The notes under the pieces are model-generated. The model was not told where the DNA came from, made no database searches, and saw only the letters and a list, made by a program, of their open reading frames with translations. Positions 1 to 64,000 of a stretch of 64,000 bases of DNA are shown here, one piece after another. The translations under genes and the position numbers were made by a program. Numbering within the stretch: position 1 is the first letter of the stretch; each line of letters starts with the position of its first letter. The stretch lies in the IMG/VR virus record IMGVR_UViG_2630968701_000001. One strand, 5' to 3'. The stretch is from an uncultured virus (IMG/VR IMGVR_UViG_2630968701_000001). Taxonomy: Duplodnaviria; Heunggongvirae; Uroviricota; Caudoviricetes.

Positions 1-413
1 ATTCGGTGAAGGACCGCACGGATCACTCCGATCTTTGGCAGCTTGATCCCGTTCTCTGTCAGAGCAACGGTCCCCTTCTGATTATTGGTCGTATAGGAGT
101 TTTTACACCGTTTTTTTGCCTTGAACTTTGGAACACCGAATGCCTTTGGATTCTCGATATGATCCTTGATCGCCTTGTTCTGCTGTTTCTGCACATTGGA
201 AAGTGCCAGACTATCCACTTCCTTTAGATACGGATACGCTTCCTTATACTGTGCCGGCTGCGGATACAGACTCTTTCCAGTATCTTTATAATACTGATTC
301 CGGTCTGCGAGCATCAGATTCCAGATCTTCCGGCAGCACCCAAAACACTTCGCAAAGAAGGTCCGCTGTTCCTCAGTCGGATAAACGCGGTACTTATATT
401 CTTTTTGTTGCAT
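1..413 (-). CDS. tnpB: TnpB RNA-guided nuclease, N-terminal part (absent from ORF track)
   Basis: Manual translation MQQKEYKYRVYPTEEQRTFFAKCFGCCRKIWNLML...KEVDSLAL...IKLPKIG, typical OrfB N-terminus; RBS AAGGAG upstream. Confidence 0.9.
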   Translation of the reverse strand, partial: MQQKEYKYRVYPTEEQRTFFAKCFGCCRKIWNLMLADRNQYYKDTGKSLYPQPAQYKEAYPYLKEVDSLALSNVQKQQNKAIKDHIENPKAFGVPKFKAKKRCKNSYTTNNQKGTVALTENGIKLPKIGVIRAVLHR

Positions 414-454
414 CAGCTCTCTTCTCCTTTCTCATAAATATCTTTCTACGATAA

Positions 455-491
455 ATATGAGAGATTTCGGAGAAAAAAACTTTTCACATAT
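455..491 (-). promoter_or_regulatory. Bipartite motif copy inside IS element A, upstream of tnpB
   Basis: ATATGTGAAAAG...TCTCTCATATTT, 37 bp. Confidence 0.8.
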
Positions 492-548
492 AAGAAAACC
501 GGATTCATCCCACTGCCTACAAAGGCAGGGCAATTCTCCGGAATTTTG

Positions 549-624
549 TTAAAGCCCTGATCTTGTATACTTTAATTCCATATATTTCCTTGAAGTTATC
601 TTTCACAATTTCATATTTTTTCAA
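549..624 (-). pseudogene. 5' fragment of a paralogue of 650..1111, interrupted by IS element A
   Basis: MKKYEIVKDNFKEIYGIKVYKIRAL aligns with MEKIELVKSMHKMVDGVKVYRIRAL. Confidence 0.75.
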
Positions 625-649
625 TGATACCACCTGCCATATGAAATTT

Positions 650-1111
650 TTAGTCTGAAATAAATGCATTCCCTGAAAGCACAGTTTTCCCATAAATTTT
701 TGCATTTCCAAAGACATTAATGTGATCACCGATACATACTTCATCAGTTAATTCTGCATTTCCAAAAACTTTTGAATGTCCTGCTACAATAGCTTTTCCA
801 CTTATTTTGGCATAATCTCTTACTGCTGCTTCTTCACAAATAGTTGAATTTCCACAAACTATTGCATTTCCAGTTACCAAAGCATTATCTTTGACCTTAG
901 CCATCCCATATACAGCAGCATTTTCAGCGATCCAGCAATTTCCTTCTTCCGACAAATTGAGCAGATATTGAGCATATCCTCCCAAATCACCTTTTTTAAC
1001 TTCTTTGCACTGAAGATGACGAGGATAAAAGGATTTTAACGCTCGAATTCGATATACTTTAACCCCATCTACCATTTTGTGCATACTTTTTACTAATTCA
1101 ATTTTTTCCAT
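650..1111 (-). CDS. Phage-type left-handed beta-helix (hexapeptide repeat) protein
   Basis: YRIRALK..GDLGGY..NLS.EGNCW followed by A.V.GNA.V repeats. Confidence 0.8.
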   Translation of the reverse strand: MEKIELVKSMHKMVDGVKVYRIRALKSFYPRHLQCKEVKKGDLGGYAQYLLNLSEEGNCWIAENAAVYGMAKVKDNALVTGNAIVCGNSTICEEAAVRDYAKISGKAIVAGHSKVFGNAELTDEVCIGDHINVFGNAKIYGKTVLSGNAFISD

Positions 1112-1341
1112 CTTTTTCTCCTTATCTTAAAAACATTTGTAATCCGTTTAAAAAAATTTACAATATCCTCTTTGATCATTTCTCTAGTATTGACAAAATC
1201 ACTTTCTTCATCTTTTTTCCCACGAAGTTGATTGTCTCTGTGTATATATAGGTTTACCAAGAATTCCATAAGGCTCAAATACCAAGCAAAAATTGTAAAT
1301 ACTAGAGCCAAAAGACACACAATCTGTATTGCAATATTCAT
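1093..1341 (-). CDS. Small membrane protein
   Basis: Hydrophobic N-terminus; RBS GAGGTG; follows motif copy 1407-1442. Confidence 0.65.
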   Translation of the reverse strand: MNIAIQIVCLLALVFTIFAWYLSLMEFLVNLYIHRDNQLRGKKDEESDFVNTREMIKEDIVNFFKRITNVFKIRRKRWKKLN

Positions 1342-1479
1342 TAATCTAACACCTCACCTTCTTCCAACTTTGATTTTCATCCTTTTATTTTTTTTCTTCA
1401 TTACAAATATGAGATATTTTTCAATCTTCATTTTTCATATATAAAATTTTTGCAAAAGAAAAGACGGGGTATCCCCGCC

Positions 1480-2244
1480 TTATAAAGTAATAATCTCCTG
1501 CCCACATAACAGTTTAATTTTTGTCTTCAAAATTCTCTGCTGATTTTTTGGAAGATCGATCGTCAGGTCATCAAGATCAGAGATATCTTTCTCTCCATCT
1601 AGTACATCTCCAACAAAATCCAAAATATCACTACAATTTTTGTAAATATAGTAATCTACTGCATATGGGCTGTACGTGCATCCATTATCCCGAATGAACT
1701 GATACATTCTTCTTCCTGCATGGCTGACTGTGATCTTAGTTGATTCTATGATCTCTGCATTCTCCTTGTTACGGTCTTTATCTTTTACCCGAAAGGAAAA
1801 ATACTGATCAAATCGAAGGACACAATCTTTGATCTGATTTTTTGTTAGATCTTTTTCAAAATGAGAGCACAGATCTTCCAATGTCACATGATGTTTTTCT
1901 TCTACAATGAAGCTGATGATCGCTGCTAATTCTCTGCGATTTTTTAACGCTTTTTCAAAATCATGTCGTTCTGATAAGACTGATTCATTTTTAAAATATA
2001 AGTCACATAATGCGACAAAATAGGTAAGATCCATGAAACGTCCTACAGAATAGTTTTTTAGCGTTTCAGGAACAATCATGCTTTTGACATCGTCATAACA
2101 GGCTTCAACAAGATTAAATACATTCGATCTGATTCCGTATTTGATGTATCGAAAAACATGTTCTTCAATTTCTCCTATCAGTTCATTTACTTCCTGATCA
2201 TTATCTTTTTCTGATATTACTTTTAAAAAATCTTCTTTTTTCAT
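1480..2244 (-). CDS. Hypothetical protein
   Basis: 254 aa ORF with GGAGG RBS. Confidence 0.7.
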   Translation of the reverse strand: MKKEDFLKVISEKDNDQEVNELIGEIEEHVFRYIKYGIRSNVFNLVEACYDDVKSMIVPETLKNYSVGRFMDLTYFVALCDLYFKNESVLSERHDFEKALKNRRELAAIISFIVEEKHHVTLEDLCSHFEKDLTKNQIKDCVLRFDQYFSFRVKDKDRNKENAEIIESTKITVSHAGRRMYQFIRDNGCTYSPYAVDYYIYKNCSDILDFVGDVLDGEKDISDLDDLTIDLPKNQQRILKTKIKLLCGQEIITL

Positions 2245-2491
2245 TTTCTTTCCGCCTCCAATTTTTCTGCGATTCTGCGCAGATCAATCTGTAATACTCC
2301 TTCCACATCTCCAGGCAGATCTGTTTTCATATTCTCAATGTCAGAAATTTTTTTTCTTTCCATCGATCAGATCTTCTACAAAATCCTGCACGATTTTTGC
2401 TGTTTTATAAGATGCCTGATCCAAAGCAAACTGACTCTAACTGATCTGCACACCAATAGGTGGCAGCTTTCACTCTCAAAGTTTTGTAATC
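2241..2491 (-). pseudogene. C-terminal remnant of a paralogue of 1480..2244
   Basis: DY|SQFALDQASYKTAKIVQDFVEDLIDGKKKISD aligns with YSPYAVDYYIYKNCSDILDFVGDVLDGEKDISD; frameshift at an A8 run; split by a 49 bp mini-IS. Confidence 0.7.
2437..2485 (-). mobile_element. 49 bp mini-element: fused left and right ends of IS element C
   Basis: TTAC|AAAACTTTGAGAGTGAAAGCTGCCACCTATTGGTGTGCAGATCAGTTAG; 5' part matches 13083 onward, 3' part matches 14946-14975. Confidence 0.9.
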
Positions 2492-3061
2492 TTAAATTAA
2501 CTGCGGTGAAATCTTTAGATAAATATCACAGAATGTGCTATCTCCAACACAATCTATTTTTTCAAGAAATGCTGGATGTTTTGTGAATCTGTCTCCACGA
2601 AAATAGATCCAATTAAATCCTCCTAATCTTGCACAAACTCGTAATATATTGTCTTGTCCAACATATTTATTGAATGTGTTCACATTTTTGATAATGTTTT
2701 TTCTGTCCTTCTTGCATTCAAATTTTGCTGTTTTTCGATGTCTTCCATGAATATTTTCCCATCTGACAGACTCATCCCATCCCGTTTCTTCATCATACTT
2801 TAAATATCTACGTCTTTTACTGGGTTTCATCTCATAACTTAACGTGGGTTGTAATCTTGGATCATTCCATCTGTGATAATCATCAATTAATGCAGCAACG
2901 TTTGCAACTTCATTTTCTATTATCATTTCATTTAATTCTTCTGTTGTAATTTTTCTTGTGAATTTCATTAAATTAAATGCTTTTAATTGAGGAATATTTA
3001 TATTAATTGAATCTAGTAAAAAATTCAATGCTTCAATGTTATAACTTTCATGTAAATACAT
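2492..3061 (-). CDS. Hypothetical protein
   Basis: 189 aa ORF after motif copy 3086-3121 and AAGGAG. Confidence 0.7.
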   Translation of the reverse strand: MYLHESYNIEALNFLLDSININIPQLKAFNLMKFTRKITTEELNEMIIENEVANVAALIDDYHRWNDPRLQPTLSYEMKPSKRRRYLKYDEETGWDESVRWENIHGRHRKTAKFECKKDRKNIIKNVNTFNKYVGQDNILRVCARLGGFNWIYFRGDRFTKHPAFLEKIDCVGDSTFCDIYLKISPQLI

Positions 3062-3171
3062 CTTGAATTTCTCCTTTTATTTTAAATATGACGGAATTTA
3101 TGAAAAAAGTTTTTCACATATAAAAAAACTCTGCGGCAAAACCTATATTGTCTTACAACAGAGTTTCTTGC

Positions 3172-3513
3172 TTATGATACAGTTAATGTATAGTCCATTG
3201 AAGCCCCGCTTCCATTTCCAAAAGCAAAGCGAATTATTTTATCATCGACTTTTTCATTTGTAAAATCATGAATTATTTCTCCGTTTTTATAATGATAGCT
3301 CCCCAAAGGACGATCCTTTGGATCAAAAATTACAATACATCCGCAATCTTCTGGTTTTGTTTCCAATATGATTTTAAGAAATTGATCAACTGTGCATTCC
3401 CTGTAAAAATGGGCTATATATCTGTTAGGAGCTGCTTGATTAAACTCAAATGGTTTATTATTCATTCCTTGCCTCTTCTTCGTTGACAACGATCTCTTTT
3501 TCTTTTTCGTCAT
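3172..3513 (-). CDS. Hypothetical protein
   Basis: Co-oriented ORF in operon. Confidence 0.6.
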   Translation of the reverse strand: MTKKKKRSLSTKKRQGMNNKPFEFNQAAPNRYIAHFYRECTVDQFLKIILETKPEDCGCIVIFDPKDRPLGSYHYKNGEIIHDFTNEKVDDKIIRFAFGNGSGASMDYTLTVS

Positions 3514-3544
3514 AGCTTGTTAATCTGCTCATTTTCTTTCTCCT

Positions 3545-4054
3545 TTATGGATCAATGATTGTTAATGTTTTATTTTTCATATCCTTCTTTAGCATATAGT
3601 CATGGTCATATTCCATTTTATTCAATAATTTCTTTATTTCTTTTTCTGATAGCTTCTTCTTATCATGCAAGATCTGATATCCATGCTGATATAAGATCTG
3701 TGCATTTTCGTATTCTCTTGAGCCGATTTTGATTCTTGCTATTTGCACAGTTTTAGACTTATGATTCGCCTGTAATACAATTTTTCTTTCTGGAATGAAA
3801 ATAGAATCAACAAATTGATATTCATCTGAATCTTTTTTATCCTTTTCTTCAGAGTAATTGTATTCATTTAACTGCGACAAAAATTGCTTGATAAGATTAT
3901 CTGAAAGAGTTTCCTGCTTGTATACAAATGTATAATTTTCTTTGTAACACTTCTCAATCTCATTCTTTGAAACAATATTGTCTTTTACTTGGCCAATGAT
4001 CGCAACAATGACAATAATTCCAAGTAGTACTTTGTAAGGAGTCTCAATTCTCAT
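3545..4054 (-). CDS. Membrane-anchored hypothetical protein
   Basis: N-terminal hydrophobic segment; overlaps stop of upstream gene. Confidence 0.65.
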   Translation of the reverse strand: MRIETPYKVLLGIIVIVAIIGQVKDNIVSKNEIEKCYKENYTFVYKQETLSDNLIKQFLSQLNEYNYSEEKDKKDSDEYQFVDSIFIPERKIVLQANHKSKTVQIARIKIGSREYENAQILYQHGYQILHDKKKLSEKEIKKLLNKMEYDHDYMLKKDMKNKTLTIIDP

Positions 4055-4644
4055 TCTTGCTCCTCCTTTTGCAAAATCAAGTCAATATCTTCAATCCTCT
4101 TCAAAAGACGTCTCTTTTCCTCTTTCAGAGCCCAAAAATCAATATCATCTTCTACAAGATCAATCTCATATTCTTCTGTTGGGCGTTCCAGAGCAGCTTC
4201 ATAAAGATTTTTGTTTACATTATGCAGCAGAATCTCACTACCTTTTTCAACTCCACTTTCCCAATGAGCTGCACTTCCACCACTGCATGGATTTCCATGA
4301 ACATAAACAACATCTCTTCCTGGTTTTCCACCGCTATCGCGTCCGTAGGCATGACTTAGAACTTTTCCAAAAAGCATCACATCTGCTTGTTCTTCACACA
4401 TATATTCTTTGACATGGATTCGAACGGTAACTTTTTCATTAATATCAACGTCTGAATACCCATAAATCTCTCTCATGACGGTTCTTGCAGCATCCAGATT
4501 TTCTTTATTGATCGTCCAGCATTTTTTACGAGTATCCCATCTGGCATCAGAAAATTGTTTGATCCTTTTGACAAAATCCATGTTATATGGTGTAAACAGC
4601 ATCGCCTTCTCATCTTTGATCTTTACCTGAATTTCTTTGCTCAT
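4051..4644 (-). CDS. Phage-like hypothetical protein
   Basis: TPYN.DFVKRIK...ARWD....W N-terminal motif; AAGGAG RBS. Confidence 0.65.
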   Translation of the reverse strand: MSKEIQVKIKDEKAMLFTPYNMDFVKRIKQFSDARWDTRKKCWTINKENLDAARTVMREIYGYSDVDINEKVTVRIHVKEYMCEEQADVMLFGKVLSHAYGRDSGGKPGRDVVYVHGNPCSGGSAAHWESGVEKGSEILLHNVNKNLYEAALERPTEEYEIDLVEDDIDFWALKEEKRRLLKRIEDIDLILQKEEQE

Positions 4645-5197
4645 TTGTGACTCCTTTCAATTCGATATCTTCTAGTTCTATCCCATCCAAAAGCAGCAAC
4701 CTGCCGCGATATTCTTTGATCTTGTATGGTCCTAATTCTTCTTTTGTCATGAAACGATGGCCAAATCGCTGTTTCATATTTTTCCAAACAATCCAGGGAA
4801 CCCGATAAAAGAATCTCATCTCCAGACTTACCATAACAAAGCATAAGGCATTTAGTTTTTGATGTTCGTCTAAGAGTTTTGTCTGTACTTCTGTTACAAC
4901 AGATTGTTGTATTCGGTCTTTAATCGTTGATTTTGCCTCAAAAATAATACATTGCCCGTTACATAAAACACCTTTGAAATCCGGCTGTGCTTTTTTCATA
5001 TAGAATCCAGTCACTCTTCCATCTTTTCGTACTTCAATTGTTTTAAACGGTTCCGGCGTTTTTAAAATACATGCGATCCCTCTTTCACGATAAAAGGAAA
5101 GACTGATTTCGATCAGTTCTTCAAAATTATCTCCATTGATTTTATTGTTTATGCAATACATAACAGCACCCAACTTCCAACTCCATCTTTCGTCCAT
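4610..5197 (-). CDS. recU: RecU-like Holliday junction resolvase (start may be Met at 5161)
   Basis: G..FE, K.PEP, PDFKG, FEAKST, V...Q motifs. Confidence 0.85.
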   Translation of the reverse strand: MDERWSWKLGAVMYCINNKINGDNFEELIEISLSFYRERGIACILKTPEPFKTIEVRKDGRVTGFYMKKAQPDFKGVLCNGQCIIFEAKSTIKDRIQQSVVTEVQTKLLDEHQKLNALCFVMVSLEMRFFYRVPWIVWKNMKQRFGHRFMTKEELGPYKIKEYRGRLLLLDGIELEDIELKGVTNEQRNSGKDQR

Positions 5198-5526
5198 TCT
5201 TTACACTTCTGATCAATTTCTTCAATTGGAGTATCCGAAGGGAAATCTACTACTTCTGCTCTTCGATAAGGAGCTTTTTCATATTTTGCATGCATCATGA
5301 TGTATACTTTGGAACACAATTCAAACGGATCGGAATATGTAATTTCTTTTTTCTTTTTTAAAGGTCTTCGGATAATTCCTTCTCCAACTTTTTTTGTTGC
5401 AGTTTTAAATTCCTCTTCTAATTTTTCACGATCACATTTTGGGCATGTCATTTTTCCTTCTTTGATGACCATTAAATGTCTGCATTTTGGACAGATCTTT
5501 AATCCTGTTGTAATTTTTTCCATCAT
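5149..5526 (-). CDS. Zinc-ribbon hypothetical protein
   Basis: CPKC-x11-CPKC. Confidence 0.65.
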   Translation of the reverse strand: MMEKITTGLKICPKCRHLMVIKEGKMTCPKCDREKLEEEFKTATKKVGEGIIRRPLKKKKEITYSDPFELCSKVYIMMHAKYEKAPYRRAEVVDFPSDTPIEEIDQKCKEWTKDGVGSWVLLCIA

Positions 5527-5800
5527 TCTCTTCTCCTTTATTTCCTTTCATTTAAATCGATATATAATTCTCGTTCAAACGAATCTGCTTCTATATTCAT
5601 TGTGTCATTTGGAATCATTCGATATTGAGATGGAACCTTTTTTAATTTATTGATGATTGTTTTAATATTTGGGACAACTTCGCCTGAATTAATAATTCTG
5701 TAGACTTTCCCGTCAAATTTAATAAAGCCATCTAAGGGACGGCTGGCAGCTTCTTCTTTACTGATTGCCTCAATCCATTTCACAATATCGTCATACTGTC

Positions 5801-7718
5801 GTGAACTACTCGGCAATTGAATTACCGCGCATCTGAAGAAGAACCTCAAACACTCATGTAAAACCATTCCGATTCTTTTGAAAAGAACCCATCTTATGTG
5901 CGAGCGCATAAGACAGAGAGCTTCCCATCGGAACAGTCCGGATACGGTCATGCCATACCAGGACAGCGGTAGTTCCTATGACCCGTAGTTCCGGCATCTA
6001 CACAGCTTTCGCTGCGATTTACGATACCATCCCTTGCGGGTGCTGCTTTTTAAATCGTTTGTTCTGTTCCATATAATAACCCTTAAGGGCATTTTGAAGA
6101 CCTTTCCCGTATCTGTGCTTTTCACAGATATCCATCAGATCTTTGTTTACTGCACGTTCCCGGATATTAATGCTTCCTACATGGTCTGCATCATCTTCAT
6201 AACCGCAGCAAGTACACCTGAACTTCTTTCCGTCTCGGTTTGCTCTGTCCAGGTTACCGCATACTGGGCAGACCTGGCTGGTAAACTCAGGAGCTACCTC
6301 AATGAAGTCATATCCTTTCCAGTTCAGTGCCCTCATCAGTGCTTCCTGTGTCTTGCCACGGGCAAAGCAGGAAAACATCCCGTTTACTTTACGGCTCTTC
6401 TTGAATTCTTTTATATCAAGACGCTCGATAACAGTAAGGGTGTCTCTTTTGAGTCCATCCATATATCCAGTAACAGATTTACGGATTTCCTGATCCAGCA
6501 GCCCGTAGTAGCGACGTTTCTTCCGGTATGGAGCATTCATCGTCTGCATCATCTCATCCAACCGGTCCATCTTCTGGATGAGAGAACGTCTCACATCCTC
6601 TGGAAGGGCCTTATGATGACGCAGATAATGGCTGATAGATCGTTTCTTGTTACGTAGATCGGAAAGACCGGCAAATGACGGTTCTACAGTGCTATGATAA
6701 AAATCAAGCACAGGTTTCATAGAGCCGATCGCATTCCCGTCGGAAGTGTGGAACACGTCCGTGATGCCGGTATCCACGCCTCTGATTACCGATGTCTTTG
6801 GCTGTTTCACGGAACGAGTGTAAGCCCATCCAACACGAAGATTCCCATTCTTTACACACACGAAAACAGATCCTGCCATTTTATTGCTTTTGATCTTATG
6901 CAGAGAATGTCTGCTGGTGTTCAAAGGAACGATGAAACGTTTATTCCTGTTGAATGGGTCTGTAACAGAAATGACGTACGGAGCTTTTATATCCGCTGAC
7001 TCTTCTATTCTCATCAGACGGCTGTCCAGAGGGACCTCGGTGCGTGAAATATGAGGAATCCTGTATTCTGCCGTATGAACAGCGTAGGAATCCACTAATT
7101 CTTGCATAAGGAAACGGAATTCATCTTCATCCAGACTGTCCAGTGTGTCTGCACAGTCTTTATAGAAACTGATATTCCTACCGTTCTTCCTGTTTGCAAG
7201 ATCTTTCATGACCGCAGACATTTCTTTTTTCGACTGTCTCATCAAAGACATGGCGAAAAGAACCTTAGACTGTGTAAATATGGTCTGATCCTCTGCATAC
7301 ATATCCTTACGGATTGTATTAATCCGGTTGGAAAGACGGGTAAATGCATAATCGAATGCCGCCTGACAGAACGCAGAATTTAAACCCGCAGGACGGAACT
7401 GTTTTTCCAGCTTCCGTACGACACTGTCTTTCTTGTCGTTTTTTACAAGCTGCAGGAACAGACCATCCGTCTCACAGATGGTTCTGATATTCTCGTTTGC
7501 AAGTTCACAGAATCTCTGCTGCATACGGGATAAAAGATGAAGTTTTGCTTTATTCGGTTCGCCGTAAAGAAACACGGACTTTACCGGTGATGTTTCAAAC
7601 GTCGAATCTTTTCGTCTGTATGCTCTTGCCATCGTCTGCTCCTTTCTTTAGTATTTTAAATTAACAAAAAACGCTTTCATCTCGTCAATTGAATTACCGA
7701 GGATTCCCGCTTATTATC
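5801..7718 (-). mobile_element. IS200/IS605-family tnpB-only element B
   Basis: Near-identical subterminal hairpins at 7681-7699 and 5809-5827 (18/19); right end GTAGTTCAC; TTAG precedes left end; removal restores host reading frame. Confidence 0.8.
6019..7632 (-). CDS. tnpB: Large TnpB (537 aa), RuvC triad intact
   Basis: GVDTG, VIERL, TSQVCPVCG..CTCCG zinc finger, DADHVGSINI. Confidence 0.9.
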   Translation of the reverse strand: MARAYRRKDSTFETSPVKSVFLYGEPNKAKLHLLSRMQQRFCELANENIRTICETDGLFLQLVKNDKKDSVVRKLEKQFRPAGLNSAFCQAAFDYAFTRLSNRINTIRKDMYAEDQTIFTQSKVLFAMSLMRQSKKEMSAVMKDLANRKNGRNISFYKDCADTLDSLDEDEFRFLMQELVDSYAVHTAEYRIPHISRTEVPLDSRLMRIEESADIKAPYVISVTDPFNRNKRFIVPLNTSRHSLHKIKSNKMAGSVFVCVKNGNLRVGWAYTRSVKQPKTSVIRGVDTGITDVFHTSDGNAIGSMKPVLDFYHSTVEPSFAGLSDLRNKKRSISHYLRHHKALPEDVRRSLIQKMDRLDEMMQTMNAPYRKKRRYYGLLDQEIRKSVTGYMDGLKRDTLTVIERLDIKEFKKSRKVNGMFSCFARGKTQEALMRALNWKGYDFIEVAPEFTSQVCPVCGNLDRANRDGKKFRCTCCGYEDDADHVGSINIRERAVNKDLMDICEKHRYGKGLQNALKGYYMEQNKRFKKQHPQGMVS

Positions 7719-7887
7719 CTAAATCTTTTAAAATGGAATCTTCATGTCTTGTACAATTTGTTTCACGAATAATAATTTTCATTTTTTCTTTTCTCCTTTA
7801 TTTCTTATTTTCTAATACAAATATGAAAGAATTTTTCCGAAAAGATTTTCACATATAAAAAAAGAGGCCATTACAACCTCTCTTTTT

Positions 7888-8046
7888 TTAATCGACAAAC
7901 CCGATAACGACACCGTTTTTGTCTACCAACGGGGTAGATGTTCCAGTTTCGTTATAGTATTCGCATGCTTCTGCATAGAAGCATCCTTCACAACAGTTTG
8001 TTGTGTTGAGCTTACATGCAGATACAGATTTATTTAGATTTTCCAT
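7888..8046 (-). CDS. 52 aa Cys-rich small protein (below ORF-track cutoff)
   Basis: MENLNKSVSACKLNTTNCCEGCFYAEACEYY...; AAGGAG RBS; terminator hairpin follows. Confidence 0.65.
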   Translation of the reverse strand: MENLNKSVSACKLNTTNCCEGCFYAEACEYYNETGTSTPLVDKNGVVIGFVD

Positions 8047-8146
8047 AATTTTTCTCCTTCTCCATTAATTAAGCTGTTATCGTACCGATCAGGGCATATT
8101 CACTCATGCTGCTATCCCTTTGACGGGAATACTTTTGGGATTCAGT

Positions 8147-8455
8147 TCATAGAACTTCCTGACTGATATACTTTCCAGTATCTTTGTCGAAATGAAAGCA
8201 TACTAAATTTGCACCGATCATTGTACAAGCATTGATAATAGCGACTGTTGCCATTGTTAATCCTGTAATGTACAAATTTACAAGATCGCCTTTTTCGATT
8301 TTATAATCGTTTTTTAAGACGTCTTGTGCTTGTGTTAATAGCTTCTTTGGATTCATTTCGATGATTATTGCTCCAAAGACAGCCCCGTCCGTTGCCTGAG
8401 GGATATCATGTCTTCCCTGACAAACAGCTACATTAATTGTTTTAAAATTTTTCAT
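8147..8455 (-). CDS. Hypothetical protein, paralogue of 27220..27588
   Basis: Shared MKTI.V..C.G, LY, C..(F/Y)DKDTGKYIS. Confidence 0.7.
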   Translation of the reverse strand: MKNFKTINVAVCQGRHDIPQATDGAVFGAIIIEMNPKKLLTQAQDVLKNDYKIEKGDLVNLYITGLTMATVAIINACTMIGANLVCFHFDKDTGKYISQEVL

Positions 8456-8628
8456 GATTTTTTCCTTAATTTTCTTTTCTCCTAATCGTCGTTAATATTT
8501 ACATCTCAAATATGAGGGATTTGATAACTCATAACTGACGGAAAAAAGAGAGCCAAAAAATGACTCTCTTGTAAAACTTTTCTCTTATTTTGTCAAAGCA
8601 TAGTCGCAGTCGAAATTTTCATTTCTTT

Positions 8629-9156
8629 CTACTTTACATCAAACAATTTTCTTGCATCTTTTAATGCTTTTTCAATGCATTCAAATTCAACTTCTAAACA
8701 TAAAGCTTTACAGTAATCATTGTCTAGATCAGGGCATACCGTGATAGTATGAGGAAATGCATGATCTTCTGCAGAGTTATAATATTTTTCTGCATCGTAT
8801 TTTGTTAGGTACCTTCTAAAAGAATGTAAGATATCATTCTCTTCTTCTTTGTTCTTTGCTCTTAAGACAATGACAGAATCTTCATCTTCTTTTGGCAGAC
8901 ATGTCTGAAGAATTCGTGAAAAGATATTTTGTTTTTTCAGTCCTTTTTCGATATCTTTTTTATAAGAATCAGAGTATTTTGGATCATTTGTATAGATCCC
9001 AAATTTCTTAAAACATTTTTTTTCGATTACTTCAAGATCGAGTTCGTCTTGATAAAACTGAGCATCGAATTTATCTTCGAATCTCTTTCCGTCAGAAGTG
9101 ATATAAATCTCTTTTTCTTCTCCTGTTACTTTGATTGTTTTGATTTTTGAATTCAT
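8629..9156 (-). CDS. YIT.DG family protein (copy 1 of 3)
   Basis: YITSDG..F, CF.K.GI.T, FP.T motifs shared with 19524 and 20173 ORFs. Confidence 0.75.
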   Translation of the reverse strand: MNSKIKTIKVTGEEKEIYITSDGKRFEDKFDAQFYQDELDLEVIEKKCFKKFGIYTNDPKYSDSYKKDIEKGLKKQNIFSRILQTCLPKEDEDSVIVLRAKNKEEENDILHSFRRYLTKYDAEKYYNSAEDHAFPHTITVCPDLDNDYCKALCLEVEFECIEKALKDARKLFDVK

Positions 9157-9274
9157 GATTTTTCTCCTTTATTTCTCTCAATCGTCATTAATAATTACAC
9201 TATAAGTATGAGATTTTTAAGAACGAATAATTTTCGTATCCATGAATTCTGGCATATTTCGCTTGCAATAGTTT

Positions 9275-9346
9275 TCCATCCGGTTTGCAATCAGACATGC
9301 AATGAGAACAATTCATTTTACATGCATATGTTAATTGAACAAGCAT
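9275..9346 (-). pseudogene. N-terminal fragment of radical SAM paralogue
   Basis: MLVQLTYACKMNCSHCMSDCKPDG nearly identical to start of 21757..22566. Confidence 0.85.
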
Positions 9347-9497
9347 TTTTCCGAAAAGATTTTCACATATAAAAAACACCAAAGATCTCTCTCTGATGTT
9401 TTTGCTCACTGAATCGGTTTATAGAGTTTTGCATTTAAGCAGTCCCTGTAAAATGGCAGGAAACGGGTTGTATATGCATTGATCGCTTCTTCGCTAG

Positions 9498-10306
9498 TCA
9501 ATTAGGTGTTGGAACAAAAATTAAATTATAAGCGATCTTATAGCTTTTTAGAGAAAACATAAGATCTGGAAGATCCAATGTATTTGTGTCCAATGCCTGA
9601 TTTAAAAGATCAAGAACCAATTTCTTTCTTGTATTATTCAGTTTCAAAAATTCAAATCGATAAAAATTAACCTGGAATCCAAAGAAGTTCTCATCGTGAT
9701 TATGCGGATCATAGAGTTCATAGCAGCACTGATCATTTTCTTTAAAGATTAAGTAAATTCGGTTTGGAAGAAATTGATGATTGTCTTCATTTTCATCTGG
9801 CCCTTTTGCTGAATTATTCAAAATCTTTTCTGGACTATCAGCGCAAATAGAATCGATCGCATCATGAAAGAAATTTGGATTATCTTGTTTTGCAATGACA
9901 TATTTTGATGTGATCCATAAGCAGATCGTAAATATTATTCCGATAATACATGTAACCAACAGAACATTTCTATAATTGTTTTTTTGATCAAATATACAAA
10001 ATCCTAATAGCCACACTCCAACATAAACTATTAATTTTTTTACAACACAAGAAATCCTTTCATACATGAAATTTTTTTTATAATTTTCTGATGGTCCAAG
10101 CCGAATTCCATTAACTCCAAGTGTTAGATACTCTGCCATATTCCATAATACTGGAAGCATAGTAACTGCTACAAAAGTGTCAAATGATGACAATATTACT
10201 TTTCCATAAAAGAATCTTTCCAATCCCTGCCAGATCAGTAAAAGTAAAAAGCAATTGTCAAAAAAAAGACAGACCTAGTAGCAATGATTTTTGTTTTTTT
10301 ACTCAT
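9498..10306 (-). CDS. Multi-pass membrane protein; probable frameshift at A7 run near the start
   Basis: Hydrophobic segments; ATG at 10306 with RBS joins the long frame if one base is removed from 10294-10300. Confidence 0.6.
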
Positions 10307-10535
10307 CTTTCTCCTCCTTAATCTCCATATAAGTTCCAAGTATCTGATCTGGATTGATCTTGAAATATTTGATGATTTTTTCTAATACCTGAAAGGATGG
10401 GACGCTGCGTCCAATTTCGTAATATGAAACCATGATTCTTGTAACTCCAAGAATATTTCCAAGATCTTCCTGTGTTAGATTATGTTCTTTTCTTAATTCT
10501 TTTAGATTTTTTATAAAGTTTTTTCTCAAGCGCAC
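10299..10535 (-). CDS. Xre/Cro-C1 family HTH regulator (GTG start)
   Basis: NLKELRKEHNLTQEDLGNILGVTRIMVSYYEIGRSVPS; AAGGAG before GTG 10535; directly behind motif 10564-10599. Confidence 0.9.
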   Translation of the reverse strand: MRLRKNFIKNLKELRKEHNLTQEDLGNILGVTRIMVSYYEIGRSVPSFQVLEKIIKYFKINPDQILGTYMEIKEEKDE

Positions 10536-10644
10536 TTCTCCTTTCGATATTCTCTTACTACAAATATGAGAGAAATTTTCGCTTTTATTTTTCATATATA
10601 AAAAAATTCCTGGAATTTCTTCCAAAGATTTCCGTATTTCATAC

Positions 10645-12593
10645 TTAGTCGTCTTCATAATGTTTCTCATCCAGTTCTTTCATTAGATCAATAATTAAGG
10701 AAAGCGTATCTGCATCATAAAAGGAATTTAACCAAACTACCCCTGAACTGATAGCAAACACAATCTTTTCATCCCATTCTATATCTTCTTCATCGATTTC
10801 TACAGATAATGGATATGTATCATCATGATCAACATGAATTGGAGCATATGTACGTGAATCATCATGCTTATAGATTGGATATAAACCATACATCTTAAAA
10901 AGATATTTTTCTAGTTTTGTTGGATTCTCATTAGAACATTTGATTTCACTCATATTTTTTCCTCCCTCTGAAATTCTCTAATCCTTTTTCTGCACGATAA
11001 ATCATATTTGTTCGGTTAATGCAAAAATTTTCAATATCACATTCATCTTCAAAATAGTATTGCTCATACAGTTCTTGCATTTTTTCTGTTAGTTCGTCAG
11101 CATCCTGCATATTCTGCAGGTCGGTTTTCAGATCTTGCAAATCCTTCTTTTCTGTTTCTAATGCAGCTTTGATATCCTTTACAGAATTTAGACATTCAGT
11201 ATCCCAGTATGTAACACTGATTCCTTTATATTCGGCAACCATCGTATGGACATTGCGAACGATCAAACATTTCATGTACCGATCGAAACCAACTATCTCC
11301 CAGAATTTTAATTCATTTTTGTCAAATATGATATTCTCAGGAAGCAGTTCTATTTTTGAATGATCTGCAGCTCCCGGCAATGAATTTTCAAAACTCTTCT
11401 TGAAATTTTCTAAGTTGTCAGCAAATACATACAAATTCAAAGTTTCATGATATCCTTCAAATTGTTTCTTTTCTGGATTATATCGACATGGGATGATAAA
11501 TCCATCTTTTTCTACATAATACATGTTAACTCCCCTTTCGATCTTCTTTCAAATCATTGATCTCTTCCAACTCTTTCTTCATTCTTGCAATGATTTTGAG
11601 TGTATCTTTGCATTTGTCCCTAATCTTAGTAAAACCAAAATAGAAAAGATACTCATATGATTTCTTATAATTAATGTAATCTTTGCAATTCTTATGCTCT
11701 TCTGCGATGATCAGATTTGTAAATCGTTCAATATCTTCATTTGATATGAATCGATGCATGTATTTTTGTTTTCTACGAATAGCTTTCCGTAATGGATGTC
11801 TTACTTGTGCTAGTGTTTGTTTATTCTTTTCATCTTTGTAAAAATCCATGTTCTGAATATGATCTAACTGTCGAACCACATGATAATAGGTCCATATTGT
11901 TCTTTCAGGAATTTTATCGTAGATATACTCAGCGAATGATAATCTATCACTGATGATCTTTTTTCTCTCTTCCATAAGCTGCATGATCTCATTCTTGTCA
12001 TTTGTATAGTCATCATCCAATTCTTCCTGAGTTACGTTTTGGTATCTGGCCCGCTTTATTTTATATGGTCGAATGATATATTCTTCCAAATCAGGATCAA
12101 AACCGATCAGCTGATAAAATTTCCAAGTTCCTTTATGAAAGATGATACGTTTTGGCATGACATCTACTTTTTTTGTTGTATTATATCCCAAATAATCATA
12201 CGGAGTAAGACCCTCTTCAATCTCATACAACCAATCTTTGCATACAATATCAGATCTTCTGGGGTCATCGTTTGCTTTTCCATATAAATAATGAAATTCT
12301 GAATTATATTGCAATGTAGCATGGCATTTTTTTACTTTATATCTTGACTGCAAATAAAACATGTGTTAGCTCCTTTCTTTCTCATCTTCTACAAGAATTG
12401 CTTTCCAATTGCTGCTGTTGCAGGAAGATGAGATGATCTTGTATCCAGAATTAATGCAAATGTTTACAAGATCTTCAAACATTTCTGAATCTTCTTCTTC
12501 AATTGTGACACATCGAATTCCATCAATATGGTTTCGTTTATTATAAATTCGTTTATTTTTTTCTAGAATTTTTTCTAAAGTTTCTTTTGTCAT
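10645..12593 (-). other. Four co-oriented hypothetical genes (10645-10953, 10946-11524, 11526-12362, 12366-12593)
   Basis: Abutting ORFs behind motif 12616-12651; the middle two share an IIF.K...KF....GFD segment. Confidence 0.7.
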
Positions 12594-13170
12594 AGTTATC
12601 TCTCCTTTATTTTAAATATGAGAGAAATTTATAAAAAGAAAAATCATATATAAAAAAAGGACCAATCAAGGTCCCTTGTTGAAAAATTATGCATAGATCG
12701 CATACTGAATAAATCCAATATGAGCTTCCCAATTGAAATCTTTTGGCAGGTAATCTTCTAATTTTTCTTTGAATTCATCAATGATCTCATCCATTGAATG
12801 ATAACTTCCTTTGAAGATTTCCTGAAGCAATGTTGATTTGTCTGTGAAAAAAATACCGTAATAATCCCCATATAGTTCAAAACAATCATCTTCTCCACAA
12901 CGCTCATCACATTCAAATGGGTAAAAAATTCCGCCAGACATCTCATCTTTATATAACGAAATTTGGAAATGTTTTTCGTCATTTTCTTCAATTGAGGATG
13001 GATCTGCCTTTTTGCACTTTGATCGAATTAATGCTTGTTCATCAAGTTCTTCAACTGCAGTGTAGGCGTCAGGAACTTTTACAAAACTTTGAGAGTGAAA
13101 GCTGCCATCTATTGGGGTGCAGATGAAACTCGGCATTAAAATGGATAGGATTCAGAGAATCAAAAATCTT

Positions 13171-13207
13171 ATATGTGAAAAATATTTTTTTAAAAAATCT
13201 ATCATAT
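13171..13207 (+). promoter_or_regulatory. Bipartite motif copy inside IS element C, upstream of tnpB
   Basis: ATATGTGAAAAA...TCTATCATATTT, oriented with tnpB against the surrounding genes. Confidence 0.8.
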
Positions 13208-13240
13208 TTATAGTAAAAGAATCAAAAAAGGAGTGATCTT

Positions 13241-14737
13241 ATGGCAACCTACAGTCTGGAGTTAAAATTGAATACAAAGAAAGCTTCCGATTGCTGGTAT
13301 CTGGAGAACTACTTCCGAGAAGTGGCCAAGATCAGCAACGCCGTGCGGCGTTTTGCCATGCGCAGGATCGAACGTCTGAAGCGGGATAAGAACTATCGGG
13401 ATCTGTTGGCACAATACATAAAACTCATCAAGCAGGACAAAGAGAAAGAAAAGGAGACTGTTGGGAAGGAACTGTCTGTTGTCGTCTGGTCTTACGGATT
13501 GACAAAATTTTATTTGCAAAAGTCCGCACTCGATCTGCGAAAGAACCTGCGGTATGTTCACTCCACAGTTTATCAAAAGATCTGTGATCAGGTATGGAAA
13601 GGTGTTGAGAAGGTCCTGTATGCAGATGGAAAGCGGATGCATTTCAAGAAATGGGATGACTTCTTAAGTTTCGAGGGAAAATCCAATACTACAGGAATCA
13701 TCTATCAGGACGGGAAAGTGTATATCAACTGTACGCCGAAACGTCCAAATGGAGGGATCATTCTGTCCGTAAAGTTGCCGAACAATAAAAACAACGATCA
13801 CTGGAACTATGAGACGAGATGCTTGTGCGATCCAACAAAATACTGCCGGATCGTAAGGAAGAAGTTTTCTTCCGGATGGTGTTATTATGTCCAGCTGATC
13901 CAGGAAGGGATCCCGCCACAGAAACATGTAAGAGGGACCGGAAGGATCGGGATCGATATCGGGACCTCTACGGTTGCTACAGTATCTGAAACAGCATGTC
14001 ATTTAGATGTTCTGGGAGATTCCATGGAGACAAAGGAGAAAGAGATCCGAAGACTACAGCGAAAGATGGATCGCAGCCGCAGAGCGACAAATCCTCAGAA
14101 TTATAAGGAAGATGGAAGGGTCAAAAAGGAAAAAAAACGATGGGCCTACAGTCATCATTATCAAAAAATGCGGGATCAGTTAAAGACGATGCGAAGAAAA
14201 CGTACAGCTTCCCTAAAACAGTGGCAGGAGATCTATGCAAACCGTCTGCTCGAAGAAGGAGATGAAGTTTATGTGGAGGATATGAGCTTTAAGGCATTAA
14301 AGAAACGAAAAAAGAAGACGGAGAAAAAGGAGAACGGTCGGTACAAGAGTAAGAAACGGTTCGGGAAGTCGATCGGGAATCATGCTCCGGCACAGTTCCT
14401 GACGATCGTGAAGCAGAAACTGGATCAGACCGGCGGGAAATACCATGAAGTTAATACACGGAAGTTTAAAGCCAGTCAGTATGATCATGTGACCGATACT
14501 TATACCAGAAAGAAACTAACAAAACGGCATCATTGGGCAGACAGAGACTGGGTGCAGCGAGATCTGTACAGTGCGTTTCTTCTGATGAACTCTAACAAAA
14601 GTTTAGAACATGCCGACCGTGACTTGTGCCTTCTTCATTATCCGTCCTTTAAAATACTCCATGACCAGTGTATCGAAGAGATCATCGCATCCGACAAACA
14701 TATCCCTGCAAGCTTTGGCTTCCATCGTGCAGCATAG
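13241..14737 (+). CDS. tnpB: TnpB (498 aa), RuvC triad intact, no canonical zinc finger
   Basis: GIDIG, YVEDM, QRDLYSA; LQRKMDRSRRATNP.NY. Confidence 0.9.
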   Translation: MATYSLELKLNTKKASDCWYLENYFREVAKISNAVRRFAMRRIERLKRDKNYRDLLAQYIKLIKQDKEKEKETVGKELSVVVWSYGLTKFYLQKSALDLRKNLRYVHSTVYQKICDQVWKGVEKVLYADGKRMHFKKWDDFLSFEGKSNTTGIIYQDGKVYINCTPKRPNGGIILSVKLPNNKNNDHWNYETRCLCDPTKYCRIVRKKFSSGWCYYVQLIQEGIPPQKHVRGTGRIGIDIGTSTVATVSETACHLDVLGDSMETKEKEIRRLQRKMDRSRRATNPQNYKEDGRVKKEKKRWAYSHHYQKMRDQLKTMRRKRTASLKQWQEIYANRLLEEGDEVYVEDMSFKALKKRKKKTEKKENGRYKSKKRFGKSIGNHAPAQFLTIVKQKLDQTGGKYHEVNTRKFKASQYDHVTDTYTRKKLTKRHHWADRDWVQRDLYSAFLLMNSNKSLEHADRDLCLLHYPSFKILHDQCIEEIIASDKHIPASFGFHRAA

Positions 14738-15193
14738 AGAAAAATAAATAACAACAACGGATCCAGCTGAGTCCGTCAGACTGCCGAAAGGTGAAACGTG
14801 CCATGCATGGATGTCTGAAATGTTTCTGCAACAGAGAGACTATAACTGACAGCTTTCTGACATCAAAAAAGTACCAGATCCTCTGAGATAGAAGAACCGA
14901 TACCGATGTTTTGAGACCTTAAGTGATGTCCTCTTGTACTGGAACCTGCCACCTATTGGTGTGCAGATCAGTTAGCATATCCCTTCCACATATTTCTTTT
15001 AGATATTTTTTGCAAAACTCAATTGTCTCCTTTTCATCCAAAATTAATGCTGTTCCACTTTCTGCATACCAATTACTGCTCATAATTCATTTCTCCTTTT
15101 CTCTGAATCGTCATTTTAAATGTTTCAGTTTAAATATGAGAGATAAGAAAAAGCATAAAGAAAAAGAGACCTATTGCAGTCTCTTTTTTTAAA

Positions 15194-15456
15194 TTAAAGA
15201 TCAATTTCGCTGTCTAACCATTTTGTTTTGCAGGTCACACAAGTATCTCGATCAGCATACATACCTCTCGATCAGCATACATACCTTTACATAAACATCT
15301 TTCATCACCTATGAAATATGGACAATCGATATGATCATCTATTATTGCTTCTTCTGAAACACCTGCATCATCGGTGCAAAATCGTTTAAATTCTTTACCA
15401 GAATTTTCTAACTGATCTAATAGCAGATTGATCATCATTTCTCTATTTGTGAGCAT
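15194..15456 (-). pseudogene. Small Cys-rich gene frameshifted by a 20 bp tandem duplication
   Basis: TCTCGATCAGCATACATACC repeated at 15246-15285; removing one copy gives the ending RDTCVTCKTKWLDSEIDL. Confidence 0.75.
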
Positions 15457-15496
15457 TCATTTTCTCCTATAATTATTTTTCTGATTTTTTATCTAA

Positions 15497-16709
15497 TTAT
15501 CTCTTAGTTATCTCCAACCAGTTATCGATGATATTATCTTTTCCATCTGTGTTAATTTCAACTTCAAGGTCTTCAATGCAGAATCCCAGAAATTCATCAA
15601 ACGTCATTCCAATGATGGCTGAGAGTACTTTGTTAAATGATTCCTTGTCATTACATTCCAGATAAATATTCATCAATGTTACAGCCACGTTATTATCTCT
15701 ATTTGCTTTACGTAATAGAATTTCCATGATACTATTACAATTCTGATCTGTGCAGTTTTCTGCTGCTTCTTCTAATTTTACAACTTTAACAATTTTTTCC
15801 AATATCGTCATATCTTTTTTCTCCTTTATTCTTCTACAATATCAACGTCATATTCCAAAAAAATTGACAGGTCATAATTATCTGTGACGCCCCATACACT
15901 TCTATATCCATCTTCTGCAAGATCTTCTCCACAATTGATGTCTGCTAAGATGAGTGCTTTTGTTGGAATATGTGTATGACAAGCAGTATCAATTCCAGCA
16001 TCCATGATCTCTTTGCGTTTTGCTTTACATTCTCTAATGAATGCTTCAACTTCTTTTTCTCCTCTATTCGTTAATTTCCAATTTTCTATTGTATCCCATT
16101 TTGTATAATCCATATTATTCTCCTTTATAATATCAATCCTGTGTTCTGTTGATCTATAGCTTCTTTACATTTCTTTAGATATTCATAAAACGTAATTCCA
16201 GTAAACAATTTAAACATCTGTTCAAATGCTTCTTCATCGACTGTTTTTTTGTAAATTTCGAATAGTTCATTTGAAGAACATTTAAAATTTTCTATTTTGT
16301 CTCTCATGATCTGCTGCAATACAGCATCTGGACCTGCATTCAAATTGCAGGACTCATTATTCATAAGATTCTCATTTAATTGAATGACCTCTTTGAACAG
16401 CATCTTTGTAAATACGTCGCCTATCTGAATATTTTCTAATTCTTCAGATAAAACATCCATGTCTTCATCTACGGTTGCAGCATCTTTTACCGCTTCTTTG
16501 ATCTTATTAAATAAATTACTGCAATCAGCATGTCTATAATTCGTTATCATAAGACGCCATCCTGATGGCCCAAATTCTGGGCGTTTATAGTCTACAATTA
16601 TATGAAGTTCTGTCCAATCCTTTATCAATTTGAGTTCAAATTCAAAATCTGTTTCTTCAGATAACTGTTTTAAAAAGCTTTCAATTTCATCGATTTCTTT
16701 TCTATTCAT
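15497..16709 (-). other. Three acidic hypothetical genes (15497-15811, 15826-16113, 16125-16709)
   Basis: Each has AAGGAG RBS; 15497 ORF resembles the C-terminus of the 16125 ORF (IY....D.E.F.......G.TF.E.L). Confidence 0.7.
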
Positions 16710-16727
16710 GATTTTTCTCCTTTTAAA

Positions 16728-17085
16728 GTGATATGCTTCCACCACATAAATCCCTGATTTTGAAGTGGAGGCTTTTTGCTCAATGGCTCTACTGAGCCAA
16801 GTATCTACAAACTATTCTCGCGTGCCCCGCAATTCTTTTGCCCGGACACGGGCATGTTTTCTTATTATCCAATTGTTCGGATACGGACAGTTTATGCTGT
16901 CAACATCCTTCTTGCCTCTTCACGGATGTTGATCGCTGCATTATGATCTCACGGAACATTACATGCACATGATCAATGTCATAATTCTATTATACCATAG
17001 ATCACACTATCGAACAAGCGTTCTATTTGCTTTTATGCAATTCATCTCCCACCTGTAGAGGAAGGAGAATTCTTGCTATATTATG
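16728..17085 (-). mobile_element. 358 bp internally deleted IS605 derivative
   Basis: TTTAA then left-end hairpin; DIDHVHVMFR (TnpA HUH remnant) next to DHNAAINIREEARRMLTA (TnpB C-terminus); about 165 nt structured tail ending TCAC. Confidence 0.85.
16989..17024 (-). promoter_or_regulatory. Sigma-A-like promoter overlapped by a Firmicutes LexA-type box
   Basis: TTGTTC-17-TATAAT with extended TG on minus strand; CGAACAAGCGTTCT at 17011-17024. Confidence 0.65.
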
Positions 17086-17094
17086 TTAAAACTC

Positions 17095-17715
17095 TTATCT
17101 CTCTACAAAATCTCCATCACCGTCAACTAACAAATTTTCTTCATCTTCATGCTGCCCTGCAATCGTCTGCAAAACATAGAATAATGGGTCATTGCCTTCA
17201 GATAATTTGTCAATTGTCTGGCTTAGCATATCAAGTTCTTCTTTGTAATCGTCAATACAGGAATCATAATCCAGATCTAAATGCATGTTGAACAAGATAT
17301 TCGCGATCTTTTTGGACTCTGGATTTTTTAAATCAATTTCATCTTTCCAGTTGTCTAATTTCTGATAGAATTCACGCAATGCTTTTTCTTTGTATTGTTC
17401 ATTCGCGACAAGATTAACAACATTAGGAACACCTTGAAATCCATTTCTTTTTGCTTCAAGCATGCGATATACATTTTCTTCGATGTCGAAGCAATCTACT
17501 GCATCTTCAATCTCTTTCTTTATCGCCTCAAGTAAATCTTTTTTATCATCTGAATTTTTAATAGGAAAATACCATTGCCAATCTTCATTTTCCGGATTTT
17601 CTCCGTGAATATCTAATCCGATTTCTGATTCATCGCTTGCTATCCCTACATGAAACCAAAAACTTGTTCCATTTGTTAATTTTTCTAAATATTTTTCTAC
17701 CTTATATTTCGTCAT
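17095..17715 (-). CDS. Acidic hypothetical protein
   Basis: Likely start MTKYKVE after AAGGA. Confidence 0.7.
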   Translation of the reverse strand: MTKYKVEKYLEKLTNGTSFWFHVGIASDESEIGLDIHGENPENEDWQWYFPIKNSDDKKDLLEAIKKEIEDAVDCFDIEENVYRMLEAKRNGFQGVPNVVNLVANEQYKEKALREFYQKLDNWKDEIDLKNPESKKIANILFNMHLDLDYDSCIDDYKEELDMLSQTIDKLSEGNDPLFYVLQTIAGQHEDEENLLVDGDGDFVER

Positions 17716-18122
17716 AATTTTTTTCCTTTTCACTGCACACATCTTCAAAATGAATTCCAAATTTCTTGAAGAACTCATCTTCTTCATCATCATAAAGGTC
17801 CACAAGATCCTGAATGTTTGGGTGCTGCCAGTTAACAAATCCAAATAAGGCTCTGGCTACTTTTTCACATCCGTTGCATTCTTTTAAGAAATCATTTCCT
17901 GTATAGCAATTTTTTCAAGATATTACTTAAATCTTCTTCATCTTCCACAACAGTATCTGTCTCTAATTCATTGAGATAAATGTCTGGAATATAGATGATA
18001 TTATCAGACTTTTCAAATTTTCCTTTGTAGATCAAACATTCCTGACCATCGGTAAAATTAAAAATATCTTCTAGATGTTCTCCCTGTTTTAATCTTGCTT
18101 TTAGTTCGTTTTTATTAATCAT
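17702..18122 (-). CDS. Phage-like acidic protein, frameshifted at A6 run (17910-17915)
   Basis: IYIPD... continues as NCYTGNDFLKECNG...LF.FVNWQHP in the adjacent frame. Confidence 0.65.
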
Positions 18123-18173
18123 AATCTTTCTCCTTTTATTAACCCCAGAGAAAAATCCTTGGGGCTGTGTTTT

Positions 18174-18569
18174 TTAATATTGAAAATTCGGAAATATCTC
18201 ATATAAATCTTCTTCATCTATGTACTGGCCGTTAATACTAACAGCAACTGCATAAGACACGAAATATTCGCCTTTCGGATCTTCCATTCCTTCTGCATCT
18301 TCCTGTTTATAAAAAGAAAGATTCTTATCGCGAATACAAATAGCTTCAGGTTTTAATTTGTTTATAAAATGCTGATTAAGTTCTTGAAGAACAAACTTTT
18401 CAAAGTCAAAACTTTCTGATTTAGCGAAAACAGATTTTCCAGTTAACCAATCTGCGTCCTTACTACGCATTGAATCAATAAGCTCTCCATTTTCACTTTC
18501 TTGATAGATGTCTCCATAAATTCCATGTAATTTGATCGTATCTGCTTTTCTGTATTTTTCAAAATTCAT
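18174..18569 (-). CDS. Acidic hypothetical protein
   Basis: AAGGAG RBS, co-oriented. Confidence 0.7.
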   Translation of the reverse strand: MNFEKYRKADTIKLHGIYGDIYQESENGELIDSMRSKDADWLTGKSVFAKSESFDFEKFVLQELNQHFINKLKPEAICIRDKNLSFYKQEDAEGMEDPKGEYFVSYAVAVSINGQYIDEEDLYEIFPNFQY

Positions 18570-18581
18570 AATTTTTCTCCT

Positions 18582-19007
18582 TTAATTGATTTCTAACTGT
18601 TTTATAAGACTTAATGGAATAACATTCTGTTCTCCTTTTTGGTATACAATATTCCAAGCCCCATTTTGTGTTTCTGGTAATAAATCCCATGGTTTTAGAT
18701 TTCTTTTTCTTTCAACGACCGGATCTACGATCTTTGTATCTTTAAGATCTAATTTGATATCGTATTCTGCCTGAATCGGCATAGAACCAAATCCACAAAA
18801 ATAGTAATACACGTTTGGAATATTCGGGCCAAACGCCCATGCTTCAAAATCATCGAAGAACAAACATTTCTGATCACGTTGCAAGTATTCTTTTTGCAAA
18901 ATATACAATATCTTCTGCAGTTGCAGATTACTAATGGGATGTTCATCTCGTGTACATTTCGTAATAATGTACTTTGCAACATCCATTGCTTTGTATGGTC
19001 TTTTCAT
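18582..19007 (-). CDS. Panacea/SocA-like (DUF4065) antitoxin-domain protein
   Basis: A.DVAKYI, ISNLQLQKILY, FEAWAFGP, W. Confidence 0.85.
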   Translation of the reverse strand: MKRPYKAMDVAKYIITKCTRDEHPISNLQLQKILYILQKEYLQRDQKCLFFDDFEAWAFGPNIPNVYYYFCGFGSMPIQAEYDIKLDLKDTKIVDPVVERKRNLKPWDLLPETQNGAWNIVYQKGEQNVIPLSLIKQLEIN

Positions 19008-19023
19008 TAGATAAAATCCTTTC

Positions 19024-19512
19024 TTAAAAGATATCTGATCCTACAATGTCTTGATAGATTGCATTTCCTATACTGTTAATGTATCCATACTGATTTGTTC
19101 CACAGGCATCTTTTAAGCGGGTACACATATCGTGATATGATTGTTCAAATTCTTCATATATGCTATCAATGATCATTAATTGATACTCTTGAGACTTAAT
19201 CTTATTCTTTAAGTATTCAATCCTTTCTATCACCTTTTCTTTAATCTTTTCCAGAGTATATTCTTGGAATTTGTTTCCACAAAAAATATCATCATATACC
19301 TTATATTGATTGTTATTACACTCGCAGGAAATCTCTAAATAAAAAGTATTAAAGCGGGTTCCATACTTTGCATTTTCAAAATTTTTAGCCATAATTTTAT
19401 ATGGTGATCCATCTTTTTTTGTTAAGTATGTAACTCTTTTCCATGTTTCCAGTTTTGATTTATTCTTCACTATATCTTTTTCTAAATCTCTTTTGATCTG
19501 TTCTAAACTCAT
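19024..19512 (-). CDS. Hypothetical protein
   Basis: WKRVTYLTKKDG.P.K.MAKNF motif; RBS. Confidence 0.7.
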   Translation of the reverse strand: MSLEQIKRDLEKDIVKNKSKLETWKRVTYLTKKDGSPYKIMAKNFENAKYGTRFNTFYLEISCECNNNQYKVYDDIFCGNKFQEYTLEKIKEKVIERIEYLKNKIKSQEYQLMIIDSIYEEFEQSYHDMCTRLKDACGTNQYGYINSIGNAIYQDIVGSDIF

Positions 19513-19523
19513 ATTCTTTCTCC

Positions 19524-20060
19524 TTACTTTGTCATATTTAAAACTTTTCTTCCATGCTCCATAGCTTTTTCAACCAGATCGAATTCTCTTTCTGCGCACA
19601 ATGCAATATACATTCCAGAGTCATAGTCTCTACAGAAAACGATCGTATGAGGAAACGCATAATCACTGACTTCTTTAAAAAAGCAATCATCCTTAACATT
19701 CCTTAAATAGGAACAAAAGAGATTAAGAATTTTTCTTTGAGCATTTTCATCATTTGCCTGTAAGATATACATTTCGTCAATATCGATCATATCTGTATGT
19801 AAAACACGTGTAAAAAGATAATCATCTTTTGTGATTTTTTCATTGCCATTTAAAGCATCTTCTTCGATCAATACATCATCCGTTGTGTAAATCCCATATT
19901 TTTCAAAACATAATTTTGCCTTTTCGCCCAAGTCTAACTGTGCTTGATGTATATCAGCTGCATTACCGTCGATAAACTCCATACCATCTGTTGTAATATA
20001 CTTTTTCGCAGGAACTTCAATTACATCATCCACTACTTTGATTTTCTTGTTTGTAACCAT
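19524..20060 (-). CDS. YIT.DG family protein (copy 2)
   Basis: Paralogue of 8629..9156. Confidence 0.75.
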   Translation of the reverse strand: MVTNKKIKVVDDVIEVPAKKYITTDGMEFIDGNAADIHQAQLDLGEKAKLCFEKYGIYTTDDVLIEEDALNGNEKITKDDYLFTRVLHTDMIDIDEMYILQANDENAQRKILNLFCSYLRNVKDDCFFKEVSDYAFPHTIVFCRDYDSGMYIALCAEREFDLVEKAMEHGRKVLNMTK

Positions 20061-20172
20061 AAAATTTTCTCCTTTTCTTTCTCTAAATCGTCATTTATAT
20101 TTACGTATTAAATATGTCAGATGAGAAGGAAGATAAAATCCATATATAAAAAAAGAGATCCGAAGACCTCTT

Positions 20173-20685
20173 TTAAATATTCAACGAAAGCTTTTGTTTT
20201 GCATCGATGACCGCTTTTCCCATTTTTTCGATTCCTTTTTCCAAACGAAGCCAACTGAATTTCATCGTAGAACAATCACGGCAGAAGACAAATGTACAAG
20301 GGAATGTTCCATTTATTACAAAGGATTCCAACAATGAATTCTTTTTTGCTTCATTCATTTCTTTCTTAAAAGCTGCAAAAATCTCATCCACTTCATCAAT
20401 TGTATTTGCTTTTAATATTACAAAATCATGATAATCTAATTCAAAACCAGGAACCAGATAGAAAAGTATCTCAGGACATTCTTTTACTATCTGATCTGAT
20501 GGAGCTAATATATCCATATTCGTCATGATTCCATATTTTTCGTAGCATTTTTTTCTTTCATTTTTTGTATCAATGTCATATTGGTGATCTTCAGCTCTTA
20601 TTGGATCTTCAAATTTTTCTCCATCTGTTGTAATATATCGTATTGCAGGTTCTTGAATTGCTGTTATCTTAATCTTTTTGTTCAT
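20173..20685 (-). CDS. YIT.DG family protein (copy 3)
   Basis: Paralogue of 8629..9156. Confidence 0.75.
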   Translation of the reverse strand: MNKKIKITAIQEPAIRYITTDGEKFEDPIRAEDHQYDIDTKNERKKCYEKYGIMTNMDILAPSDQIVKECPEILFYLVPGFELDYHDFVILKANTIDEVDEIFAAFKKEMNEAKKNSLLESFVINGTFPCTFVFCRDCSTMKFSWLRLEKGIEKMGKAVIDAKQKLSLNI

Positions 20686-20695
20686 AATTCTCTCC

Positions 20696-21593
20696 TTATA
20701 GTCTCCTCATGATCTTTTCGACATCACTGATACGATCCATAGCTTCCTCTGCATGTGTTGCCAGACAGGCTGATTTTATAAAAGATAAATACAAATTGAG
20801 CTTTTCTCGATCTCTGATCTTCTTTCTCTCTTCTAACTCATGATAATGCTGCTTCTGTTCTTCTGTTAATGAATTCCACCATGTTTCGTTTAGATATTTA
20901 ATGTATAAACTGATCGCATTAAATGCATTAATGCAATACCATTGTCGTCTTTTTAATTCTGCGTACCACGCCATTTTCTTTCCCTTTCTAGTCCCAGAGA
21001 TCATAAAAATACTGCTTCATAAGATCAAATGCCTCATCCTTACATTGCACCTGATATTCTTCGATCTTCTTTTGTTCTTTCATGTATTTATCATGGATCT
21101 CTTTGTATTCTGGAACTTCGTTCATGAAATGTACCTTTACAGATGATGTATTTTCAGCTTTTTTCTTTTCTTCCTCTGACATTAATCCTTCTCCAAGAAA
21201 CCCATATATTTCGTTGTATTTTTCAAAAGCTTTCATGAATTCTTCTTCATATGGATTTTTCTTACTGCATAATTCATTATCCAGCTCATTCCATAAAAAA
21301 ATCATACGATCCAGAATCTCATTCCATTTTTTGCAGGATTCTTCTTCTGGTAACATTGTTTCGCCATCTTCTTTATAAAAAACAGGATAACTATGCTTGT
21401 TTTCTTTGAAGTCTTTTAGCATTGCAGGGATCAACTGGCTGAGATATGTATCGATATTGAATGTGTCGCAATCAGCAAAACCTTTTGTAATTCTTTGATG
21501 AGAATGTTTGATACGATGTCTTTTGTTATCCAAGATATTTAACATTGGATATTTCTTATTTTCTTTTTTCATAAGTAACTCCTTTCTTAACAT
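20696..21593 (-). other. Two phage-like hypothetical genes (20696-about 20974, 20988-about 21572)
   Basis: Second has QRI..GF...D.FN.D.YL...I..ML..F and FYDLWD end. Confidence 0.65.
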
Positions 21594-21756
21594 AAATGAC
21601 TATTTTTATTGATAGGAAAAATACACCATACCCAAAAGACTGACTAACGTGAAAAGAAGTAAATGATGAAGTAGATGATTCCGATCATGATTAAGAACGG
21701 GATCATATAAATGATTCCTATGAGAATGTAATACTGATTCATAGATTCCTCCTTTT

Positions 21757-22566
21757 TTAGCTATTTAACATTTGATACGCCATAAGATTGTTTTCTTTTA
21801 ATCGCTTCCAGGCGATCTTGCATTGATGACATTTTGTTTTTCTGATCTTTTTCATGATTTCTTTATCTGAATCATAGATAGATGCAACAGATGGACATAA
21901 AGCTGATTCTCCTACTTTGATATCTCCATTTGGTGCAATGACTGGAGTACAAAATCTTCCATGCACGGATAGCGTATCTACCAGATCACTGAATTTTCCT
22001 GAGAATATCTGTTTGGCAATCAGAATACAATTACTACACTTTGGCGCGATCGTATTCCAATTAGTATCCGGATGATTTATTAAAGCTCTTCCTTGTGGAT
22101 ACAGTATTTTGGATTTGTCTGATGGATCAGATGGAACTGTATCAATGATGGCATTTAATTTGGATAACCAATATTTTTCTTTTTTCGTTAGCGGATCCGG
22201 ATAATATCTTTTATCATCTGTTACCTGAATGATGATGCAGCGTTTTCCATACTTCTTCTGTAGATTCTCAATCACATGGTAGATTTCTTTATTTCGAACT
22301 AATTCTCTGCCATTTGTTGCAAAAGTAAGTGGACATTTGATCTTTGATTTTACCCAGTAATCTTCAATCATTTTTAACACTTCCAAGATCTGCGGATGTT
22401 CAAACAATTCTCCACCAGAAAAATTCCAAGTTAAAATCTGATGTTTGATCATGAATTTTAATGTATCTTCTAATACCTGTAAGGACATGTGCTCTCCATC
22501 TGGTTTACAATCAGACATACAGTGAGAGCATCCCATCTTACAGGCATATGTTAACTCTACCAACAT
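21757..22566 (-). CDS. Radical SAM protein
   Basis: CKMGCSHC (CxxxCxxC), FSGGE, ATNG; extra C-terminal cysteines. Confidence 0.9.
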   Translation of the reverse strand: MLVELTYACKMGCSHCMSDCKPDGEHMSLQVLEDTLKFMIKHQILTWNFSGGELFEHPQILEVLKMIEDYWVKSKIKCPLTFATNGRELVRNKEIYHVIENLQKKYGKRCIIIQVTDDKRYYPDPLTKKEKYWLSKLNAIIDTVPSDPSDKSKILYPQGRALINHPDTNWNTIAPKCSNCILIAKQIFSGKFSDLVDTLSVHGRFCTPVIAPNGDIKVGESALCPSVASIYDSDKEIMKKIRKTKCHQCKIAWKRLKENNLMAYQMLNS

Positions 22567-22686
22567 TTTCTTTTTCTCCTTTTTTCCTTTTCTACTACAA
22601 ATATGAGATATTTTCAGAGAAAAAATTTTTACATATAAAAAACATAAAAAAACAGACTCTGTTTACTTACAAAGCCTGCTCTCTTT

Positions 22687-23649
22687 TTATAAATTCTTCT
22701 TAATTTGAATAATATGATTTTTTAACACATTGTATCCTTTCAATTGTCCTGAATATAATAAACGATTATCACATAACTTATGTTTTTGTAAATCTTCAGA
22801 TATTTCTTTTCGTTTTTCTTCAATATCTTTTAATAATGAATTCAGCATTTTGACATTTGCTTCTTTCTCAATCTGCTCTTTTCCAATTAAACTGATCAAT
22901 TCCGACTCTTCTAATTCTTCTTCCAAGAAAATGAAATCTAAAACTTTGTCAATTGCAGATAAAGGATATCGATCTTCTTTTGTACAAAAATTATCTTTAT
23001 CTTTTAATCTTCGGACACAAGAAAACCAACTATCTTCTATGCGAACCCATTTATAGTTCGTTTCGGTGCTGCAATTATAGGAAAATTTATAGTTAGGTTT
23101 TGCGGATTCAATGACTGCATTTTCTAGCATTTCTCTCATTAATTCTCTTTTTGATCGCATTCTTTCTCTTCTCCTTTATTGTCAATTTTTCTTAGCATTT
23201 ATAAGATACTCTCTCAAACCGTGATAAGTACTACGTGTTTCTACCCTACTTTTAGATCCTTCTTCTAATTCTGATTCTATATACTCTAAAAATAAATTCA
23301 ACATTTTAACATTTGCTTCTTTTTGAATCTGTTCTTTTCCAAAAAAATCAGCCAATTTGGGATCTTTTTCTTCTAGTTCTTTTTCCAGAAACATAAAATC
23401 CAACACTTTATCTATCTCGTGCAATGAATATCGATATTCTTTTTCACACCTATTGTGCGGATCCCTCAATCCACGAATACAATGGAAAAGATCATTTTTT
23501 ATGAAAACTATTTTGTAAGCTTCTTTACTTTTATAAGTGTATTTAAATCCAGAATCCGTTTTTGCAGATTCAATGATGACTGCTTTTTCTAATGTTTTTC
23601 TCATATCTTTTCTTGGGGATTGCATTCTTTTTCTCCTTCTTTTTTTCAT
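22687..23649 (-). other. Tandem paralogous pair (22687-23160, 23182-about 23625)
   Basis: Shared MR..LE.AV.IESAK, IDKVLDF.FLE.ELEE, GKEQI.KEANVKMLN. Confidence 0.8.
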
Positions 23650-24209
23650 AAAATTCTTTTAATAGCTGCACATACCATACATTATCGAGCGTTTCTTTTG
23701 TAATATCTTCAAAATCATTCGGATCATTGATCACACTCCAATAACTCTCACATCCATAAATGATCTTCTTTAATTCAAATACATAGATCGCGGGATTATT
23801 CATAGTACAGATATGTAATTGTTTGTTTTTCCTTTCATAAGAAACGTAATTTTGTGTCGGAAGATTTCCTAAATACATGCCAAGATAGGTCTTTTCTTTG
23901 TATTCTTTTGCACATGGCATAATACGAATTGGTGTTCCTGGTTCGTATCGATTCCATGATTTGAACGGTTCATATTTAATTTTGTTAACTTCAATTGGAT
24001 ACTGAATATGTTTGTTCTTAAATTGTATACAGGATTCACATTCCTCTCCACTAACAGCGACAATATCATCTTCTACTTTTTTGCTACAATACACTTCGTG
24101 AAGCCTCACACGACTAAAGTTGCGTGCTTCCCATCAGCGCTTAGACGCGCATAGCTCCTTTAGAGAGCGGGAACTACATTTCTACAGATACAGTCTGAAC
24201 TCAGATGAC

Positions 24210-25547
24210 TTATGCCACAGAGGACACAAGCTCCGCATTCAGACGAATTAAAGTAGACCATGTGCAGGTGCTTCTCTTAGCGACCTGAGGAACTTCTGCC
24301 TCAAGTGCCAACCTTTCCTTCTCAGGCAAGGATTTTAAGATCTCCCGGATAAAATACCGGGCTCCGATATTATAGGATGCAGAAAGATCGCAGTTATAGA
24401 CTTTTCCGTTCTGGAACTGGCAGACACTGTAAGATGGGAATCCTGCCTGTTTTCCGCGCAGGACTCGTCCACTTCCATCATAAGCCAGTCTGGAAGTGTT
24501 CCAGGCACAGATCCGGGCGATATGCATTCCCAGACGATGCGCTTTATCCGTTACGATCCTCTGGACTTCCTGACTCTTCCACAGGTGTAGCCGTTGTTTT
24601 CTGGAACCGCGTTTCTTTCCTTTCTTTTCTAAATATTCAAAGACGATGACGTCTGCGTTGTAAAGGACTGCGACATCCATGATAAACTCTGCAGTTTTGA
24701 CAGAGATGTCATGATTGATCCCGTTCACTTTTGCCCATAACCTCGGCATCTTGCGGTTTCCATGCTGCTGCGCTTTCTTGATCCGGTTGATATTGTGCGT
24801 TAGACAGTCTTGTTCCTTTGGAAGTTTTAAAAAATGTCTTCCAATGATAGTGCCGTCACTACACATCACACTGATCGTTGCAGCAGAGTTGATCCCAAGA
24901 TCGACCGCACAGATGATCCGGTCCGCAACATCCACGTCACATAGTTCTAAAAATTCTTCAAATGGGAAGTCCAGATGCCACTCTTTTCCACGTTTTTGTA
25001 ACACAGGAGCACACTTTCTCCGACCGGAACATCTACGATCGATATAATCCATGTCAGATTTTCGGAGTTTGATGTCCAGCCAGTCCCAGGTATTTCGGAT
25101 ATATACCTTGATCCTTGCTTCATAGGCTCCAGTCCTCTGATACATGTTCTTTCGGTACATGCATGGGCAGATATATCCGGCTCTTGGAAACGAAGGTCTG
25201 CGTCCACGAGTGTTTGGATCCTCTTCTTCCCAGTTTTTCAGATTACTTTTATAAGAAGAAACCTTGCCGATCGCTTCATTGATCGCAGCACGTCGAAGGA
25301 AACTCGGAAACTTATAAAACTTTTTGTCAAAGTCATAAACCGTTTCCGGATGCTTCTTCGTAAAATGGCATAGCCGTTCCACATACTGCTGACGAGATAG
25401 TGACAGATCGATCTTTTTGATCTCTGCCCATTCTTTCAGACAGACATTGATCAGAAAGTCCACGGCATGACGATAGACTTCCACGGTTCCGCGAAAGATA
25501 TAATTGTATGTCTTGATCTTTACTTTATATGTGGAAAGTATCTTCAT
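24210..25547 (-). CDS. tnpB: TnpB (445 aa), RuvC triad intact
   Basis: AVDLG, VFEYL, NCDLSASYNI. Confidence 0.9.
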   Translation of the reverse strand: MKILSTYKVKIKTYNYIFRGTVEVYRHAVDFLINVCLKEWAEIKKIDLSLSRQQYVERLCHFTKKHPETVYDFDKKFYKFPSFLRRAAINEAIGKVSSYKSNLKNWEEEDPNTRGRRPSFPRAGYICPCMYRKNMYQRTGAYEARIKVYIRNTWDWLDIKLRKSDMDYIDRRCSGRRKCAPVLQKRGKEWHLDFPFEEFLELCDVDVADRIICAVDLGINSAATISVMCSDGTIIGRHFLKLPKEQDCLTHNINRIKKAQQHGNRKMPRLWAKVNGINHDISVKTAEFIMDVAVLYNADVIVFEYLEKKGKKRGSRKQRLHLWKSQEVQRIVTDKAHRLGMHIARICAWNTSRLAYDGSGRVLRGKQAGFPSYSVCQFQNGKVYNCDLSASYNIGARYFIREILKSLPEKERLALEAEVPQVAKRSTCTWSTLIRLNAELVSSVA

Positions 25548-25586
25548 GTCGTAGTCTCCTTCCTGGTTATGATTTTCTTATTATAA

Positions 25587-25622
25587 ATATGAGATTTTTC
25601 ATAATTTATAATTTTCATATAT
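25587..25622 (-). promoter_or_regulatory. Bipartite motif copy inside IS element D, upstream of tnpB
   Basis: ATATATGAAAA...TCTCATATTT, 36 bp. Confidence 0.8.
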
Positions 25623-25790
25623 AAAAATTTTCTTTCTGTTTAAATAGAAGCACCACCTAACTCACGACTAAAGTCACGAGTGTGTGGGGGTGATTTGATC
25701 AAAATTTTCACCCATATATGGAAAAGAATATGAGCAATTTTTCTGACGTTCTGTTGGCTTTTTTCGTTTCTCTGACATTTTATTTTCTCC

Positions 25791-27588
25791 TTATCTTTCA
25801 AATTCTTCTTTCTTTTCTGTATGCCATCGGTGGCTGATCTCAAAATTTAAATCCATGTAGCATCGTCTGAAAGATGCATACTGTGATCTGATGCGATTTA
25901 ATTTTGGAAGATATTCAAATCCTGTTTTGGTTTCAAACGCGTCATAAAACATGAAAAGTTCTTCATCCGTGCAAGCAGTAAATAAATTTTTCCCTGGAGG
26001 CAGCTCCTGCTGCTTTTCTTCTGCTGCCAAAAAGATGTTCAATGCATTCGTAATATCATCCTGTATCTCCGTTTCATCGATTCCAAAAGCCATGTCTCTT
26101 GCTTGGTTCAGCATTCCAAGAGCTTCTTTTACGATATCTTTGATTTCTTCTCGTTTTTCTTCTATTTTATTTAAAGGATGCTCATTCTTAGCACCATATA
26201 CATTTTGAAACAATTCCGTGTATCTTTCTTCCATATCAGATTTTCCTTTCTCTTTTTATAAGTTTCAATTTTCGTGATCTTTAAGATGAAAGCTTCCTCA
26301 GTTTCATCCACTCCATTATTTATCACGATATCGAAATCTATTTTTACTTTACATTCGTTTGACATTGTATCTGTATATACGACACTCTTATTTTGTTTGA
26401 TGTCAGATATTACGTCATCATCACCAAGTACAGAATAGTAACCTTGCTCTACCATGAATTCATCAAGAGGGTGGAACCACATTTCCTTATTAAGCAATTC
26501 GCTTGTATTTAGCTCCTTCATAGTGCGATTTCCTTTCTTATCCTTCTGCCAGTTCATAATCTTCTAACAAAACATTTAGATTCTCCTTTCTCCAACGATG
26601 CAATTTTCTGTCTCCTGTTACATTTTTGATTGGATTAGATAAAACAGCTCCATCAGGATTCTTACTCCAAAACATGTACTGTTTTAAGGAATTATGATAA
26701 TGACCATCATTATGCACTTCCAGATACTTGTTTGGATTTCTTTTGTTCCTGTATGTTTTGATCGTTGTCACACTCATCTCTCCTTTGTATTGATCTTTTG
26801 CTGATGCCATCGTTTTGCAATTTCCAATCTCAGATCTTCATAACATCGTCGGAATGATCCATATTTGTAATAAATATCATCTAATTCATTACAAACATCA
26901 TAAGGATCATTCTTTTCTTCAAAATAATAAAATTCAAATAATTCCATGTCGGAATAATCTTCAAACAGATTTCTACCTGGATGATTCGTCTGCTGAAATC
27001 CTTTTCTTTGAAAGAAAATGTTTAAAGCTTTTGTAATGTCATCCTGTATCTGAACATCATCATTGATCCTTGCCATTGTTCTTGCTTTATTTAACAAGGA
27101 AAGACTTTCTTTGATCAGATCAATGATTTCTTCTCTTTTTATTTCTGATTCATTTGTTGGATTTTCTGTTTCTGGTCCGTAAAGATTCTGAAAGAGGGGC
27201 TTGTGTAATTTATCCATAGTCATTCCTCCGTTATAATTTGTGGAATATATTTGCCTGTAGTTTCATCATGATGATAGGAAATGATTTTTGGCGAAATGTA
27301 TTTTCCTGTATCTTTATCATAAAAATAGCAAATGACCTTAATTCCCATACGTCTGCAAATTGTAATGATCGTATGTAATTCCATAGTTGGCTCTGCAACA
27401 TAAAGCTTCATAAGATCGCCAGTCCTCATTTTGTAATCTACTGTAAGACGATTCACAATTTCAAAATACAATTCTTTACGAGTCATTCCAGCAATTTCAT
27501 CATTTCCCTTACAAGCTATTACACTGATTGTTTTCATATTACATTTCCTTTCAGGTTCATTCGTTGACTTTTTGAGTCTACATTGCAC
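25791..27588 (-). other. Five small hypothetical genes including a paralogous pair (25791-26234, 26774-27223)
   Basis: Shared LFQN.YG, KREEI, IQDDIT.ALNIF, PG.NLF, SFRRCY.DL. Confidence 0.75.
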
Positions 27589-27848
27589 TTAATAGGATTG
27601 AGAAAGTCATGATTGCTGTTCCAAGAGCCTCAATCATGATTTCTCTTGGATATCCGTCATAATTTTCGTTTTTGTAAAAATGATAAAATCCAGAAAGTAT
27701 TCCAAAAAGTGTAATAATAAACCCAATTTTAAATGCTATAAAACAAATTTTCATTTTCTTTCCCTTTTCTCCTTCTTCTTTTACTATAAATATGATAGAA
27801 AATTCATTTTTTATTTTTCACATATAAAAAAAATGGCATAAACATCTG

Positions 27849-30149
27849 CTATGCCACTTTTTCGTTTAATGTAAACTTATTCAATAATTGCTCTAAAAAT
27901 TCCTCTTCGCAATTGAACATGTATTTGAAATTTGTGCTTCTTGTCCAGTTACTGTGTTTATGAACACATCGATTCACAACTTCTGCTGCTCCGATATGAT
28001 ATAATTTTTCCTTTGCTCGACTGGCACCTACATACATCAGATTCGAATTTAACATGTATTGATGAGATGCAGGGGTAATGATGATCGGTGTTTGAATGCT
28101 GCTACCCTGACTTTTGTGATAAGTAATCGCATAAGATAGCTTCATATTTTCTAATGCGCCCTGATTCATTTTGTAGGTTCTTCCGTTAAAATCAATCCAA
28201 AAATCTTTCTTTTCAATCCTTGTGATATACCCGCTGTCACCATTTGCGATCATTTCATTTATTAAAATATGTCCATCTTCATCACATGGATTATAAATGT
28301 TCTTAATGTTCATGACAAAATCTCCGACATGGTAATACCAATCTTCACACTTGATCACATCATCATCTTCCTTCCATGGGTTTGCATACCATTGGAAATA
28401 GCGATTTAATGTATCAACGCCAAATTTTCCACTATTATATGCGGTTAAGACCTGAATGTCCTCTGGATCGCGCCCTTGTTCTAATAATGCCTTATATAAA
28501 CACAGAGTCTTGGCTAGTAATACATCGTCACTTGTCTGGTAGAAAACATAATTGTTATCATCTCCCAGAGTAAAAACATCATTTTCCTGTAGATCAGATG
28601 GTAAAAATTCCTTTCCTTTTCGCATGTCTGTTGCAGCCTTCATGATTCCATTGTCATCATATCGATATACGGTATCTAATGTGATCTTAGGGATATCTTT
28701 GGATTTTAAGAGATCATGCAGCATATTTCCTGTTCCTACTGATGGCAGCTGTGCATCATCTCCCACAATGATCACCTTACATTTTCGAAAATCTAATCGT
28801 TTCATGATATGATAAGTTAGATAAATATCTGTCATAGACATTTCATCAATGATCAAAAGATCAGAATCAATGGATTCTCTTTCAAATTTGCCTACTTCTC
28901 CTGTTTTTGTATAACATAGTCCACGATGTATGGTTGATGCAGGTAATCCAGTATACTCTTCCTGAACTTTTGCAGCTTTTCCGGTTGGAGCCATTAACTC
29001 AACAGAAAGTTTCAGGTCTTTTGCTACTTCAATAACTTCTGTAATGGTTGCACTTTTACCAGTTCCAGCAGGTCCATTTAAGATGATGATGTTATTGTTC
29101 TTTAAAGTCTTTAATAAAGATAGCTGTTTTTTTGATCGCATAAATCCATCTCCAACCTTATAATCTTCCGGATCGATCTCTTTCCATCGGCGGGACAGGA
29201 TTGGGCGGCTTTCTAAATAAATATGAATCTTCTTTGCAATATAGGCTTCCATGTAAGCCATCCTTGTTCTTGTGATGTAATGTTCTTGATCCTTGTCTGT
29301 ATAGCAGAAAAACATGCGGTCATCTTCAATGGATACCTGAAAATAATCTGCACACTCTGGGATCAGGTCAATGACAGCTTTTTTTAAAGAACTGATCTTC
29401 ATCCGACTGCTGCCATCATCCTCATTCTTCTGCAATAGGTAATCAATGCATGCTTTGCAGCGTCCTTCACTATATCTTAGGTCTTCTTCATAAAACTTGA
29501 TCGGTGCCTTCTTTCCTTTGGATGAAAAATACTCTTCTGCCTTTAATAAAAGCTCATCTGCTCTTTTAAATCCAATACGGGAAATCTCACAAAGACAACG
29601 ATATGGGTCCTCAGAAAGTTTTTGAAAAATCATTTCTTTCGAATGATACTGGTCAAACAGTTTCTTGATCATCTTAAAATCAAACATTCCATCCAGTTCA
29701 TTGACAATATCAAAAAAGATGAAGTTCTCCTTGATCTTCTTTTCAATTTTTCCCCATGTCTTTTTTCCAACGCCTTTGATCTTTGACAGATTGACATTCT
29801 TGTTTTGTAAGATCCGATCAATGATATCTGGATATGCATCGCATAAATTATATGCTTGTCGATCAGATAAGATTTCCTGGAGGAATGCTCTTGTTTCATC
29901 AGCTCCATGAGGCTTATCCATATAAATTGCTTTCACTGAATATGAAGCTCCATATTTGGGATGAACCTGTTTTTGATCTGCATGGACAATATAAGTACGA
30001 TTACGTTCTAATTGTCCAATATTCCCTTTGATGGATACAACCTCTTTCTCCTTATTTGCAATTTCAAATTTATAGATGTAATAATCCTGATTGTGGAATG
30101 TCTGATAGATTGGCTTTCCACTGAATTTGTATTCTTCCTCAACTGACAT
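27849..30149 (-). CDS. recD2: RecD2-like SF1B helicase (copy 1)
   Basis: GPAGTGKS, IIDEMSM, GDDAQLPSVG, YAITYHKSQGS; N-terminal OB and HhH regions. Confidence 0.92.
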   Translation of the reverse strand: MSVEEEYKFSGKPIYQTFHNQDYYIYKFEIANKEKEVVSIKGNIGQLERNRTYIVHADQKQVHPKYGASYSVKAIYMDKPHGADETRAFLQEILSDRQAYNLCDAYPDIIDRILQNKNVNLSKIKGVGKKTWGKIEKKIKENFIFFDIVNELDGMFDFKMIKKLFDQYHSKEMIFQKLSEDPYRCLCEISRIGFKRADELLLKAEEYFSSKGKKAPIKFYEEDLRYSEGRCKACIDYLLQKNEDDGSSRMKISSLKKAVIDLIPECADYFQVSIEDDRMFFCYTDKDQEHYITRTRMAYMEAYIAKKIHIYLESRPILSRRWKEIDPEDYKVGDGFMRSKKQLSLLKTLKNNNIIILNGPAGTGKSATITEVIEVAKDLKLSVELMAPTGKAAKVQEEYTGLPASTIHRGLCYTKTGEVGKFERESIDSDLLIIDEMSMTDIYLTYHIMKRLDFRKCKVIIVGDDAQLPSVGTGNMLHDLLKSKDIPKITLDTVYRYDDNGIMKAATDMRKGKEFLPSDLQENDVFTLGDDNNYVFYQTSDDVLLAKTLCLYKALLEQGRDPEDIQVLTAYNSGKFGVDTLNRYFQWYANPWKEDDDVIKCEDWYYHVGDFVMNIKNIYNPCDEDGHILINEMIANGDSGYITRIEKKDFWIDFNGRTYKMNQGALENMKLSYAITYHKSQGSSIQTPIIITPASHQYMLNSNLMYVGASRAKEKLYHIGAAEVVNRCVHKHSNWTRSTNFKYMFNCEEEFLEQLLNKFTLNEKVA

Positions 30150-30235
30150 AATTTTCCTCCTTTCTCGCATAATATCTTCTAATTTAAATATGAGAGATTT
30201 GGTAAAAAAAATTATTCACATATAAAAAAATGGCA

Positions 30236-32126
30236 ATCGAGTAGGAGGCTAATCATTAATTGATTAGCCGACTTCTCACACCACCGTGCATACCGTTCGG
30301 TACACGGCGGTTCTTTAGTTTTCACATACTGTTAGATAATAGTCAGACATGGACGTGTATCCCAATCTGGCTATTATTTTTTTCGAAAAAATTTGGTTCA
30401 GCACTTGTGCCATTCTCCAGTAACCTTTTCTACTACATGCTAGTTCTTTCGCCATCCAGTGTTCCATACCCAATGCTTTTAGCATTCGGTATCTTGTTTT
30501 TATTTTCTTCCATTGTTTCCAATAGACTGCTCGGATTCTCCGTCTTGCCCATTCATCTGTTCTTTTTAGAAGTCCTTTCATATCTGCAAGTCTGTAGTAT
30601 TGCACCCATCCTCGCACGTACTCCTGATACTCCTTTTCTCGTTTTTTATTGCTTATTCCTTTGTTCCGGTCTGTCAATTCCCGGATTTTATTTTTCATCT
30701 TAACCACTGACTTTGCATGTACTCTGAGTCTGCATTTCCCTTTATATCTGTAAAAGGTGTAGCCTAGATATTTGACTTTGCTGATATGTGCTACCTCCGT
30801 TTTCTTCCTGTTTACCTTCAGGAAAAGTTTTCCTTCAATAAATGGAATGATATTTCTCAAGGTTCTCTCTGCACTCTTTTTGCTCTTACACAATATCATG
30901 CAATCATCTGCATATCGGACAAATCTGTGTCCTCTGCGCTCCAGTTCTTTATCTAATTCATTTAGCATCACATTACTAAGCAGTGGACTTAATGGTCCTC
31001 CTTGCGGCATCCCTACCTCTGTACGTTCAAATATTCCGTCTGCTATAACTCCCGCATTCAGATATTTATGTATCAGCGATATGACTCTGCCATCTTTTAT
31101 GGTTCTTGACAATACCTCTATCAGTTTACTCTGGCTTACTGTATCAAAGAACTTTTCCAAGTCCATATCTATTACATATACATAGCCCTCGTCTACATTC
31201 TTTTGGCATTGTCTCAGAGCGTCGTGCGCTCCTCTTCCTGGTCTGAATCCAAAACTGTTCTCTGAGAATTGCTCCTCATAGATTGGCGTTAATTCCTGTG
31301 CGATTGCCTGTTGAATAACTCTGTCGACTACTGTAGGTATCCCCAGTTGTCGATATTCGCCTTTTGTTTCCTTTGGTATTTCTACCCTTCGAACTGGGTT
31401 CGGTTTATATTTACCTTCCCTTATCTTTTGTATCAGGCTTCTCTGGTTTTCTCTAAGGAAGGGCAGAAGTTCATCCACCTGCATTCCATCAATTCCACCT
31501 TTTCCCTTGTTTCTTTTGACTTGCTTATAAGCCTTATTAAGATTATCTTTTCGCAAGATCAATTCCAAAAGATTGTTCGTCCAATAGTCTGTGATGACAC
31601 TGCTCTTTTCAGTAATCTTAGAGTAGTCGAACACTTCTGCATACTCTTTCTGTTCCGCAGATACCATTTGCAGATAGTCCTCTATATGAAGTTGTCTGTT
31701 CTTATATCTACTTTCAGTTACTTTCATTGCTTGTGTCTCCTAAAGTTCAGCCCTTCGCCGATGTTTGCAACCATCGGTTTACTATGGCTTCTGCTGACTT
31801 CTCGCCATTCGTTGTTACTCACGGACTTCATACTCTGTTTTCGTCCGCTGACGAGACCTCCCTTGGTACCACACGTCACTTTCTCTCCATATATCTGCCA
31901 CATTTACTACAGTTAATTCCGAGTAGTTATTGGACTTTGGTTTGTTTGGCAACCTTATCCTTAACTATAGCCTGATGTGATTTCTGTTCGTCAGACCAGA
32001 GATTTGCCTCCACCTTCCTTCAGATTCCACCTCACGATGGACACCCTTGGTCTTAGCTGTATCCTTCCCACTACTAGGGCGGATTAGGAACTTTCATCCA
32101 TTAGTGACGTGCGCCGCAAGGCACAC
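30236..32126 (-). mobile_element. Group IIC intron
   Basis: Starts GTGTGCC just after a terminator; domain V GAACCGCCGTGTACCGAACGGTATGCACGGTGG; ends CTACTCGAT. Confidence 0.9.
30315..31727 (-). CDS. ltrA: Group II intron reverse transcriptase/maturase
   Basis: LGIPTVVDR, PQGGPLSP, RYADD; no endonuclease domain. Confidence 0.95.
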   Translation of the reverse strand: MKVTESRYKNRQLHIEDYLQMVSAEQKEYAEVFDYSKITEKSSVITDYWTNNLLELILRKDNLNKAYKQVKRNKGKGGIDGMQVDELLPFLRENQRSLIQKIREGKYKPNPVRRVEIPKETKGEYRQLGIPTVVDRVIQQAIAQELTPIYEEQFSENSFGFRPGRGAHDALRQCQKNVDEGYVYVIDMDLEKFFDTVSQSKLIEVLSRTIKDGRVISLIHKYLNAGVIADGIFERTEVGMPQGGPLSPLLSNVMLNELDKELERRGHRFVRYADDCMILCKSKKSAERTLRNIIPFIEGKLFLKVNRKKTEVAHISKVKYLGYTFYRYKGKCRLRVHAKSVVKMKNKIRELTDRNKGISNKKREKEYQEYVRGWVQYYRLADMKGLLKRTDEWARRRIRAVYWKQWKKIKTRYRMLKALGMEHWMAKELACSRKGYWRMAQVLNQIFSKKIIARLGYTSMSDYYLTVCEN

Positions 32127-32127
32127 C

Positions 32128-32160
32128 AAAAAAAAGACTCAGCCTTAATTAGCCAAGTCT
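32128..32160 (-). terminator. Intrinsic terminator used as intron landing site
   Basis: AGACTTGGC-loop-GCTGAGTCT then T run. Confidence 0.75.
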
Positions 32161-32169
32161 TTCTGATCA

Positions 32170-32652
32170 TTATTCATCACAAAATGTCTGTTCATAAATA
32201 TTTTGGAAATCTTCCTGATATTTGACATTTCCATATTCTTCTTTTGGTGTAGCATATCCATCTTCGATCATCATGGCATTCAACATAGAATACCGAACCG
32301 ACATCATTGAATTTATCTTTTTCGGTTTCTCTACCCAGACATATCTTAACTTCTTATGCTTTTTTCCACCAACGTCATTTTTGTCTGACTGCAAGTATAC
32401 AGTATTCCCATTTTCTTCAAAATAAGAATGCACGTATTCCTGCGCCCCGTTTTTTGGATCGATCCCAATCAGTTGAACAGTTTCCTCATATCCTTCTTTA
32501 TCCATCCACACTTTGATCGTATTTCCATTTAATACCTCTGTGACTTTCGCTTCTCTTAAAGCTGCATTAACTGCAAGTTTATTTTGCATGGTATCAAGAA
32601 ATAAAATAATGGCGGATGCGATCAGGATGATTTTAAACACTCTTTTGATCAT
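32170..32652 (-). CDS. Secreted thermonuclease-fold protein with degenerate active site
   Basis: Signal/TM N-terminus; VLNGNT, QLIGID, LRYVW, LNA.MI..GYA. Confidence 0.75.
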   Translation of the reverse strand: MIKRVFKIILIASAIILFLDTMQNKLAVNAALREAKVTEVLNGNTIKVWMDKEGYEETVQLIGIDPKNGAQEYVHSYFEENGNTVYLQSDKNDVGGKKHKKLRYVWVEKPKKINSMMSVRYSMLNAMMIEDGYATPKEEYGNVKYQEDFQNIYEQTFCDE

Positions 32653-32711
32653 ATCGTTTTCTCCCTTCGTCTCTTTTTCTTTAAATATGAGAGATGAAGG
32701 GATGCCATAAC

Positions 32712-33242
32712 TTATATAAAACGATAAACCTCAGCAAGCAATTCTATTTGATGTTCTGTCATATAAGGATGCCTTGTGCGAATTTCTTCTATAATCTCTT
32801 TATCTGTCATTTCCGCTCTTCTTTTTCTTTCTTCCTCTTCATGTTCTTTATGCTCTTTTTCAAACTTCGCAAAAGCATCTTCTGATTCTCTTAGATTCTT
32901 TTGGCCTTCTTTCAGATCCAATTCAAACATGATCCAGTTTGATACGTTTTCTTTTAAAACATCGTTCGTGATTCGATCAAATTGTTTTCTCCAAGTCAGC
33001 AAAAAATCGCGATAAGCATCTTCTCCATTTGAGATCGGTGTAGGGATTTTTCCTTCTCTTTTCATTAATGCAAGTTGTTTTTCAAAACTTTCTTGGATAA
33101 ATTGATAAACTCCGCCAAAAACTTGTTCTCCAAAATTTTCAAAAACAGGAAACTCTTCATCAAAATCCGGAATTTCAATATTGTAGTCTGTTTCTCCTTC
33201 CCATTCAAATTCTGTAATTTGTGCGTTGTAATAGTACTTCAT
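32712..33242 (-). CDS. Acidic protein, possible HicB-like N-terminus
   Basis: YYYNA...Y.IEIPDF pattern. Confidence 0.5.
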   Translation of the reverse strand: MKYYYNAQITEFEWEGETDYNIEIPDFDEEFPVFENFGEQVFGGVYQFIQESFEKQLALMKREGKIPTPISNGEDAYRDFLLTWRKQFDRITNDVLKENVSNWIMFELDLKEGQKNLRESEDAFAKFEKEHKEHEEEERKRRAEMTDKEIIEEIRTRHPYMTEHQIELLAEVYRFI

Positions 33243-33372
33243 AACTTTTCTCCTTTTCTAAAACAACTATTATCATCTTACATTATGAATATGAGAGATT
33301 TATCCCCTCCAAAGAAAAAAACATTGTACTTTTTCAAATACAAAAAGATCCCGGATCACTTCCGGGACCTTC

Positions 33373-33834
33373 TTATCCTTTGATGTCATCTTCTTTTTTC
33401 TTTACGACAGCCATTCCGATCGCTACGATTGCCAACAACAAGATATTTGTCTTATTCTTTCGGATCATTTTGATCACTCCATCGGAAAATGATCTTCCCT
33501 GTGTAGACTGGCTATCAAGACTTATTTTTGTTGTCTCTCCAACAGCTATATCAAAACTTGTATCATCCAATACATAATCTTTTGTTTCTTTTCCATCAAT
33601 GCGATAATCACTTGCTGGCAAGGAAATCTTCTGATGATACCCATTGGTTCGTTTCAGATTGACTTCATACTTCTGTTCTGTGTTTGTATCAATGATCTGT
33701 ATTTTGACTGATCTGGGCAGCAGATCTGTATCGGTTAACTTAATATCCAGTTTTCCACCCTCTGCTGCCATTACTGTACTGCACAACATCATTACCATCG
33801 CCATCACGGCGATCACAATTCTTTTTAGTTTCAT
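33373..33834 (-). CDS. Secreted, C-terminally anchored protein; distant paralogue of 43038..43673
   Basis: Signal peptide, LP..DY.I segment, C-terminal hydrophobic helix plus basic tail. Confidence 0.7.
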   Translation of the reverse strand: MKLKRIVIAVMAMVMMLCSTVMAAEGGKLDIKLTDTDLLPRSVKIQIIDTNTEQKYEVNLKRTNGYHQKISLPASDYRIDGKETKDYVLDDTSFDIAVGETTKISLDSQSTQGRSFSDGVIKMIRKNKTNILLLAIVAIGMAVVKKKEDDIKG

Positions 33835-33943
33835 AAACTACCTCCAACTTCTTTTTTTAATAAAAACTTTCTCTAATACAAATATGAGATATTTGATCTT
33901 CATTTTTTGCATCATGAGGTTCCTTTTTCTTTTAAAGAAAACG

Positions 33944-34763
33944 TGCATCACTTTTCTGGTTCATTTTAACTTTTGATCCATCCTGTGATGCAACTCTTTC
34001 AGGTTGTTATATTTATTTCTCATTACGACTCATCTTGTTGATTCCTTTCACATTCTTCTTTTTTCAAAGGAGAGGGGGCGGTGTTTATTTTTTAAAAAAA
34101 GGGGGATGCATTGCATCATGAGATCGGGCATTGATCACTGCTGCCGCATGGTGCATCATTATTATGGTTCATTTCAATTCTCGGCAGCAGAATCCTTACG
34201 GATTCTATTCTTTTTTACGCACTCATCATCTTATTGATTCATTGTCCTTTTTCTTTCAACAGAAACAAGGGCGGCTTTTTCTTTAAAACAAACAGGGGAT
34301 TGGAAAAGGACTCACCTACTTCTGCTGCCATTTATGACTCACTTTTATGATGCAGATGGAGATGGTGGCAGCAGTCTTTCTTTCAATCCACAAGAATTGC
34401 ATCACTGTTCTGATGCATTTTTATATCAATCTCTTCCTGATACACTCTTTCTTTAAAAGAAAATGGTATTTCATCATGATCTGCATCATTATTTTGATGC
34501 ATTTCTTCTATATATTGCATCATCTTTCTGATGCATTCTTTTTCTTTTCTTTGAAACAAACAGGAGTAAGTGACCTTTTTGCACCATCTTTGTGCTTCAT
34601 TTTTATTAGATCTTGCATCATTATTATGGTGCATTTCTTCCTATTTTAATGAAAACACGACTCATCTTTCTGATTCATTATATCTCATTTTGCATCACAT
34701 ATCTGATGCATCTTTTTCCTTTAAAGTAAACAGGGGCTGTTATTTCATCATCTTTCTGATGCA
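33944..34763. repeat. Array of 13-14 imperfect TGCATCA-N6-TGATGCA palindromes with interspersed second motif
   Basis: Perfect copies at 34398, 34482, 34516, 34691; variants at 33944, 34026, 34152, 34222, 34335, 34580, 34614, 34658, 34744. Confidence 0.9.
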
Positions 34764-35047
34764 GTTTTATTCATTGAGATGGGGTTGATTGATCTATCAT
34801 GGGATCACTGTCTTTTTTAATGAAAACAGAGGGCAGCAGGTGAAATCCTATGATAGTTATTTATTTGAGTGAGGTTGGTTTTTATTGAAAGAATGAGATG
34901 GGTTTATTGTGAGAAAGCAGAATGATAGAACTGTCTTTTTAAATGAAAACAACTGCCTGCTTTAATGGAAATACTTTTTTAAAAAAATGATAAAATTATC
35001 TTTCATCTTATCCATCATATTTGTGATAGATTCTTCTTCTTTAAAAG

Positions 35048-35069
35048 AAAGCGTAACTTATTACGCTTT
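35048..35069. other. Inverted repeat, candidate oriT component
   Basis: AAAGCGTAA-CTTA-TTACGCTTT, 46 bp upstream of the relaxase start. Confidence 0.45.
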
Positions 35070-35114
35070 GTTAAGAAAACGTATACACATTAAATAAAAA
35101 AATCACAAGAAAGG

Positions 35115-36161
35115 ATGAGAAATATGGGAACATGTTATTCATTTGTTTCGACAGAAAAGATAAAAGATCTTGGTGCTTTTAGCCGAAAGTTGGAACACAA
35201 TTTTAGGATTGGCGGACGAGTTCCAAATGCAGATCCTATGAAATCATATTTAAATGAGGAATTGATCAAGTTAGAACCAGGGAGTGATTATATAAAAGAA
35301 TACAACAAAAGAGTTTTAGATTCAGTATATTATCAAACCCATAAGATCCGGAAAGATGCTGTGAGAGGGATTGAAGTAATGATGACTTTTAGTTCAAAAG
35401 ACATTCCCAAAGATTTTGATTTTGAGCAATGGAAAAAAGAAAATGTCAAATGGTTACAATCCTATTTCGGGAAAGACAATGTTGTCTCTGCTGTTTTACA
35501 TATGGATGAAACGACGCCTCATATACATGCTGTTGTAATTCCAATGGTTAATGAACGATTATCAGCTGCACATTTTTTAAATGGCAGAGAACGAATGGCG
35601 AATCTACAAAACAGCTATGGTGATCGAATGGAGAAATTAGGTTTAACGCGTGGGATGAAAGGCAGCTTGGCAAAGCACACAGATATTAAAGAATTCTATA
35701 CTGCTGTGAACAAGCAAAAAATAAAAGAATTACCTCAGCCCAAAAAACATGAAAGCACAAAGGATTATTACGAAAGAGCCCAGAAAGTATTCCAGGAATC
35801 AAATTATCAGCATTTAAATGAGCTACAAAAGAAGGATCGAGAGATCATAGAAAAGAATACCCAGACACTACAAGAAAATCTTGAGCTTGCGAACAGTATC
35901 AAAAAAACACAGGAATTGATCCGAGAGATTGAGCATCGTTTTGGAGAAGACAAGGATACTGTATTAAAGAAAATTGACACAATGAACCATTTAAATCAAG
36001 GATTAAAAAGTTATCCAGATCAAGACTTTTCAAACAATGTATTTGAAGGAATGCGTGAAATTCTAAGATTTGAAAAAGAAAAGACAAAACGTACCAGAAA
36101 AGAACCAGAAAAGAGTCTGGATCAGATTCTTGATGAAGCGAAAAAAGAATTACAAAAATAA
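35115..36161 (+). CDS. MOBV (Mob/Pre) family relaxase
   Basis: HNFR, RKDAV, VLHMDETTPHIH, AKH....EFY. Confidence 0.92.
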   Translation: MRNMGTCYSFVSTEKIKDLGAFSRKLEHNFRIGGRVPNADPMKSYLNEELIKLEPGSDYIKEYNKRVLDSVYYQTHKIRKDAVRGIEVMMTFSSKDIPKDFDFEQWKKENVKWLQSYFGKDNVVSAVLHMDETTPHIHAVVIPMVNERLSAAHFLNGRERMANLQNSYGDRMEKLGLTRGMKGSLAKHTDIKEFYTAVNKQKIKELPQPKKHESTKDYYERAQKVFQESNYQHLNELQKKDREIIEKNTQTLQENLELANSIKKTQELIREIEHRFGEDKDTVLKKIDTMNHLNQGLKSYPDQDFSNNVFEGMREILRFEKEKTKRTRKEPEKSLDQILDEAKKELQK

Positions 36162-36186
36162 AAAAAGACCCTCAATTTTGAAGGTC

Positions 36187-37707
36187 TCAGACTGTAGACA
36201 AACTAGGTGCTGGGATCATCCCAGCACCATTTTTTCCTTTAAAGTTAAATTGTATCCAAAAATTTCTTAGAAATCTTCGCTTTTGTCCATTTAGCAATCC
36301 GTTCTTACCCAGAATTCTTGCCAGTTTTTTTAGATTCATACATGCAAAAGTAAGCCCGGCTTTCATTTCCATCCGTGCTTTTCCTATGTATTGTGTATAT
36401 CGAAATCCATGGTGTTCTTTTGCTGTTCCAAAGATTCTTTCTATCGTTTCTTTTCGTTTCTGATAGATTGCTTTATTCCCTCTTACATGTCGGATATCTT
36501 CTGCTTTTTCTATATATATTTCCCAAACATGACGTGCTATCACTTTTACATGATTCTTGCTTTCTGTACATTTGGATATCTGTGGACATTTTTCACATTG
36601 ATATCCACAGCTTTTATATTCTCTGTATCCATCCCTGTTTGTGGTACTGTATCTTAAAATCTGATTTTCTGGACAGATGTAACAATCATAGTATTCATCA
36701 TAAACATATTCATATTTCTTAAAAAATCCCTCTTTTGTCATAGGACGTTTATATGGAAACAATGGTTCAATCCCATCTCTCAGAAGTTGTCTGGCAATCG
36801 CTGGTGTCTTGTATCCTGCATCTGCCACGATCATTTCTGGTTCAAAACTTTTCATCTTTTCATAGATTGTCTGAAATGTTCGGCTGTCATGTTCATTTCC
36901 AGGATGAACACTATATCCAAGGACCCATCCGTGTTCATCACATGCCGTTTCTACTGCATATGCAAAAACATGTTTATGTTCTCCTTTGCGAAACCATCCG
37001 CTTTCTGGATCTGTAATACTGCTCTTTTTGGTTTTTACATCGTCTGGTATCTGTTCAAGCTCATTATATTGATCATTCCCGGGTGTGGGAGGTGTTGGCG
37101 GATTCTTCTTATTTTTATCTTTTAGAGGTTTTTTCCCATGTGCCTGTCGGTCTTCATTGATCTCTTTTTGTAATTCATCTTCATACCAGAGTGCCTGTTC
37201 ATGAGCAACTCTTTTTCGCATTTTTTTACTGTTGGCACATGCCTTTACATGAGTTGCATCAACAAAGATCTCGTCCGTATTGATCAACTTATACTTCATA
37301 CATTCTTCCAGAATCTTTGAAAATATCTGTTCAAAAAGATCCGTGTCTTTAAATCGGCGGGAATAGTTCTTTCCAAACGTTGAAAAATGCGGTACAGTAT
37401 CCAGCATATCCAGACCAAGAAACCAGCGGTAGGCAACATTTACTTCAATCTCTCGGATCGTCTGACGCATACTTTTGATTCCATAAAGATATTGAATAAA
37501 TGGAATTTTAATGAGCATAACAGGATCCATACTTGGACGACCATTGTTTTGACAATATTTATCTTCTACAAGATCGTAAATAAAGTTCCAGTTGATTGCT
37601 TTATCAATCAATCTTAGCATATGATCCTGCGGAACCATGGAATCCATTGAGAACATCATCATCTGTTCTCGTTTCTTGTCTGCATTTTTCGTCATCATAA
37701 AAAACAC
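36187..37707 (-). CDS. IS1182-family DDE transposase
   Basis: GRPSMDP, YRWFLG, VDATHVKA, ADAGY, IERIFG. Confidence 0.92.
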   Translation of the reverse strand: MFFMMTKNADKKREQMMMFSMDSMVPQDHMLRLIDKAINWNFIYDLVEDKYCQNNGRPSMDPVMLIKIPFIQYLYGIKSMRQTIREIEVNVAYRWFLGLDMLDTVPHFSTFGKNYSRRFKDTDLFEQIFSKILEECMKYKLINTDEIFVDATHVKACANSKKMRKRVAHEQALWYEDELQKEINEDRQAHGKKPLKDKNKKNPPTPPTPGNDQYNELEQIPDDVKTKKSSITDPESGWFRKGEHKHVFAYAVETACDEHGWVLGYSVHPGNEHDSRTFQTIYEKMKSFEPEMIVADAGYKTPAIARQLLRDGIEPLFPYKRPMTKEGFFKKYEYVYDEYYDCYICPENQILRYSTTNRDGYREYKSCGYQCEKCPQISKCTESKNHVKVIARHVWEIYIEKAEDIRHVRGNKAIYQKRKETIERIFGTAKEHHGFRYTQYIGKARMEMKAGLTFACMNLKKLARILGKNGLLNGQKRRFLRNFWIQFNFKGKNGAGMIPAPSLSTV

Positions 37708-37792
37708 CGCCTTTCTGATAATTCTATTATACCAGAAAAACAGTGCTCATAGTAAAAGTCCCGGCAAATACCGGGACTTTGTCTACAGTCTG
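36188..37792 (-). mobile_element. IS1182-family element
   Basis: 15 bp terminal IRs CAGACTGTAGACAAA; flanked by 22 bp direct repeats 36166-36187 and 37793-37814. Confidence 0.92.
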
Positions 37793-37824
37793 AGACCCTC
37801 AATTTTGAAGGTCTTTTCTTTTTG

Positions 37825-40800
37825 TTATTTTAGATATTGATCCATATTTCTCCAAGTTACATTTCCAGATTTATTAAAGTATCCCCCTGTTGAAACAGCT
37901 ACATTTCCTTTTCCTGATGATTCATGAATATAAATCATTTGATTATTTTTGGTGTAACCAATAAAGATTCCAGTATGATTTATCGATCCAAAATGAACCA
38001 TGATGTCTCCAGGTTTTAAAGTATTAGTCGCTTTTCCTTTTGCTTTCAGTGTTTCTGTGCTCCCATTTCCCAGGTTATTTCCAACTGCAGTCCAATAAAC
38101 CCAGTCAACAAAGTGTGAACAATCAAGCCCTTTTCTGCTTCTACCTTTTTCATCAGGAGCAGCTTTTGTTCCAAAATGGTTTTTCTCAAGTCCAGGATAA
38201 CTAGCTGAATCACCAAAATGATAAGGAATTTTTCCAACTGCACTTAATGCTGTTTCTATGATCTTTCTTCGTTTTTCAGAAAGATTCGTTGGTAGCTGAT
38301 CTAAAATTTTCTTCTGATCCGCAGAACTCATTGTTCCTGATGCATCATAAGAAGAAACTCCTGTGATCTGCTGTTCTAAAGAATCTATATCAATACCATA
38401 AGTATCTTTCCAGTTATCATCAAAAAACATTTCTACCATATCCCGGTTATTTTCAATCCAATGTTTCCATTTGATTGTTTCTCCATTTAATTCTTTGGAA
38501 ATTTTATTATATTCTTTAACCTTGCTATCATTATCTCCTGGATCGATCTGATATAGTTGAACTGCTTCATCCTTATCAATTCCAACGATACATGCATTTA
38601 CATTAAGATTTACATGCCCTGGACAATATTTTTTAGAATGCTTTCCATCGCATCCATAATGTCCCGGACACTTAGACTCTGTATAAGTTTCAACAATCTT
38701 ACATTTTGCTTTGTATGTTGGATCAGCAGTTGCTTTTGCTTTTTCTTCTGCTGATACTTCTACAATTTCTTTCTGATTGATCTTTCCTGAACCATTCTTT
38801 ATTTCTTCATCTTTTTTAGATTTTGGATATTTACTGATTTCTGCTAATGTTAATTCTGCATCAGTTTCTTTTCCACGCTTATTTTCGGTTCCTTTACATC
38901 CAGATGCTTTATACTTATATTTTTGCCATGAATTCTTATCTTGGTTACAATAATATTTTTTGCATCCTTCATCTCCATAAGAATCTTTTTGGACTTTGAT
39001 TCCATCAAGCAATCCATAGCTTCTTCCATTTGGACCTTTTGCATTTTTGATTTTTTCATCATTGCATTTATAATTTTTTACTTCTTTACAACCTTGACAT
39101 TGATAAATTTCACTAACTTCTGCTTTTACTTTATGAGAAGCATTCCATAAATCAAGACAATAAGCTTTCAGTAATCGATCATCTCTGTCTCCGCCCTGAT
39201 CAAAATAAACAGTTCCCATACATAAGATTGCTTTTGCATTTGACATAGGAAGTTCAGATCCAGCGGCTCCACTAACTCCTGAACCATTAATAATATCAAT
39301 TTCTCCATCAAATAGAAGCCATTTTTTCTCAGAGCCATCTGTGATATGGACACCTGTATATGTCTTTCCTTTGATTTTAATAGTTTCAGGTTTAGAAGCT
39401 TTTGACGTTACACGATAAACAGATACATTTTTTGCTGTTACTTTTGATTCTAAATCATGCGCACAGGAATTGGAATTTGAAACATAGATATCAAAATTCC
39501 CTTCTGTACCACATAGATCCTGTAAAATATAGTAATGTCCATTAATAAAATATACGGACCCATAACCACCACCAGTTGCTGCCTGATCGGCTTTTGTTAC
39601 TGCCAGTGTCACTCCAGGGGTTGCAGCGACACCTGTTGATGTTGCACGACTACCTTTTGGATCATTACATCCAGCACAATATCCTGTTGTATTATATTTT
39701 CCTACAAGTTTTTTTGGGATGCCATCTTTTTCTGTTCCTTTACTTGCATACACAATCTTATCGCCTTTATAGGTATTCTCGGAATCTTTCGATGTATTAT
39801 TGTTTTTGTTTGCTGCTTTTTTAATAGAAACTGACGAACTTTGTGCTTTAACAATTGAACTATTTTTTAATTTTGAAGACGCATCATTTCCTTCAATAAT
39901 AGGATTTGGCGTTTTTCCTGTGATATCTGTATACGCATCTCCATTATAAAAATTGATACTTACTCCAGGAATCTCTTCTCCTTTTACTCCAAATTCTGTA
40001 ATTTCAATCTTCTTTCCAGTTTTCGGATCGGTTCCACCATAAATTTTTTTACCTTTGATTTCTGCCGGTTTTTTCCCTCCTAGTCCATAGACATCATCAT
40101 CCAACCATTTCTCATCTTTGTTCGTTAGTGCGGTCAATATCTCTCCACCTGCGGATTTCATAACATCTTTTTCAGAGACATCTGCACCTTTACTTGTTTC
40201 AAATAATGACTGTACTGTTGTTGTAATTGCTGCAGATGCAGCCATAACAAGCTGTAAAACAAGAACAAGCAGTAATACGCCTCCGACAAATATGAGAACT
40301 CTTTTGATGATCATGCCGATCATTTCATTGATCTTATCAAAAACATTAAAAATACGATCAAAAACGCCATTGATTTTTCCAGTAACTTTACCGACCAATG
40401 TTTCAGAATAATTTTTCTTAAATACTTTTTCAAAGGCCTTTCCTGCTACTCTCTTAGGGGCCTGTTTTATGTTATTGATCTTTTCAAAACGTTTCAGTTT
40501 TTTTTGTGCTCGAAGATTTTGCCGTTCTAATTTTCTTTTATTTTTGGCTTTCAGCTTTTTGCGTGATGTAATCTGCTTTTGTGCGATCTTTCTTTTCGTA
40601 GATTCGGATGCAAATTTTCCAGTGACTTTCAAAGTCTGTTTACTAGTATATCTTGATGCACGTAAAGCTTGTCTACCAACAAATCGTGAAGAACGTTGGA
40701 CAATATATACAGCATTTTTTGCACCACGGAATGATTTTGCAAAGAGAACCGCAGCATCATATGCGTCAATTCCATGCAGTAATTCCTGTCGTAAATTCTT

Positions 40801-42582
40801 ACGAGCTATCTTGCGGCCTCTCTTCATCTTGATTCTACGAGATTCTTTGCTTAAGATCTTTCGAAAATATCCAGTTGCTTGCACAAGATCTTTATCACTA
40901 TTTTTCAGAATACTGATAAAGGCACTTAACTGAGCATCGCTTAGTTTATCAATATCAATTCGATATTTTGATAAAATTGTCTGTCTGCTTCCATTCATCA
41001 TTACCCTGATGTTCTGAGCGTTCAAACCCTTATTTAAGGATTCTGCCATAGTTTTACTTAAGATGTGTTGATCCTGCATGATCTGTGAAAGTTTTTGCCT
41101 GGTAAATCCAGCTTGCTGCATATTTCTGATTTCAAATGCCTGAGCTCTTTTTGCACTATATCCAAAAAATGCTCCGCCTGTAAGAGCCCCTCCATAAACT
41201 TTCATTTTACGATATGCTTGATAAGCATCTGTCTGTTCAATTTGCGTTCCATGGATGACCGTACTTCCAAGATCTGCACGGATTCTTGAGTTGTGACGGG
41301 CTCCACCATAAATTTTCGTATATTCAACTTGGTTATTTTGTTTATTTTGTCCATAACTTAATGGGCTTGGACCATTTGGCCTTAAAACATTCGGATTACG
41401 TGATTCTTGTTGAATCTGTTTCATCCTTTCATTGTCAATACGTGGTATTGATGGATTCACCCTGCCTCTATCAGACGGCTTGTTAGACGTCCTTTCTAGA
41501 GAATTACTGGAATGAGAAATATTCGATGAATTTTTAGGACTTTGATAATGCTTGCTTGATCCATTGAATTTTGATTCGAAGTCACTGACCATTCCTGGCT
41601 TATATGCCTTCTGATTAGCATCATATTGCTTTTGTTTTTCTTTTTCATAGTTTTCTTTTCGACTATAATCAATACCAGAAATACGATGTCCTTCTGATTG
41701 ATAGTTTTGAATAGCAGAATGTTGATTCTTTTCTATAAAACTCTGATAAGAGTTTCCATTCTGCATTGATCCAGAATAATTCAGCTGCGATTGATTTTGT
41801 TGATAAATCTGATCATGTAATTTTTGAAATATTTGCGACTTCTGATCATAATCCGGCTGATGAGAAATATCTGTAGAAATATTTGTTTGTCGCCTGTGAT
41901 ATCCTTCAAAAGTTTGATTTGAATACGTATATTCAGGATAACTTGAATCGACAGATTTTGATTCATGACTATATGAACCATAATTTTTCTCAATCGAGCT
42001 TTCAAAATCATTTCCATCCTTATAGATTCTTGTTCCTTTATTGGGATCAAGTGATTCTTCCATTGCTGTTTGAGTAATATGCTGCCGATGTTTTTTCAGA
42101 TGATTTTTTGTGTTTTTGTTCTTTTTCTGATTGGCAGGATCTTTGATATCTTCTTGATCAGGATCCATGCTTAATCCCAAAACATCATAAATCGTTTGCA
42201 GATCATCTTCTGTAACATCATCATTTGTAACAACTTTTTGTGTGTCACCATATTGACGAGTCTCATACTCTTCATAGACTTCTCTGTCACGATCAAGTTC
42301 TATATAATCAGAATCAAAATTATCATTGTCGATTTCTTCTTGTTGAAAAGCGTCCAGTTCTGGATTCTCTTTTGCCCACTCTTCCATGTCTCTCGCTTCT
42401 CTAAGCCATTCATCTTTTTTTGCTTTTGTAAATTCAGCTTCATTTTCAAAGAAATAAGATTTATTATCTTCCTCACTGTATGGGCTTATATAAGCATTTT
42501 TGATCAGCAGCTCATATTCTTCATCTGATAAGCCTGATATTTCCTGGAATTTCTTCCGTCCGATTAATTCCAAAATGATCAC
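37825..42582 (-). CDS. Large conjugation wall hydrolase (CD1108/VirB1-like): TM, 3D-like and NlpC/P60 domains
   Basis: Central TM helix; TGYC..ATSTG..LAV..QDLCG..FDIYV; GLDCSHFV..HTGI..IHES. Confidence 0.85.
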   Translation of the reverse strand: MIILELIGRKKFQEISGLSDEEYELLIKNAYISPYSEEDNKSYFFENEAEFTKAKKDEWLREARDMEEWAKENPELDAFQQEEIDNDNFDSDYIELDRDREVYEEYETRQYGDTQKVVTNDDVTEDDLQTIYDVLGLSMDPDQEDIKDPANQKKNKNTKNHLKKHRQHITQTAMEESLDPNKGTRIYKDGNDFESSIEKNYGSYSHESKSVDSSYPEYTYSNQTFEGYHRRQTNISTDISHQPDYDQKSQIFQKLHDQIYQQNQSQLNYSGSMQNGNSYQSFIEKNQHSAIQNYQSEGHRISGIDYSRKENYEKEKQKQYDANQKAYKPGMVSDFESKFNGSSKHYQSPKNSSNISHSSNSLERTSNKPSDRGRVNPSIPRIDNERMKQIQQESRNPNVLRPNGPSPLSYGQNKQNNQVEYTKIYGGARHNSRIRADLGSTVIHGTQIEQTDAYQAYRKMKVYGGALTGGAFFGYSAKRAQAFEIRNMQQAGFTRQKLSQIMQDQHILSKTMAESLNKGLNAQNIRVMMNGSRQTILSKYRIDIDKLSDAQLSAFISILKNSDKDLVQATGYFRKILSKESRRIKMKRGRKIARKNLRQELLHGIDAYDAAVLFAKSFRGAKNAVYIVQRSSRFVGRQALRASRYTSKQTLKVTGKFASESTKRKIAQKQITSRKKLKAKNKRKLERQNLRAQKKLKRFEKINNIKQAPKRVAGKAFEKVFKKNYSETLVGKVTGKINGVFDRIFNVFDKINEMIGMIIKRVLIFVGGVLLLVLVLQLVMAASAAITTTVQSLFETSKGADVSEKDVMKSAGGEILTALTNKDEKWLDDDVYGLGGKKPAEIKGKKIYGGTDPKTGKKIEITEFGVKGEEIPGVSINFYNGDAYTDITGKTPNPIIEGNDASSKLKNSSIVKAQSSSVSIKKAANKNNNTSKDSENTYKGDKIVYASKGTEKDGIPKKLVGKYNTTGYCAGCNDPKGSRATSTGVAATPGVTLAVTKADQAATGGGYGSVYFINGHYYILQDLCGTEGNFDIYVSNSNSCAHDLESKVTAKNVSVYRVTSKASKPETIKIKGKTYTGVHITDGSEKKWLLFDGEIDIINGSGVSGAAGSELPMSNAKAILCMGTVYFDQGGDRDDRLLKAYCLDLWNASHKVKAEVSEIYQCQGCKEVKNYKCNDEKIKNAKGPNGRSYGLLDGIKVQKDSYGDEGCKKYYCNQDKNSWQKYKYKASGCKGTENKRGKETDAELTLAEISKYPKSKKDEEIKNGSGKINQKEIVEVSAEEKAKATADPTYKAKCKIVETYTESKCPGHYGCDGKHSKKYCPGHVNLNVNACIVGIDKDEAVQLYQIDPGDNDSKVKEYNKISKELNGETIKWKHWIENNRDMVEMFFDDNWKDTYGIDIDSLEQQITGVSSYDASGTMSSADQKKILDQLPTNLSEKRRKIIETALSAVGKIPYHFGDSASYPGLEKNHFGTKAAPDEKGRSRKGLDCSHFVDWVYWTAVGNNLGNGSTETLKAKGKATNTLKPGDIMVHFGSINHTGIFIGYTKNNQMIYIHESSGKGNVAVSTGGYFNKSGNVTWRNMDQYLK

Positions 42583-42707
42583 TCCTTTCTTCTATTTTTC
42601 TAAGGATTAAAAAAAATCCTCATATTAAATATGAAAGAAATGAGATAAAATATTGAATCCATGACTACTATATTTTTTTAAATGAATCAAAAAGATGAAT
42701 CATTCTA

Positions 42708-42735
42708 TTGACATATTTTGTAATCATGATATAAT
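42708..42735 (+). promoter_or_regulatory. Consensus sigma-A promoter
   Basis: TTGACA-16-TATAAT with extended TG. Confidence 0.8.
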
Positions 42736-42741
42736 GTAAAC

Positions 42742-42804
42742 AAGACGGAATGTCTTTATTGTGAAGAGGAAAAGAAGATGGGAGCGTGACGACGCTCCTT
42801 TTTT
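42742..42804 (+). ncRNA. Candidate approx. 60 nt small RNA
   Basis: Consensus promoter, 5' hairpin AAGAC-GGAAT-GTCTT, terminator GGAGCGT-GACG-ACGCTCC-T6, no usable ORF. Confidence 0.6.
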
Positions 42805-42879
42805 ATATGTGAAAATTATTTTCCAGAAAATCTCTCATATTTATAATAACAAGATAAATATAGGAGAAAGGAGAAACTT

Positions 42880-43008
42880 ATGGATAGACCAATCGCAGGA
42901 GCTGTAAACGGAACAGTGATCCAGAGTGCACAGTGTTTATATGGAAAAGTAATCCGTGCTTATGATCCACGTTTTTACGGTAGAAAAGACAATAAAAAGA
43001 AAAGATGA
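42880..43008 (+). CDS. 42 aa basic small protein (below ORF-track cutoff)
   Basis: MDRPIAGAVNGTVIQSAQCLYGKVIRAYDPRFYGRKDNKKKR; AAGGAG RBS; full motif at 42805-42840; hairpin after stop. Confidence 0.75.
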   Translation: MDRPIAGAVNGTVIQSAQCLYGKVIRAYDPRFYGRKDNKKKR

Positions 43009-43037
43009 GATTTTTCATAACCTCATCTTTTTTTTGA

Positions 43038-43673
43038 CTATCTGAATTTTTTAATAAATCTTATAACAAATGTTAAGATACCAATTGCTAAAATAAATCC
43101 TATCGCAAAAGTAATCCAAAAATTACGCTCTGATGTTTTGTCTGTTTTATTAACAACACTACTTTTCTTATGATTCTGTTGTTTCTTTTCTTTTTTTACA
43201 TCTTGCTGAACTTGATAAATCTTTTCACGATCTTCCTTACTTTCAGAATCATCTTTCAATGCTCCAAAAACGACATCGACAACTTTAGCAGCAGAGCGAT
43301 CTGTGATTGAAAATTTTATATTTTCTGGAGAAAAGTTTCCTGTCCAATCATTGTCTGCTCCACCTTCTTCAATTTCATAATCGCCAATCGGAAGTTTTCC
43401 TTTTGCAACATATTTGTTTCTTTTAGAAAAATTAAATGAAAAACGTTCTGATGTTTTTTGATTTACTGCGGTGATATAAAAGAATTGTTTATCTGTCTCT
43501 CCTTTTACTTGTCCCTTAAATATAACATCAGCATATTCATTTTCATCGTGCCTCAATTCATCAACGTCTCCTCCAGTCATCCCAACTTTTTTATTAGCTG
43601 ATACACTTACGGGAGATAATGTAAAACACATACAAAACACAACCATTGCAAATTTCTTTATTAATTGCTTCAT
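43038..43673 (-). CDS. Secreted, C-terminally anchored protein
   Basis: Signal peptide and C-terminal TM helix. Confidence 0.75.
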   Translation of the reverse strand: MKQLIKKFAMVVFCMCFTLSPVSVSANKKVGMTGGDVDELRHDENEYADVIFKGQVKGETDKQFFYITAVNQKTSERFSFNFSKRNKYVAKGKLPIGDYEIEEGGADNDWTGNFSPENIKFSITDRSAAKVVDVVFGALKDDSESKEDREKIYQVQQDVKKEKKQQNHKKSSVVNKTDKTSERNFWITFAIGFILAIGILTFVIRFIKKFR

Positions 43674-44905
43674 TACTTATTACCTACCTTTCTGAAATGT
43701 CTCTGAATGATCTTAGACTCTTCTTCTGACAATTTTTGCCCATTTCGGAATACAAATCCATCAATTGAGAATTGATCCTTTTCCGGAATTTCAATGTGTG
43801 ATTCTAAATACACATCAACGATCCTCTTTAAGATATAATTGATCCTTTCATAATCCTTTTCATATACAATGATTGGAATACTGTCGAAATCGGCTCCTGA
43901 AAAATGATGCTCATAATCGATACTGTAAATAATATTTTCCATCTCTGCACATTGCTGCCAGTAGCTCCATTGTGATTTTGGTAACTGGCATACATAAATT
44001 GGTGCTGTTTCAAACATTGTAGAACTATTCTCAAACACAGCTCCATCACAATAGATCCGATTATAAACTTCATCGTATTTCATCTTCATAACACTTGGAA
44101 TAGAAATTCTCCAAATATCCTCATTTTGTTCATTCAATTCCCATGGATTGTTTTTTTGTTTTTTAAACATATCCTGTTTATAATCATGAAAAATCTTGTC
44201 TGCAGAATACACAAATCGTACTGGATTTACTGAAAACCATCGCTCAATCTTTTGGTAATCACTATCTTTCACATAAATGTGTTCTACATCATCAAATCTT
44301 TCATGAATATATTTCGAAGATACATGGGCTAAATTCTCATGAAATAAGAATTTTATACGGTTTTTTAATTTTCCATTTGTCGTATCATACTGAACTGTTT
44401 GTTTATAATTCTCCCATTTTGATGTAACTTTTTCCTGTGTCTTTTTAATAAAAGTTACCAATAATGCTTGAAATTTAATTTTATCATCTGGAAACCAATT
44501 ATTAATGTATTTCTCATATACATCTAAAATATCATTTGCATTTTCCGGATCAATACGTTCTGGAATCCTTGTGTCATCATACCATTTGTAAGCATGTTTA
44601 ATCCCCTCCAGCCTTCTTGCTGTTTGTGCGATGTTGAGAAAGTCTTTTAAGTAATTATCCTCACTGACTTGGAAGATTGTCTGATATGGATAAACATATC
44701 CTGGATAAAAAGCTTGATCACACAGAATTTTAGGAATTAATTTTGGATTAGGGACAAAATATTTTTCTTTGTATCGATCAGATACTCCAAGACATACATA
44801 TCCCTCTCCTTGCTCTCCGATCACAAATTTGGCGCAGATATCGTAGTTTTTCTGTAATGCTGCAATTTCTTTTGCAATATATTTTAAATCAGATTCATAA
44901 AACAT
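43673..44905 (-). CDS. Hypothetical protein
   Basis: 410 aa ORF with AAGGAG RBS. Confidence 0.75.
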   Translation of the reverse strand: MFYESDLKYIAKEIAALQKNYDICAKFVIGEQGEGYVCLGVSDRYKEKYFVPNPKLIPKILCDQAFYPGYVYPYQTIFQVSEDNYLKDFLNIAQTARRLEGIKHAYKWYDDTRIPERIDPENANDILDVYEKYINNWFPDDKIKFQALLVTFIKKTQEKVTSKWENYKQTVQYDTTNGKLKNRIKFLFHENLAHVSSKYIHERFDDVEHIYVKDSDYQKIERWFSVNPVRFVYSADKIFHDYKQDMFKKQKNNPWELNEQNEDIWRISIPSVMKMKYDEVYNRIYCDGAVFENSSTMFETAPIYVCQLPKSQWSYWQQCAEMENIIYSIDYEHHFSGADFDSIPIIVYEKDYERINYILKRIVDVYLESHIEIPEKDQFSIDGFVFRNGQKLSEEESKIIQRHFRKVGNK

Positions 44906-44985
44906 ATTTTTTTTCTCCTTTCGTCTGTTTGTTATATAGTAAATATGACGATTCGAAACACTGCATAAATGGAAAAGAGAAAGGC

Positions 44986-45603
44986 TTATCTGCCTCTCTC
45001 CTTTTGTTTCTTTTTACGAAGTTCTGCACGTTTTTCTTCACGTTCTTTCTCATACTCTTTTTCTTCCCAGTATTTCTGTTCAAAGTATGCTTTTGCTTCT
45101 TCTTCTTTTTTGATCTGCTGATTGATCGCGGAAAGATCGATCTGATCTGTTTCGTTGATCGTGAAAGATTTGTTTTCAAACAGCAATTCGATATATGCCC
45201 CTGTATCATCCTTATAAGTACGGAACATTAAAAGATTTACACATGTCATATAATAGCGCCCTTCATAATATGTAGGGACGATTGTAATGATCAGTGCTGG
45301 AAAATCTTTTCTTTCTTCATTCGCTGCATAATCATCCATATCAGCTTCGTATTTTGACAAAAAATAAGACAACCTGCGATAATCAGCATTTTTCTCATCA
45401 ATGAACTTTAACTGGATGTATGAATGACCAAGATTTGTTTTATAACGGATCTCTGGTCCAAAGATTGTCATTTCCGTCACACGTTCTGCATGATCTTCCA
45501 TCCAATGCTCATAATTTACATTGACTGCACTCGCAGCCTTTTTGCGATTTTCTGAGAACTGCATATGATCTAGAAATTCTTCAATTGTAATTGTATCGTT
45601 CAA
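44986..45603 (-). CDS. Hypothetical protein downstream of virB4
   Basis: TTG start with AAGGAG RBS. Confidence 0.7.
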   Translation of the reverse strand: MNDTITIEEFLDHMQFSENRKKAASAVNVNYEHWMEDHAERVTEMTIFGPEIRYKTNLGHSYIQLKFIDEKNADYRRLSYFLSKYEADMDDYAANEERKDFPALIITIVPTYYEGRYYMTCVNLLMFRTYKDDTGAYIELLFENKSFTINETDQIDLSAINQQIKKEEEAKAYFEQKYWEEKEYEKEREEKRAELRKKKQKERGR

Positions 45604-45626
45604 AAGATTTTCTCCTTTCTAAGTAA

Positions 45627-48092
45627 TTAAGAAGTCAGAGATACTTCTCCTACTTTCGTTGTCATTGCCTTATACAATTTTGTATTCGTTGGGAATTTAT
45701 TTGTAAATGGCACAATTGTTTTTCCAGTGTATAAAATGCCCTGTCCTGAATCAGCATTTGTGATATATTCACATTGCGCGTCAGAAATGTTATACATTGC
45801 TGCTAATTCATTACGATCCAGTGGTGCTTGATTTAACATTAAAACAAAGTCACAGTTATTTAAGATCGTTCTTGCTTCTGCAGATTTTAATAAGTCTTCC
45901 ACGTTCTGAGTCATTCCAGTTGGAATTCCACCCCACTTACGAGCTCTCTTATAGATAGATTGTAAGAATTTTGCAGACGTATCTGTTTGAGTCAAGATAT
46001 GCATCTCATCCACATAGAACCATGTACGTTTTCCTTTTGCTTTGTTCTGAATAACACGATTCCAGACATCATTTAAACATACCTGCAATCCCATATTCTT
46101 CATACTTGATCCGATATCTTTAATATCATAAACAATAAATCTGTTTTCAAGGTTAACATTGGTACGCTTCGCAAAGATATCCTGAGAACCAATCGCATAT
46201 AATTCCAGAGATGTCGCTAAAGACTGAGCTTCTGGATCCGGCTGTTTCATTAGCTCCTCATATAAATCCTCTAAAACAGGGGATGCTTTTCGATCACATG
46301 TTCCACCCTGATATGTCTGCATATGCTCTACATAATCTTTATAAATGTTCTTCGTACAACGGTCGATGATACTTACTTCATTTGGAGACAATCCAAATCT
46401 TGCGCGGCTGATTGTTTCAAACAGAGAGGAAATGAAGTCTGACTTTAATGTAACCGGATCATCTCCTTCATCAGCATAGTTCATATCCATATCTAATGGA
46501 TTGATGTGAACTTTTGAACCAGATGAAATCTTGATCACTTCTCCGCCAAACAGTTTTGCTAATGGGCTATACTCGCCCTCTGGATCGATAATCAGGATCT
46601 CATCATTCGTATTCAGGAAAACATTTGTGATCTCCTGTTTTGCTGCAAATGATTTACCTGCACCTGGCGTACCTAAGATAACGCCATTGGCATTCTTGCT
46701 CTTTAAACGATTATAAAGGATCAGGTTATTCGTAACTGTATTGATACCATAGTATAATCCACCTGGTTGAACCATTTCCTCTGTGACGAAAGGAATAAAG
46801 ATTGACGCACATTCTGTTGTTAACAGTCGGTCCGTAAATACTTTATTATTGCATAATGGAAGAACTGTCGAAAATGCTGATTCCTGTGCATAGCTAAAAT
46901 TACTGATCGGGCATAAATGTTTAGAAACAATTGTCTTTAATGTTTCCTCATATTTATCCATTTCTTCCTCATTATCCGCAAGCAACATAATCACAATCGT
47001 TACACTAAACATTTTCTGATTTCGACTTGTCATATCCTGAATCAGTTTTTCTGTATCATCCTTTGCTTTCTTTAAGCTTGGAGAGATTAGATCCTGAGAA
47101 TACCCGCTTCGATTTGCTTTTTTCTGCGATTCCACAATATTTGCGTTGATATTTGTCATTTGATTACGAACCATTTTCATGCTCTTATCCTGACGTAGTG
47201 GCTGATAAATGATAGAAGTCACTGCATTACATGGGATATCACAGACATCAGCAAGCATATCTGTTGTTAAGAATGTAGGAAGATTCTTAATGTAATACAA
47301 TTTTCCAATGCGGTTTCCTAAATCTACATGATCTTTATGAAATTTCATGTATGACGGACATATCAGATCTTTTGTTGTTAATTTCTGTTTCTTCATCCAT
47401 TTATAATTAATGGATTCTGCTTCAGATTTTCCAAGATTTGCTTTCTGATAAAACGGAATTTCTTTGCTTTCATCATTGATGATCTCATAAAGGATCGCTA
47501 ATCGTTCCATCAAAGATAAAGCTTTTGTGTCTTTCCTTCCAGTGATCTTTTTAATTCCTGATTTGATCTCTGCGTCCATACGATTAAATACAGAAACAGC
47601 TGCATCAATATCATCTGCTTCAATGGATACTGTCAGATATTTATCTCTTCGGAGATTATTTCTTCCTTCTGTGATTTTCTCAAGAAGCATTTCATTATAT
47701 TCTTCTCGATATTCATCCAGCGCTTCCCCCTTTAAGTTCATAAGTATCTTTTCCTTAAATTCTTCCATATCAATATCTCTGTTAAAGATCGTGATCTGTA
47801 AAGAAGCATTATTGTTGAAAGAATTCAGGAAATCCCCAAATGCAATAAAGATCTGATTCTGATCTTCCTGGCTGGCGATCTTAAAATTAATATCTTCTAA
47901 TGCATATGATTTTGAAAATACGCCTTCTTCAATCTCAAAGATTCCATTCTGATAAGCATAGATATAAGGAATTGTCTGTTGCACAGTTTTTGGTACTTTT
48001 GTTTTCTTTTTCTTATTTTTTTTATTCTGTGCTTGTTTACTGTTTTTTGTCTGTTTCTTTGGCTCTTTTTTCTTTTCTTTTTTATTAAACAT
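45627..48092 (-). CDS. virB4: VirB4-like conjugation ATPase
   Basis: TVQQTIPY, GTPGAGKS, IIDPEGEY, YVDEMH, RARKWGG..TG.TQN. Confidence 0.95.
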   Translation of the reverse strand: MFNKKEKKKEPKKQTKNSKQAQNKKNKKKKTKVPKTVQQTIPYIYAYQNGIFEIEEGVFSKSYALEDINFKIASQEDQNQIFIAFGDFLNSFNNNASLQITIFNRDIDMEEFKEKILMNLKGEALDEYREEYNEMLLEKITEGRNNLRRDKYLTVSIEADDIDAAVSVFNRMDAEIKSGIKKITGRKDTKALSLMERLAILYEIINDESKEIPFYQKANLGKSEAESINYKWMKKQKLTTKDLICPSYMKFHKDHVDLGNRIGKLYYIKNLPTFLTTDMLADVCDIPCNAVTSIIYQPLRQDKSMKMVRNQMTNINANIVESQKKANRSGYSQDLISPSLKKAKDDTEKLIQDMTSRNQKMFSVTIVIMLLADNEEEMDKYEETLKTIVSKHLCPISNFSYAQESAFSTVLPLCNNKVFTDRLLTTECASIFIPFVTEEMVQPGGLYYGINTVTNNLILYNRLKSKNANGVILGTPGAGKSFAAKQEITNVFLNTNDEILIIDPEGEYSPLAKLFGGEVIKISSGSKVHINPLDMDMNYADEGDDPVTLKSDFISSLFETISRARFGLSPNEVSIIDRCTKNIYKDYVEHMQTYQGGTCDRKASPVLEDLYEELMKQPDPEAQSLATSLELYAIGSQDIFAKRTNVNLENRFIVYDIKDIGSSMKNMGLQVCLNDVWNRVIQNKAKGKRTWFYVDEMHILTQTDTSAKFLQSIYKRARKWGGIPTGMTQNVEDLLKSAEARTILNNCDFVLMLNQAPLDRNELAAMYNISDAQCEYITNADSGQGILYTGKTIVPFTNKFPTNTKLYKAMTTKVGEVSLTS

Positions 48093-48213
48093 AGTAAAAA
48101 CCTCCTCATATCAAATATGAATTTTTTAAGAAAAAAAATGGATGGTATGAATTTGGAATTTTTTTATGTAAAAAAAAAGACAGATAAGATATTCCTTACC
48201 CGTCTTTGAAGCA

Positions 48214-48600
48214 TTATTTATACGCTTTTATTTTTGATTTCTTTCTTTTCTTCTTCTTTTTCTTTTTTCGTTCTTCCATCAACTGCTTATTGTATGAGTT
48301 TTCTAGCTCATATTTCCGAACCGTTGGTGATAATACCAGTGAAACAAAAGATGCTTTTAGAAAATCTTCCATTTTCATTCCATGTGGTTCGAATATTCCA
48401 CTCATTAAAATAAATGGAATAGCAAATATCATACATGCGATCATTGTTGTATCAGATGTCATAAATGGCTGCAATAGATTATATGCTCCAATAACTGTTC
48501 CACCACCTAAGACTAGGCAAATAACCTGCCTTGTTGTAAATGGTCCAATTAATTTCGTCTTATAATCTCGAATATCCTGATTAATTTCCACTTCAATCAT
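48214..48600 (-). CDS. prgI: PrgI family protein
   Basis: DIRDYKTKLIGPFTTRQ, two TM helices, G.K.E; upstream of virB4. Confidence 0.9.
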   Translation of the reverse strand: MIEVEINQDIRDYKTKLIGPFTTRQVICLVLGGGTVIGAYNLLQPFMTSDTTMIACMIFAIPFILMSGIFEPHGMKMEDFLKASFVSLVLSPTVRKYELENSYNKQLMEERKKKKKKKRKKSKIKAYK

Positions 48601-48616
48601 AAATTTTTTCTCCCTT

Positions 48617-49777
48617 CTATGCTCCGACCAGATCACTAGCAAATTGCTGGCTTCGTACTACCAACATACAAGTACTTAATCCAACAACAACTGCTTTAAA
48701 CATTGTAACCGTATTTTTTCCAATAATCAGACCTTGAATGATTCCTGATACTTGTATAACTAGCATGATAACAGCAGCCTGTAAACAAACACCTAAGAAT
48801 TTTCTTAAATAACGAAATCCTCCAGAATGTGTTCCATCTTGGAAAATATCTGCCATAGAAATCGGCGCTGTTACAGCTCTTACGCCCAATTCAATCATTC
48901 GTCCCCAACAGATCACGATGCATATCATTTTTGATATCCAAGCAAATACCCATGGTAAGAACCACTGTATGATCATTCCTAAATTCCCAATCGTATTTGT
49001 TTCTTGAATTTCTTTTGCATACTGATCCAAAACATTTGATTTAGAAGTCAAACCTTTTGGGTCAGAGGTGATCGCCCCTGCAAGATTACTTCCAACATTG
49101 ATACATCCAGTCAAAATATCCCATCCATTTTCAATCAGGAATTTTGCAATTACGACTTTTAACATTAATTTAAAGAAATGTTCTACAGAGAAGTTATCTT
49201 TTGTTGTTTTGTCGATCAATTCAATCAAGAAAAATAAAACAATCAATGCTTCTCCTACAGGAGAAACAATATCTGTATATACCGGCTTCATGCTTTTCAT
49301 CATGTCTGTTGTTGTGTTTCCTGTAATTACTTCCTTCATGTCTTTTCCTAAAGTTACATTTAATGTATCACAGACCATATCATAACAAACTTTTTCTAAT
49401 GGCTTATCGATTTCAGTCGGGTATTTTCTTCCTTCATCACTGACTTTTGTTTTATCATCTTTTTTATCATCTTTCTTGGCTGCTGTTGTAGATGATGAAG
49501 ATGAATTCGTTCCTGTAGTATTTCCACCAGTGTCTATTCCAGGTTTTCCAGGTGCTGCAGTCGTTGGCTGTTTTACAGCAGTCGTTGTTAAATTTGATCC
49601 AGGACTATCAGGCGTTGCTCCTGTTCCTTTTAAATTCGTCTTATTCCCAGATGTTTCTGTTGAAAAGGAACTTTTCTTTGTCGCCGCCTGAACATTGCTG
49701 AATGGTTGAGTAATCAAAGAAAAAAGGAAGAAGAAAGAGAAAAGAAAAAGAATTTTCTTCATTTGTTTTCGTCTCAC
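48617..49777 (-). CDS. VirB6-like membrane protein with Thr/Ser-rich N-terminal extension
   Basis: GRMIELGVR...API.MA..Y.RKFLGVCLQ; several TM helices. Confidence 0.8.
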   Translation of the reverse strand: MRRKQMKKILFLFSFFFLFSLITQPFSNVQAATKKSSFSTETSGNKTNLKGTGATPDSPGSNLTTTAVKQPTTAAPGKPGIDTGGNTTGTNSSSSSTTAAKKDDKKDDKTKVSDEGRKYPTEIDKPLEKVCYDMVCDTLNVTLGKDMKEVITGNTTTDMMKSMKPVYTDIVSPVGEALIVLFFLIELIDKTTKDNFSVEHFFKLMLKVVIAKFLIENGWDILTGCINVGSNLAGAITSDPKGLTSKSNVLDQYAKEIQETNTIGNLGMIIQWFLPWVFAWISKMICIVICWGRMIELGVRAVTAPISMADIFQDGTHSGGFRYLRKFLGVCLQAAVIMLVIQVSGIIQGLIIGKNTVTMFKAVVVGLSTCMLVVRSQQFASDLVGA

Positions 49778-49793
49778 TTTTCTTACTTCCTTT

Positions 49794-50084
49794 CTAACTC
49801 ATAAGTCCCTTTAATCCATATAAAAAAAGTCCAACACAGATTTGCATAATACGTTTCCCGATTGCATCAGAATTTTCAGATCGCATGTCTAAGATAAACA
49901 TTCCTACTGCATAAATCGTGATTAAAAAACCAGCCGCTTGAATTGGTTTATAAAGGCTATTTACAAGTTTGTTTACCTGATTTACAGCAGCTTGTGTCCC
50001 TGCAAATATATTTGAGAACACAGGATACATTCCAAGAAGAAATGAAGAAAGATATTTTTTTTCATATTTCTTAATTTCTTTCAT
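49794..50084 (-). CDS. VirB2/pilin-like membrane protein
   Basis: Two hydrophobic helices around SENSD. Confidence 0.6.
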   Translation of the reverse strand: MKEIKKYEKKYLSSFLLGMYPVFSNIFAGTQAAVNQVNKLVNSLYKPIQAAGFLITIYAVGMFILDMRSENSDAIGKRIMQICVGLFLYGLKGLMS

Positions 50085-50105
50085 TAATATCTCCTTTTAG
50101 ATTTT

Positions 50106-50465
50106 TTAAAGTGATGGTGCAGTTAAATGTAATGCTCCTGCGATGGTTGGGAAAGCATATAATGCTATTCCTGCGACAATGCTCATAATCGCTCTGGATT
50201 TGCTATCAGAATCTTCATTTTTAAATGCGAGAACTAATTGTCCAATGCCCCAAATAGTCAACACAAAGCCAATGGATTTAAATAGGGCATATACAATTTT
50301 TTGTACATTTCCCATAACACTAGACAAAGATGGGTCATCTGCATAACAAACGTTTCCAACCATTCCACCAAAAATGACTCCTGTTGAGCAAAGAACTGGA
50401 TACATTTTCTCCATTACCTGCTCTTTCATTGTGTTTAATGATAATCGTTTCTTTTCCATTAACAT
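50106..50465 (-). CDS. VirB2/pilin-like membrane protein
   Basis: IG..L..WG..QL.LAFKNEDSDSKSRA.M..VAG. Confidence 0.75.
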   Translation of the reverse strand: MLMEKKRLSLNTMKEQVMEKMYPVLCSTGVIFGGMVGNVCYADDPSLSSVMGNVQKIVYALFKSIGFVLTIWGIGQLVLAFKNEDSDSKSRAIMSIVAGIALYAFPTIAGALHLTAPSL

Positions 50466-50656
50466 GTTTCTCCTTTCTCAAAAAATTTCCATATGTTTTT
50501 ATGGATCTTAAGAAATCTTTTCTAAGTATTTTCAAACTTATCAGTAAGACTTCTTTCAATCCTCACTTTAAATATGAGATTTTTGAGAAAAAATATTGGC
50601 GACTTCTCTGGGCAAAAAAAATAAGCAGTGTAATTGCTGCCTATTCCTATTTTGTA

Positions 50657-51616
50657 TTATTCTTTGTATTTGTAATCGATGATATTTTTAACCAATCGGA
50701 TACAAACCAAACATTGATCTTCTTTTAATTTATATGCCATATCCATTACTTCTTTTATTAAATTTGGATATTTCTTTTTTCTTTTGCGAAAAAGCTGAAA
50801 GCAACTTTTTAATACTATTTTCATGTCTTCTTTCTGATTATCAATTATTGTTTTTGTTTCTTTTCCACTTAGGAATACTGTTAGATCACAAAACGCCATA
50901 CTTGCCGTAAATCCAGAAATTCCTACTTCCATATTATTTTCTTTGTATTTTGCAATATCATTGATTGTAAAGATACATTGCATATCACTTAGATGCATGA
51001 CAGAAAACATGAGTTCCAATTTTGGGATCATCCCGATCTTTTCAATCTGAGGGATGATAAAGTTTATTTCCGTATGTGTTCTTCCGCACTTTTTCATATC
51101 ACAGTCAAATTCTTCCAGAAGATCAAAAATATCAGAAATCAGTTCTCCAATTTGATTATTTTTTGCAGAGTCGTTACTTGGAAAAATAAATAATGCACTA
51201 GGAGCATTCCCGATCATTCGATACTGTTTTCGATCTTCATTAGTTAACTCAATATCGTCTTTCTTTAAATCTCGAACTAAGATATTATAGTCTGCTTGTT
51301 CTAATACAGCTTTCTTTTGTCCATATATTCTTCCGAATGGATCAAGTATCACATAGCTATTAAATCCAATTTGAATATTAGGAAGAATAATAGAATCTTC
51401 TTGTTCTTTCAGACTTCCACCAAATACACAGACATGATTCGCACGAAGTGTTTTGTTCCAATCCTTTGAAAATTTAACATTTTTACTAAGTACTGTGTTT
51501 CTATCATTGCTCCTTACATATTGCCATTGCGTAGGGTTAACATATTTTTTGTTATATTTCTTCCAAAAACGTTTCTCTTTTTGTTTATCAATTTTGTGTT
51601 TAATCTTATTTAGCAT
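50657..51616 (-). CDS. Degenerate VirD4 paralogue 3
   Basis: KTLRANHVCVFGGS..ILPNI...SYVILDP.G; Walker A GKS absent; no TM. Confidence 0.8.
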   Translation of the reverse strand: MLNKIKHKIDKQKEKRFWKKYNKKYVNPTQWQYVRSNDRNTVLSKNVKFSKDWNKTLRANHVCVFGGSLKEQEDSIILPNIQIGFNSYVILDPFGRIYGQKKAVLEQADYNILVRDLKKDDIELTNEDRKQYRMIGNAPSALFIFPSNDSAKNNQIGELISDIFDLLEEFDCDMKKCGRTHTEINFIIPQIEKIGMIPKLELMFSVMHLSDMQCIFTINDIAKYKENNMEVGISGFTASMAFCDLTVFLSGKETKTIIDNQKEDMKIVLKSCFQLFRKRKKKYPNLIKEVMDMAYKLKEDQCLVCIRLVKNIIDYKYKE

Positions 51617-51618
51617 TT

Positions 51619-51804
51619 TTATTTTATACTCCTTTCTCTCCCGTTTTTTATATTGTTCATTCTATTTTTTTTATCATCTTCTAAATCAATGAACATAACA
51701 ATAATGCTAAGAATTAATGTTAAAAAGAATATAAATACTGTATATAGACAATATAAAAAATATGGGATTATTATTAGTTTCAAGATTGTAAGAATCATAT
51801 TCAT
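51619..51804 (-). CDS. Small hydrophobic protein
   Basis: MNMILTILK..., GGAGG RBS. Confidence 0.55.
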   Translation of the reverse strand: MNMILTILKLIIIPYFLYCLYTVFIFFLTLILSIIVMFIDLEDDKKNRMNNIKNGRERSIK

Positions 51805-51923
51805 TTCAAACCCTCCTATGCCTTGTTTGAATATCTTACCATTCATTATAAATATGAGATTTTTGACAAAAAAAATAGGCAGACATTTCTGTCCACCCAT
51901 TCTTATGTAATAGGAATTGCACT

Positions 51924-52753
51924 TTACAGAACATCGTCAATCATGAAATCCTGTTTGCACACAATGACTGCACATTTTCCTACTGGAAGTGTTTTTAACA
52001 AAAACAGTCTTTCGTAACAATCTGTTTTTCTTTCATATCACAATGAAGCAAGAGTTCGTATTCTGCTGTCTCTCTCTGAATATCTTTCCTCAGTACTTTT
52101 CCTCCAAAGAAAACATACTGATCAAAGAAATCATGTGTTAACTGCAAAGAAATGCTGCTACCATCGAACAATGAAAAAGCGTCCTCTACAAAATCTGTCG
52201 TGCAAATGCAGTCGATACCATATTTATGTAAGATGTAATAGGCTGACTGATGTGCTGCAAAGAAATTGAGTTTGTATTTTTTTATCAGTTCCATAGGAAG
52301 AATGACATTAATCCTATGTTTCTTTTGCTTATTTTCTTCACGGCAGCTCATTGATAACTGCAAAATCTCGGGCATGAACTGATCTGCATTTTTATTGTCT
52401 GCTTGAATGAAGAAAGCCATTTTCTCATTTTCTTTCATTTCCTCAGGATATTCTTTGATCTGATATCCTCTTTGCACGAGCATATCTTTTGTTTCATTTA
52501 AGATCTGATGATTCTCATCTAGCACAATGAAATTTTGATCTGAATTTCTCATATTTTCAGTAATGATTGAAGGAATACCTTCTTTGATGCTTCCGACTCC
52601 AAGTGCTAATACATTATTGTGTCGCTTTGTAATCGAAAAATCATGTGTCATAGCAATGTTCTTACTCAGTAGCAAATTCTTTTCTGGATTCTTTTGATCA
52701 CAGAATTTTTTATTAAATTGTTTGATTGTTGTTTCGTTTGACTTTTTAAGCAT
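51924..52753 (-). CDS. Degenerate VirD4 paralogue 2, frameshift near 52025
   Basis: TKRHNNVLALG..NFIVLD..GYQIK; family C-terminus LPVGKCAVIV...IDDVL lies in the adjacent frame. Confidence 0.75.
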
Positions 52754-52870
52754 AATAGTCTCCTTTCAAAATTAAAAAATAGTTTCTTTCGAAGGTCTTT
52801 TTACCCTTCTACTTATATATTCTTCGATTTTTTTTTAAACGAAACTAAAATCCAAAACTTTTTTCATTTT

Positions 52871-54184
52871 TTATTTTATGATATCATCTACAACCATCCG
52901 CTCTCCACGTACCAAAACCGCACATTGATCTTTAGAAATTTTGCGTAACTGTTTGATTTCTTTTTTCGCATATTTCTTTCCTGTAAAATTAGAAATGATT
53001 TTCTCATATTCTTTCAAATCAGACGACATTGCTTCATCTGTAAGAAGTTTATCGACATAAGAGTTTTTGTTGAATATGACTATATTGAAGAAATTCAAAG
53101 TTTCTTCATCTATATCATTGGTTTTAAGCACATTATGATCTTCTTTACTTTTTGAAAACAAAAATCTAAGCCGATCATGACTTTGCACAACACAAAAATA
53201 TCTTATATTATATCGATCCATATTCATGAATTTCTCAGACAAATTTCCAATGTAATCTCCCAGGAATGTTTCATTCCAAAAAACAATCTGTACAGGATAT
53301 ATTTGCTCTTTTCCTTCTGCAAATATTTCTTTCAGCATGAAATGAAATAATGATTTCATATATTCTTGAAAGATCTCAGCTCGTCCTATTTCAATAAAAA
53401 TTGCCATTTTTCTATTTTCCATTTCATTAAGATGCAGATTATTATCACAAGTTAACATCTGAAATTCTTTGCAATTTATGATGAAATTAGAATATACTGC
53501 AAGATTTACAAATGCCTGTTTTTGTTCTTCATAAGAATAATTGTCTTTGATAGAGTTCCATTCCTTTAAGATCAATACTTTAATCTCTTTGTCATAAACC
53601 ATTTCAAATTTAAATTCCATTCTTCTACGTCCATCTTTATTATCTGGGTGTAATTGCTTTAGTAACTCAATAATCGTCATAATATTACGTCGTTTCGTCA
53701 GACATTCATATCCTAGATAATATAAAATTATCCTTAATATGGAAGTCATTATGCTTTTTGACTGCACGACATTCGACTTATAATCCGCATTATATAAGAT
53801 ATCATCCAGTATAATAGAGGTAAGGTATTCAATATCCTCTGCATTGTGAATATATTCAAAAATATTACATTGATCGCTTTGTTCCGGATGATTAAAATCT
53901 ATAATTTTTGTTAGATACCCTTCTTTTTCTAGTTCCATTTTCGTGGACTCATATAAATAGCGATATGAATCAAATATGATATAGTTTTGGTTCGCCTGCA
54001 ATATATTTTTCTGTATAATTTGATCCGCATCATTCATTGTTATTGCCAATACATTATGATTTCTGCATTTTATATTTGCATCATTACAGATAGCTAGATG
54101 TTCACTTAAGATAAAGTTGTTTCTTGGATTTTCCTCATCTTTAAATTTTTTGTTAAACTGCTTTCTTTTTAATTGACCTAACAT
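52871..54184 (-). CDS. Degenerate VirD4 paralogue 1
   Basis: RNHNVLAI, NILQAN.NY..FD, LEKEGY..K..DF..PE.S..CN.F.YI; Walker A deleted. Confidence 0.85.
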   Translation of the reverse strand: MLGQLKRKQFNKKFKDEENPRNNFILSEHLAICNDANIKCRNHNVLAITMNDADQIIQKNILQANQNYIIFDSYRYLYESTKMELEKEGYLTKIIDFNHPEQSDQCNIFEYIHNAEDIEYLTSIILDDILYNADYKSNVVQSKSIMTSILRIILYYLGYECLTKRRNIMTIIELLKQLHPDNKDGRRRMEFKFEMVYDKEIKVLILKEWNSIKDNYSYEEQKQAFVNLAVYSNFIINCKEFQMLTCDNNLHLNEMENRKMAIFIEIGRAEIFQEYMKSLFHFMLKEIFAEGKEQIYPVQIVFWNETFLGDYIGNLSEKFMNMDRYNIRYFCVVQSHDRLRFLFSKSKEDHNVLKTNDIDEETLNFFNIVIFNKNSYVDKLLTDEAMSSDLKEYEKIISNFTGKKYAKKEIKQLRKISKDQCAVLVRGERMVVDDIIK

Positions 54185-54253
54185 ATAGTTCTCCTTTTTT
54201 TACATATAAGATTTACCTCTCCTACAATTCCTCATAGGAGAGGATTACTTTTT

Positions 54254-56260
54254 TTAAACAAAATCCCAAACTTCTGTTCCATTTTCATCTTTTTCGATGT
54301 CGCTTACAGCATTTTCTTTTACAGTATTAGGAGTTGCATCTACAATCTCTGATTTTGCATCACCTAACATATCATGGACCTCTTTTGCCGTTTTAGGAGA
54401 TCCTATTGGCTTCTTAGAAGGGTCTTCTAATCCTTCTGCATAAGCAGCACTCTTTTCTGCTGCCTTTTCCATATCAATGGAACGATATTTTGCATGATCC
54501 ATTTCTTTAGAATTGTCAAATGTGATAACATATCGATTTTCTTTTTTTGCATCACCAGTATATTTATAATTTGGATGCTTTGTATAATCATATTTGTGAC
54601 CTTTAAAAGGCTGCAATCCACGAACCATGACAATACAGTCGGAGTTATCCATTTTCTGTATTTCCGCTGGATCCATTAACTTACGAGCAGACCGATTGAA
54701 TGATAAACTGGAACTTCCCTTTGCTCCTCTGCTATGGCTCATGTTACGGATAACGATCGTTGCATCTCCAAGATCATCACTTACCTGTTTATTTGTCTCA
54801 GAGTCTTTTCCTCCAAGGAATATGGTTGTATCACAGTTACCTATGATTCCGGAGAAATCATCTTGATACATTCCTTTCAGCTGAGATATACTTTGCAGGA
54901 TAATGGTACAGCTGATCTCATATTTACGCATTGTCGCTAACTTTTGAGGAAACTGGGGGATTTTTCCAATATTTGCAAATTCGTCCAGTATAAATCTTAC
55001 ATGATGTGTTAATCTTTTTCCGTCACATTCGTTTTCTGCATGGAAATATAATGTTTCAAATAACTGAGAATACATTAAACTTACCAAGAAATTGAAAGTG
55101 TCATCTGCTGTTGGAATAATAACAAATAATGCTGTTTTTTCATCCCCGATTTTTCCTAATTCCAGATCATCTTTTCGTGTAAGATTTTCCACTGCTTCAA
55201 TGTTGAATGCTGATAAACGAACTGCTGCAGAAATCAAGATACTTTTCGCTGTCTTTGCTCCTGCTGTCTTAAATACTTTCCATTGTTTTACAGCGATATG
55301 ATTTGGATCTTTTTTCTCCAAACTTTCAAAGATGATATCTAAACTAGATTGTGCATTTGGATCCATTTCATTGATCTGAGCAGATCGAAGCATTTTCATA
55401 ACTGAAGCGAAATTCTGTTCTTTCTTCGGACGCTCTGATACAAGATAATAAATCAACGCCATTAATAATGCTGTTTCTGATTTTTCCCAGAATGGATCTC
55501 CACCTTTTCCTTTATCTTGATTTGTGTTTTGGATCAGACAGTTGACCAAAGACATAACACCTGCTTCATCTCTGATATAAGAAAATGGATTATAACAGTG
55601 TGATTTTTCCATCTGAACAAGATTAAAGACTTTGACTTTGTAACCTTCTTTTTCCAAAAACTTACCAGTGCTTTCCAGAATTTCTCCAGATGGGTCAGTA
55701 ACTACAAAGCTACAGTTTTCCTGTAAAATGTTTGGTTTTACAACAAATCGTGATTTACCTGTACCAGAACCACCAAAAATGATCACATTGTTATTTCTTA
55801 GGGTTTTTCTTGTATCCATGCTTAGAAAAACATCTTGATTCATGATCATGTTCATATCGATCTTCTTTTTTGTGTCATCGTCTTTTTTCTTTGTTTTTTT
55901 AGGATAATAGCGATATTTATTATTGTATTTCTGAAAATCGGTATTCCATTTTGATGATCCGTTTGTCTTGCTAGAATCAAAATGGCGGTTTCGTTCTTCA
56001 TTTACATAAGCCGCTGCAATCGCAATTACAAAGAGAAATGTCAAACTTCCTAAATACTGAAAGCTGTTTGATGTAATTGGGAAGATGTCCAAAGGTTTTG
56101 ATGTTAAGCGATCCAATGCTAGTTGAAAAATCGTAAGGATGTTATCATCTGGAACTTTTGGAGACACGATACTCATGTGGACACTTAATAAAAAGATTGC
56201 TAAATACGCAACAATTCCGGCACAGATGTAAAAAGATCTGTCACTTTTTTTTGCGTTCAA
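54254..56260 (-). CDS. virD4: VirD4/TraG coupling protein
   Basis: Two N-terminal TMs, GGSGTGKS, TDPSGE, LDEFANIG, LQSISQL. Confidence 0.95.
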   Translation of the reverse strand: MNAKKSDRSFYICAGIVAYLAIFLLSVHMSIVSPKVPDDNILTIFQLALDRLTSKPLDIFPITSNSFQYLGSLTFLFVIAIAAAYVNEERNRHFDSSKTNGSSKWNTDFQKYNNKYRYYPKKTKKKDDDTKKKIDMNMIMNQDVFLSMDTRKTLRNNNVIIFGGSGTGKSRFVVKPNILQENCSFVVTDPSGEILESTGKFLEKEGYKVKVFNLVQMEKSHCYNPFSYIRDEAGVMSLVNCLIQNTNQDKGKGGDPFWEKSETALLMALIYYLVSERPKKEQNFASVMKMLRSAQINEMDPNAQSSLDIIFESLEKKDPNHIAVKQWKVFKTAGAKTAKSILISAAVRLSAFNIEAVENLTRKDDLELGKIGDEKTALFVIIPTADDTFNFLVSLMYSQLFETLYFHAENECDGKRLTHHVRFILDEFANIGKIPQFPQKLATMRKYEISCTIILQSISQLKGMYQDDFSGIIGNCDTTIFLGGKDSETNKQVSDDLGDATIVIRNMSHSRGAKGSSSLSFNRSARKLMDPAEIQKMDNSDCIVMVRGLQPFKGHKYDYTKHPNYKYTGDAKKENRYVITFDNSKEMDHAKYRSIDMEKAAEKSAAYAEGLEDPSKKPIGSPKTAKEVHDMLGDAKSEIVDATPNTVKENAVSDIEKDENGTEVWDFV

Positions 56261-56461
56261 ACTTCCACGCTCCTTTCTTCATATTTCTGAGAATGCCTTC
56301 TCATTTCAAATATGATGTTTTTGAAAGAAAAAAATGGAGCTGAAAGCTTCCAAAAAATATAAACAATTTTTTTGAAAACGCCCATTTTATGCGGACTCCA
56401 ACGCTATATACACTGTATTTTACGTACAAAAAAATAGGCCCATATGGACCTATTTCTTGCA

Positions 56462-57859
56462 TTATCTGAATAATTCTTCTTCGATTGACTTTGTAACTTC
56501 ATGATCAATCTGTTGAGCCTGTGCATTTTTAAGTAATTCATCTAAAGAATTCATTACCATTTCTCTGTCTGGATAATACTGTTCCGGCTCTGCAAGATCT
56601 TTGTAAGTTGCTAAGATGGATTCTCCATATTCCCTAAGCTGTTCACGTTCACTTTCTTTTAAACTTTCTAAGTTGAATCGTTTTTCATTGTCTTGAACAT
56701 CTTGATCAATTTCTTCCTCATGTGTGCGGTTTACAATCTCATGAGCAAAAAATTCATGAATTCCAACTTCCCCATTGTAAAAGCTAGATACATTTTCAAT
56801 CTGATCCCCATTATCAAGAGACATTTTTTGTTCGATCAGCATTCTTAGATCTCGTTCTTTTTGAGCCATTTGACGATCTTCATAAGAACTATAACGATAA
56901 GATTCCTGTTTTTCTCTGATCAATGTTTTTCTTTTTTCAGGATCATTTCTTGTTTCTTCCCATTCTTTTTTAGGGATGATGATCGGATTTTTCATCGTAG
57001 CGATCTCTCGATACAACTGGCGCTCTAATTCTTTTCCTTTTCCTTCAAAATGTCTTAAAACACGTTTGCGATTCGGAGCTTCGCTTAAATGTTCAAATTC
57101 CTGATCCTGTACATGAATGTTTCGATGGATATTATTGGGGGATACGATATAAAAATCCCGTTCTTCTCCAACCTTTAATGGACGACTGGATTCTTTTAGA
57201 ATGTGACGCATATTATCAAGAGAACGCTCCATTTCATTGACATATCGTTCCCCAGTCTTTCCAAGTTCCATTGTCCTTATATGACTGTAAGCATCGCGCA
57301 CCTTGTCTCGGTCTTTTTCTTTAAAATAAATATCATAAGTTTTAGAATCCTCATGATATTGAGAAGATATTGTAAATCCTCTGTTCTTTGCTTCTTCGAG
57401 TATTCCTTTTTTCTGAATCTCATCTAATCCTTTATAGGAATATAGTGGGCGGCCATCTTCATTTTGCAGATTGTCTTTTGCCATAACTCCAAAATTCACT
57501 TCATTGATCACTCGCCCTCGTTCCATTGTCTTTTCAATTGCGTAATTCACAAGTGCCAGATCATCTTTTCTTACGATAAAAAAGTTTAGATCTTTATCAG
57601 GAATTGTATTTTGAATATTAGGGATTCCTAATTTTTCAAACTCTTGTTTCAGATCATTGATCGCAATATCTTTCACAGGAACCATATAAACATCATCTGA
57701 TTTATTGGCATATGCCTCATACAAGCTTTTGATGACTTCATATTCTTTTGCATCTTTTGAATGTTCTTCCAGATACTTTAAGAATTCTGCAGTGTCAGCA
57801 AATAAAGCATTTGCAAAACGGATAGTATAATTTAACGTTTGTTCTGCTACTCTACTCAT
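56462..57859 (-). CDS. Hypothetical protein upstream of virD4 (PcfB-like position)
   Basis: Long ORF, GGAGG RBS before MSRVAEQ; family inferred from position only. Confidence 0.65.
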   Translation of the reverse strand: MSRVAEQTLNYTIRFANALFADTAEFLKYLEEHSKDAKEYEVIKSLYEAYANKSDDVYMVPVKDIAINDLKQEFEKLGIPNIQNTIPDKDLNFFIVRKDDLALVNYAIEKTMERGRVINEVNFGVMAKDNLQNEDGRPLYSYKGLDEIQKKGILEEAKNRGFTISSQYHEDSKTYDIYFKEKDRDKVRDAYSHIRTMELGKTGERYVNEMERSLDNMRHILKESSRPLKVGEERDFYIVSPNNIHRNIHVQDQEFEHLSEAPNRKRVLRHFEGKGKELERQLYREIATMKNPIIIPKKEWEETRNDPEKRKTLIREKQESYRYSSYEDRQMAQKERDLRMLIEQKMSLDNGDQIENVSSFYNGEVGIHEFFAHEIVNRTHEEEIDQDVQDNEKRFNLESLKESEREQLREYGESILATYKDLAEPEQYYPDREMVMNSLDELLKNAQAQQIDHEVTKSIEEELFR

Positions 57860-58020
57860 AATTTTCCTCCTTTTTATTTCTACTTTAAGTATGCGAGATT
57901 TAAAAAAAAATAACGTTATACACTTTGTATAAAAATAATGTTGCAAATCACAACTTTTTCCCTTCAAAAATCTCATATTTAATGTAGAGTTATTTTTTAA
58001 ATTAATAAGGGAGAAAAATT

Positions 58021-58686
58021 ATGTATAGCAGAGAATTAATTTTTGAATACGAAAATGTATTAACTGAGAACAAACCATCTGTAAACCCATTTCTTTTTAA
58101 TCGCGGTGACTATGAAAATGAACGAAAAGCGTTATATATCATGAGATATGCGATTCAAACATATCTGAGATGGAATCCATATGAAGTAAGAGATCATATG
58201 ACGCATCGTATTTTAAAAATGTTGAAATTAGAAGCATTACTAAAATACATTACGTTTCCAAGCGTAATTCAGATTGAAGAAGACCGTGACCTATTTTATC
58301 TGGCCGTAAAGTTGTATCCAAAACAAATAAAATATAATGAAAAAGATCTGATCCTCAGAGTCTATAAACGCGTTTTAAAAGGCGATATGAAACGATTTCC
58401 AAAACAATTTCTTGCAGGAGCAGATGGATTATATCGTGCCAAATTATGTTTTCATTATATGATCACACAATATCTTACGTTTACAAGTATTGAAGATATG
58501 TATCGATTTTTCTCATCACGCGGAGGTGCTGTTGCTTTGAGAAAATATCGATTATCTCAGGTTTGCAAAGATCTGTTTGAATATAATGTTGATTTTCTGC
58601 ATGAATCATTATCTGAAGATCAAAAAGATGAACTACTGTATCATTATTACAGATTTTCGAATATTTACAAAAAGGGAATCCGGTGA
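58021..58686 (+). CDS. DUF4046-like repeat protein
   Basis: Two repeats of Y..VL.G..K.FP..F....A.....Y.I..YL. Confidence 0.6.
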   Translation: MYSRELIFEYENVLTENKPSVNPFLFNRGDYENERKALYIMRYAIQTYLRWNPYEVRDHMTHRILKMLKLEALLKYITFPSVIQIEEDRDLFYLAVKLYPKQIKYNEKDLILRVYKRVLKGDMKRFPKQFLAGADGLYRAKLCFHYMITQYLTFTSIEDMYRFFSSRGGAVALRKYRLSQVCKDLFEYNVDFLHESLSEDQKDELLYHYYRFSNIYKKGIR

Positions 58687-58700
58687 GGTCCCCTTTTTTC

Positions 58701-58958
58701 TTATCCTTCTTTTTCCAAATTTTCCTCATCTACAAAATTCAGATTTTTCTTTAAGATTTCATTGATATGTTTTTTCACTTCCTGTTCTTTCACGGTTTTA
58801 AATTCCCCATGTTCCATCAAACAGATCAAAAATTCAATTCCATATTCTTCATTTAACATTCTTTCAAAATCATCTAATTTATCGATCTGTATCATATCAT
58901 AAGCGTATTCTTTTCCTCTTTCTACGATTTTGTCATATGCTTCAAATGTAATGTTCAT
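58701..58958 (-). CDS. Small acidic hypothetical protein
   Basis: MNITFEAY...; follows recD2. Confidence 0.6.
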   Translation of the reverse strand: MNITFEAYDKIVERGKEYAYDMIQIDKLDDFERMLNEEYGIEFLICLMEHGEFKTVKEQEVKKHINEILKKNLNFVDEENLEKEG

Positions 58959-58974
58959 AATTCTGTTTTCCTTT

Positions 58975-61107
58975 CTAAGCAAATTGCTTTTTTAATTTTT
59001 CTGCTAATCCAGTAATCCGTTTTTGTTTATAAATATTAAGGATCGCTGTATACCAAGAATGATTTTGACTGTAGATCGTTACATCTTCTTTAAAACGTGA
59101 TACAGCAGTTAAAAATAAATTTCTACTCAACATGACAGATGGTGCTGCTGGCATGATAATACTTCCACTTTTATACTCCGACCCTTGTGATTTATGAATT
59201 GTGATCGCATAAGATAGCTGTACATCATCCAGATTTGATGCAGTGATCTCCAAAATTTCTTTTTTTCCTTCCAGCTCGATCGTTAATGTTTCATTCTCAA
59301 TTTTTCGAACGATTCCCATATCCCCATTGAAATAATCAAGATCATAGTTGTTATGGATCATCATGATCTGATCATTTACATGAAATATCTGATGCTTGTA
59401 TTCGATAACTTCGTGTGAATCGTAATTTAAAGAATGCTGAAAGTCATGATTGATCCTTTGTGTTCCATAATCATTCTTTTTTACCATTGATATGATCTGA
59501 GATCCCTTTTGACAGTATTCTTTGATCATAAATTTTACTGCATGATCAAAGCTTTCTGTTGTTGGGATATTATAAATTTTAAAATGTTCATCATGCACAA
59601 GATCTGTCTGCCCCTTTCGGATCTTTTGAATATTCTGTGAGATAGAGGATTCTTCTTTTTGTCGAAATACATGATCAAGAACATACGTTTCAAAAAGATC
59701 GCTTTCTTTAATATCATGTAATAAATTTCCTGCACCTACACTTGGCAACTGATCCTCATCTCCGCATAAGATAACAGTGCATCCTGATCTTACTGCTGAT
59801 AACAGATCAGAAAAAATGAAAACATCTACCATAGAAAACTCATCAATGATAATGATATCTGCTTCGATCGGATCAGACTGATTTTTACACACCTTTTCAC
59901 CAGCAATGATCTTATAATCGATCAATTTATGAATCGTCTGTGCTGGTCTTCCTGTAATTTCCGTAATACGCTGCGCAGCACGTCCGGTAGGGGCGCATAA
60001 AGAAACTTTTAATTCATGTTCGGAAGTCTGATAATATTCCAGTAAACGTTTGATCGTTGTTGATTTCCCTGTCCCTGGGCCACCGATCAATAATTTTACT
60101 CCAGAACGTAAAACCATATTTTCTGCTCTTTTTTGTGATTCTGATGGTATAAATTCACTTGGAAGATCAGGAATTTTCTGAAACATCTGTTTACTCGTTT
60201 GATCTAAACGCTTCATATGAAAGACAATATTGCTTTCTGCATCCCAGGTTTTTTTCTGATAAACATATTCATGATCTACCTTGATTCCCTTCATTTCCTG
60301 TACTATGAGCCAGATGGTCAGATATGGAATCGTGCATTCATAAATAGATTTTTCGGATAATCGGTTGATCTGTTCGATAAGTTCTTTTGCATGCATTTTT
60401 GTGTTTCCATGGTCTTCATTTCGTCTTAACACTTCATAAATCAAAGCTTCTACTCTTATTTTCTCATATGCAATGATCCCTGTTTTTTTAGCCAAAGCTT
60501 CACAGATCTCAAACGGAAGATCGATCTCATAACCCACACGATAGGGAGATTCTTTTAATTTATCAATTCCTGAAAATCCATATTTATCAATGAGTTTTTC
60601 AGCGCAGATCAGATCTGCATGTAATCTTGCAATAAAGAAATAGGTTTTTCTTACCATTTGCGTTTTCTGTGCTGTTTCGATCAAAATCTTTATTTTATCG
60701 TCATTCAACTTTGGTATTTTTTTGCTTTTAATCTCGTTAAATGCATTATCTCTACACAAAACATTATTTAATGTCCCTGGAAAGGCATCATATAGTGCTT
60801 TTGCTGTAACTTCTCCAATTCCTTTAAAATAATCAGAGCATAAATAAGAGATCAACGCATTTCGATCGTCAAATGTTTCTGTAATGGATTGAACAAGAAT
60901 ATATGGTCCCATACGAGATTGCATAACTTCTCCTTTAATCTCCACAGGCGTTTGTTTCATGATCGGATGCATACTCGCATAACATGTCACGTCTCCATAT
61001 TTATTTACATATTCCACAGTTTCTGTTGGTTTTATTGCAAATAATGTCTTTCCATTTTCAAAATTTCTTCGTATTGTTTTATGATAAATCCCATGAAATG
61101 TGATCAT
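58975..61107 (-). CDS. recD2: RecD2-like SF1B helicase (copy 2)
   Basis: GGPGTGKS, APTGRAA, DEFSMVD, QLPSVGAG, YAITIHKSQGSE; start after motif 61142-61177. Confidence 0.92.
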   Translation of the reverse strand: MITFHGIYHKTIRRNFENGKTLFAIKPTETVEYVNKYGDVTCYASMHPIMKQTPVEIKGEVMQSRMGPYILVQSITETFDDRNALISYLCSDYFKGIGEVTAKALYDAFPGTLNNVLCRDNAFNEIKSKKIPKLNDDKIKILIETAQKTQMVRKTYFFIARLHADLICAEKLIDKYGFSGIDKLKESPYRVGYEIDLPFEICEALAKKTGIIAYEKIRVEALIYEVLRRNEDHGNTKMHAKELIEQINRLSEKSIYECTIPYLTIWLIVQEMKGIKVDHEYVYQKKTWDAESNIVFHMKRLDQTSKQMFQKIPDLPSEFIPSESQKRAENMVLRSGVKLLIGGPGTGKSTTIKRLLEYYQTSEHELKVSLCAPTGRAAQRITEITGRPAQTIHKLIDYKIIAGEKVCKNQSDPIEADIIIIDEFSMVDVFIFSDLLSAVRSGCTVILCGDEDQLPSVGAGNLLHDIKESDLFETYVLDHVFRQKEESSISQNIQKIRKGQTDLVHDEHFKIYNIPTTESFDHAVKFMIKEYCQKGSQIISMVKKNDYGTQRINHDFQHSLNYDSHEVIEYKHQIFHVNDQIMMIHNNYDLDYFNGDMGIVRKIENETLTIELEGKKEILEITASNLDDVQLSYAITIHKSQGSEYKSGSIIMPAAPSVMLSRNLFLTAVSRFKEDVTIYSQNHSWYTAILNIYKQKRITGLAEKLKKQFA

Positions 61108-61213
61108 ATTATCTCTCCTATCTTTCTCTGTTCTAATACAAATATGAGAGAAAAAACAAAAATAAATTTTCACATATAAAAAAACTGACTCGAAAGAGAG
61201 CCAGCTTTTTACG

Positions 61214-61513
61214 TTATAATTCCATTGTTGGAAAAGAGTTGAAGATATCTTCTTCTTTGTATGGAGTTGTTGTAAATCCATTGATAATGTTCACATAATC
61301 AGCAAAACGATTATTTTTTAAATTCTGCTGTTTTTGTCCAGGGCTTAGATATTCTGTTTGATAAACAGTTTCTTTTTCGTTGTTTTTCACGCAAAATGTT
61401 AAAAAACATGGAATATCCAGATTATTGCATATTCTTTTGATCTCTTCTACCTTTTCTTTTAAATTTTTATTGTATTCTTTTGTTTTATTAAATTCTGTAA
61501 TCACATGATTCAC
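61214..61513 (-). CDS. Hypothetical protein in par operon
   Basis: Co-oriented after parR-like gene. Confidence 0.65.
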   Translation of the reverse strand: MNHVITEFNKTKEYNKNLKEKVEEIKRICNNLDIPCFLTFCVKNNEKETVYQTEYLSPGQKQQNLKNNRFADYVNIINGFTTTPYKEEDIFNSFPTMEL

Positions 61514-61521
61514 CCTTTCTG

Positions 61522-62310
61522 TTAAAAGCCTTGCATCATTTTTCCTGCAATGGCAAAGATACTGTCATTTTCATCTTCATCGTATGAATCATCGATATCA
61601 ACTGTCTCATTACTTATTTCATTATCCTGAGGTTCTGTAAATTCTGGTTCTTTTTGAATTTCGTCAATCTCCTCTGGTTCATTTACTTTGGTTTCCTGAT
61701 CTTTTGTGTTTGAAATTGGAATTGTTATTTTTCCCTTTATATTAGAATTCGATGTTTTATCTTTATATTCTTCTTTTATCTCTTCTGAATGATCATATTC
61801 GCTATTTTTAGCTTCATCATCAAGTCTGTCATTAACTTCTCTTTTTTCTTGTTCTTCCTTATTGACTTCTTGGATTTTATTCTCTTTTTTATCATCAACA
61901 ATAATATCCTGGTCCTTTTTATCGTCATTAGCGGCCGCTTCGGCACTTTTATGATTTAAAATTAACATCTCATCTGCCCGATGAACATTCATTGTATAAT
62001 AATAATAAATCCCACATAAAGAATTTCGAAACATATTCTTTAAAATGCTGTTTTTATAGCCAGCTTTTATATTCCGAATCCACATGATCACATCTTGATC
62101 CTCTTTAGGATGAAAATTTAGTTGAAACTGAATTGTTTCATAACTAAATGTATCATCCTGAGGTTCTGGAATCTGTATTTTTTGTGGAGTTCCACGAATG
62201 TAATTACGAACAGCACTTTTAAAGGATTCTTTAAATTTAAATTCCGAATTGTGATATAACGACAATAGATCGATGTCATATCGTTTGTAAAGACGTATCG
62301 TTACTCGCAT
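61522..62310 (-). CDS. ParR-like adaptor candidate
   Basis: Directly after ParM; two ribbon-helix-helix-like segments, long acidic tail. Confidence 0.55.
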   Translation of the reverse strand: MRVTIRLYKRYDIDLLSLYHNSEFKFKESFKSAVRNYIRGTPQKIQIPEPQDDTFSYETIQFQLNFHPKEDQDVIMWIRNIKAGYKNSILKNMFRNSLCGIYYYYTMNVHRADEMLILNHKSAEAAANDDKKDQDIIVDDKKENKIQEVNKEEQEKREVNDRLDDEAKNSEYDHSEEIKEEYKDKTSNSNIKGKITIPISNTKDQETKVNEPEEIDEIQKEPEFTEPQDNEISNETVDIDDSYDEDENDSIFAIAGKMMQGF

Positions 62311-62326
62311 ATCAGATCACCATCCT

Positions 62327-63490
62327 TTAATATCCCATTTGTCTCAAAGTCCCGATCAAATTCATATAGTACCCTCTTACATTATTAAAAATGCTAGGAA
62401 GATTGTCATTCTGTGTTCCTGGAATGATCTTCAATGTCTCTAATCCTGAAAAATATTGGATGATATCTGGTTTCCATACAGCAGATAATCCACCTGTTGG
62501 AATCAGATAATCGCAGTTAAATAAAGCATTGTAAACGGAACACAACTTATCTAAAGCTTCATTGCATACTTCATTGCAAGATTCTTCCAAAAGATTTGCA
62601 AATGGGACATCTTTTGAAATTGGTCTTCCATTTTTTCGACTCTTGATACGTATATTCCCAGTTTTTAGATTTGACTGCATGGAAGCGATCGGGATATCTT
62701 CATTATATTGCTCCTGTATTTTTTTTCTTGTTTTGTTTAAGATTTCTTTCATGCTCAGTTCATTGAAGGTACTTTGATCTTCAATTGTCTGATTTTTGAT
62801 ATAAAATGTATCACATGTCCCAAATCCTGGATCAAAAATGATGAGATTTGAGCTCCACAGTTTCTTTGCTTCTGGAACCTGACGACCATTTCGATCGAAA
62901 GATACGCTGAATAAAGTGCCCATTGGCTGTGGCATGATCGCAATATCCTGTTTTGTGATCTGAAAATCAAATTCTTTCCATGGATCTTCCCCGACCTTCA
63001 TGCGAAAATGGTGCTTTCCAGACATAGATTCAACCAGATCTTCTTTGTCTGTCATATATTTTGGTGGTAATCCAGTTTGAATTTTGATCGAACGCCCTGA
63101 TGGGCCACCATACTGATTATCAAACATTCCCATAGCTAATCCACATCTTGTGATCACTTTAAACATTGGAGAAAAATATCTTTTTCTTCCATATAATTCA
63201 GACTCGCTATCATGTTCATCTGCCATTTCCTGTGCCATTTCTCCTACGATCCAGCTTTCTCCTGTTTCTAAATCTTCATATAAGATTCTTGTCTTGCTGA
63301 CTGATCCGATACTAAGCAAAGGCCCTTCTAATTTTTTTGCAAAACTTGGAATACAAGCAGCTGCATTTTCGCAAAATACTTTGACACTGGAATATCCAAT
63401 ATCAATTGCGATACCCCAAGCTTTTTTTACGCCAACGTTTTTCCGAGGGATGTATAACGTTTTCGTTTTAAAATCAATCGTGTTAATCAT
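62327..63490 (-). CDS. parM: ParM/StbA actin-like partition ATPase
   Basis: IDIGYSSVK, TGLP, MPQP.G, DPGFGT.D, TGG. Confidence 0.9.
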   Translation of the reverse strand: MINTIDFKTKTLYIPRKNVGVKKAWGIAIDIGYSSVKVFCENAAACIPSFAKKLEGPLLSIGSVSKTRILYEDLETGESWIVGEMAQEMADEHDSESELYGRKRYFSPMFKVITRCGLAMGMFDNQYGGPSGRSIKIQTGLPPKYMTDKEDLVESMSGKHHFRMKVGEDPWKEFDFQITKQDIAIMPQPMGTLFSVSFDRNGRQVPEAKKLWSSNLIIFDPGFGTCDTFYIKNQTIEDQSTFNELSMKEILNKTRKKIQEQYNEDIPIASMQSNLKTGNIRIKSRKNGRPISKDVPFANLLEESCNEVCNEALDKLCSVYNALFNCDYLIPTGGLSAVWKPDIIQYFSGLETLKIIPGTQNDNLPSIFNNVRGYYMNLIGTLRQMGY

Positions 63491-63614
63491 ATGCTTTCTC
63501 CTTTATATAAAATTTGATTTGATTTTTCTTTTCAATATAAATATGAAAGATTTCAAAAGAAAAAATTTTCACATATAAAAAAAAGCTCCAAAAGTAAGGA
63601 ACTTTTTCTTATGA

Positions 63615-64000
63615 TTACATGATTGTGATACGATCGATCATGACATCCTGATAATGAACTATCTTTCCATCATGTTCTTTTTGTTGATTTGTCAGATAGC
63701 ATTCCAGATGAAGCTGATCACCAACTCTTAATTTATCAACGACACGCTGCGCATTTGGCATATTACGATAACAAGTAACATAGCTTCTTCGATCATCTAT
63801 AATAGTTAAAATCGTCATACGAACGATATTTCCAGATAATCTATAAATATTAACCAGTTCTCCTTCTAAGACCCCACGGTTGATCGGGTTTGGAAATCTT
63901 GATAGTTCATCAAAATCTCCAGGGATCGGATCAACTCTCTCCAGTGTTTGAACAAAAGATTCCTGATGGTATCTCTTTCCTGTAGACCCGTCTTCATTTC
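63615..64000 (-). CDS. SSB-like OB-fold protein, C-terminal part (open to window edge)
   Basis: Frame open upstream of the track start: NRGVLEGELVN...LRVGDQLHLECYL...YQDVMID. Confidence 0.6.
   Translation of the reverse strand, partial: NEDGSTGKRYHQESFVQTLERVDPIPGDFDELSRFPNPINRGVLEGELVNIYRLSGNIVRMTILTIIDDRRSYVTCYRNMPNAQRVVDKLRVGDQLHLECYLTNQQKEHDGKIVHYQDVMIDRITIM

Follow-up and report, generated by a model that had tools for sequence, protein, structure and literature searches.

The window (the entire 64,000-nt stretch of DNA analysed here) comes from a conjugative plasmid of the Firmicute type and contains 14 strong copies (36-50 bits, two-box weight matrix) of a control cassette of approx. 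50 bp, which consists of a T-run, TTATATGTGAAAA, a spacer of 17-18 nt, TCTCATATTT and a TATAAT-like hexamer (T-R-W-A-N-T). No match of 18 bits or more to this matrix occurred in 20 shuffles of the window, and the pattern AAATATGA..TTTCAYATATA showed 11 exact matches in the window as compared to none in 100 shuffles. All copies are oriented in the direction of the next gene, and each is followed shortly by a ribosome binding site and a start codon, the latter located approx. 25-50 nt past the hexamer. Among the matches listed from metagenome contigs, the 139 distinct copies with a 17-nt spacer had T at hexamer position 6 in 94% of cases and showed a conserved AAATCTC before CATATTT; the search pattern had left these positions free, yet they are conserved. 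Eleven of the 14 window copies belong to the plasmid backbone, and three are located inside the insertion sequence (IS) elements A, C and D (Table 1).

Table 1. Location of the IS elements, their component features and the cassette copies in the window.
Feature	Position	Strand	Remarks
IS element A	1..548	-	Truncated by window start; target TTTAA (549-553, + strand TTAAA)
A left-end hairpin	about 508-531	-	
A tnpB N-terminus	3-413	-	Pfam HTH_OrfB_IS605, 69.5 bits
Cassette copy in A	447..497	-	18-nt spacer; weight-matrix score 46.9
IS element B	5801..7718	-	Empty site in L147
B tnpB	6019-7632	-	Pfam Cas12f1-like_TNB, 57.7 bits, above cut-off; PDB TnpB/Cas12f sequence matches
IS element C	13083..14975	+	Target TTAC at 13079-13082
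C left-end hairpin	13101-13121	+	Near-identical to right-end hairpin 14946-14966
C tnpB	13241-14737	+	NCBIfam guided_TnpB, E 7.8e-22
Cassette copy in C	13165..13215	+	18-nt spacer; score 42.2; direction opposite to local gene flow
IS element D	24098..25697	-	Target TTGAT
D left-end hairpin	about 25660-25683	-	
D tnpB	24210-25547	-	
D structured 3' region and right end	to 24098	-	
Cassette copy in D	25579..25628	-	17-nt spacer; score 46.1
Backbone copy	1399..1448	-	Terminator upstream at 1481-1461
Backbone copy	3078..3127	-	Weight matrix
Backbone copy	7813..7862	-	Score 46.9; predicted transcript would read into IS element B
Backbone copy	10556..10605	-	Cro/CI-type HTH gene directly downstream
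Backbone copy	12608..12657	-	Terminator upstream at 12677-12656
Backbone copy	22593..22642	-	Weight matrix
Backbone copy	27782..27831	-	Weight matrix
Backbone copy	30180..30229	-	Precedes RecD2-like helicase gene
Backbone copy	42799..42848	+	90-bp patch around copy recurs in high-GC chromosomal contig L089
Backbone copy	61134..61183	-	Weight matrix
Backbone copy	63533..63582	-	Precedes actin-like partition gene

Elements A to D are tnpB-only elements (tnpA is present in some relatives), and no match to a Y1 (HUH) transposase family was found in the 77 of 81 predicted window ORFs that were scanned. As in the IS200/IS605 family, B, C and D have imperfect subterminal hairpins at both ends, and all four elements are inserted 3' of a fixed tetra- or pentanucleotide without duplication. 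The NCBIfam TnpB model NF040570 matched B, C and D over nearly the full length of the model (E 3e-19 to 4.5e-22), with 70-79 bits as compared to a cut-off of 100, and A tnpB matched IS200_TnpB/guided_TnpB (NCBIfam). With Pfam, the matches of A (HTH_OrfB_IS605) and B (TNB) exceeded the cut-off, whereas C and D fell short of it (23.9 and 24.8 vs. 30.5) and their TnpBs had no PDB sequence match. Intact RuvC triads had been proposed for B, C and D, and at the sequence level the D-E-D residues (the G[IV]D.G column, the second-motif E and the third-motif D) indeed align with those of relatives within full-length ORFs in all three, which are predicted to be intact nuclease units; A is cut off by the window start before the triad positions. 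The four TnpBs showed no significant BLASTP similarity to each other (best E 0.06), and the hairpins and targets (TTTAA, TTAC and TTGAT) of A, C and D are unrelated, in agreement with the earlier description of these three elements as having different ends and dissimilar TnpBs.

The boundary of A was placed at 548 because the same left end with the cassette recurs behind several insertion flanks; it follows TTTAA behind at least four different flanks, including two sites in L111 as well as L131 and L186. Element C interrupts a 167-aa plasmid gene on the minus strand, and its boundaries are set by intact homologues of this gene (P0002-P0005), which read across the junction (...ICGR[D/N]M|[V/L]KVPDAY) with codon-exact restoration. 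Empty sites in related plasmids define the boundaries of D and B. The flanks of D are directly joined in L088 (...TTTTGAT|GAAGTGTATTG...), an exact 1600-bp skip (24097|25698) was found in contigs of sequencing runs X1, X4 and X6, and the flanks of B are joined at TTTAG| in L147 without target duplication. A D-like left end with the cassette also occurred in run X1, on a contig whose flanking DNA was different. Both ends of D have ACTTTAGTCGTG cores, homologous to L056 and seven genome relatives, and a GGTAATTCAATTG core is common to both ends of B. The right end of the D family stops at ..GGCTTCAC in 9/9 aligned members, which represents the IS boundary. In the 3' region of this family, a candidate guide (omega) RNA scaffold that is partly coding, 36 of 70 predicted pairs showed compensatory changes among nine sequences, and no Rfam family match was found. 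With the boundaries of C (167-aa homologues) and D (empty sites) confirmed, the original prediction that the cassette moves with the IS holds.

The copies found with the weight matrix agree with those initially reported inside the left ends of A, C and D (455-491, 13171-13207 and 25587-25622), and the copy in C is directed against the local gene flow, as had been stated, with C opposite in direction to its neighbours. Element B has a short left end (about 84 nt) and no cassette of its own; it interrupts the first gene (start codon 7782-7780) behind backbone copy 7813-7862 after 64 nt, an arrangement that had also been noted before and is borne out by the L147 empty site. By this location, B would likewise reach expression from the plasmid cassette.

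The unbiased carrier count in the window is three of four IS elements. Further TnpB lineages (D2, E and F) with the cassette between the left-end hairpin and tnpB were found on related gut plasmid contigs, although the lineage count derived from metagenomes is biased upward because these loci were retrieved using the cassette itself. The TnpB of E is 31% identical to that of C, while the F TnpB showed no similarity to those of A to E; the F left end was found behind three different flanks. D2 and D are 62% identical over 45 aa, and both have the cassette at the same left-end position, which may reflect long-term retention.

Among relatives of these elements, none of 111 loci (299 kb from 401 Lachnospiraceae genomes) reached 18 bits, with 23 being the lowest score of an accepted IS copy, and none of three phage-contig relatives carried the cassette; in its position we found tnpA, a TTGACA-type promoter or nothing. 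For example, D relatives L056 and L057 (65% identical) have a homologous hairpin followed by TTGACA-17 nt-TATGAT and tnpA where D has the cassette, and C relatives L035, L037 and L055 have tnpA directly upstream. In E relative L043 (50%), a homologous hairpin is followed by a TTGACA box, and in A relative L225 (63%) the start codon comes 15 nt after the hairpin, with no cassette. The earlier statement that the cassette lies where tnpA is normally located is therefore correct for the C and D families, but not for A and E, whose relatives are also tnpB-only. The cassette-free relatives are only 31-74% identical and no near-identical sister IS without the cassette was found, which leaves room for different dates and numbers of acquisition events.

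At least 167 cassette loci were found in gut metagenome contigs (up to 136 kb in length), with several copies per contig. Among one genome each from 185,579 species, 34 loci were found, mostly chance-like and none ahead of tnpB; five genomes with one exact copy had at most five loose matches each. Specificity of the cassette for one plasmid family, as opposed to a general host promoter, is thus supported. This gut plasmid family was not found in PLSDB.

Overall, we consider it probable that a plasmid cassette found before nearly every operon was captured by several tnpA-less IS lineages and wires tnpB into the plasmid circuit. These conjugative plasmids of gut Firmicutes use one cassette ahead of nearly all their operons, and in several unrelated tnpA-less IS200/IS605 lineages (A, C and D here; D2, E and F on sister plasmids) the same cassette fills the segment between hairpin and tnpB, such that tnpB transcription would follow the plasmid regulatory circuit instead of an IS promoter. 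Since unrelated TnpB lineages carry the cassette, separate acquisition by several IS lineages is the simplest reading; independent capture, as first proposed, is well supported by the dissimilar TnpBs of A, C and D and by the outside relatives without the cassette.

The cassette could conversely belong to IS left ends or small recombining patches and have spread partly with the IS, with solo or truncated left ends donating it to plasmid genes (i.e., from IS to plasmid or both ways). A-type left ends with the cassette do precede non-tnpB genes in L077, L111 and L131 (in L077 the insertion site is that of the window element, but tnpB is missing), a mini-F in L071 consists of left end, cassette, last 28 codons and right end only, and L089, whose chromosomal surroundings are foreign (55-60% GC), contains a 90-bp patch ahead of a GC-rich ORF, with 97.8% identity to window positions 42795-42884. 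Yet terminator hairpins or T-runs, and no IS hairpins, lie upstream of all 11 backbone copies in the window, few of the 166 distinct metagenome copies among the matches listed adjoin IS ends, and IS relatives beyond the plasmid family lack the cassette, so that we regard such an IS-driven spread as unlikely. The left ends before non-tnpB genes, along with decayed A-like tnpB copies (a frameshift in L112, ATG-TAA in L186), also count against a reading of these elements as uniformly functional.

Some IS-borne copies resemble each other. The TCTTATAT variant, a minority form (C at the variant position in about 25% of metagenome copies among the matches listed), is common to A, C, E and F, and a GGGATGAA hairpin foot is common to A, E and F; some exchange of left-end modules is therefore possible. 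Both observations, as well as the 18-nt spacer in the A and C copies, would also fit a single capture after which recombination at the common 50 bp carried the cassette from one IS family to another; the acquisitions would then be dependent. We find this distinctly improbable, as the hairpins, targets and TnpBs are unrelated, spacers and 5' leaders vary from lineage to lineage, D and D2 have the TTTTTATAT variant, and the C copy is closest to one subclass of backbone copies (32 nt identical to a copy in L216; 66 nt at 88-89% identity to copies in L123 and L223).

We consider the cassette a putative promoter/operator, probably read by a plasmid-specific factor; the label "promoter" reflects its position and sequence. 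No RNA sequencing run was found to contain the stretch. A -10-like hexamer is present, whereas the -35 position is a T-rich stretch without conservation and without a canonical -35 box. A sigma-70 scan of positions 1-16000 called one of seven cassette copies and yielded 49 sites in total, fewer than in shuffles (mean 58.6). The L089 patch in its chromosomal context hints that the cassette may work without any plasmid factor. It seems very unlikely that the cassette acts chiefly as the operator of a plasmid global repressor or DNA-organising protein and is no promoter itself, in which case the IS copies would silence tnpB in established cells, limiting nuclease toxicity or allowing a burst on entry into a new host: while the two boxes are imperfect inverted repeats of each other (ATATGTGA vs. 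TCTCATAT, 7/8 positions) and bracket the region expected for a -35 box, and one copy directly precedes a Cro/CI-type HTH gene (Table 1), the half-site centres are 28 bp apart, which is no whole number of helical turns, and outside the cassette the IS left ends show no evident promoter of the sigma-70 type. A purely operator role would alter the sign of the plasmid coupling and leave the coupling itself unaffected.

In other TnpBs, the guide RNA is obtained by processing of the tnpB mRNA. If the same applies to the cassette-bearing elements, a guide RNA encoded at the 3' end and right end would be co-expressed with tnpB, and by analogy TnpB-guide complexes would cleave alleles without the IS (target motif plus right flank). 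For D and B, alleles of this kind are present in sister plasmids (L088 and L147, respectively), and the empty D site also occurs in three runs. Cleavage of these alleles would promote retention, copying or exclusion, and the analogy makes homing, or the cutting of competitor plasmids, plausible. It is tempting, if doubtful, to view the tnpB-only IS as plasmid-switched RNA-guided allele drives or exclusion weapons against sister plasmids with empty sites. If this were true, expression would perhaps be burst-like on entering a new cell, a cut sister plasmid would be converted to the IS-bearing allele or eliminated, and convergent cassette capture by at least five unrelated TnpB lineages would be a mark of selection for coupling.

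TnpB is among the most abundant prokaryotic gene families, and the cassette-bearing IS address the question of how tnpA-less TnpB elements are expressed and what role they have. Like tnpB-only IS200/IS605 (IS1341-like) elements and their non-autonomous derivatives, they have subterminal hairpins, a fixed target of 4-5 nt without duplication, and a TnpB ORF with a right end and, as predicted for the D family, a structured 3' region behind it, and they lack tnpA; unlike these, the segment between hairpin and tnpB is the operon cassette of the carrier plasmid in several unrelated lineages. Global operator/promoter regulons of conjugative plasmids are represented by the KorA/KorB operators of IncP plasmids, which similarly place one short conserved element before many plasmid operons but differ in sequence, host range and factor. 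We know of no report of resident IS elements that carry a plasmid global control element.

TnpB/guide RNA-mediated transposon retention has been described (Meers et al. 2023, bioRxiv 10.1101/2023.03.14.532601; Karvelis et al. 2021, PMC8612924). In those systems, tnpA is reportedly present and the target is created by excision. The elements studied here resemble them in that the target motif (TTGAT, TTAC or TTTAA) flanks the left end, the right-end neighbour would be the guide, and motif and flank are adjacent in the empty sites of sister plasmids; they differ in lacking tnpA and in that their predicted targets are IS-free plasmid variants. In IS605, native promoters are bound by an IS-encoded Arc repressor (Moon et al. 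2026, bioRxiv 10.64898/2026.09.24.754181). In that account, as (putatively) here, intergenic IS sequence serves as tnpA/tnpB promoter under dedicated control, but promoter and regulator are both IS-owned, whereas the element described here is common to plasmid operons.

Judged from its sequence, the cassette set would represent a previously undescribed putative promoter/operator regulon in a gut plasmid family. The convergence of several unrelated lineages on the control element of their carrier plasmid provides a testable tie between transposon nucleases and a plasmid regulon, for which the natural empty-site alleles can serve as targets and plasmid-bearing isolates exist (runs X1-X4).

The control motif, a cassette of approx. 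50 bp found ahead of the plasmid operons, is confirmed to lie inside the left ends of tnpB-only IS elements, more broadly than the original prediction had stated. Among the four tnpA-less IS200/IS605 elements of the window (A, B, C and D, each with a tnpB), the placement of the motif within the left ends of A, C and D was borne out by different flanks, intact homologues and empty sites, respectively. The empty D allele skips exactly 1600 bp in contigs of sequencing runs X1, X4 and X6, and contig L124 has the same D insertion as the window. The C boundary had been regarded as fixed by exact in-frame restoration of the interrupted gene; the boundary itself stood, but restoration alone was dropped as proof, as the frame is regained wherever a cut falls between two codons, and the boundary is argued from intact homologues that read ...ICGR[D/N]M and [V/L]KVPDAY... 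on the two sides of the junction and match 36 + 131 residues of the two fragments. With the boundaries of A, C and D in place, each of the three motif copies thus falls within its element, after the left-end hairpin and before the ribosome-binding site of tnpB. Element B (left end of approx. 84 nt) is without the motif and is inserted 64 nt inside the gene starting at 7782, as had been claimed.

IS elements of the window, further TnpB lineages on sister plasmid contigs, and relatives without the motif
Feature	Position or source	Size or identity	Remark
IS A	right limit 548		left end and motif recur 3' of TTTAA with differing flanking DNA in L111 (two sites), L131 and L186
IS B	5801-7718		target TTTAG; empty site in L147
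IS C	13083-14975		TTAC directly 5'; intact 167-aa homologues span the junction
IS D	24098-25697		empty site: L088 joins the flanks ...TTTTGAT/GAAGTGTATTG...
Half-copy, proximal TCTCTCATATTT box only	15131-15160		after a terminator, ahead of the gene interrupted by C
D2 TnpB	L192		62% identity to D over the 45 aa available
E TnpB	L075	567 aa	31% identity to C
F TnpB	L087, L120	449 aa	no similarity to A-E
A relative	L225 (phage contig)	63% aa identity	start codon 15 nt 3' of the hairpin
C relatives	L035, L037, L055	34-42% aa identity	tnpA directly upstream
D relatives	L056, L057 (phage contigs)	65% aa identity	homologous hairpin, TTGACA-17 nt-TATGAT, then tnpA
E relative	L043	50% aa identity	hairpin homologous, with compensatory changes; a TTGACA box follows
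A-like loci	30 of 109 matching places in 60 genomes	47-59% identity	
C-like loci	21, from 15 genomes		
D-like loci	30, from 20 genomes	33-74% identity	
F-like loci	30 of 35 matching places in 22 genomes	31-47% identity	

Shuffling ruled out that the motif arises by chance or from AT-richness: the strict pattern had 11 matches in the window vs. 0 in 100 shuffles, and a two-box weight matrix found 14 copies (36-50 bits), while no match in 20 shuffles reached 18 bits. Read along the transcribed strand, each copy consists of a T-run, TTATATGTGAAAA, a spacer of 17 nt (18 nt in A and C), TCTCATATTT and RTARTA, and is followed by a ribosome-binding site and start codon approx. 25-50 nt further 3'. 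Twelve copies are on the minus strand and two on the plus strand, and the next gene always runs in the direction read. Hairpins with T-runs precede the backbone copies (i.e., those ahead of plasmid genes, outside IS elements); terminators were called by a scan at 1481-1461 and 12677-12656, and another at 15188-15161, ahead of the half-copy. For 139 distinct copies with a 17-nt spacer among the metagenome matches listed, the T closing the T-R-W-A-N-T hexamer was present in 94%, and AAATCTC before CATATTT was also conserved; neither feature was fixed by the search pattern.

A conserved -35 box is absent from the motif copies, and sigma-70 scanning of positions 1-16000 found 49 sites, i.e., fewer than in shuffles (58.6), which leads us to read the cassette, from its position and sequence, as a putative promoter made up of a -10-like hexamer and two conserved boxes that a factor would recognize. 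We know of no sporulation or other alternative-sigma consensus sequence that fits the boxes convincingly. A gene for a Cro/CI-type HTH protein (10299-10605) is located right behind the motif copy at 10556-10605 and is a possible candidate for the cassette regulator; its longest ORF call overlaps the motif, so that its true start is probably a TTG near 10530.

A host-wide sigma-factor regulon was also ruled out, because representative genomes contained at most one exact copy each. The scan of one genome per species (185,579 species) yielded 34 loci with a single match each, most of them in unrelated taxa and chance-like, and none with the motif ahead of a tnpB. Five of these loci (L006, L022, L028, L031 and L034) look genuine, and a rescan of their genomes with up to 2 mismatches found 14 places altogether. 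In metagenomes, at least 167 loci were found, mostly on contigs with a human-gut label, which reach 136 kb and carry several copies each; 166 distinct motif copies were extracted from the matches listed. The cargo of these contigs includes Cas9, DnaE, a topoisomerase, SecA/SecY and pilins, and the window sequence is also present in coded isolate genomes and mouse-gut samples. The motif marks a plasmid family, not the host chromosome, and we infer that a plasmid-specific factor reads the cassette. Two observations concern the cargo. A related motif-bearing contig of 81 kb encodes a Cas9 with REC lobe, HNH and bridge helix (L058:3-2840). Furthermore, a motif copy behind the plasmid DnaE gene is followed by approx. 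850 nt that are ORF-free and have about 50% GC (L106:950-1830; also L155, L162, L212 and L218); this stretch may encode a large non-coding RNA or be what is left of a decayed element, and no Rfam family was found in L075, L089, L106 or L155.

The window itself is a Firmicute-type conjugative plasmid. A Pfam scan of 77 of the 81 predicted ORFs identified a type IV secretion set (VirB4/TraG-like, PrgI, VirB6-like and two coupling-protein-like genes), an actin-like partition gene, two RecD2-like helicases and an NlpC/P60 giant protein, as well as mobile genes, i.e., a group II intron, an IS4-like transposase, a Mob_Pre relaxase and four TnpB-type genes. Almost all genes are on the minus strand, GC content is 30-42%, and the coupling protein shows 36-54% identity to those of Firmicute plasmids. 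No near match to 1-25000 or 40000-64000 was found in PLSDB and a phage collection, except for one match of 55 bp. Three further features of the window were observed. The group II intron (30315-32041; RT/maturase ORF 30315-31727, Rfam D1-D4 matches 31750-32041) is immediately upstream of the motif copy at 30180-30229. At 34000-37700, an opposite-strand block with locally reversed GC skew, in which the Mob_Pre relaxase gene (35115-36161) adjoins the IS4-like DDE transposase gene (36187-37707), is probably an inserted mobilisable element. In contigs of runs X4, X5 and X6, 542 bp (27237-27780) are replaced by 7 other letters, a second insertion/deletion polymorphism, which adjoins the motif copy at 27782-27831.

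The elements that carry the motif are unrelated by their nucleases. TnpBs of A, B, C and D each match the NCBIfam guided_TnpB model, but no two of them are significantly similar (best E 0.06), in agreement with the dissimilarity originally described. On sister plasmid contigs, three further TnpB lineages (D2, E and F) carry a copy of the motif at the corresponding place in the left end, and F occurs behind three different flanks, one of these belonging to an internally deleted mini-element. Because the motif itself served to retrieve the metagenome loci, the tally of motif-carrying lineages is biased upward; the unbiased count is three of the four elements in the window.

Relatives outside the plasmid family were predicted to lack the motif, and none of 111 loci (299 kb) fetched from 401 sampled Lachnospiraceae genomes, with identities of 74% at most, contained a match that reached 18 bits; the lowest score of an accepted IS copy was 23 bits. 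A near-identical sister without the motif was not found among these loci and the phage-contig relatives, and scans of phage contigs found no relatives of the B or C TnpBs. In L056 (1040-1480) and L057, the D-like tnpB is preceded by a tnpA that contains an in-frame TAG close to its start; this indicates either a pseudogene or phage stop-codon reassignment. The unrelated TnpBs and the motif-free relatives make separate acquisition of the plasmid-family control cassette by several tnpB-only IS lineages, as originally proposed, well supported. Some module exchange between IS elements may have taken place, as a minority TCTTATAT variant is common to A, C, E and F and a GGGATGAA hairpin foot to A, E and F. 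Literature searches on TnpB with plasmid, promoter or competition found no report of promoter capture by tnpB elements, and text matches to the two motif halves included nothing relevant among those listed; the closest work found concerns, in the accessible part of its text, IS-encoded Arc repression of native IS605 promoters (10.64898/2026.09.24.754181).

As to the source of the copies, 32 bases of the C copy, including the spacer, are identical to a backbone copy in L216, and 66 bases show 88-89% identity to copies in L123 and L223, which fits derivation of the C copy from one backbone subclass. The cassette also moves as a unit by other routes, as indicated by three sets of loci. A-type left ends with the motif are located directly ahead of non-tnpB genes in L077, L111 and L131; L077 shares its insertion site with the window, but there 108 nt and a paralogue of the interrupted gene take the place of tnpB. 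An A-like element at TTTAA splits a backbone copy within its 17-nt spacer (L186:200-360). Finally, a 90-bp patch (L089:2960-3050), 97.8% identical to window positions 42795-42884 and comprising the T-run, both boxes, the leader, the ribosome-binding site and ATGGA, lies between a glycogen phosphorylase gene and mfd on a chromosomal contig of 55-60% GC, ahead of a GC-rich ORF of approx. 60 aa. Here the cassette seems to have been carried over into DNA outside the plasmid family, and it may not depend on a plasmid factor.

The homing or cutting of competing relatives that had been suggested for TnpB is a plausible hypothesis. ORFs of B, C and D are full-length, and their RuvC triads appear intact, as claimed, with D-E-D positions that align with relatives. 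An Rfam search of the IS elements matched neither a guide RNA nor any other family, whether at gathering thresholds or at E ≤ 1, and a PDB sequence search with the C and D TnpBs found nothing. Members of the D family share a conserved structure (70 pairs, 36 with compensatory changes, in 9 sequences) into which the final stretch of tnpB and the right end fold, and similarity ends at ..GGCTTCAC, exactly the element boundary. In empty D and B alleles of sister plasmids, the target motif adjoins the sequence flanking the right end, the configuration cleaved by published TnpB systems according to the accessible parts of two reports (10.1101/2023.03.14.532601; PMC8612924). Broken A-like genes argue against a uniformly functional picture: tnpB is frameshifted in L112 and has a stop at codon 2 in L186. 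The tnpB of A itself is cut off after 137 aa by the window start. Separately, an F derivative in L071 (3850-4230; also L072) has the left-end hairpin and motif fused to the last 28 tnpB codons and the right end; this non-autonomous derivative would express 3'/right-end RNA only.

Follow-up and report, generated by a model that had tools for sequence, protein, structure and literature searches.

Fifteen copies of a two-armed repeat are spread over the 64,000-nucleotide stretch of DNA analysed here (the window), and the question was what this repeat does and which protein reads it. All fifteen copies listed in an earlier note were recovered at their coordinates, with the strand following gene orientation (Table 1), and 13 of them had an ATAT..CATAT span of 36 bp and the other two (455-491 and 13171-13207) one of 37 bp, as that note had described. 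A loose two-arm pattern matched 15 times in the window and 0 times per order-3 Markov simulation (n = 100), while a strict pattern matched 8 times and never among 100 shuffles. Judged from its sequence, the repeat is almost certainly a promoter used solely by a giant plasmid of gut bacteria. The view that the two-arm motif heads nearly every transcription unit did not hold, as the right arm covers far more gene heads. Right-arm sites numbered 30 in the window; half of them (15) have the left box, and the other 15 stand without it at gene heads that include transfer operons. Among 34 minus-strand gene heads, counted where the upstream gap was at least 60 bp or a site was present, 24 had a site (11 two-arm, 13 right arm only) and 10 had none. 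In the transfer region (33-58 kb), every site found on the coding strand was of the right-arm type. The T run described ahead of the motif is in part the box itself (T in 99% at -47 and in 99% at -45, with T in 64% and C in 36% at -46). The terminator hairpin said to precede it was common but not present in every copy; of 70 T-type copies 87%, and of 39 C-type copies 72%, gave a fold with a minimum free energy below -7 kcal/mol.

Read as a promoter, the right arm corresponds to a -10 element (TCT-CATATT), behind which position -1 is T and +1 a purine. The -10 common to all three promoter types is AAATCTCT-CATATT, with CATATT at -12 to -7. Conservation extended beyond CATATTT: of 109 copies, 91% had T at -1 and 99% a purine at +1, two columns that had played no part in choosing the copies. 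The pattern T-R-n-n-n-Y-R followed CATAYT in 114 of 136 two-arm copies as compared to 37 of 621 CATAYT sites in coding regions. One class A copy, that is, left box plus -10 core, lies 13 nt upstream of a tRNA-Gln gene, where there is no ribosome-binding site. The purine found six bases after CATATT is very probably the start of transcription. Class C promoters have TTAT at -32 to -29, GTAA at +1 and a GACGA box in the leader. Class A promoters lacked both the class C -32 element and the weak -35 word of class B (0/121) and thus look activator-dependent.

The left arm, TYTTATATRTGA at -47 to -36, is contained in a quasi-palindromic box (-47 to -33) centred near -40.5. This box is a separate element, placed at a fixed distance from the -10 and outside the normal -35 position. 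In 125 non-redundant exact left boxes, CATAYT was found at a span of 36 in 103, 37 in 12 and 35 in 3, and the remaining 7 had no paired CATAYT; left boxes that did not match the fetching pattern were still paired with CATAYT in 62 of 72 cases. The imperfect inverted repeat that had been proposed is weak and fails a mirror test over 109 non-redundant 36-bp copies. Mirrored positions paired in 93-100% at -43 to -40, and the mirrored pairs -45/-6, -44/-7 and -38/-13, which are among the best conserved, did so in only 0-2%. The repeat accordingly reads best as a promoter and not as an inverted repeat, and its left box may well be the site of an activator.

Table 1. Promoters, promoter cores and associated features in the window.
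Feature	Position	Strand	Putative +1	Remarks
Class A promoter, 37-bp form	455..491	-	447	Behind an IS200/IS605-type end hairpin, ahead of a tnpB running off the window
Class A promoter	1407..1442	-	about 1399	
Class A promoter	3086..3121	-	about 3078	Ribosome-binding site begins at +2 to +4
Class A promoter	7821..7856	-	about 7813	Heads short ORF; a promoterless tnpB element is inserted right behind
Class A promoter	10564..10599	-	about 10556	Heads XRE-type HTH gene
XRE HTH gene under class A promoter	10299..10670	-		Candidate regulator; true start probably downstream of its promoter
Class A promoter	12616..12651	-	about 12608	
Class A promoter, 37-bp form	13171..13207	+	about 13215	Within tnpB element 13083-14971
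Degenerate class A box on class C type promoter	20112..20147	-	about 20104	GACGA leader box
Class A promoter	22601..22636	-	about 22593	Heads radical SAM gene
Class A promoter	25587..25622	-	about 25579	Within tnpB element 24098-25694
Class A promoter	27790..27825	-	about 27782	
Class A promoter	30188..30223	-	about 30180	Heads recD2; group II intron directly upstream
Class A promoter	42805..42840	+	about 42848	Heads 42-codon ORF
Class A promoter	61142..61177	-	about 61134	Heads second recD2
Class A promoter	63541..63576	-	about 63533	Heads actin-like partition operon
-10 core without left box, class C like	8509..8514	-		
-10 core (CATACT) without left box, class C	9205..9210	-		
-10 core without left box, class C	15133..15138	-		
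-10 core without left box, class C like	32684..32689	-		Heads nuclease gene
-10 core without left box	33288..33293	-		
-10 core without left box	33881..33886	-		
-10 core without left box	35016..35021	+		Upstream of Mob_Pre relaxase gene
-10 core without left box	42628..42633	-		Upstream of NlpC/P60 gene
-10 core without left box, class C	44942..44947	-		
-10 core without left box	48114..48119	-		Upstream of virB4; ribosome-binding site begins at +1
-10 core without left box	50571..50576	-		Transfer region
-10 core without left box	51851..51856	-		Transfer region
-10 core without left box	56309..56314	-		Upstream of virD4
-10 core (CATACT) without left box	57888..57893	-		
-10 core without left box	57974..57979	+		Upstream of DUF4046 gene
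DUF4046 gene, common to pCY360 and pRUMAL01	58021..58686	+		Candidate regulator
Host-type SigA consensus promoter	42708..42735	+		Precedes short probable RNA; the window's only perfect SigA consensus promoter, outside the private set
TnpB-only insertion sequence with own class A promoter	13083..14971	+		Absent in relative L050
TnpB-only insertion sequence with own class A promoter	24098..25694	-		Absent in relative L040
Group II intron with RT gene	30231..32127	-		Absent in L040; inserted between terminator T run and class A box

The window is part of a widespread conjugative megaplasmid of the human gut, probably about 420 kb in size, with a GC content of 34% here and a host that appears to belong to the Clostridia. 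The motif was found to be private to this element, as had been supposed: the full motif occurred in 0 of 401 Clostridia genomes, and the strict core in 0 of 61 as compared to 5 occurrences in the window. Host-type SigA promoters were scarce, with 7 non-redundant strict matches in the pooled loci, and the IS1182-type transposase gene of the window has an extended SigA -10 in place of the private one. The plasmid seems to switch on its genes through a private code, much as phages do.

No sigma factor gene was found among 75 ORFs of the window, in agreement with the earlier note, and the sigma-70 gene that it had predicted was found on motif-rich contigs of the same element family. The product is a divergent sigma-70 factor of 280 aa with domains 2, 3 and 4 and no region 1.1. 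The gene (L068:6104-6946) scored 70.6 bits on TIGR02937 (cut-off 42.9) with matches to Pfam regions 2 and 4, and the predicted model of the protein resembles sigma factors in promoter complexes. The 90% cluster to which it belongs counts 430 members, and one of these was seen on a 422,070-bp contig. The sigma operon is headed by class A, core-only and class C promoters, which points to positive feedback, and no SigA promoter was seen in the stretch read upstream of it. The protein has His at the position of the Gln in WWIRQA of SigA, the residue with which SigA reads -12. The sigma locus was whole in 2 of 3 isolate-size runs containing window DNA. It was seen neither in a fourth run with the same species label nor in X1, possibly the source run of the window, in which only short promoter and IS-end pieces matched and a filter drops records; likewise, no chain of overlaps of at least 2.5 kb linked window and sigma locus. 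As 287 of the 336 non-window protein clusters were scanned, in loci chosen for carrying the motif, a second sigma factor or an activator may have escaped notice. We consider the plasmid sigma factor the likely reader of these promoters.

Two further megaplasmids, pCY360 of Butyrivibrio proteoclasticus and pRUMAL01 of Ruminococcus albus, share with the window plasmid an actin-like protein (about 40%), DnaE, RecD2, DUF4046 and a sigma gene. A fold match was sought for the DUF4046 protein of the window and none was found. On a lineage profile built without the closest relatives, the pCY360 sigma factor scored 168 bits as compared to 74 for host SigF and belongs to the same lineage, whereas that of pRUMAL01 scored 82 bits and was no nearer to the lineage than general sigma factors. 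Each plasmid has its own box near -45, and the box sequences differ between the plasmids. Across 224 upstream regions, pCY360 had its box TGTGCAGAAAAAT 22 times in sense and 3 times in antisense orientation, with a constant distance of 33 bp to the -10 that follows; CATAHT overall showed no strand bias there (88 vs 87), and only CCATAAT did (22 vs 3). The TATATA box of pRUMAL01 had the same offset in 13 of 25 cases, and 28 promoters of this plasmid can be aligned in the same register, WWTCT-GC-TATAAT; 75% of them carry T at -1, and position +1 is a purine in 89%. The box-linked -10 in both plasmids is SigA-like (TG-n-TATAAT), so that host SigA could read it there.

The best explanation as a whole, to which we attach moderate confidence, is that the plasmid sigma factor reads the -10 and that an activator acts at the left box. 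The repeat would be one of three promoter types of a conjugative megaplasmid hosted by Clostridia, whose own sigma-70 factor would load on host RNA polymerase, read the shared -10 and, with its operon under its own promoters, sustain positive feedback. The left box, neither a mirror of the right arm nor an ordinary -35, would occupy a class II activator position. There a plasmid-encoded dimeric activator would most likely bind and turn on the class A set of partition, recD2, cargo, small RNA, tRNA and resident tnpB genes. Class C and the remaining core-only transfer-operon promoters would be under separate control.

Alternatively, host SigA might read the promoters aided by a plasmid activator in the style of SetCD/AcaCD, leaving a narrower role to the plasmid sigma factor; either CATATT would be a poor -10, or the downstream T-R-n-n-n-T would be the -10 with a start near +7. 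SetCD sites lie directly upstream of the -35, according to the available part of PMC4344509. The SigA-like -10s of pCY360 and pRUMAL01, TA(T/A)AAT at -6 to -1 in about 20 of 125 class A copies and the failure to see the sigma locus in X1 are in line with this reading. It is unlikely, however, since the -12 to -7 slot of class A copies was CATATT in 100 of 125 and TATAAT in none, which argues for selection for C at -12. The shifted register would moreover put G at '-11' in 31% and truncate the ribosome-binding sites that begin at +1 to +4 (17 of 144, in a test covering -6 onward only), and the core stands boxless at 15 window sites. The almost constant spacing of 36-37 bp, a region 4.2 without the SRLE residues of host SigF and SigE and the fact that no activator was identified would suit a plasmid sigma factor that reads both arms alone, with the left box as a distant -35 or a site for domain 4 or the C-terminal tail. 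We regard this as quite unlikely because 23 bp separate the end of the box from the -10 hexamer where 17 bp are usual, a difference of about half a helical turn, and half of the window sites lack the box. Class C furthermore has its own TTAT at the normal domain-4 position, and the quasi-palindromic box is like dimer sites.

Were the left box a repressor operator of the Reg576 style, class A genes would burst after transfer and then be silenced. Reg576 sites lie directly upstream of the -35 of strong promoters in the part of PMC8708921 that was available. Many class A genes are small cargo genes, and one class A promoter heads the XRE HTH gene. This is decidedly unlikely, as class A also heads the partition operon, the tRNA cluster and tnpB, which would presumably be needed beyond entry, the promoters look activator-dependent, and operators, to our knowledge, rarely hold spacing to within one base. 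Co-option of a host sporulation sigma factor (SigG, SigE or SigK), with plasmid expression in sporulation, would account for the similarity of CATAYT to the SigG -10 (CATAHTA) and for a weak A-T-A at -32 to -30 (61/74/61%), where the SigG -35 ends. It is very improbable given that -6 is T in 99% and not A, that there is no G at -35/-34, that the strict core was in none of 61 Clostridia genomes and that partition and DNA polymerase genes share the core. Nor does the SigE/SigK register CATAnnnT apply, because the required T position is A or G here. Finally, a two-armed recombination or cassette site, or a single-stranded-DNA hairpin promoter, could be suggested by the mutual mirroring of the four innermost core positions and by the group II introns that lie, at two sites, directly upstream of a class A box. 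Such readings are largely refuted by the three conserved pairs that hardly ever pair, a mean DNA folding energy of the span of only -2.2 kcal/mol, the occurrence of the motif on both strands and a right arm that appears to work alone. The proposed role as a cassette boundary is not supported either, as differences between the window and its relatives ended mostly at insertion-sequence and intron ends in a breakpoint comparison.

The activators SetCD and AcaCD reportedly work with host sigma. Their element-wide box in SXT/R391 ICEs and IncC plasmids is, in the accessible part of PMC4344509, likewise fixed directly upstream of the -35 and read as class II activation, but they are FlhDC-like proteins of Gammaproteobacteria. 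No FlhDC-like protein was found on the present element, and here the -10 itself is private. Closer to the plasmid sigma factor is SigN (ZpdN) of Bacillus subtilis pBS32 (PMC6751061; PMC10601692), which is also a plasmid-encoded sigma-70 with a plasmid-restricted consensus that heads its own gene, its -10 GATATA and CATATT both being TATAAT variants. SigN is described as weakly ECF-like and as induced by DNA damage via a LexA-repressed SigA promoter, and the 19 promoters in its Table 2 have a normal -35, TTTACG, 14 bp before GATATA. In contrast, the present sigma factor has domains 2, 3 and 4, there are three promoter forms and an upstream box at -47 to -33, and genes for partition, replication, conjugation and tRNAs are all headed by the core; a search of the private promoters for a LexA box found none. 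The Reg576/EGeRS system of the pLS20 family (PMC6294495; PMC8708921), in the portions available, is similar in placing a repeated upstream element before several operons of a Firmicute plasmid. The EGeRS2 elements there, present at four loci, are strong promoters that carry a repressor site made of direct repeats, and the EGeRS1 elements are structured regions of 400-600 bp without a constitutive promoter. The unit described here is about 50 bp long, occurs more than 100 times and is not confined to establishment genes; the analogy to establishment regulons is not supported, since the -10 core, which lies on both strands, is found ahead of a tRNA cluster and of genes for partition, replication and conjugation as well.

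The Hodor elements (PMC12934698) resemble the window plasmid in a common theme of ParM, VirB4/VirD4, SecY, trigger factor and sortase, and differ in a GC content of 44-47% as compared to 34%. An RpoS-annotated sigma factor is mentioned in the Inocle paper (PMC12340149), and the word 'promoter' is absent from the main texts of both papers. The resident TnpB insertion sequences of the window carry the promoter internally, much as satellites borrow the SetCD/AcaCD box in the accessible part of PMC4344509.

All 15 two-arm copies of the repeat described in the earlier note were recovered at their positions in the window, the span being 36 bp in 13 copies and 37 bp in two. A loose two-arm pattern matched 15 times in the window and 0 times in each of 100 order-3 simulations, while a strict pattern matched 8 times as compared to 0 in 100 shuffles. 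A matrix built from copies outside the window returned 29 sites in the window, whereas 10 simulations gave 0-2. Adding two weaker sites to these and removing one overlapping weak match resulted in a final list of 30 sites, of which 15 carry the left box and 15 lack it. The right arm also stands alone in the window, and these solitary copies were overlooked at first reading; among the window sites, the transfer operons carry the right arm alone and never the left box. As to the proposal that the motif heads nearly every transcription unit, a site of either form, with or without the left box, was present at 24 of the 34 listed minus-strand gene heads and missing from the other 10, which include an intron ORF and an IS1182-type transposase.

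Promoter anatomy was evaluated on 136 non-redundant two-arm copies, with a span of 36 in 109 and 37 in 12. Pooled counts exclude loci shorter than 1 kb, two reference-plasmid loci, four loci from a pattern with the wrong spacer, and L008, L014, L035, L041, L045 and L053-L055, which hold a single match and have no window overlap. With CATATT set at -12 to -7, the logo reads TYT-TATATRTGA-AAA at -47 to -33 (the left box), a T-rich spacer and AAATCTCT at -20 to -13, followed by CATATT and a tail of T (99%), R (100%), three free bases, T (91%) and R (99%). Transcription tends to start at a purine preceded by a pyrimidine, and the last T and R of the tail agree with this rule. The tail was found behind CATAYT in 114 of 136 two-arm copies, 102 of 415 box-less intergenic sites and 37 of 621 coding sites. 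In a search from -6 on, the ribosome-binding site lay at or past +1 in 143 of 144 sites, 17 of them at +1 to +4. One copy lies 13 nt upstream of a tRNA-Gln gene, and the motif is therefore not a translation signal. From its sequence, the repeat is read with strong confidence as a promoter.

Exact left boxes were paired with the right arm at span 36-37 in 115 of 125 cases. As the loci had been fetched by the two-arm pattern, pairing was rechecked on left boxes not matching that pattern, and 62 of 72 were still paired. The left box is a single quasi-palindrome. The two arms, previously described as an imperfect inverted repeat, form no true dyad, since mirror pairing breaks down at the conserved columns. 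A single-stranded (Frpo/ssi) promoter or a two-armed recombination site was rejected on the account of a mean folding energy of -2.2 kcal/mol, the missing dyad and the use of both strands. Besides left box plus -10 core (class A) and the core alone, a third form, class C, was recognized at 23 non-redundant sites by its TTAT at -32 to -29 (87-100%), by GTAA at +1 and by a GACGA box in positions +9 to +15; it heads a small-ORF/sigma pair, dnaE and several window genes. A -35 word of class B, KYCAKW, was dropped, as it was found at 17 bp in just 8 of 37 sites, which is too weak to call.

The motif had been expected to be private to the element, and this was borne out in sampled Clostridia genomes that stand in for the host's own chromosome: the full motif was absent from all 401 genomes scanned for it and the strict core from all 61, as compared to 5 strict cores in the window. 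Matches to SigA-type promoters in the first 20 kb were at shuffle level (68 versus 77.8 in shuffles), and strict SigA-type promoters numbered 7 in total in the pooled loci. The IS1182-type transposase gene of the window has an extended SigA -10. We consider the repeat to represent a genuine family of promoters that is private to the element, a widespread gut megaplasmid.

The window has a GC content of 34% and encodes VirB4, VirD4, TrbL, PrgI, an NlpC/P60 protein, a Mob_Pre relaxase, an actin-like partition protein, two RecD2, RecU, three whole TnpB and a group II intron reverse transcriptase. For the actin-like protein, the nearest annotated relatives, at roughly 40%, are encoded by the megaplasmids pRUMAL01 (Ruminococcus albus) and pCY360 (Butyrivibrio proteoclasticus). 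On the basis of these relatives the host is inferred to be a member of the Clostridia; look-alikes of the insertion sequences and intron gave no informative match as to host genus. The two-arm pattern matched 8 viral-collection loci and at least 155 metagenome stretches, mostly from human gut where named, and five isolate-size runs of one organism contain 65-100% of sampled window words. Some motif loci are 90-99% identical to the window, and many others are motif-rich and lie outside it. A Pfam scan of 287 of the 336 non-window protein clusters gave DnaE, topoisomerase, SSB, SecA/SecY/SecB, trigger factor, penicillin-binding protein, LexA, sortases, Ter genes, two CRISPR-Cas sets and one sigma-70. 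The Sec, trigger factor, penicillin-binding protein, LexA, ClpX-like ATPase and DnaE genes (motif-bearing loci L011, L013, L047, L063, L068, L078 and L044) recall the gene sets of Hodors and Inocles. Shorter, divergent VirD4-like paralogues were also observed, as was an ORF with an ATLF domain that shows no sign of being a whole toxin (see table).

No sigma gene is present among the 75 window ORFs, as the earlier note had stated; its suggestion that the replicon might encode one was followed by the finding of one sigma-70 gene on motif-rich contigs of the element family, at locus L068. The product scored 70.6 bits against TIGR02937 (cut-off 42.9), contains Pfam regions 2 and 4 and belongs to the sigma-70 family. 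The fold matches of its predicted structure (pLDDT 88) were sigma factors in promoter complexes. It fell below every subfamily cut-off shown (FliA_WhiG 63 versus 189.6, SigBFG 44.8 versus 234.35, RpoD_Cterm 39.1 versus 354, SigG 29.6 versus 457), and the nearest group was FliA for the single sequence and SigA for a 75-member profile (113 bits). A His, found in 87% of the sigma family, replaces the Gln of the SigA WWIRQA motif, and the SRLE found in region 4.2 of host SigF/SigE is missing. The lineage comprises 308 clusters at 50% identity with E values up to 1e-10, while the sigma cluster itself holds 430 sequences, one of them on a 422,070-bp contig. The top PLSDB match, at 25%, was to a SigF of chromosomal type. 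With the sigma profile at 1e-40, none of 400 Clostridia genomes matched, a weak test with five candidates scored per genome, and the locus was not found in the viral contigs searched.

The sigma gene is linked to the window indirectly. In one metagenome assembly the sigma contig and a window-like contig were similar in coverage (7.1 and 6.6). The whole sigma locus was present in isolate-size runs X2 and X5, that is in two of three such runs with window DNA; it was not seen in X21 or in X1, the possible source of the window, where a gap in a run does not equal absence. No chain of overlaps connects the sigma locus and the window. In the stretch read, the sigma operon is headed by private promoters alone (class A, core-only and class C).

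The element's own sigma probably reads these promoters, judging from promoter and protein sequence. In the most likely scheme it would load on host core RNA polymerase and read TCT-CATATT, while a putative dimeric plasmid activator would license class A from -47 to -33; binding of an activator at the left box is inferred from its position. Class C and core-only promoters would be set separately from class A. A DUF4046 protein, a candidate box-binder, gave a model of pLDDT 72 with no fold match at Z >=5 and atlas matches that were mostly DUF4046. The small ORF preceding sigma, a candidate anti-sigma or co-activator, had weak atlas matches and did not align with the small ORF of pCY360 in BLASTP. 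Further candidates for binding the left box are XRE HTH proteins and a 274-aa ORF that follows the sigma gene. Pfam scans of the 75 ORFs of the window and of 287 out of 336 clusters from elsewhere matched no FlhDC-like activator gene.

Reading of the promoters by host SigA is kept alive as an alternative, on the account of the related megaplasmids, both of which have a SigA-like -10 linked to their box. One sigma-70 above cut-off is encoded by pCY360 and one by pRUMAL01, and a profile made without the closest relatives gave 272 bits for the element sigma, 168 for pCY360, 82 for pRUMAL01 and 74 for host SigF. The pCY360 box TGTGCAGAAAAAT occurred 22 times in sense and 3 times in antisense among the 224 regions upstream of genes, and its distance to a TAnAnT -10 is constant at 33 bp; a CCATAAT class showed the same strand bias (22 versus 3), with CATAHT overall unbiased (88 versus 87). 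In pRUMAL01, WWTCT-GC-TATAAT is in register with AAATCT-CT-CATATT of the element, and a TATATA box lies at the matching offset in 13 of 25 cases. Each plasmid has a box of its own: the element left box was counted 14 times in the window, once in pCY360 (360 kb) and 0 times in pRUMAL01 (410 kb), and the pCY360 box 0, 49 and 4 times, respectively. Sporulation sigma factors, which the earlier note had invoked for the CATA-containing -10, fit less well. SigE and SigK recognize a -10 of CATAnnnT, and the eighth position of the motif is A (69%) or G (31%). SigG promoters combine CATAHTA with GHATR at 17-18 bp; CATAYT fits, but 99% of copies have T at position -6, and the G expected at -35/-34 is missing.

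The proposed reading by the element's own sigma resembles the SigN regulon of pBS32, as far as described in the accessible parts of PMC6751061 and PMC10601692, a likeness of regulon description and not of compared proteins: the promoter consensus is restricted to the element and its sigma operon carries that consensus. The element logo differs at both promoter elements and in spacing from the SigN consensus (TTTACG, 14 bp, GATATA; PMC6751061, Table 2). SigN is also expressed from a LexA-repressed SigA promoter. In the stretch read upstream of the element's sigma operon, neither a LexA-type box nor a SigA promoter was seen. The element itself encodes a LexA, and no LexA box was found at the private promoters. 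With the SetCD/AcaCD class II regulons (PMC4344509, text seen in part) the element shares a box fixed at or just upstream of -35. The analogy to establishment regulons was not supported, as the left box heads partition, recD2, tnpB and tRNA genes; Reg576/EGeRS2, in the portions of PMC8708921 and PMC6294495 consulted, combines a strong promoter with a direct-repeat operator solely before establishment genes, whereas the element box is a single quasi-palindrome. The main text of the Hodor paper (PMC12934698), in the part available, contains neither "sigma" nor "promoter", and its gene tables may list a sigma; the available part of the Inocle paper (PMC12340149) mentions an RpoS-annotated sigma and no promoter. 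PMC12056005, also seen in part, reports two megaplasmids of 103 and 126 kb. No description of the motif, sigma or plasmid was found in the main texts searched, few of them from subscription journals.

Plasmids are usually assumed to depend on host sigma factors, SigN being the one well-studied exception found, and a common human-gut megaplasmid here appears to subject almost all of its backbone to a promoter code of its own. We put slightly under an even chance on a broader reading, all components taken jointly, in which a whole family of Clostridia megaplasmids (the element together with pCY360 and, probably, pRUMAL01) governs its entire life cycle by a private transcription programme that is staged and resembles that of a phage. 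The private -10 would be read by a sigma lineage not described before, and the plasmid-specific box near -45 by a co-evolving factor; promoter classes would separate maintenance, replication and transfer, and resident TnpB insertion sequences would have adopted the private promoter and be expressed only in plasmid-bearing cells. Such a code, if true, would insulate expression from host regulation, could make host range depend on it, and would offer a single target for silencing transfer as well as an orthogonal sigma/promoter pair with which gut Clostridia could be engineered. Transcription starts are predicted with single-base precision, at the purine that follows CATAYT by six bases, examples being 63533, 61134, 48107 and 56302 (minus strand) and 13215 and 42848 (plus strand). 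The element is present in isolate-size runs and the pCY360 host is a cultured rumen type strain.

Coordinates of features in the window and in motif-bearing loci outside it (L numbers)
Feature	Location	Remark
tnpB element	window:13083-14971	class A promoter between end hairpin and tnpB; absent from one relative
tnpB element	window:24098-25694	class A promoter between end hairpin and tnpB; absent from one relative
Long TnpB element	window:5801-7716	no internal promoter
Long TnpB element, related	L032:15582-17162	class A promoter inside
Group II intron	window:30231-32127	directly 5' of class A box
Same group II intron	L083:7174-9095	directly 5' of class A box
IS200/IS605 remnant	window:16960-17090 (-)	extended SigA -10
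Stretch matching the remnant	L050:4527	preceded by LexA-type box
Sole perfect SigA-type promoter of window, with the stretch it heads	window:42708-42800 (+)	heads about 55 nt ending in terminator hairpin, a candidate small RNA; adjoins class A copy at 42805
Sigma-70 gene	L068:6104-6946	280 aa
VirD4-like paralogue	window:52871-54184 (-)	adjoins true coupling-protein gene
VirD4-like paralogue	L078:13723-14631	
VirD4-like paralogue	L052:4593-5417	
ATLF-domain ORF	L031:15484-16245 (-)	253 aa; Pfam E 4e-12; beside cell-wall amidase gene
75-nt tRNA, UCA anticodon	L025:10135-10209 (+)	also in L061
ROOL RNA (RF03087), full length	L025:10454-11072 (+)	255 bits; directly 3' of tRNA cluster
ROOL RNA (RF03087), full length	L079:19015-19633 (+)	directly 3' of tRNA cluster
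Repeated module	L068:4700-5130	
Repeated module	L069:10030-10530	
Repeated module	L044:8060-8510	
Repeated module	L085	
Repeated module	L072	
Cas9/Cas1/Cas2/Csn2 locus	L015:3850-10100	
Class A promoter	L015:10007 (-)	heads ORF-less RNA, a candidate tracrRNA

The tnpB element truncated by the window start likewise has a class A promoter between end hairpin and tnpB, as do members of two or more additional TnpB families at other loci; the pRUMAL01 tnpB is preceded by pRUMAL01's own promoter form. The two related long TnpB elements occupy one insertion site in different strains. The empty site of the group II intron in L040 reads terminator hairpin, T run and box. Breakpoints between relatives, judged by eye, mostly matched the ends of insertion sequences or introns, and the idea of the motif as a cassette boundary is therefore not supported.

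The tRNA with UCA anticodon, labelled SeC by ARAGORN and short for such a tRNA, belongs to a tRNA cluster headed by a class A promoter and is possibly a UGA-reading tRNA. TGA is still in use as a stop codon in the element, in 52 of 255 long ORFs. The repeated module consists of a small ORF with a core-only promoter and the leader word ATCCGGATGCT, paired with a class A promoter heading a short ORF-less hairpin RNA that also contains ATCCGGATGCT; it is possibly an antisense or decoy-RNA system. The ORF-less RNA at the Cas9 locus may be its tracrRNA.
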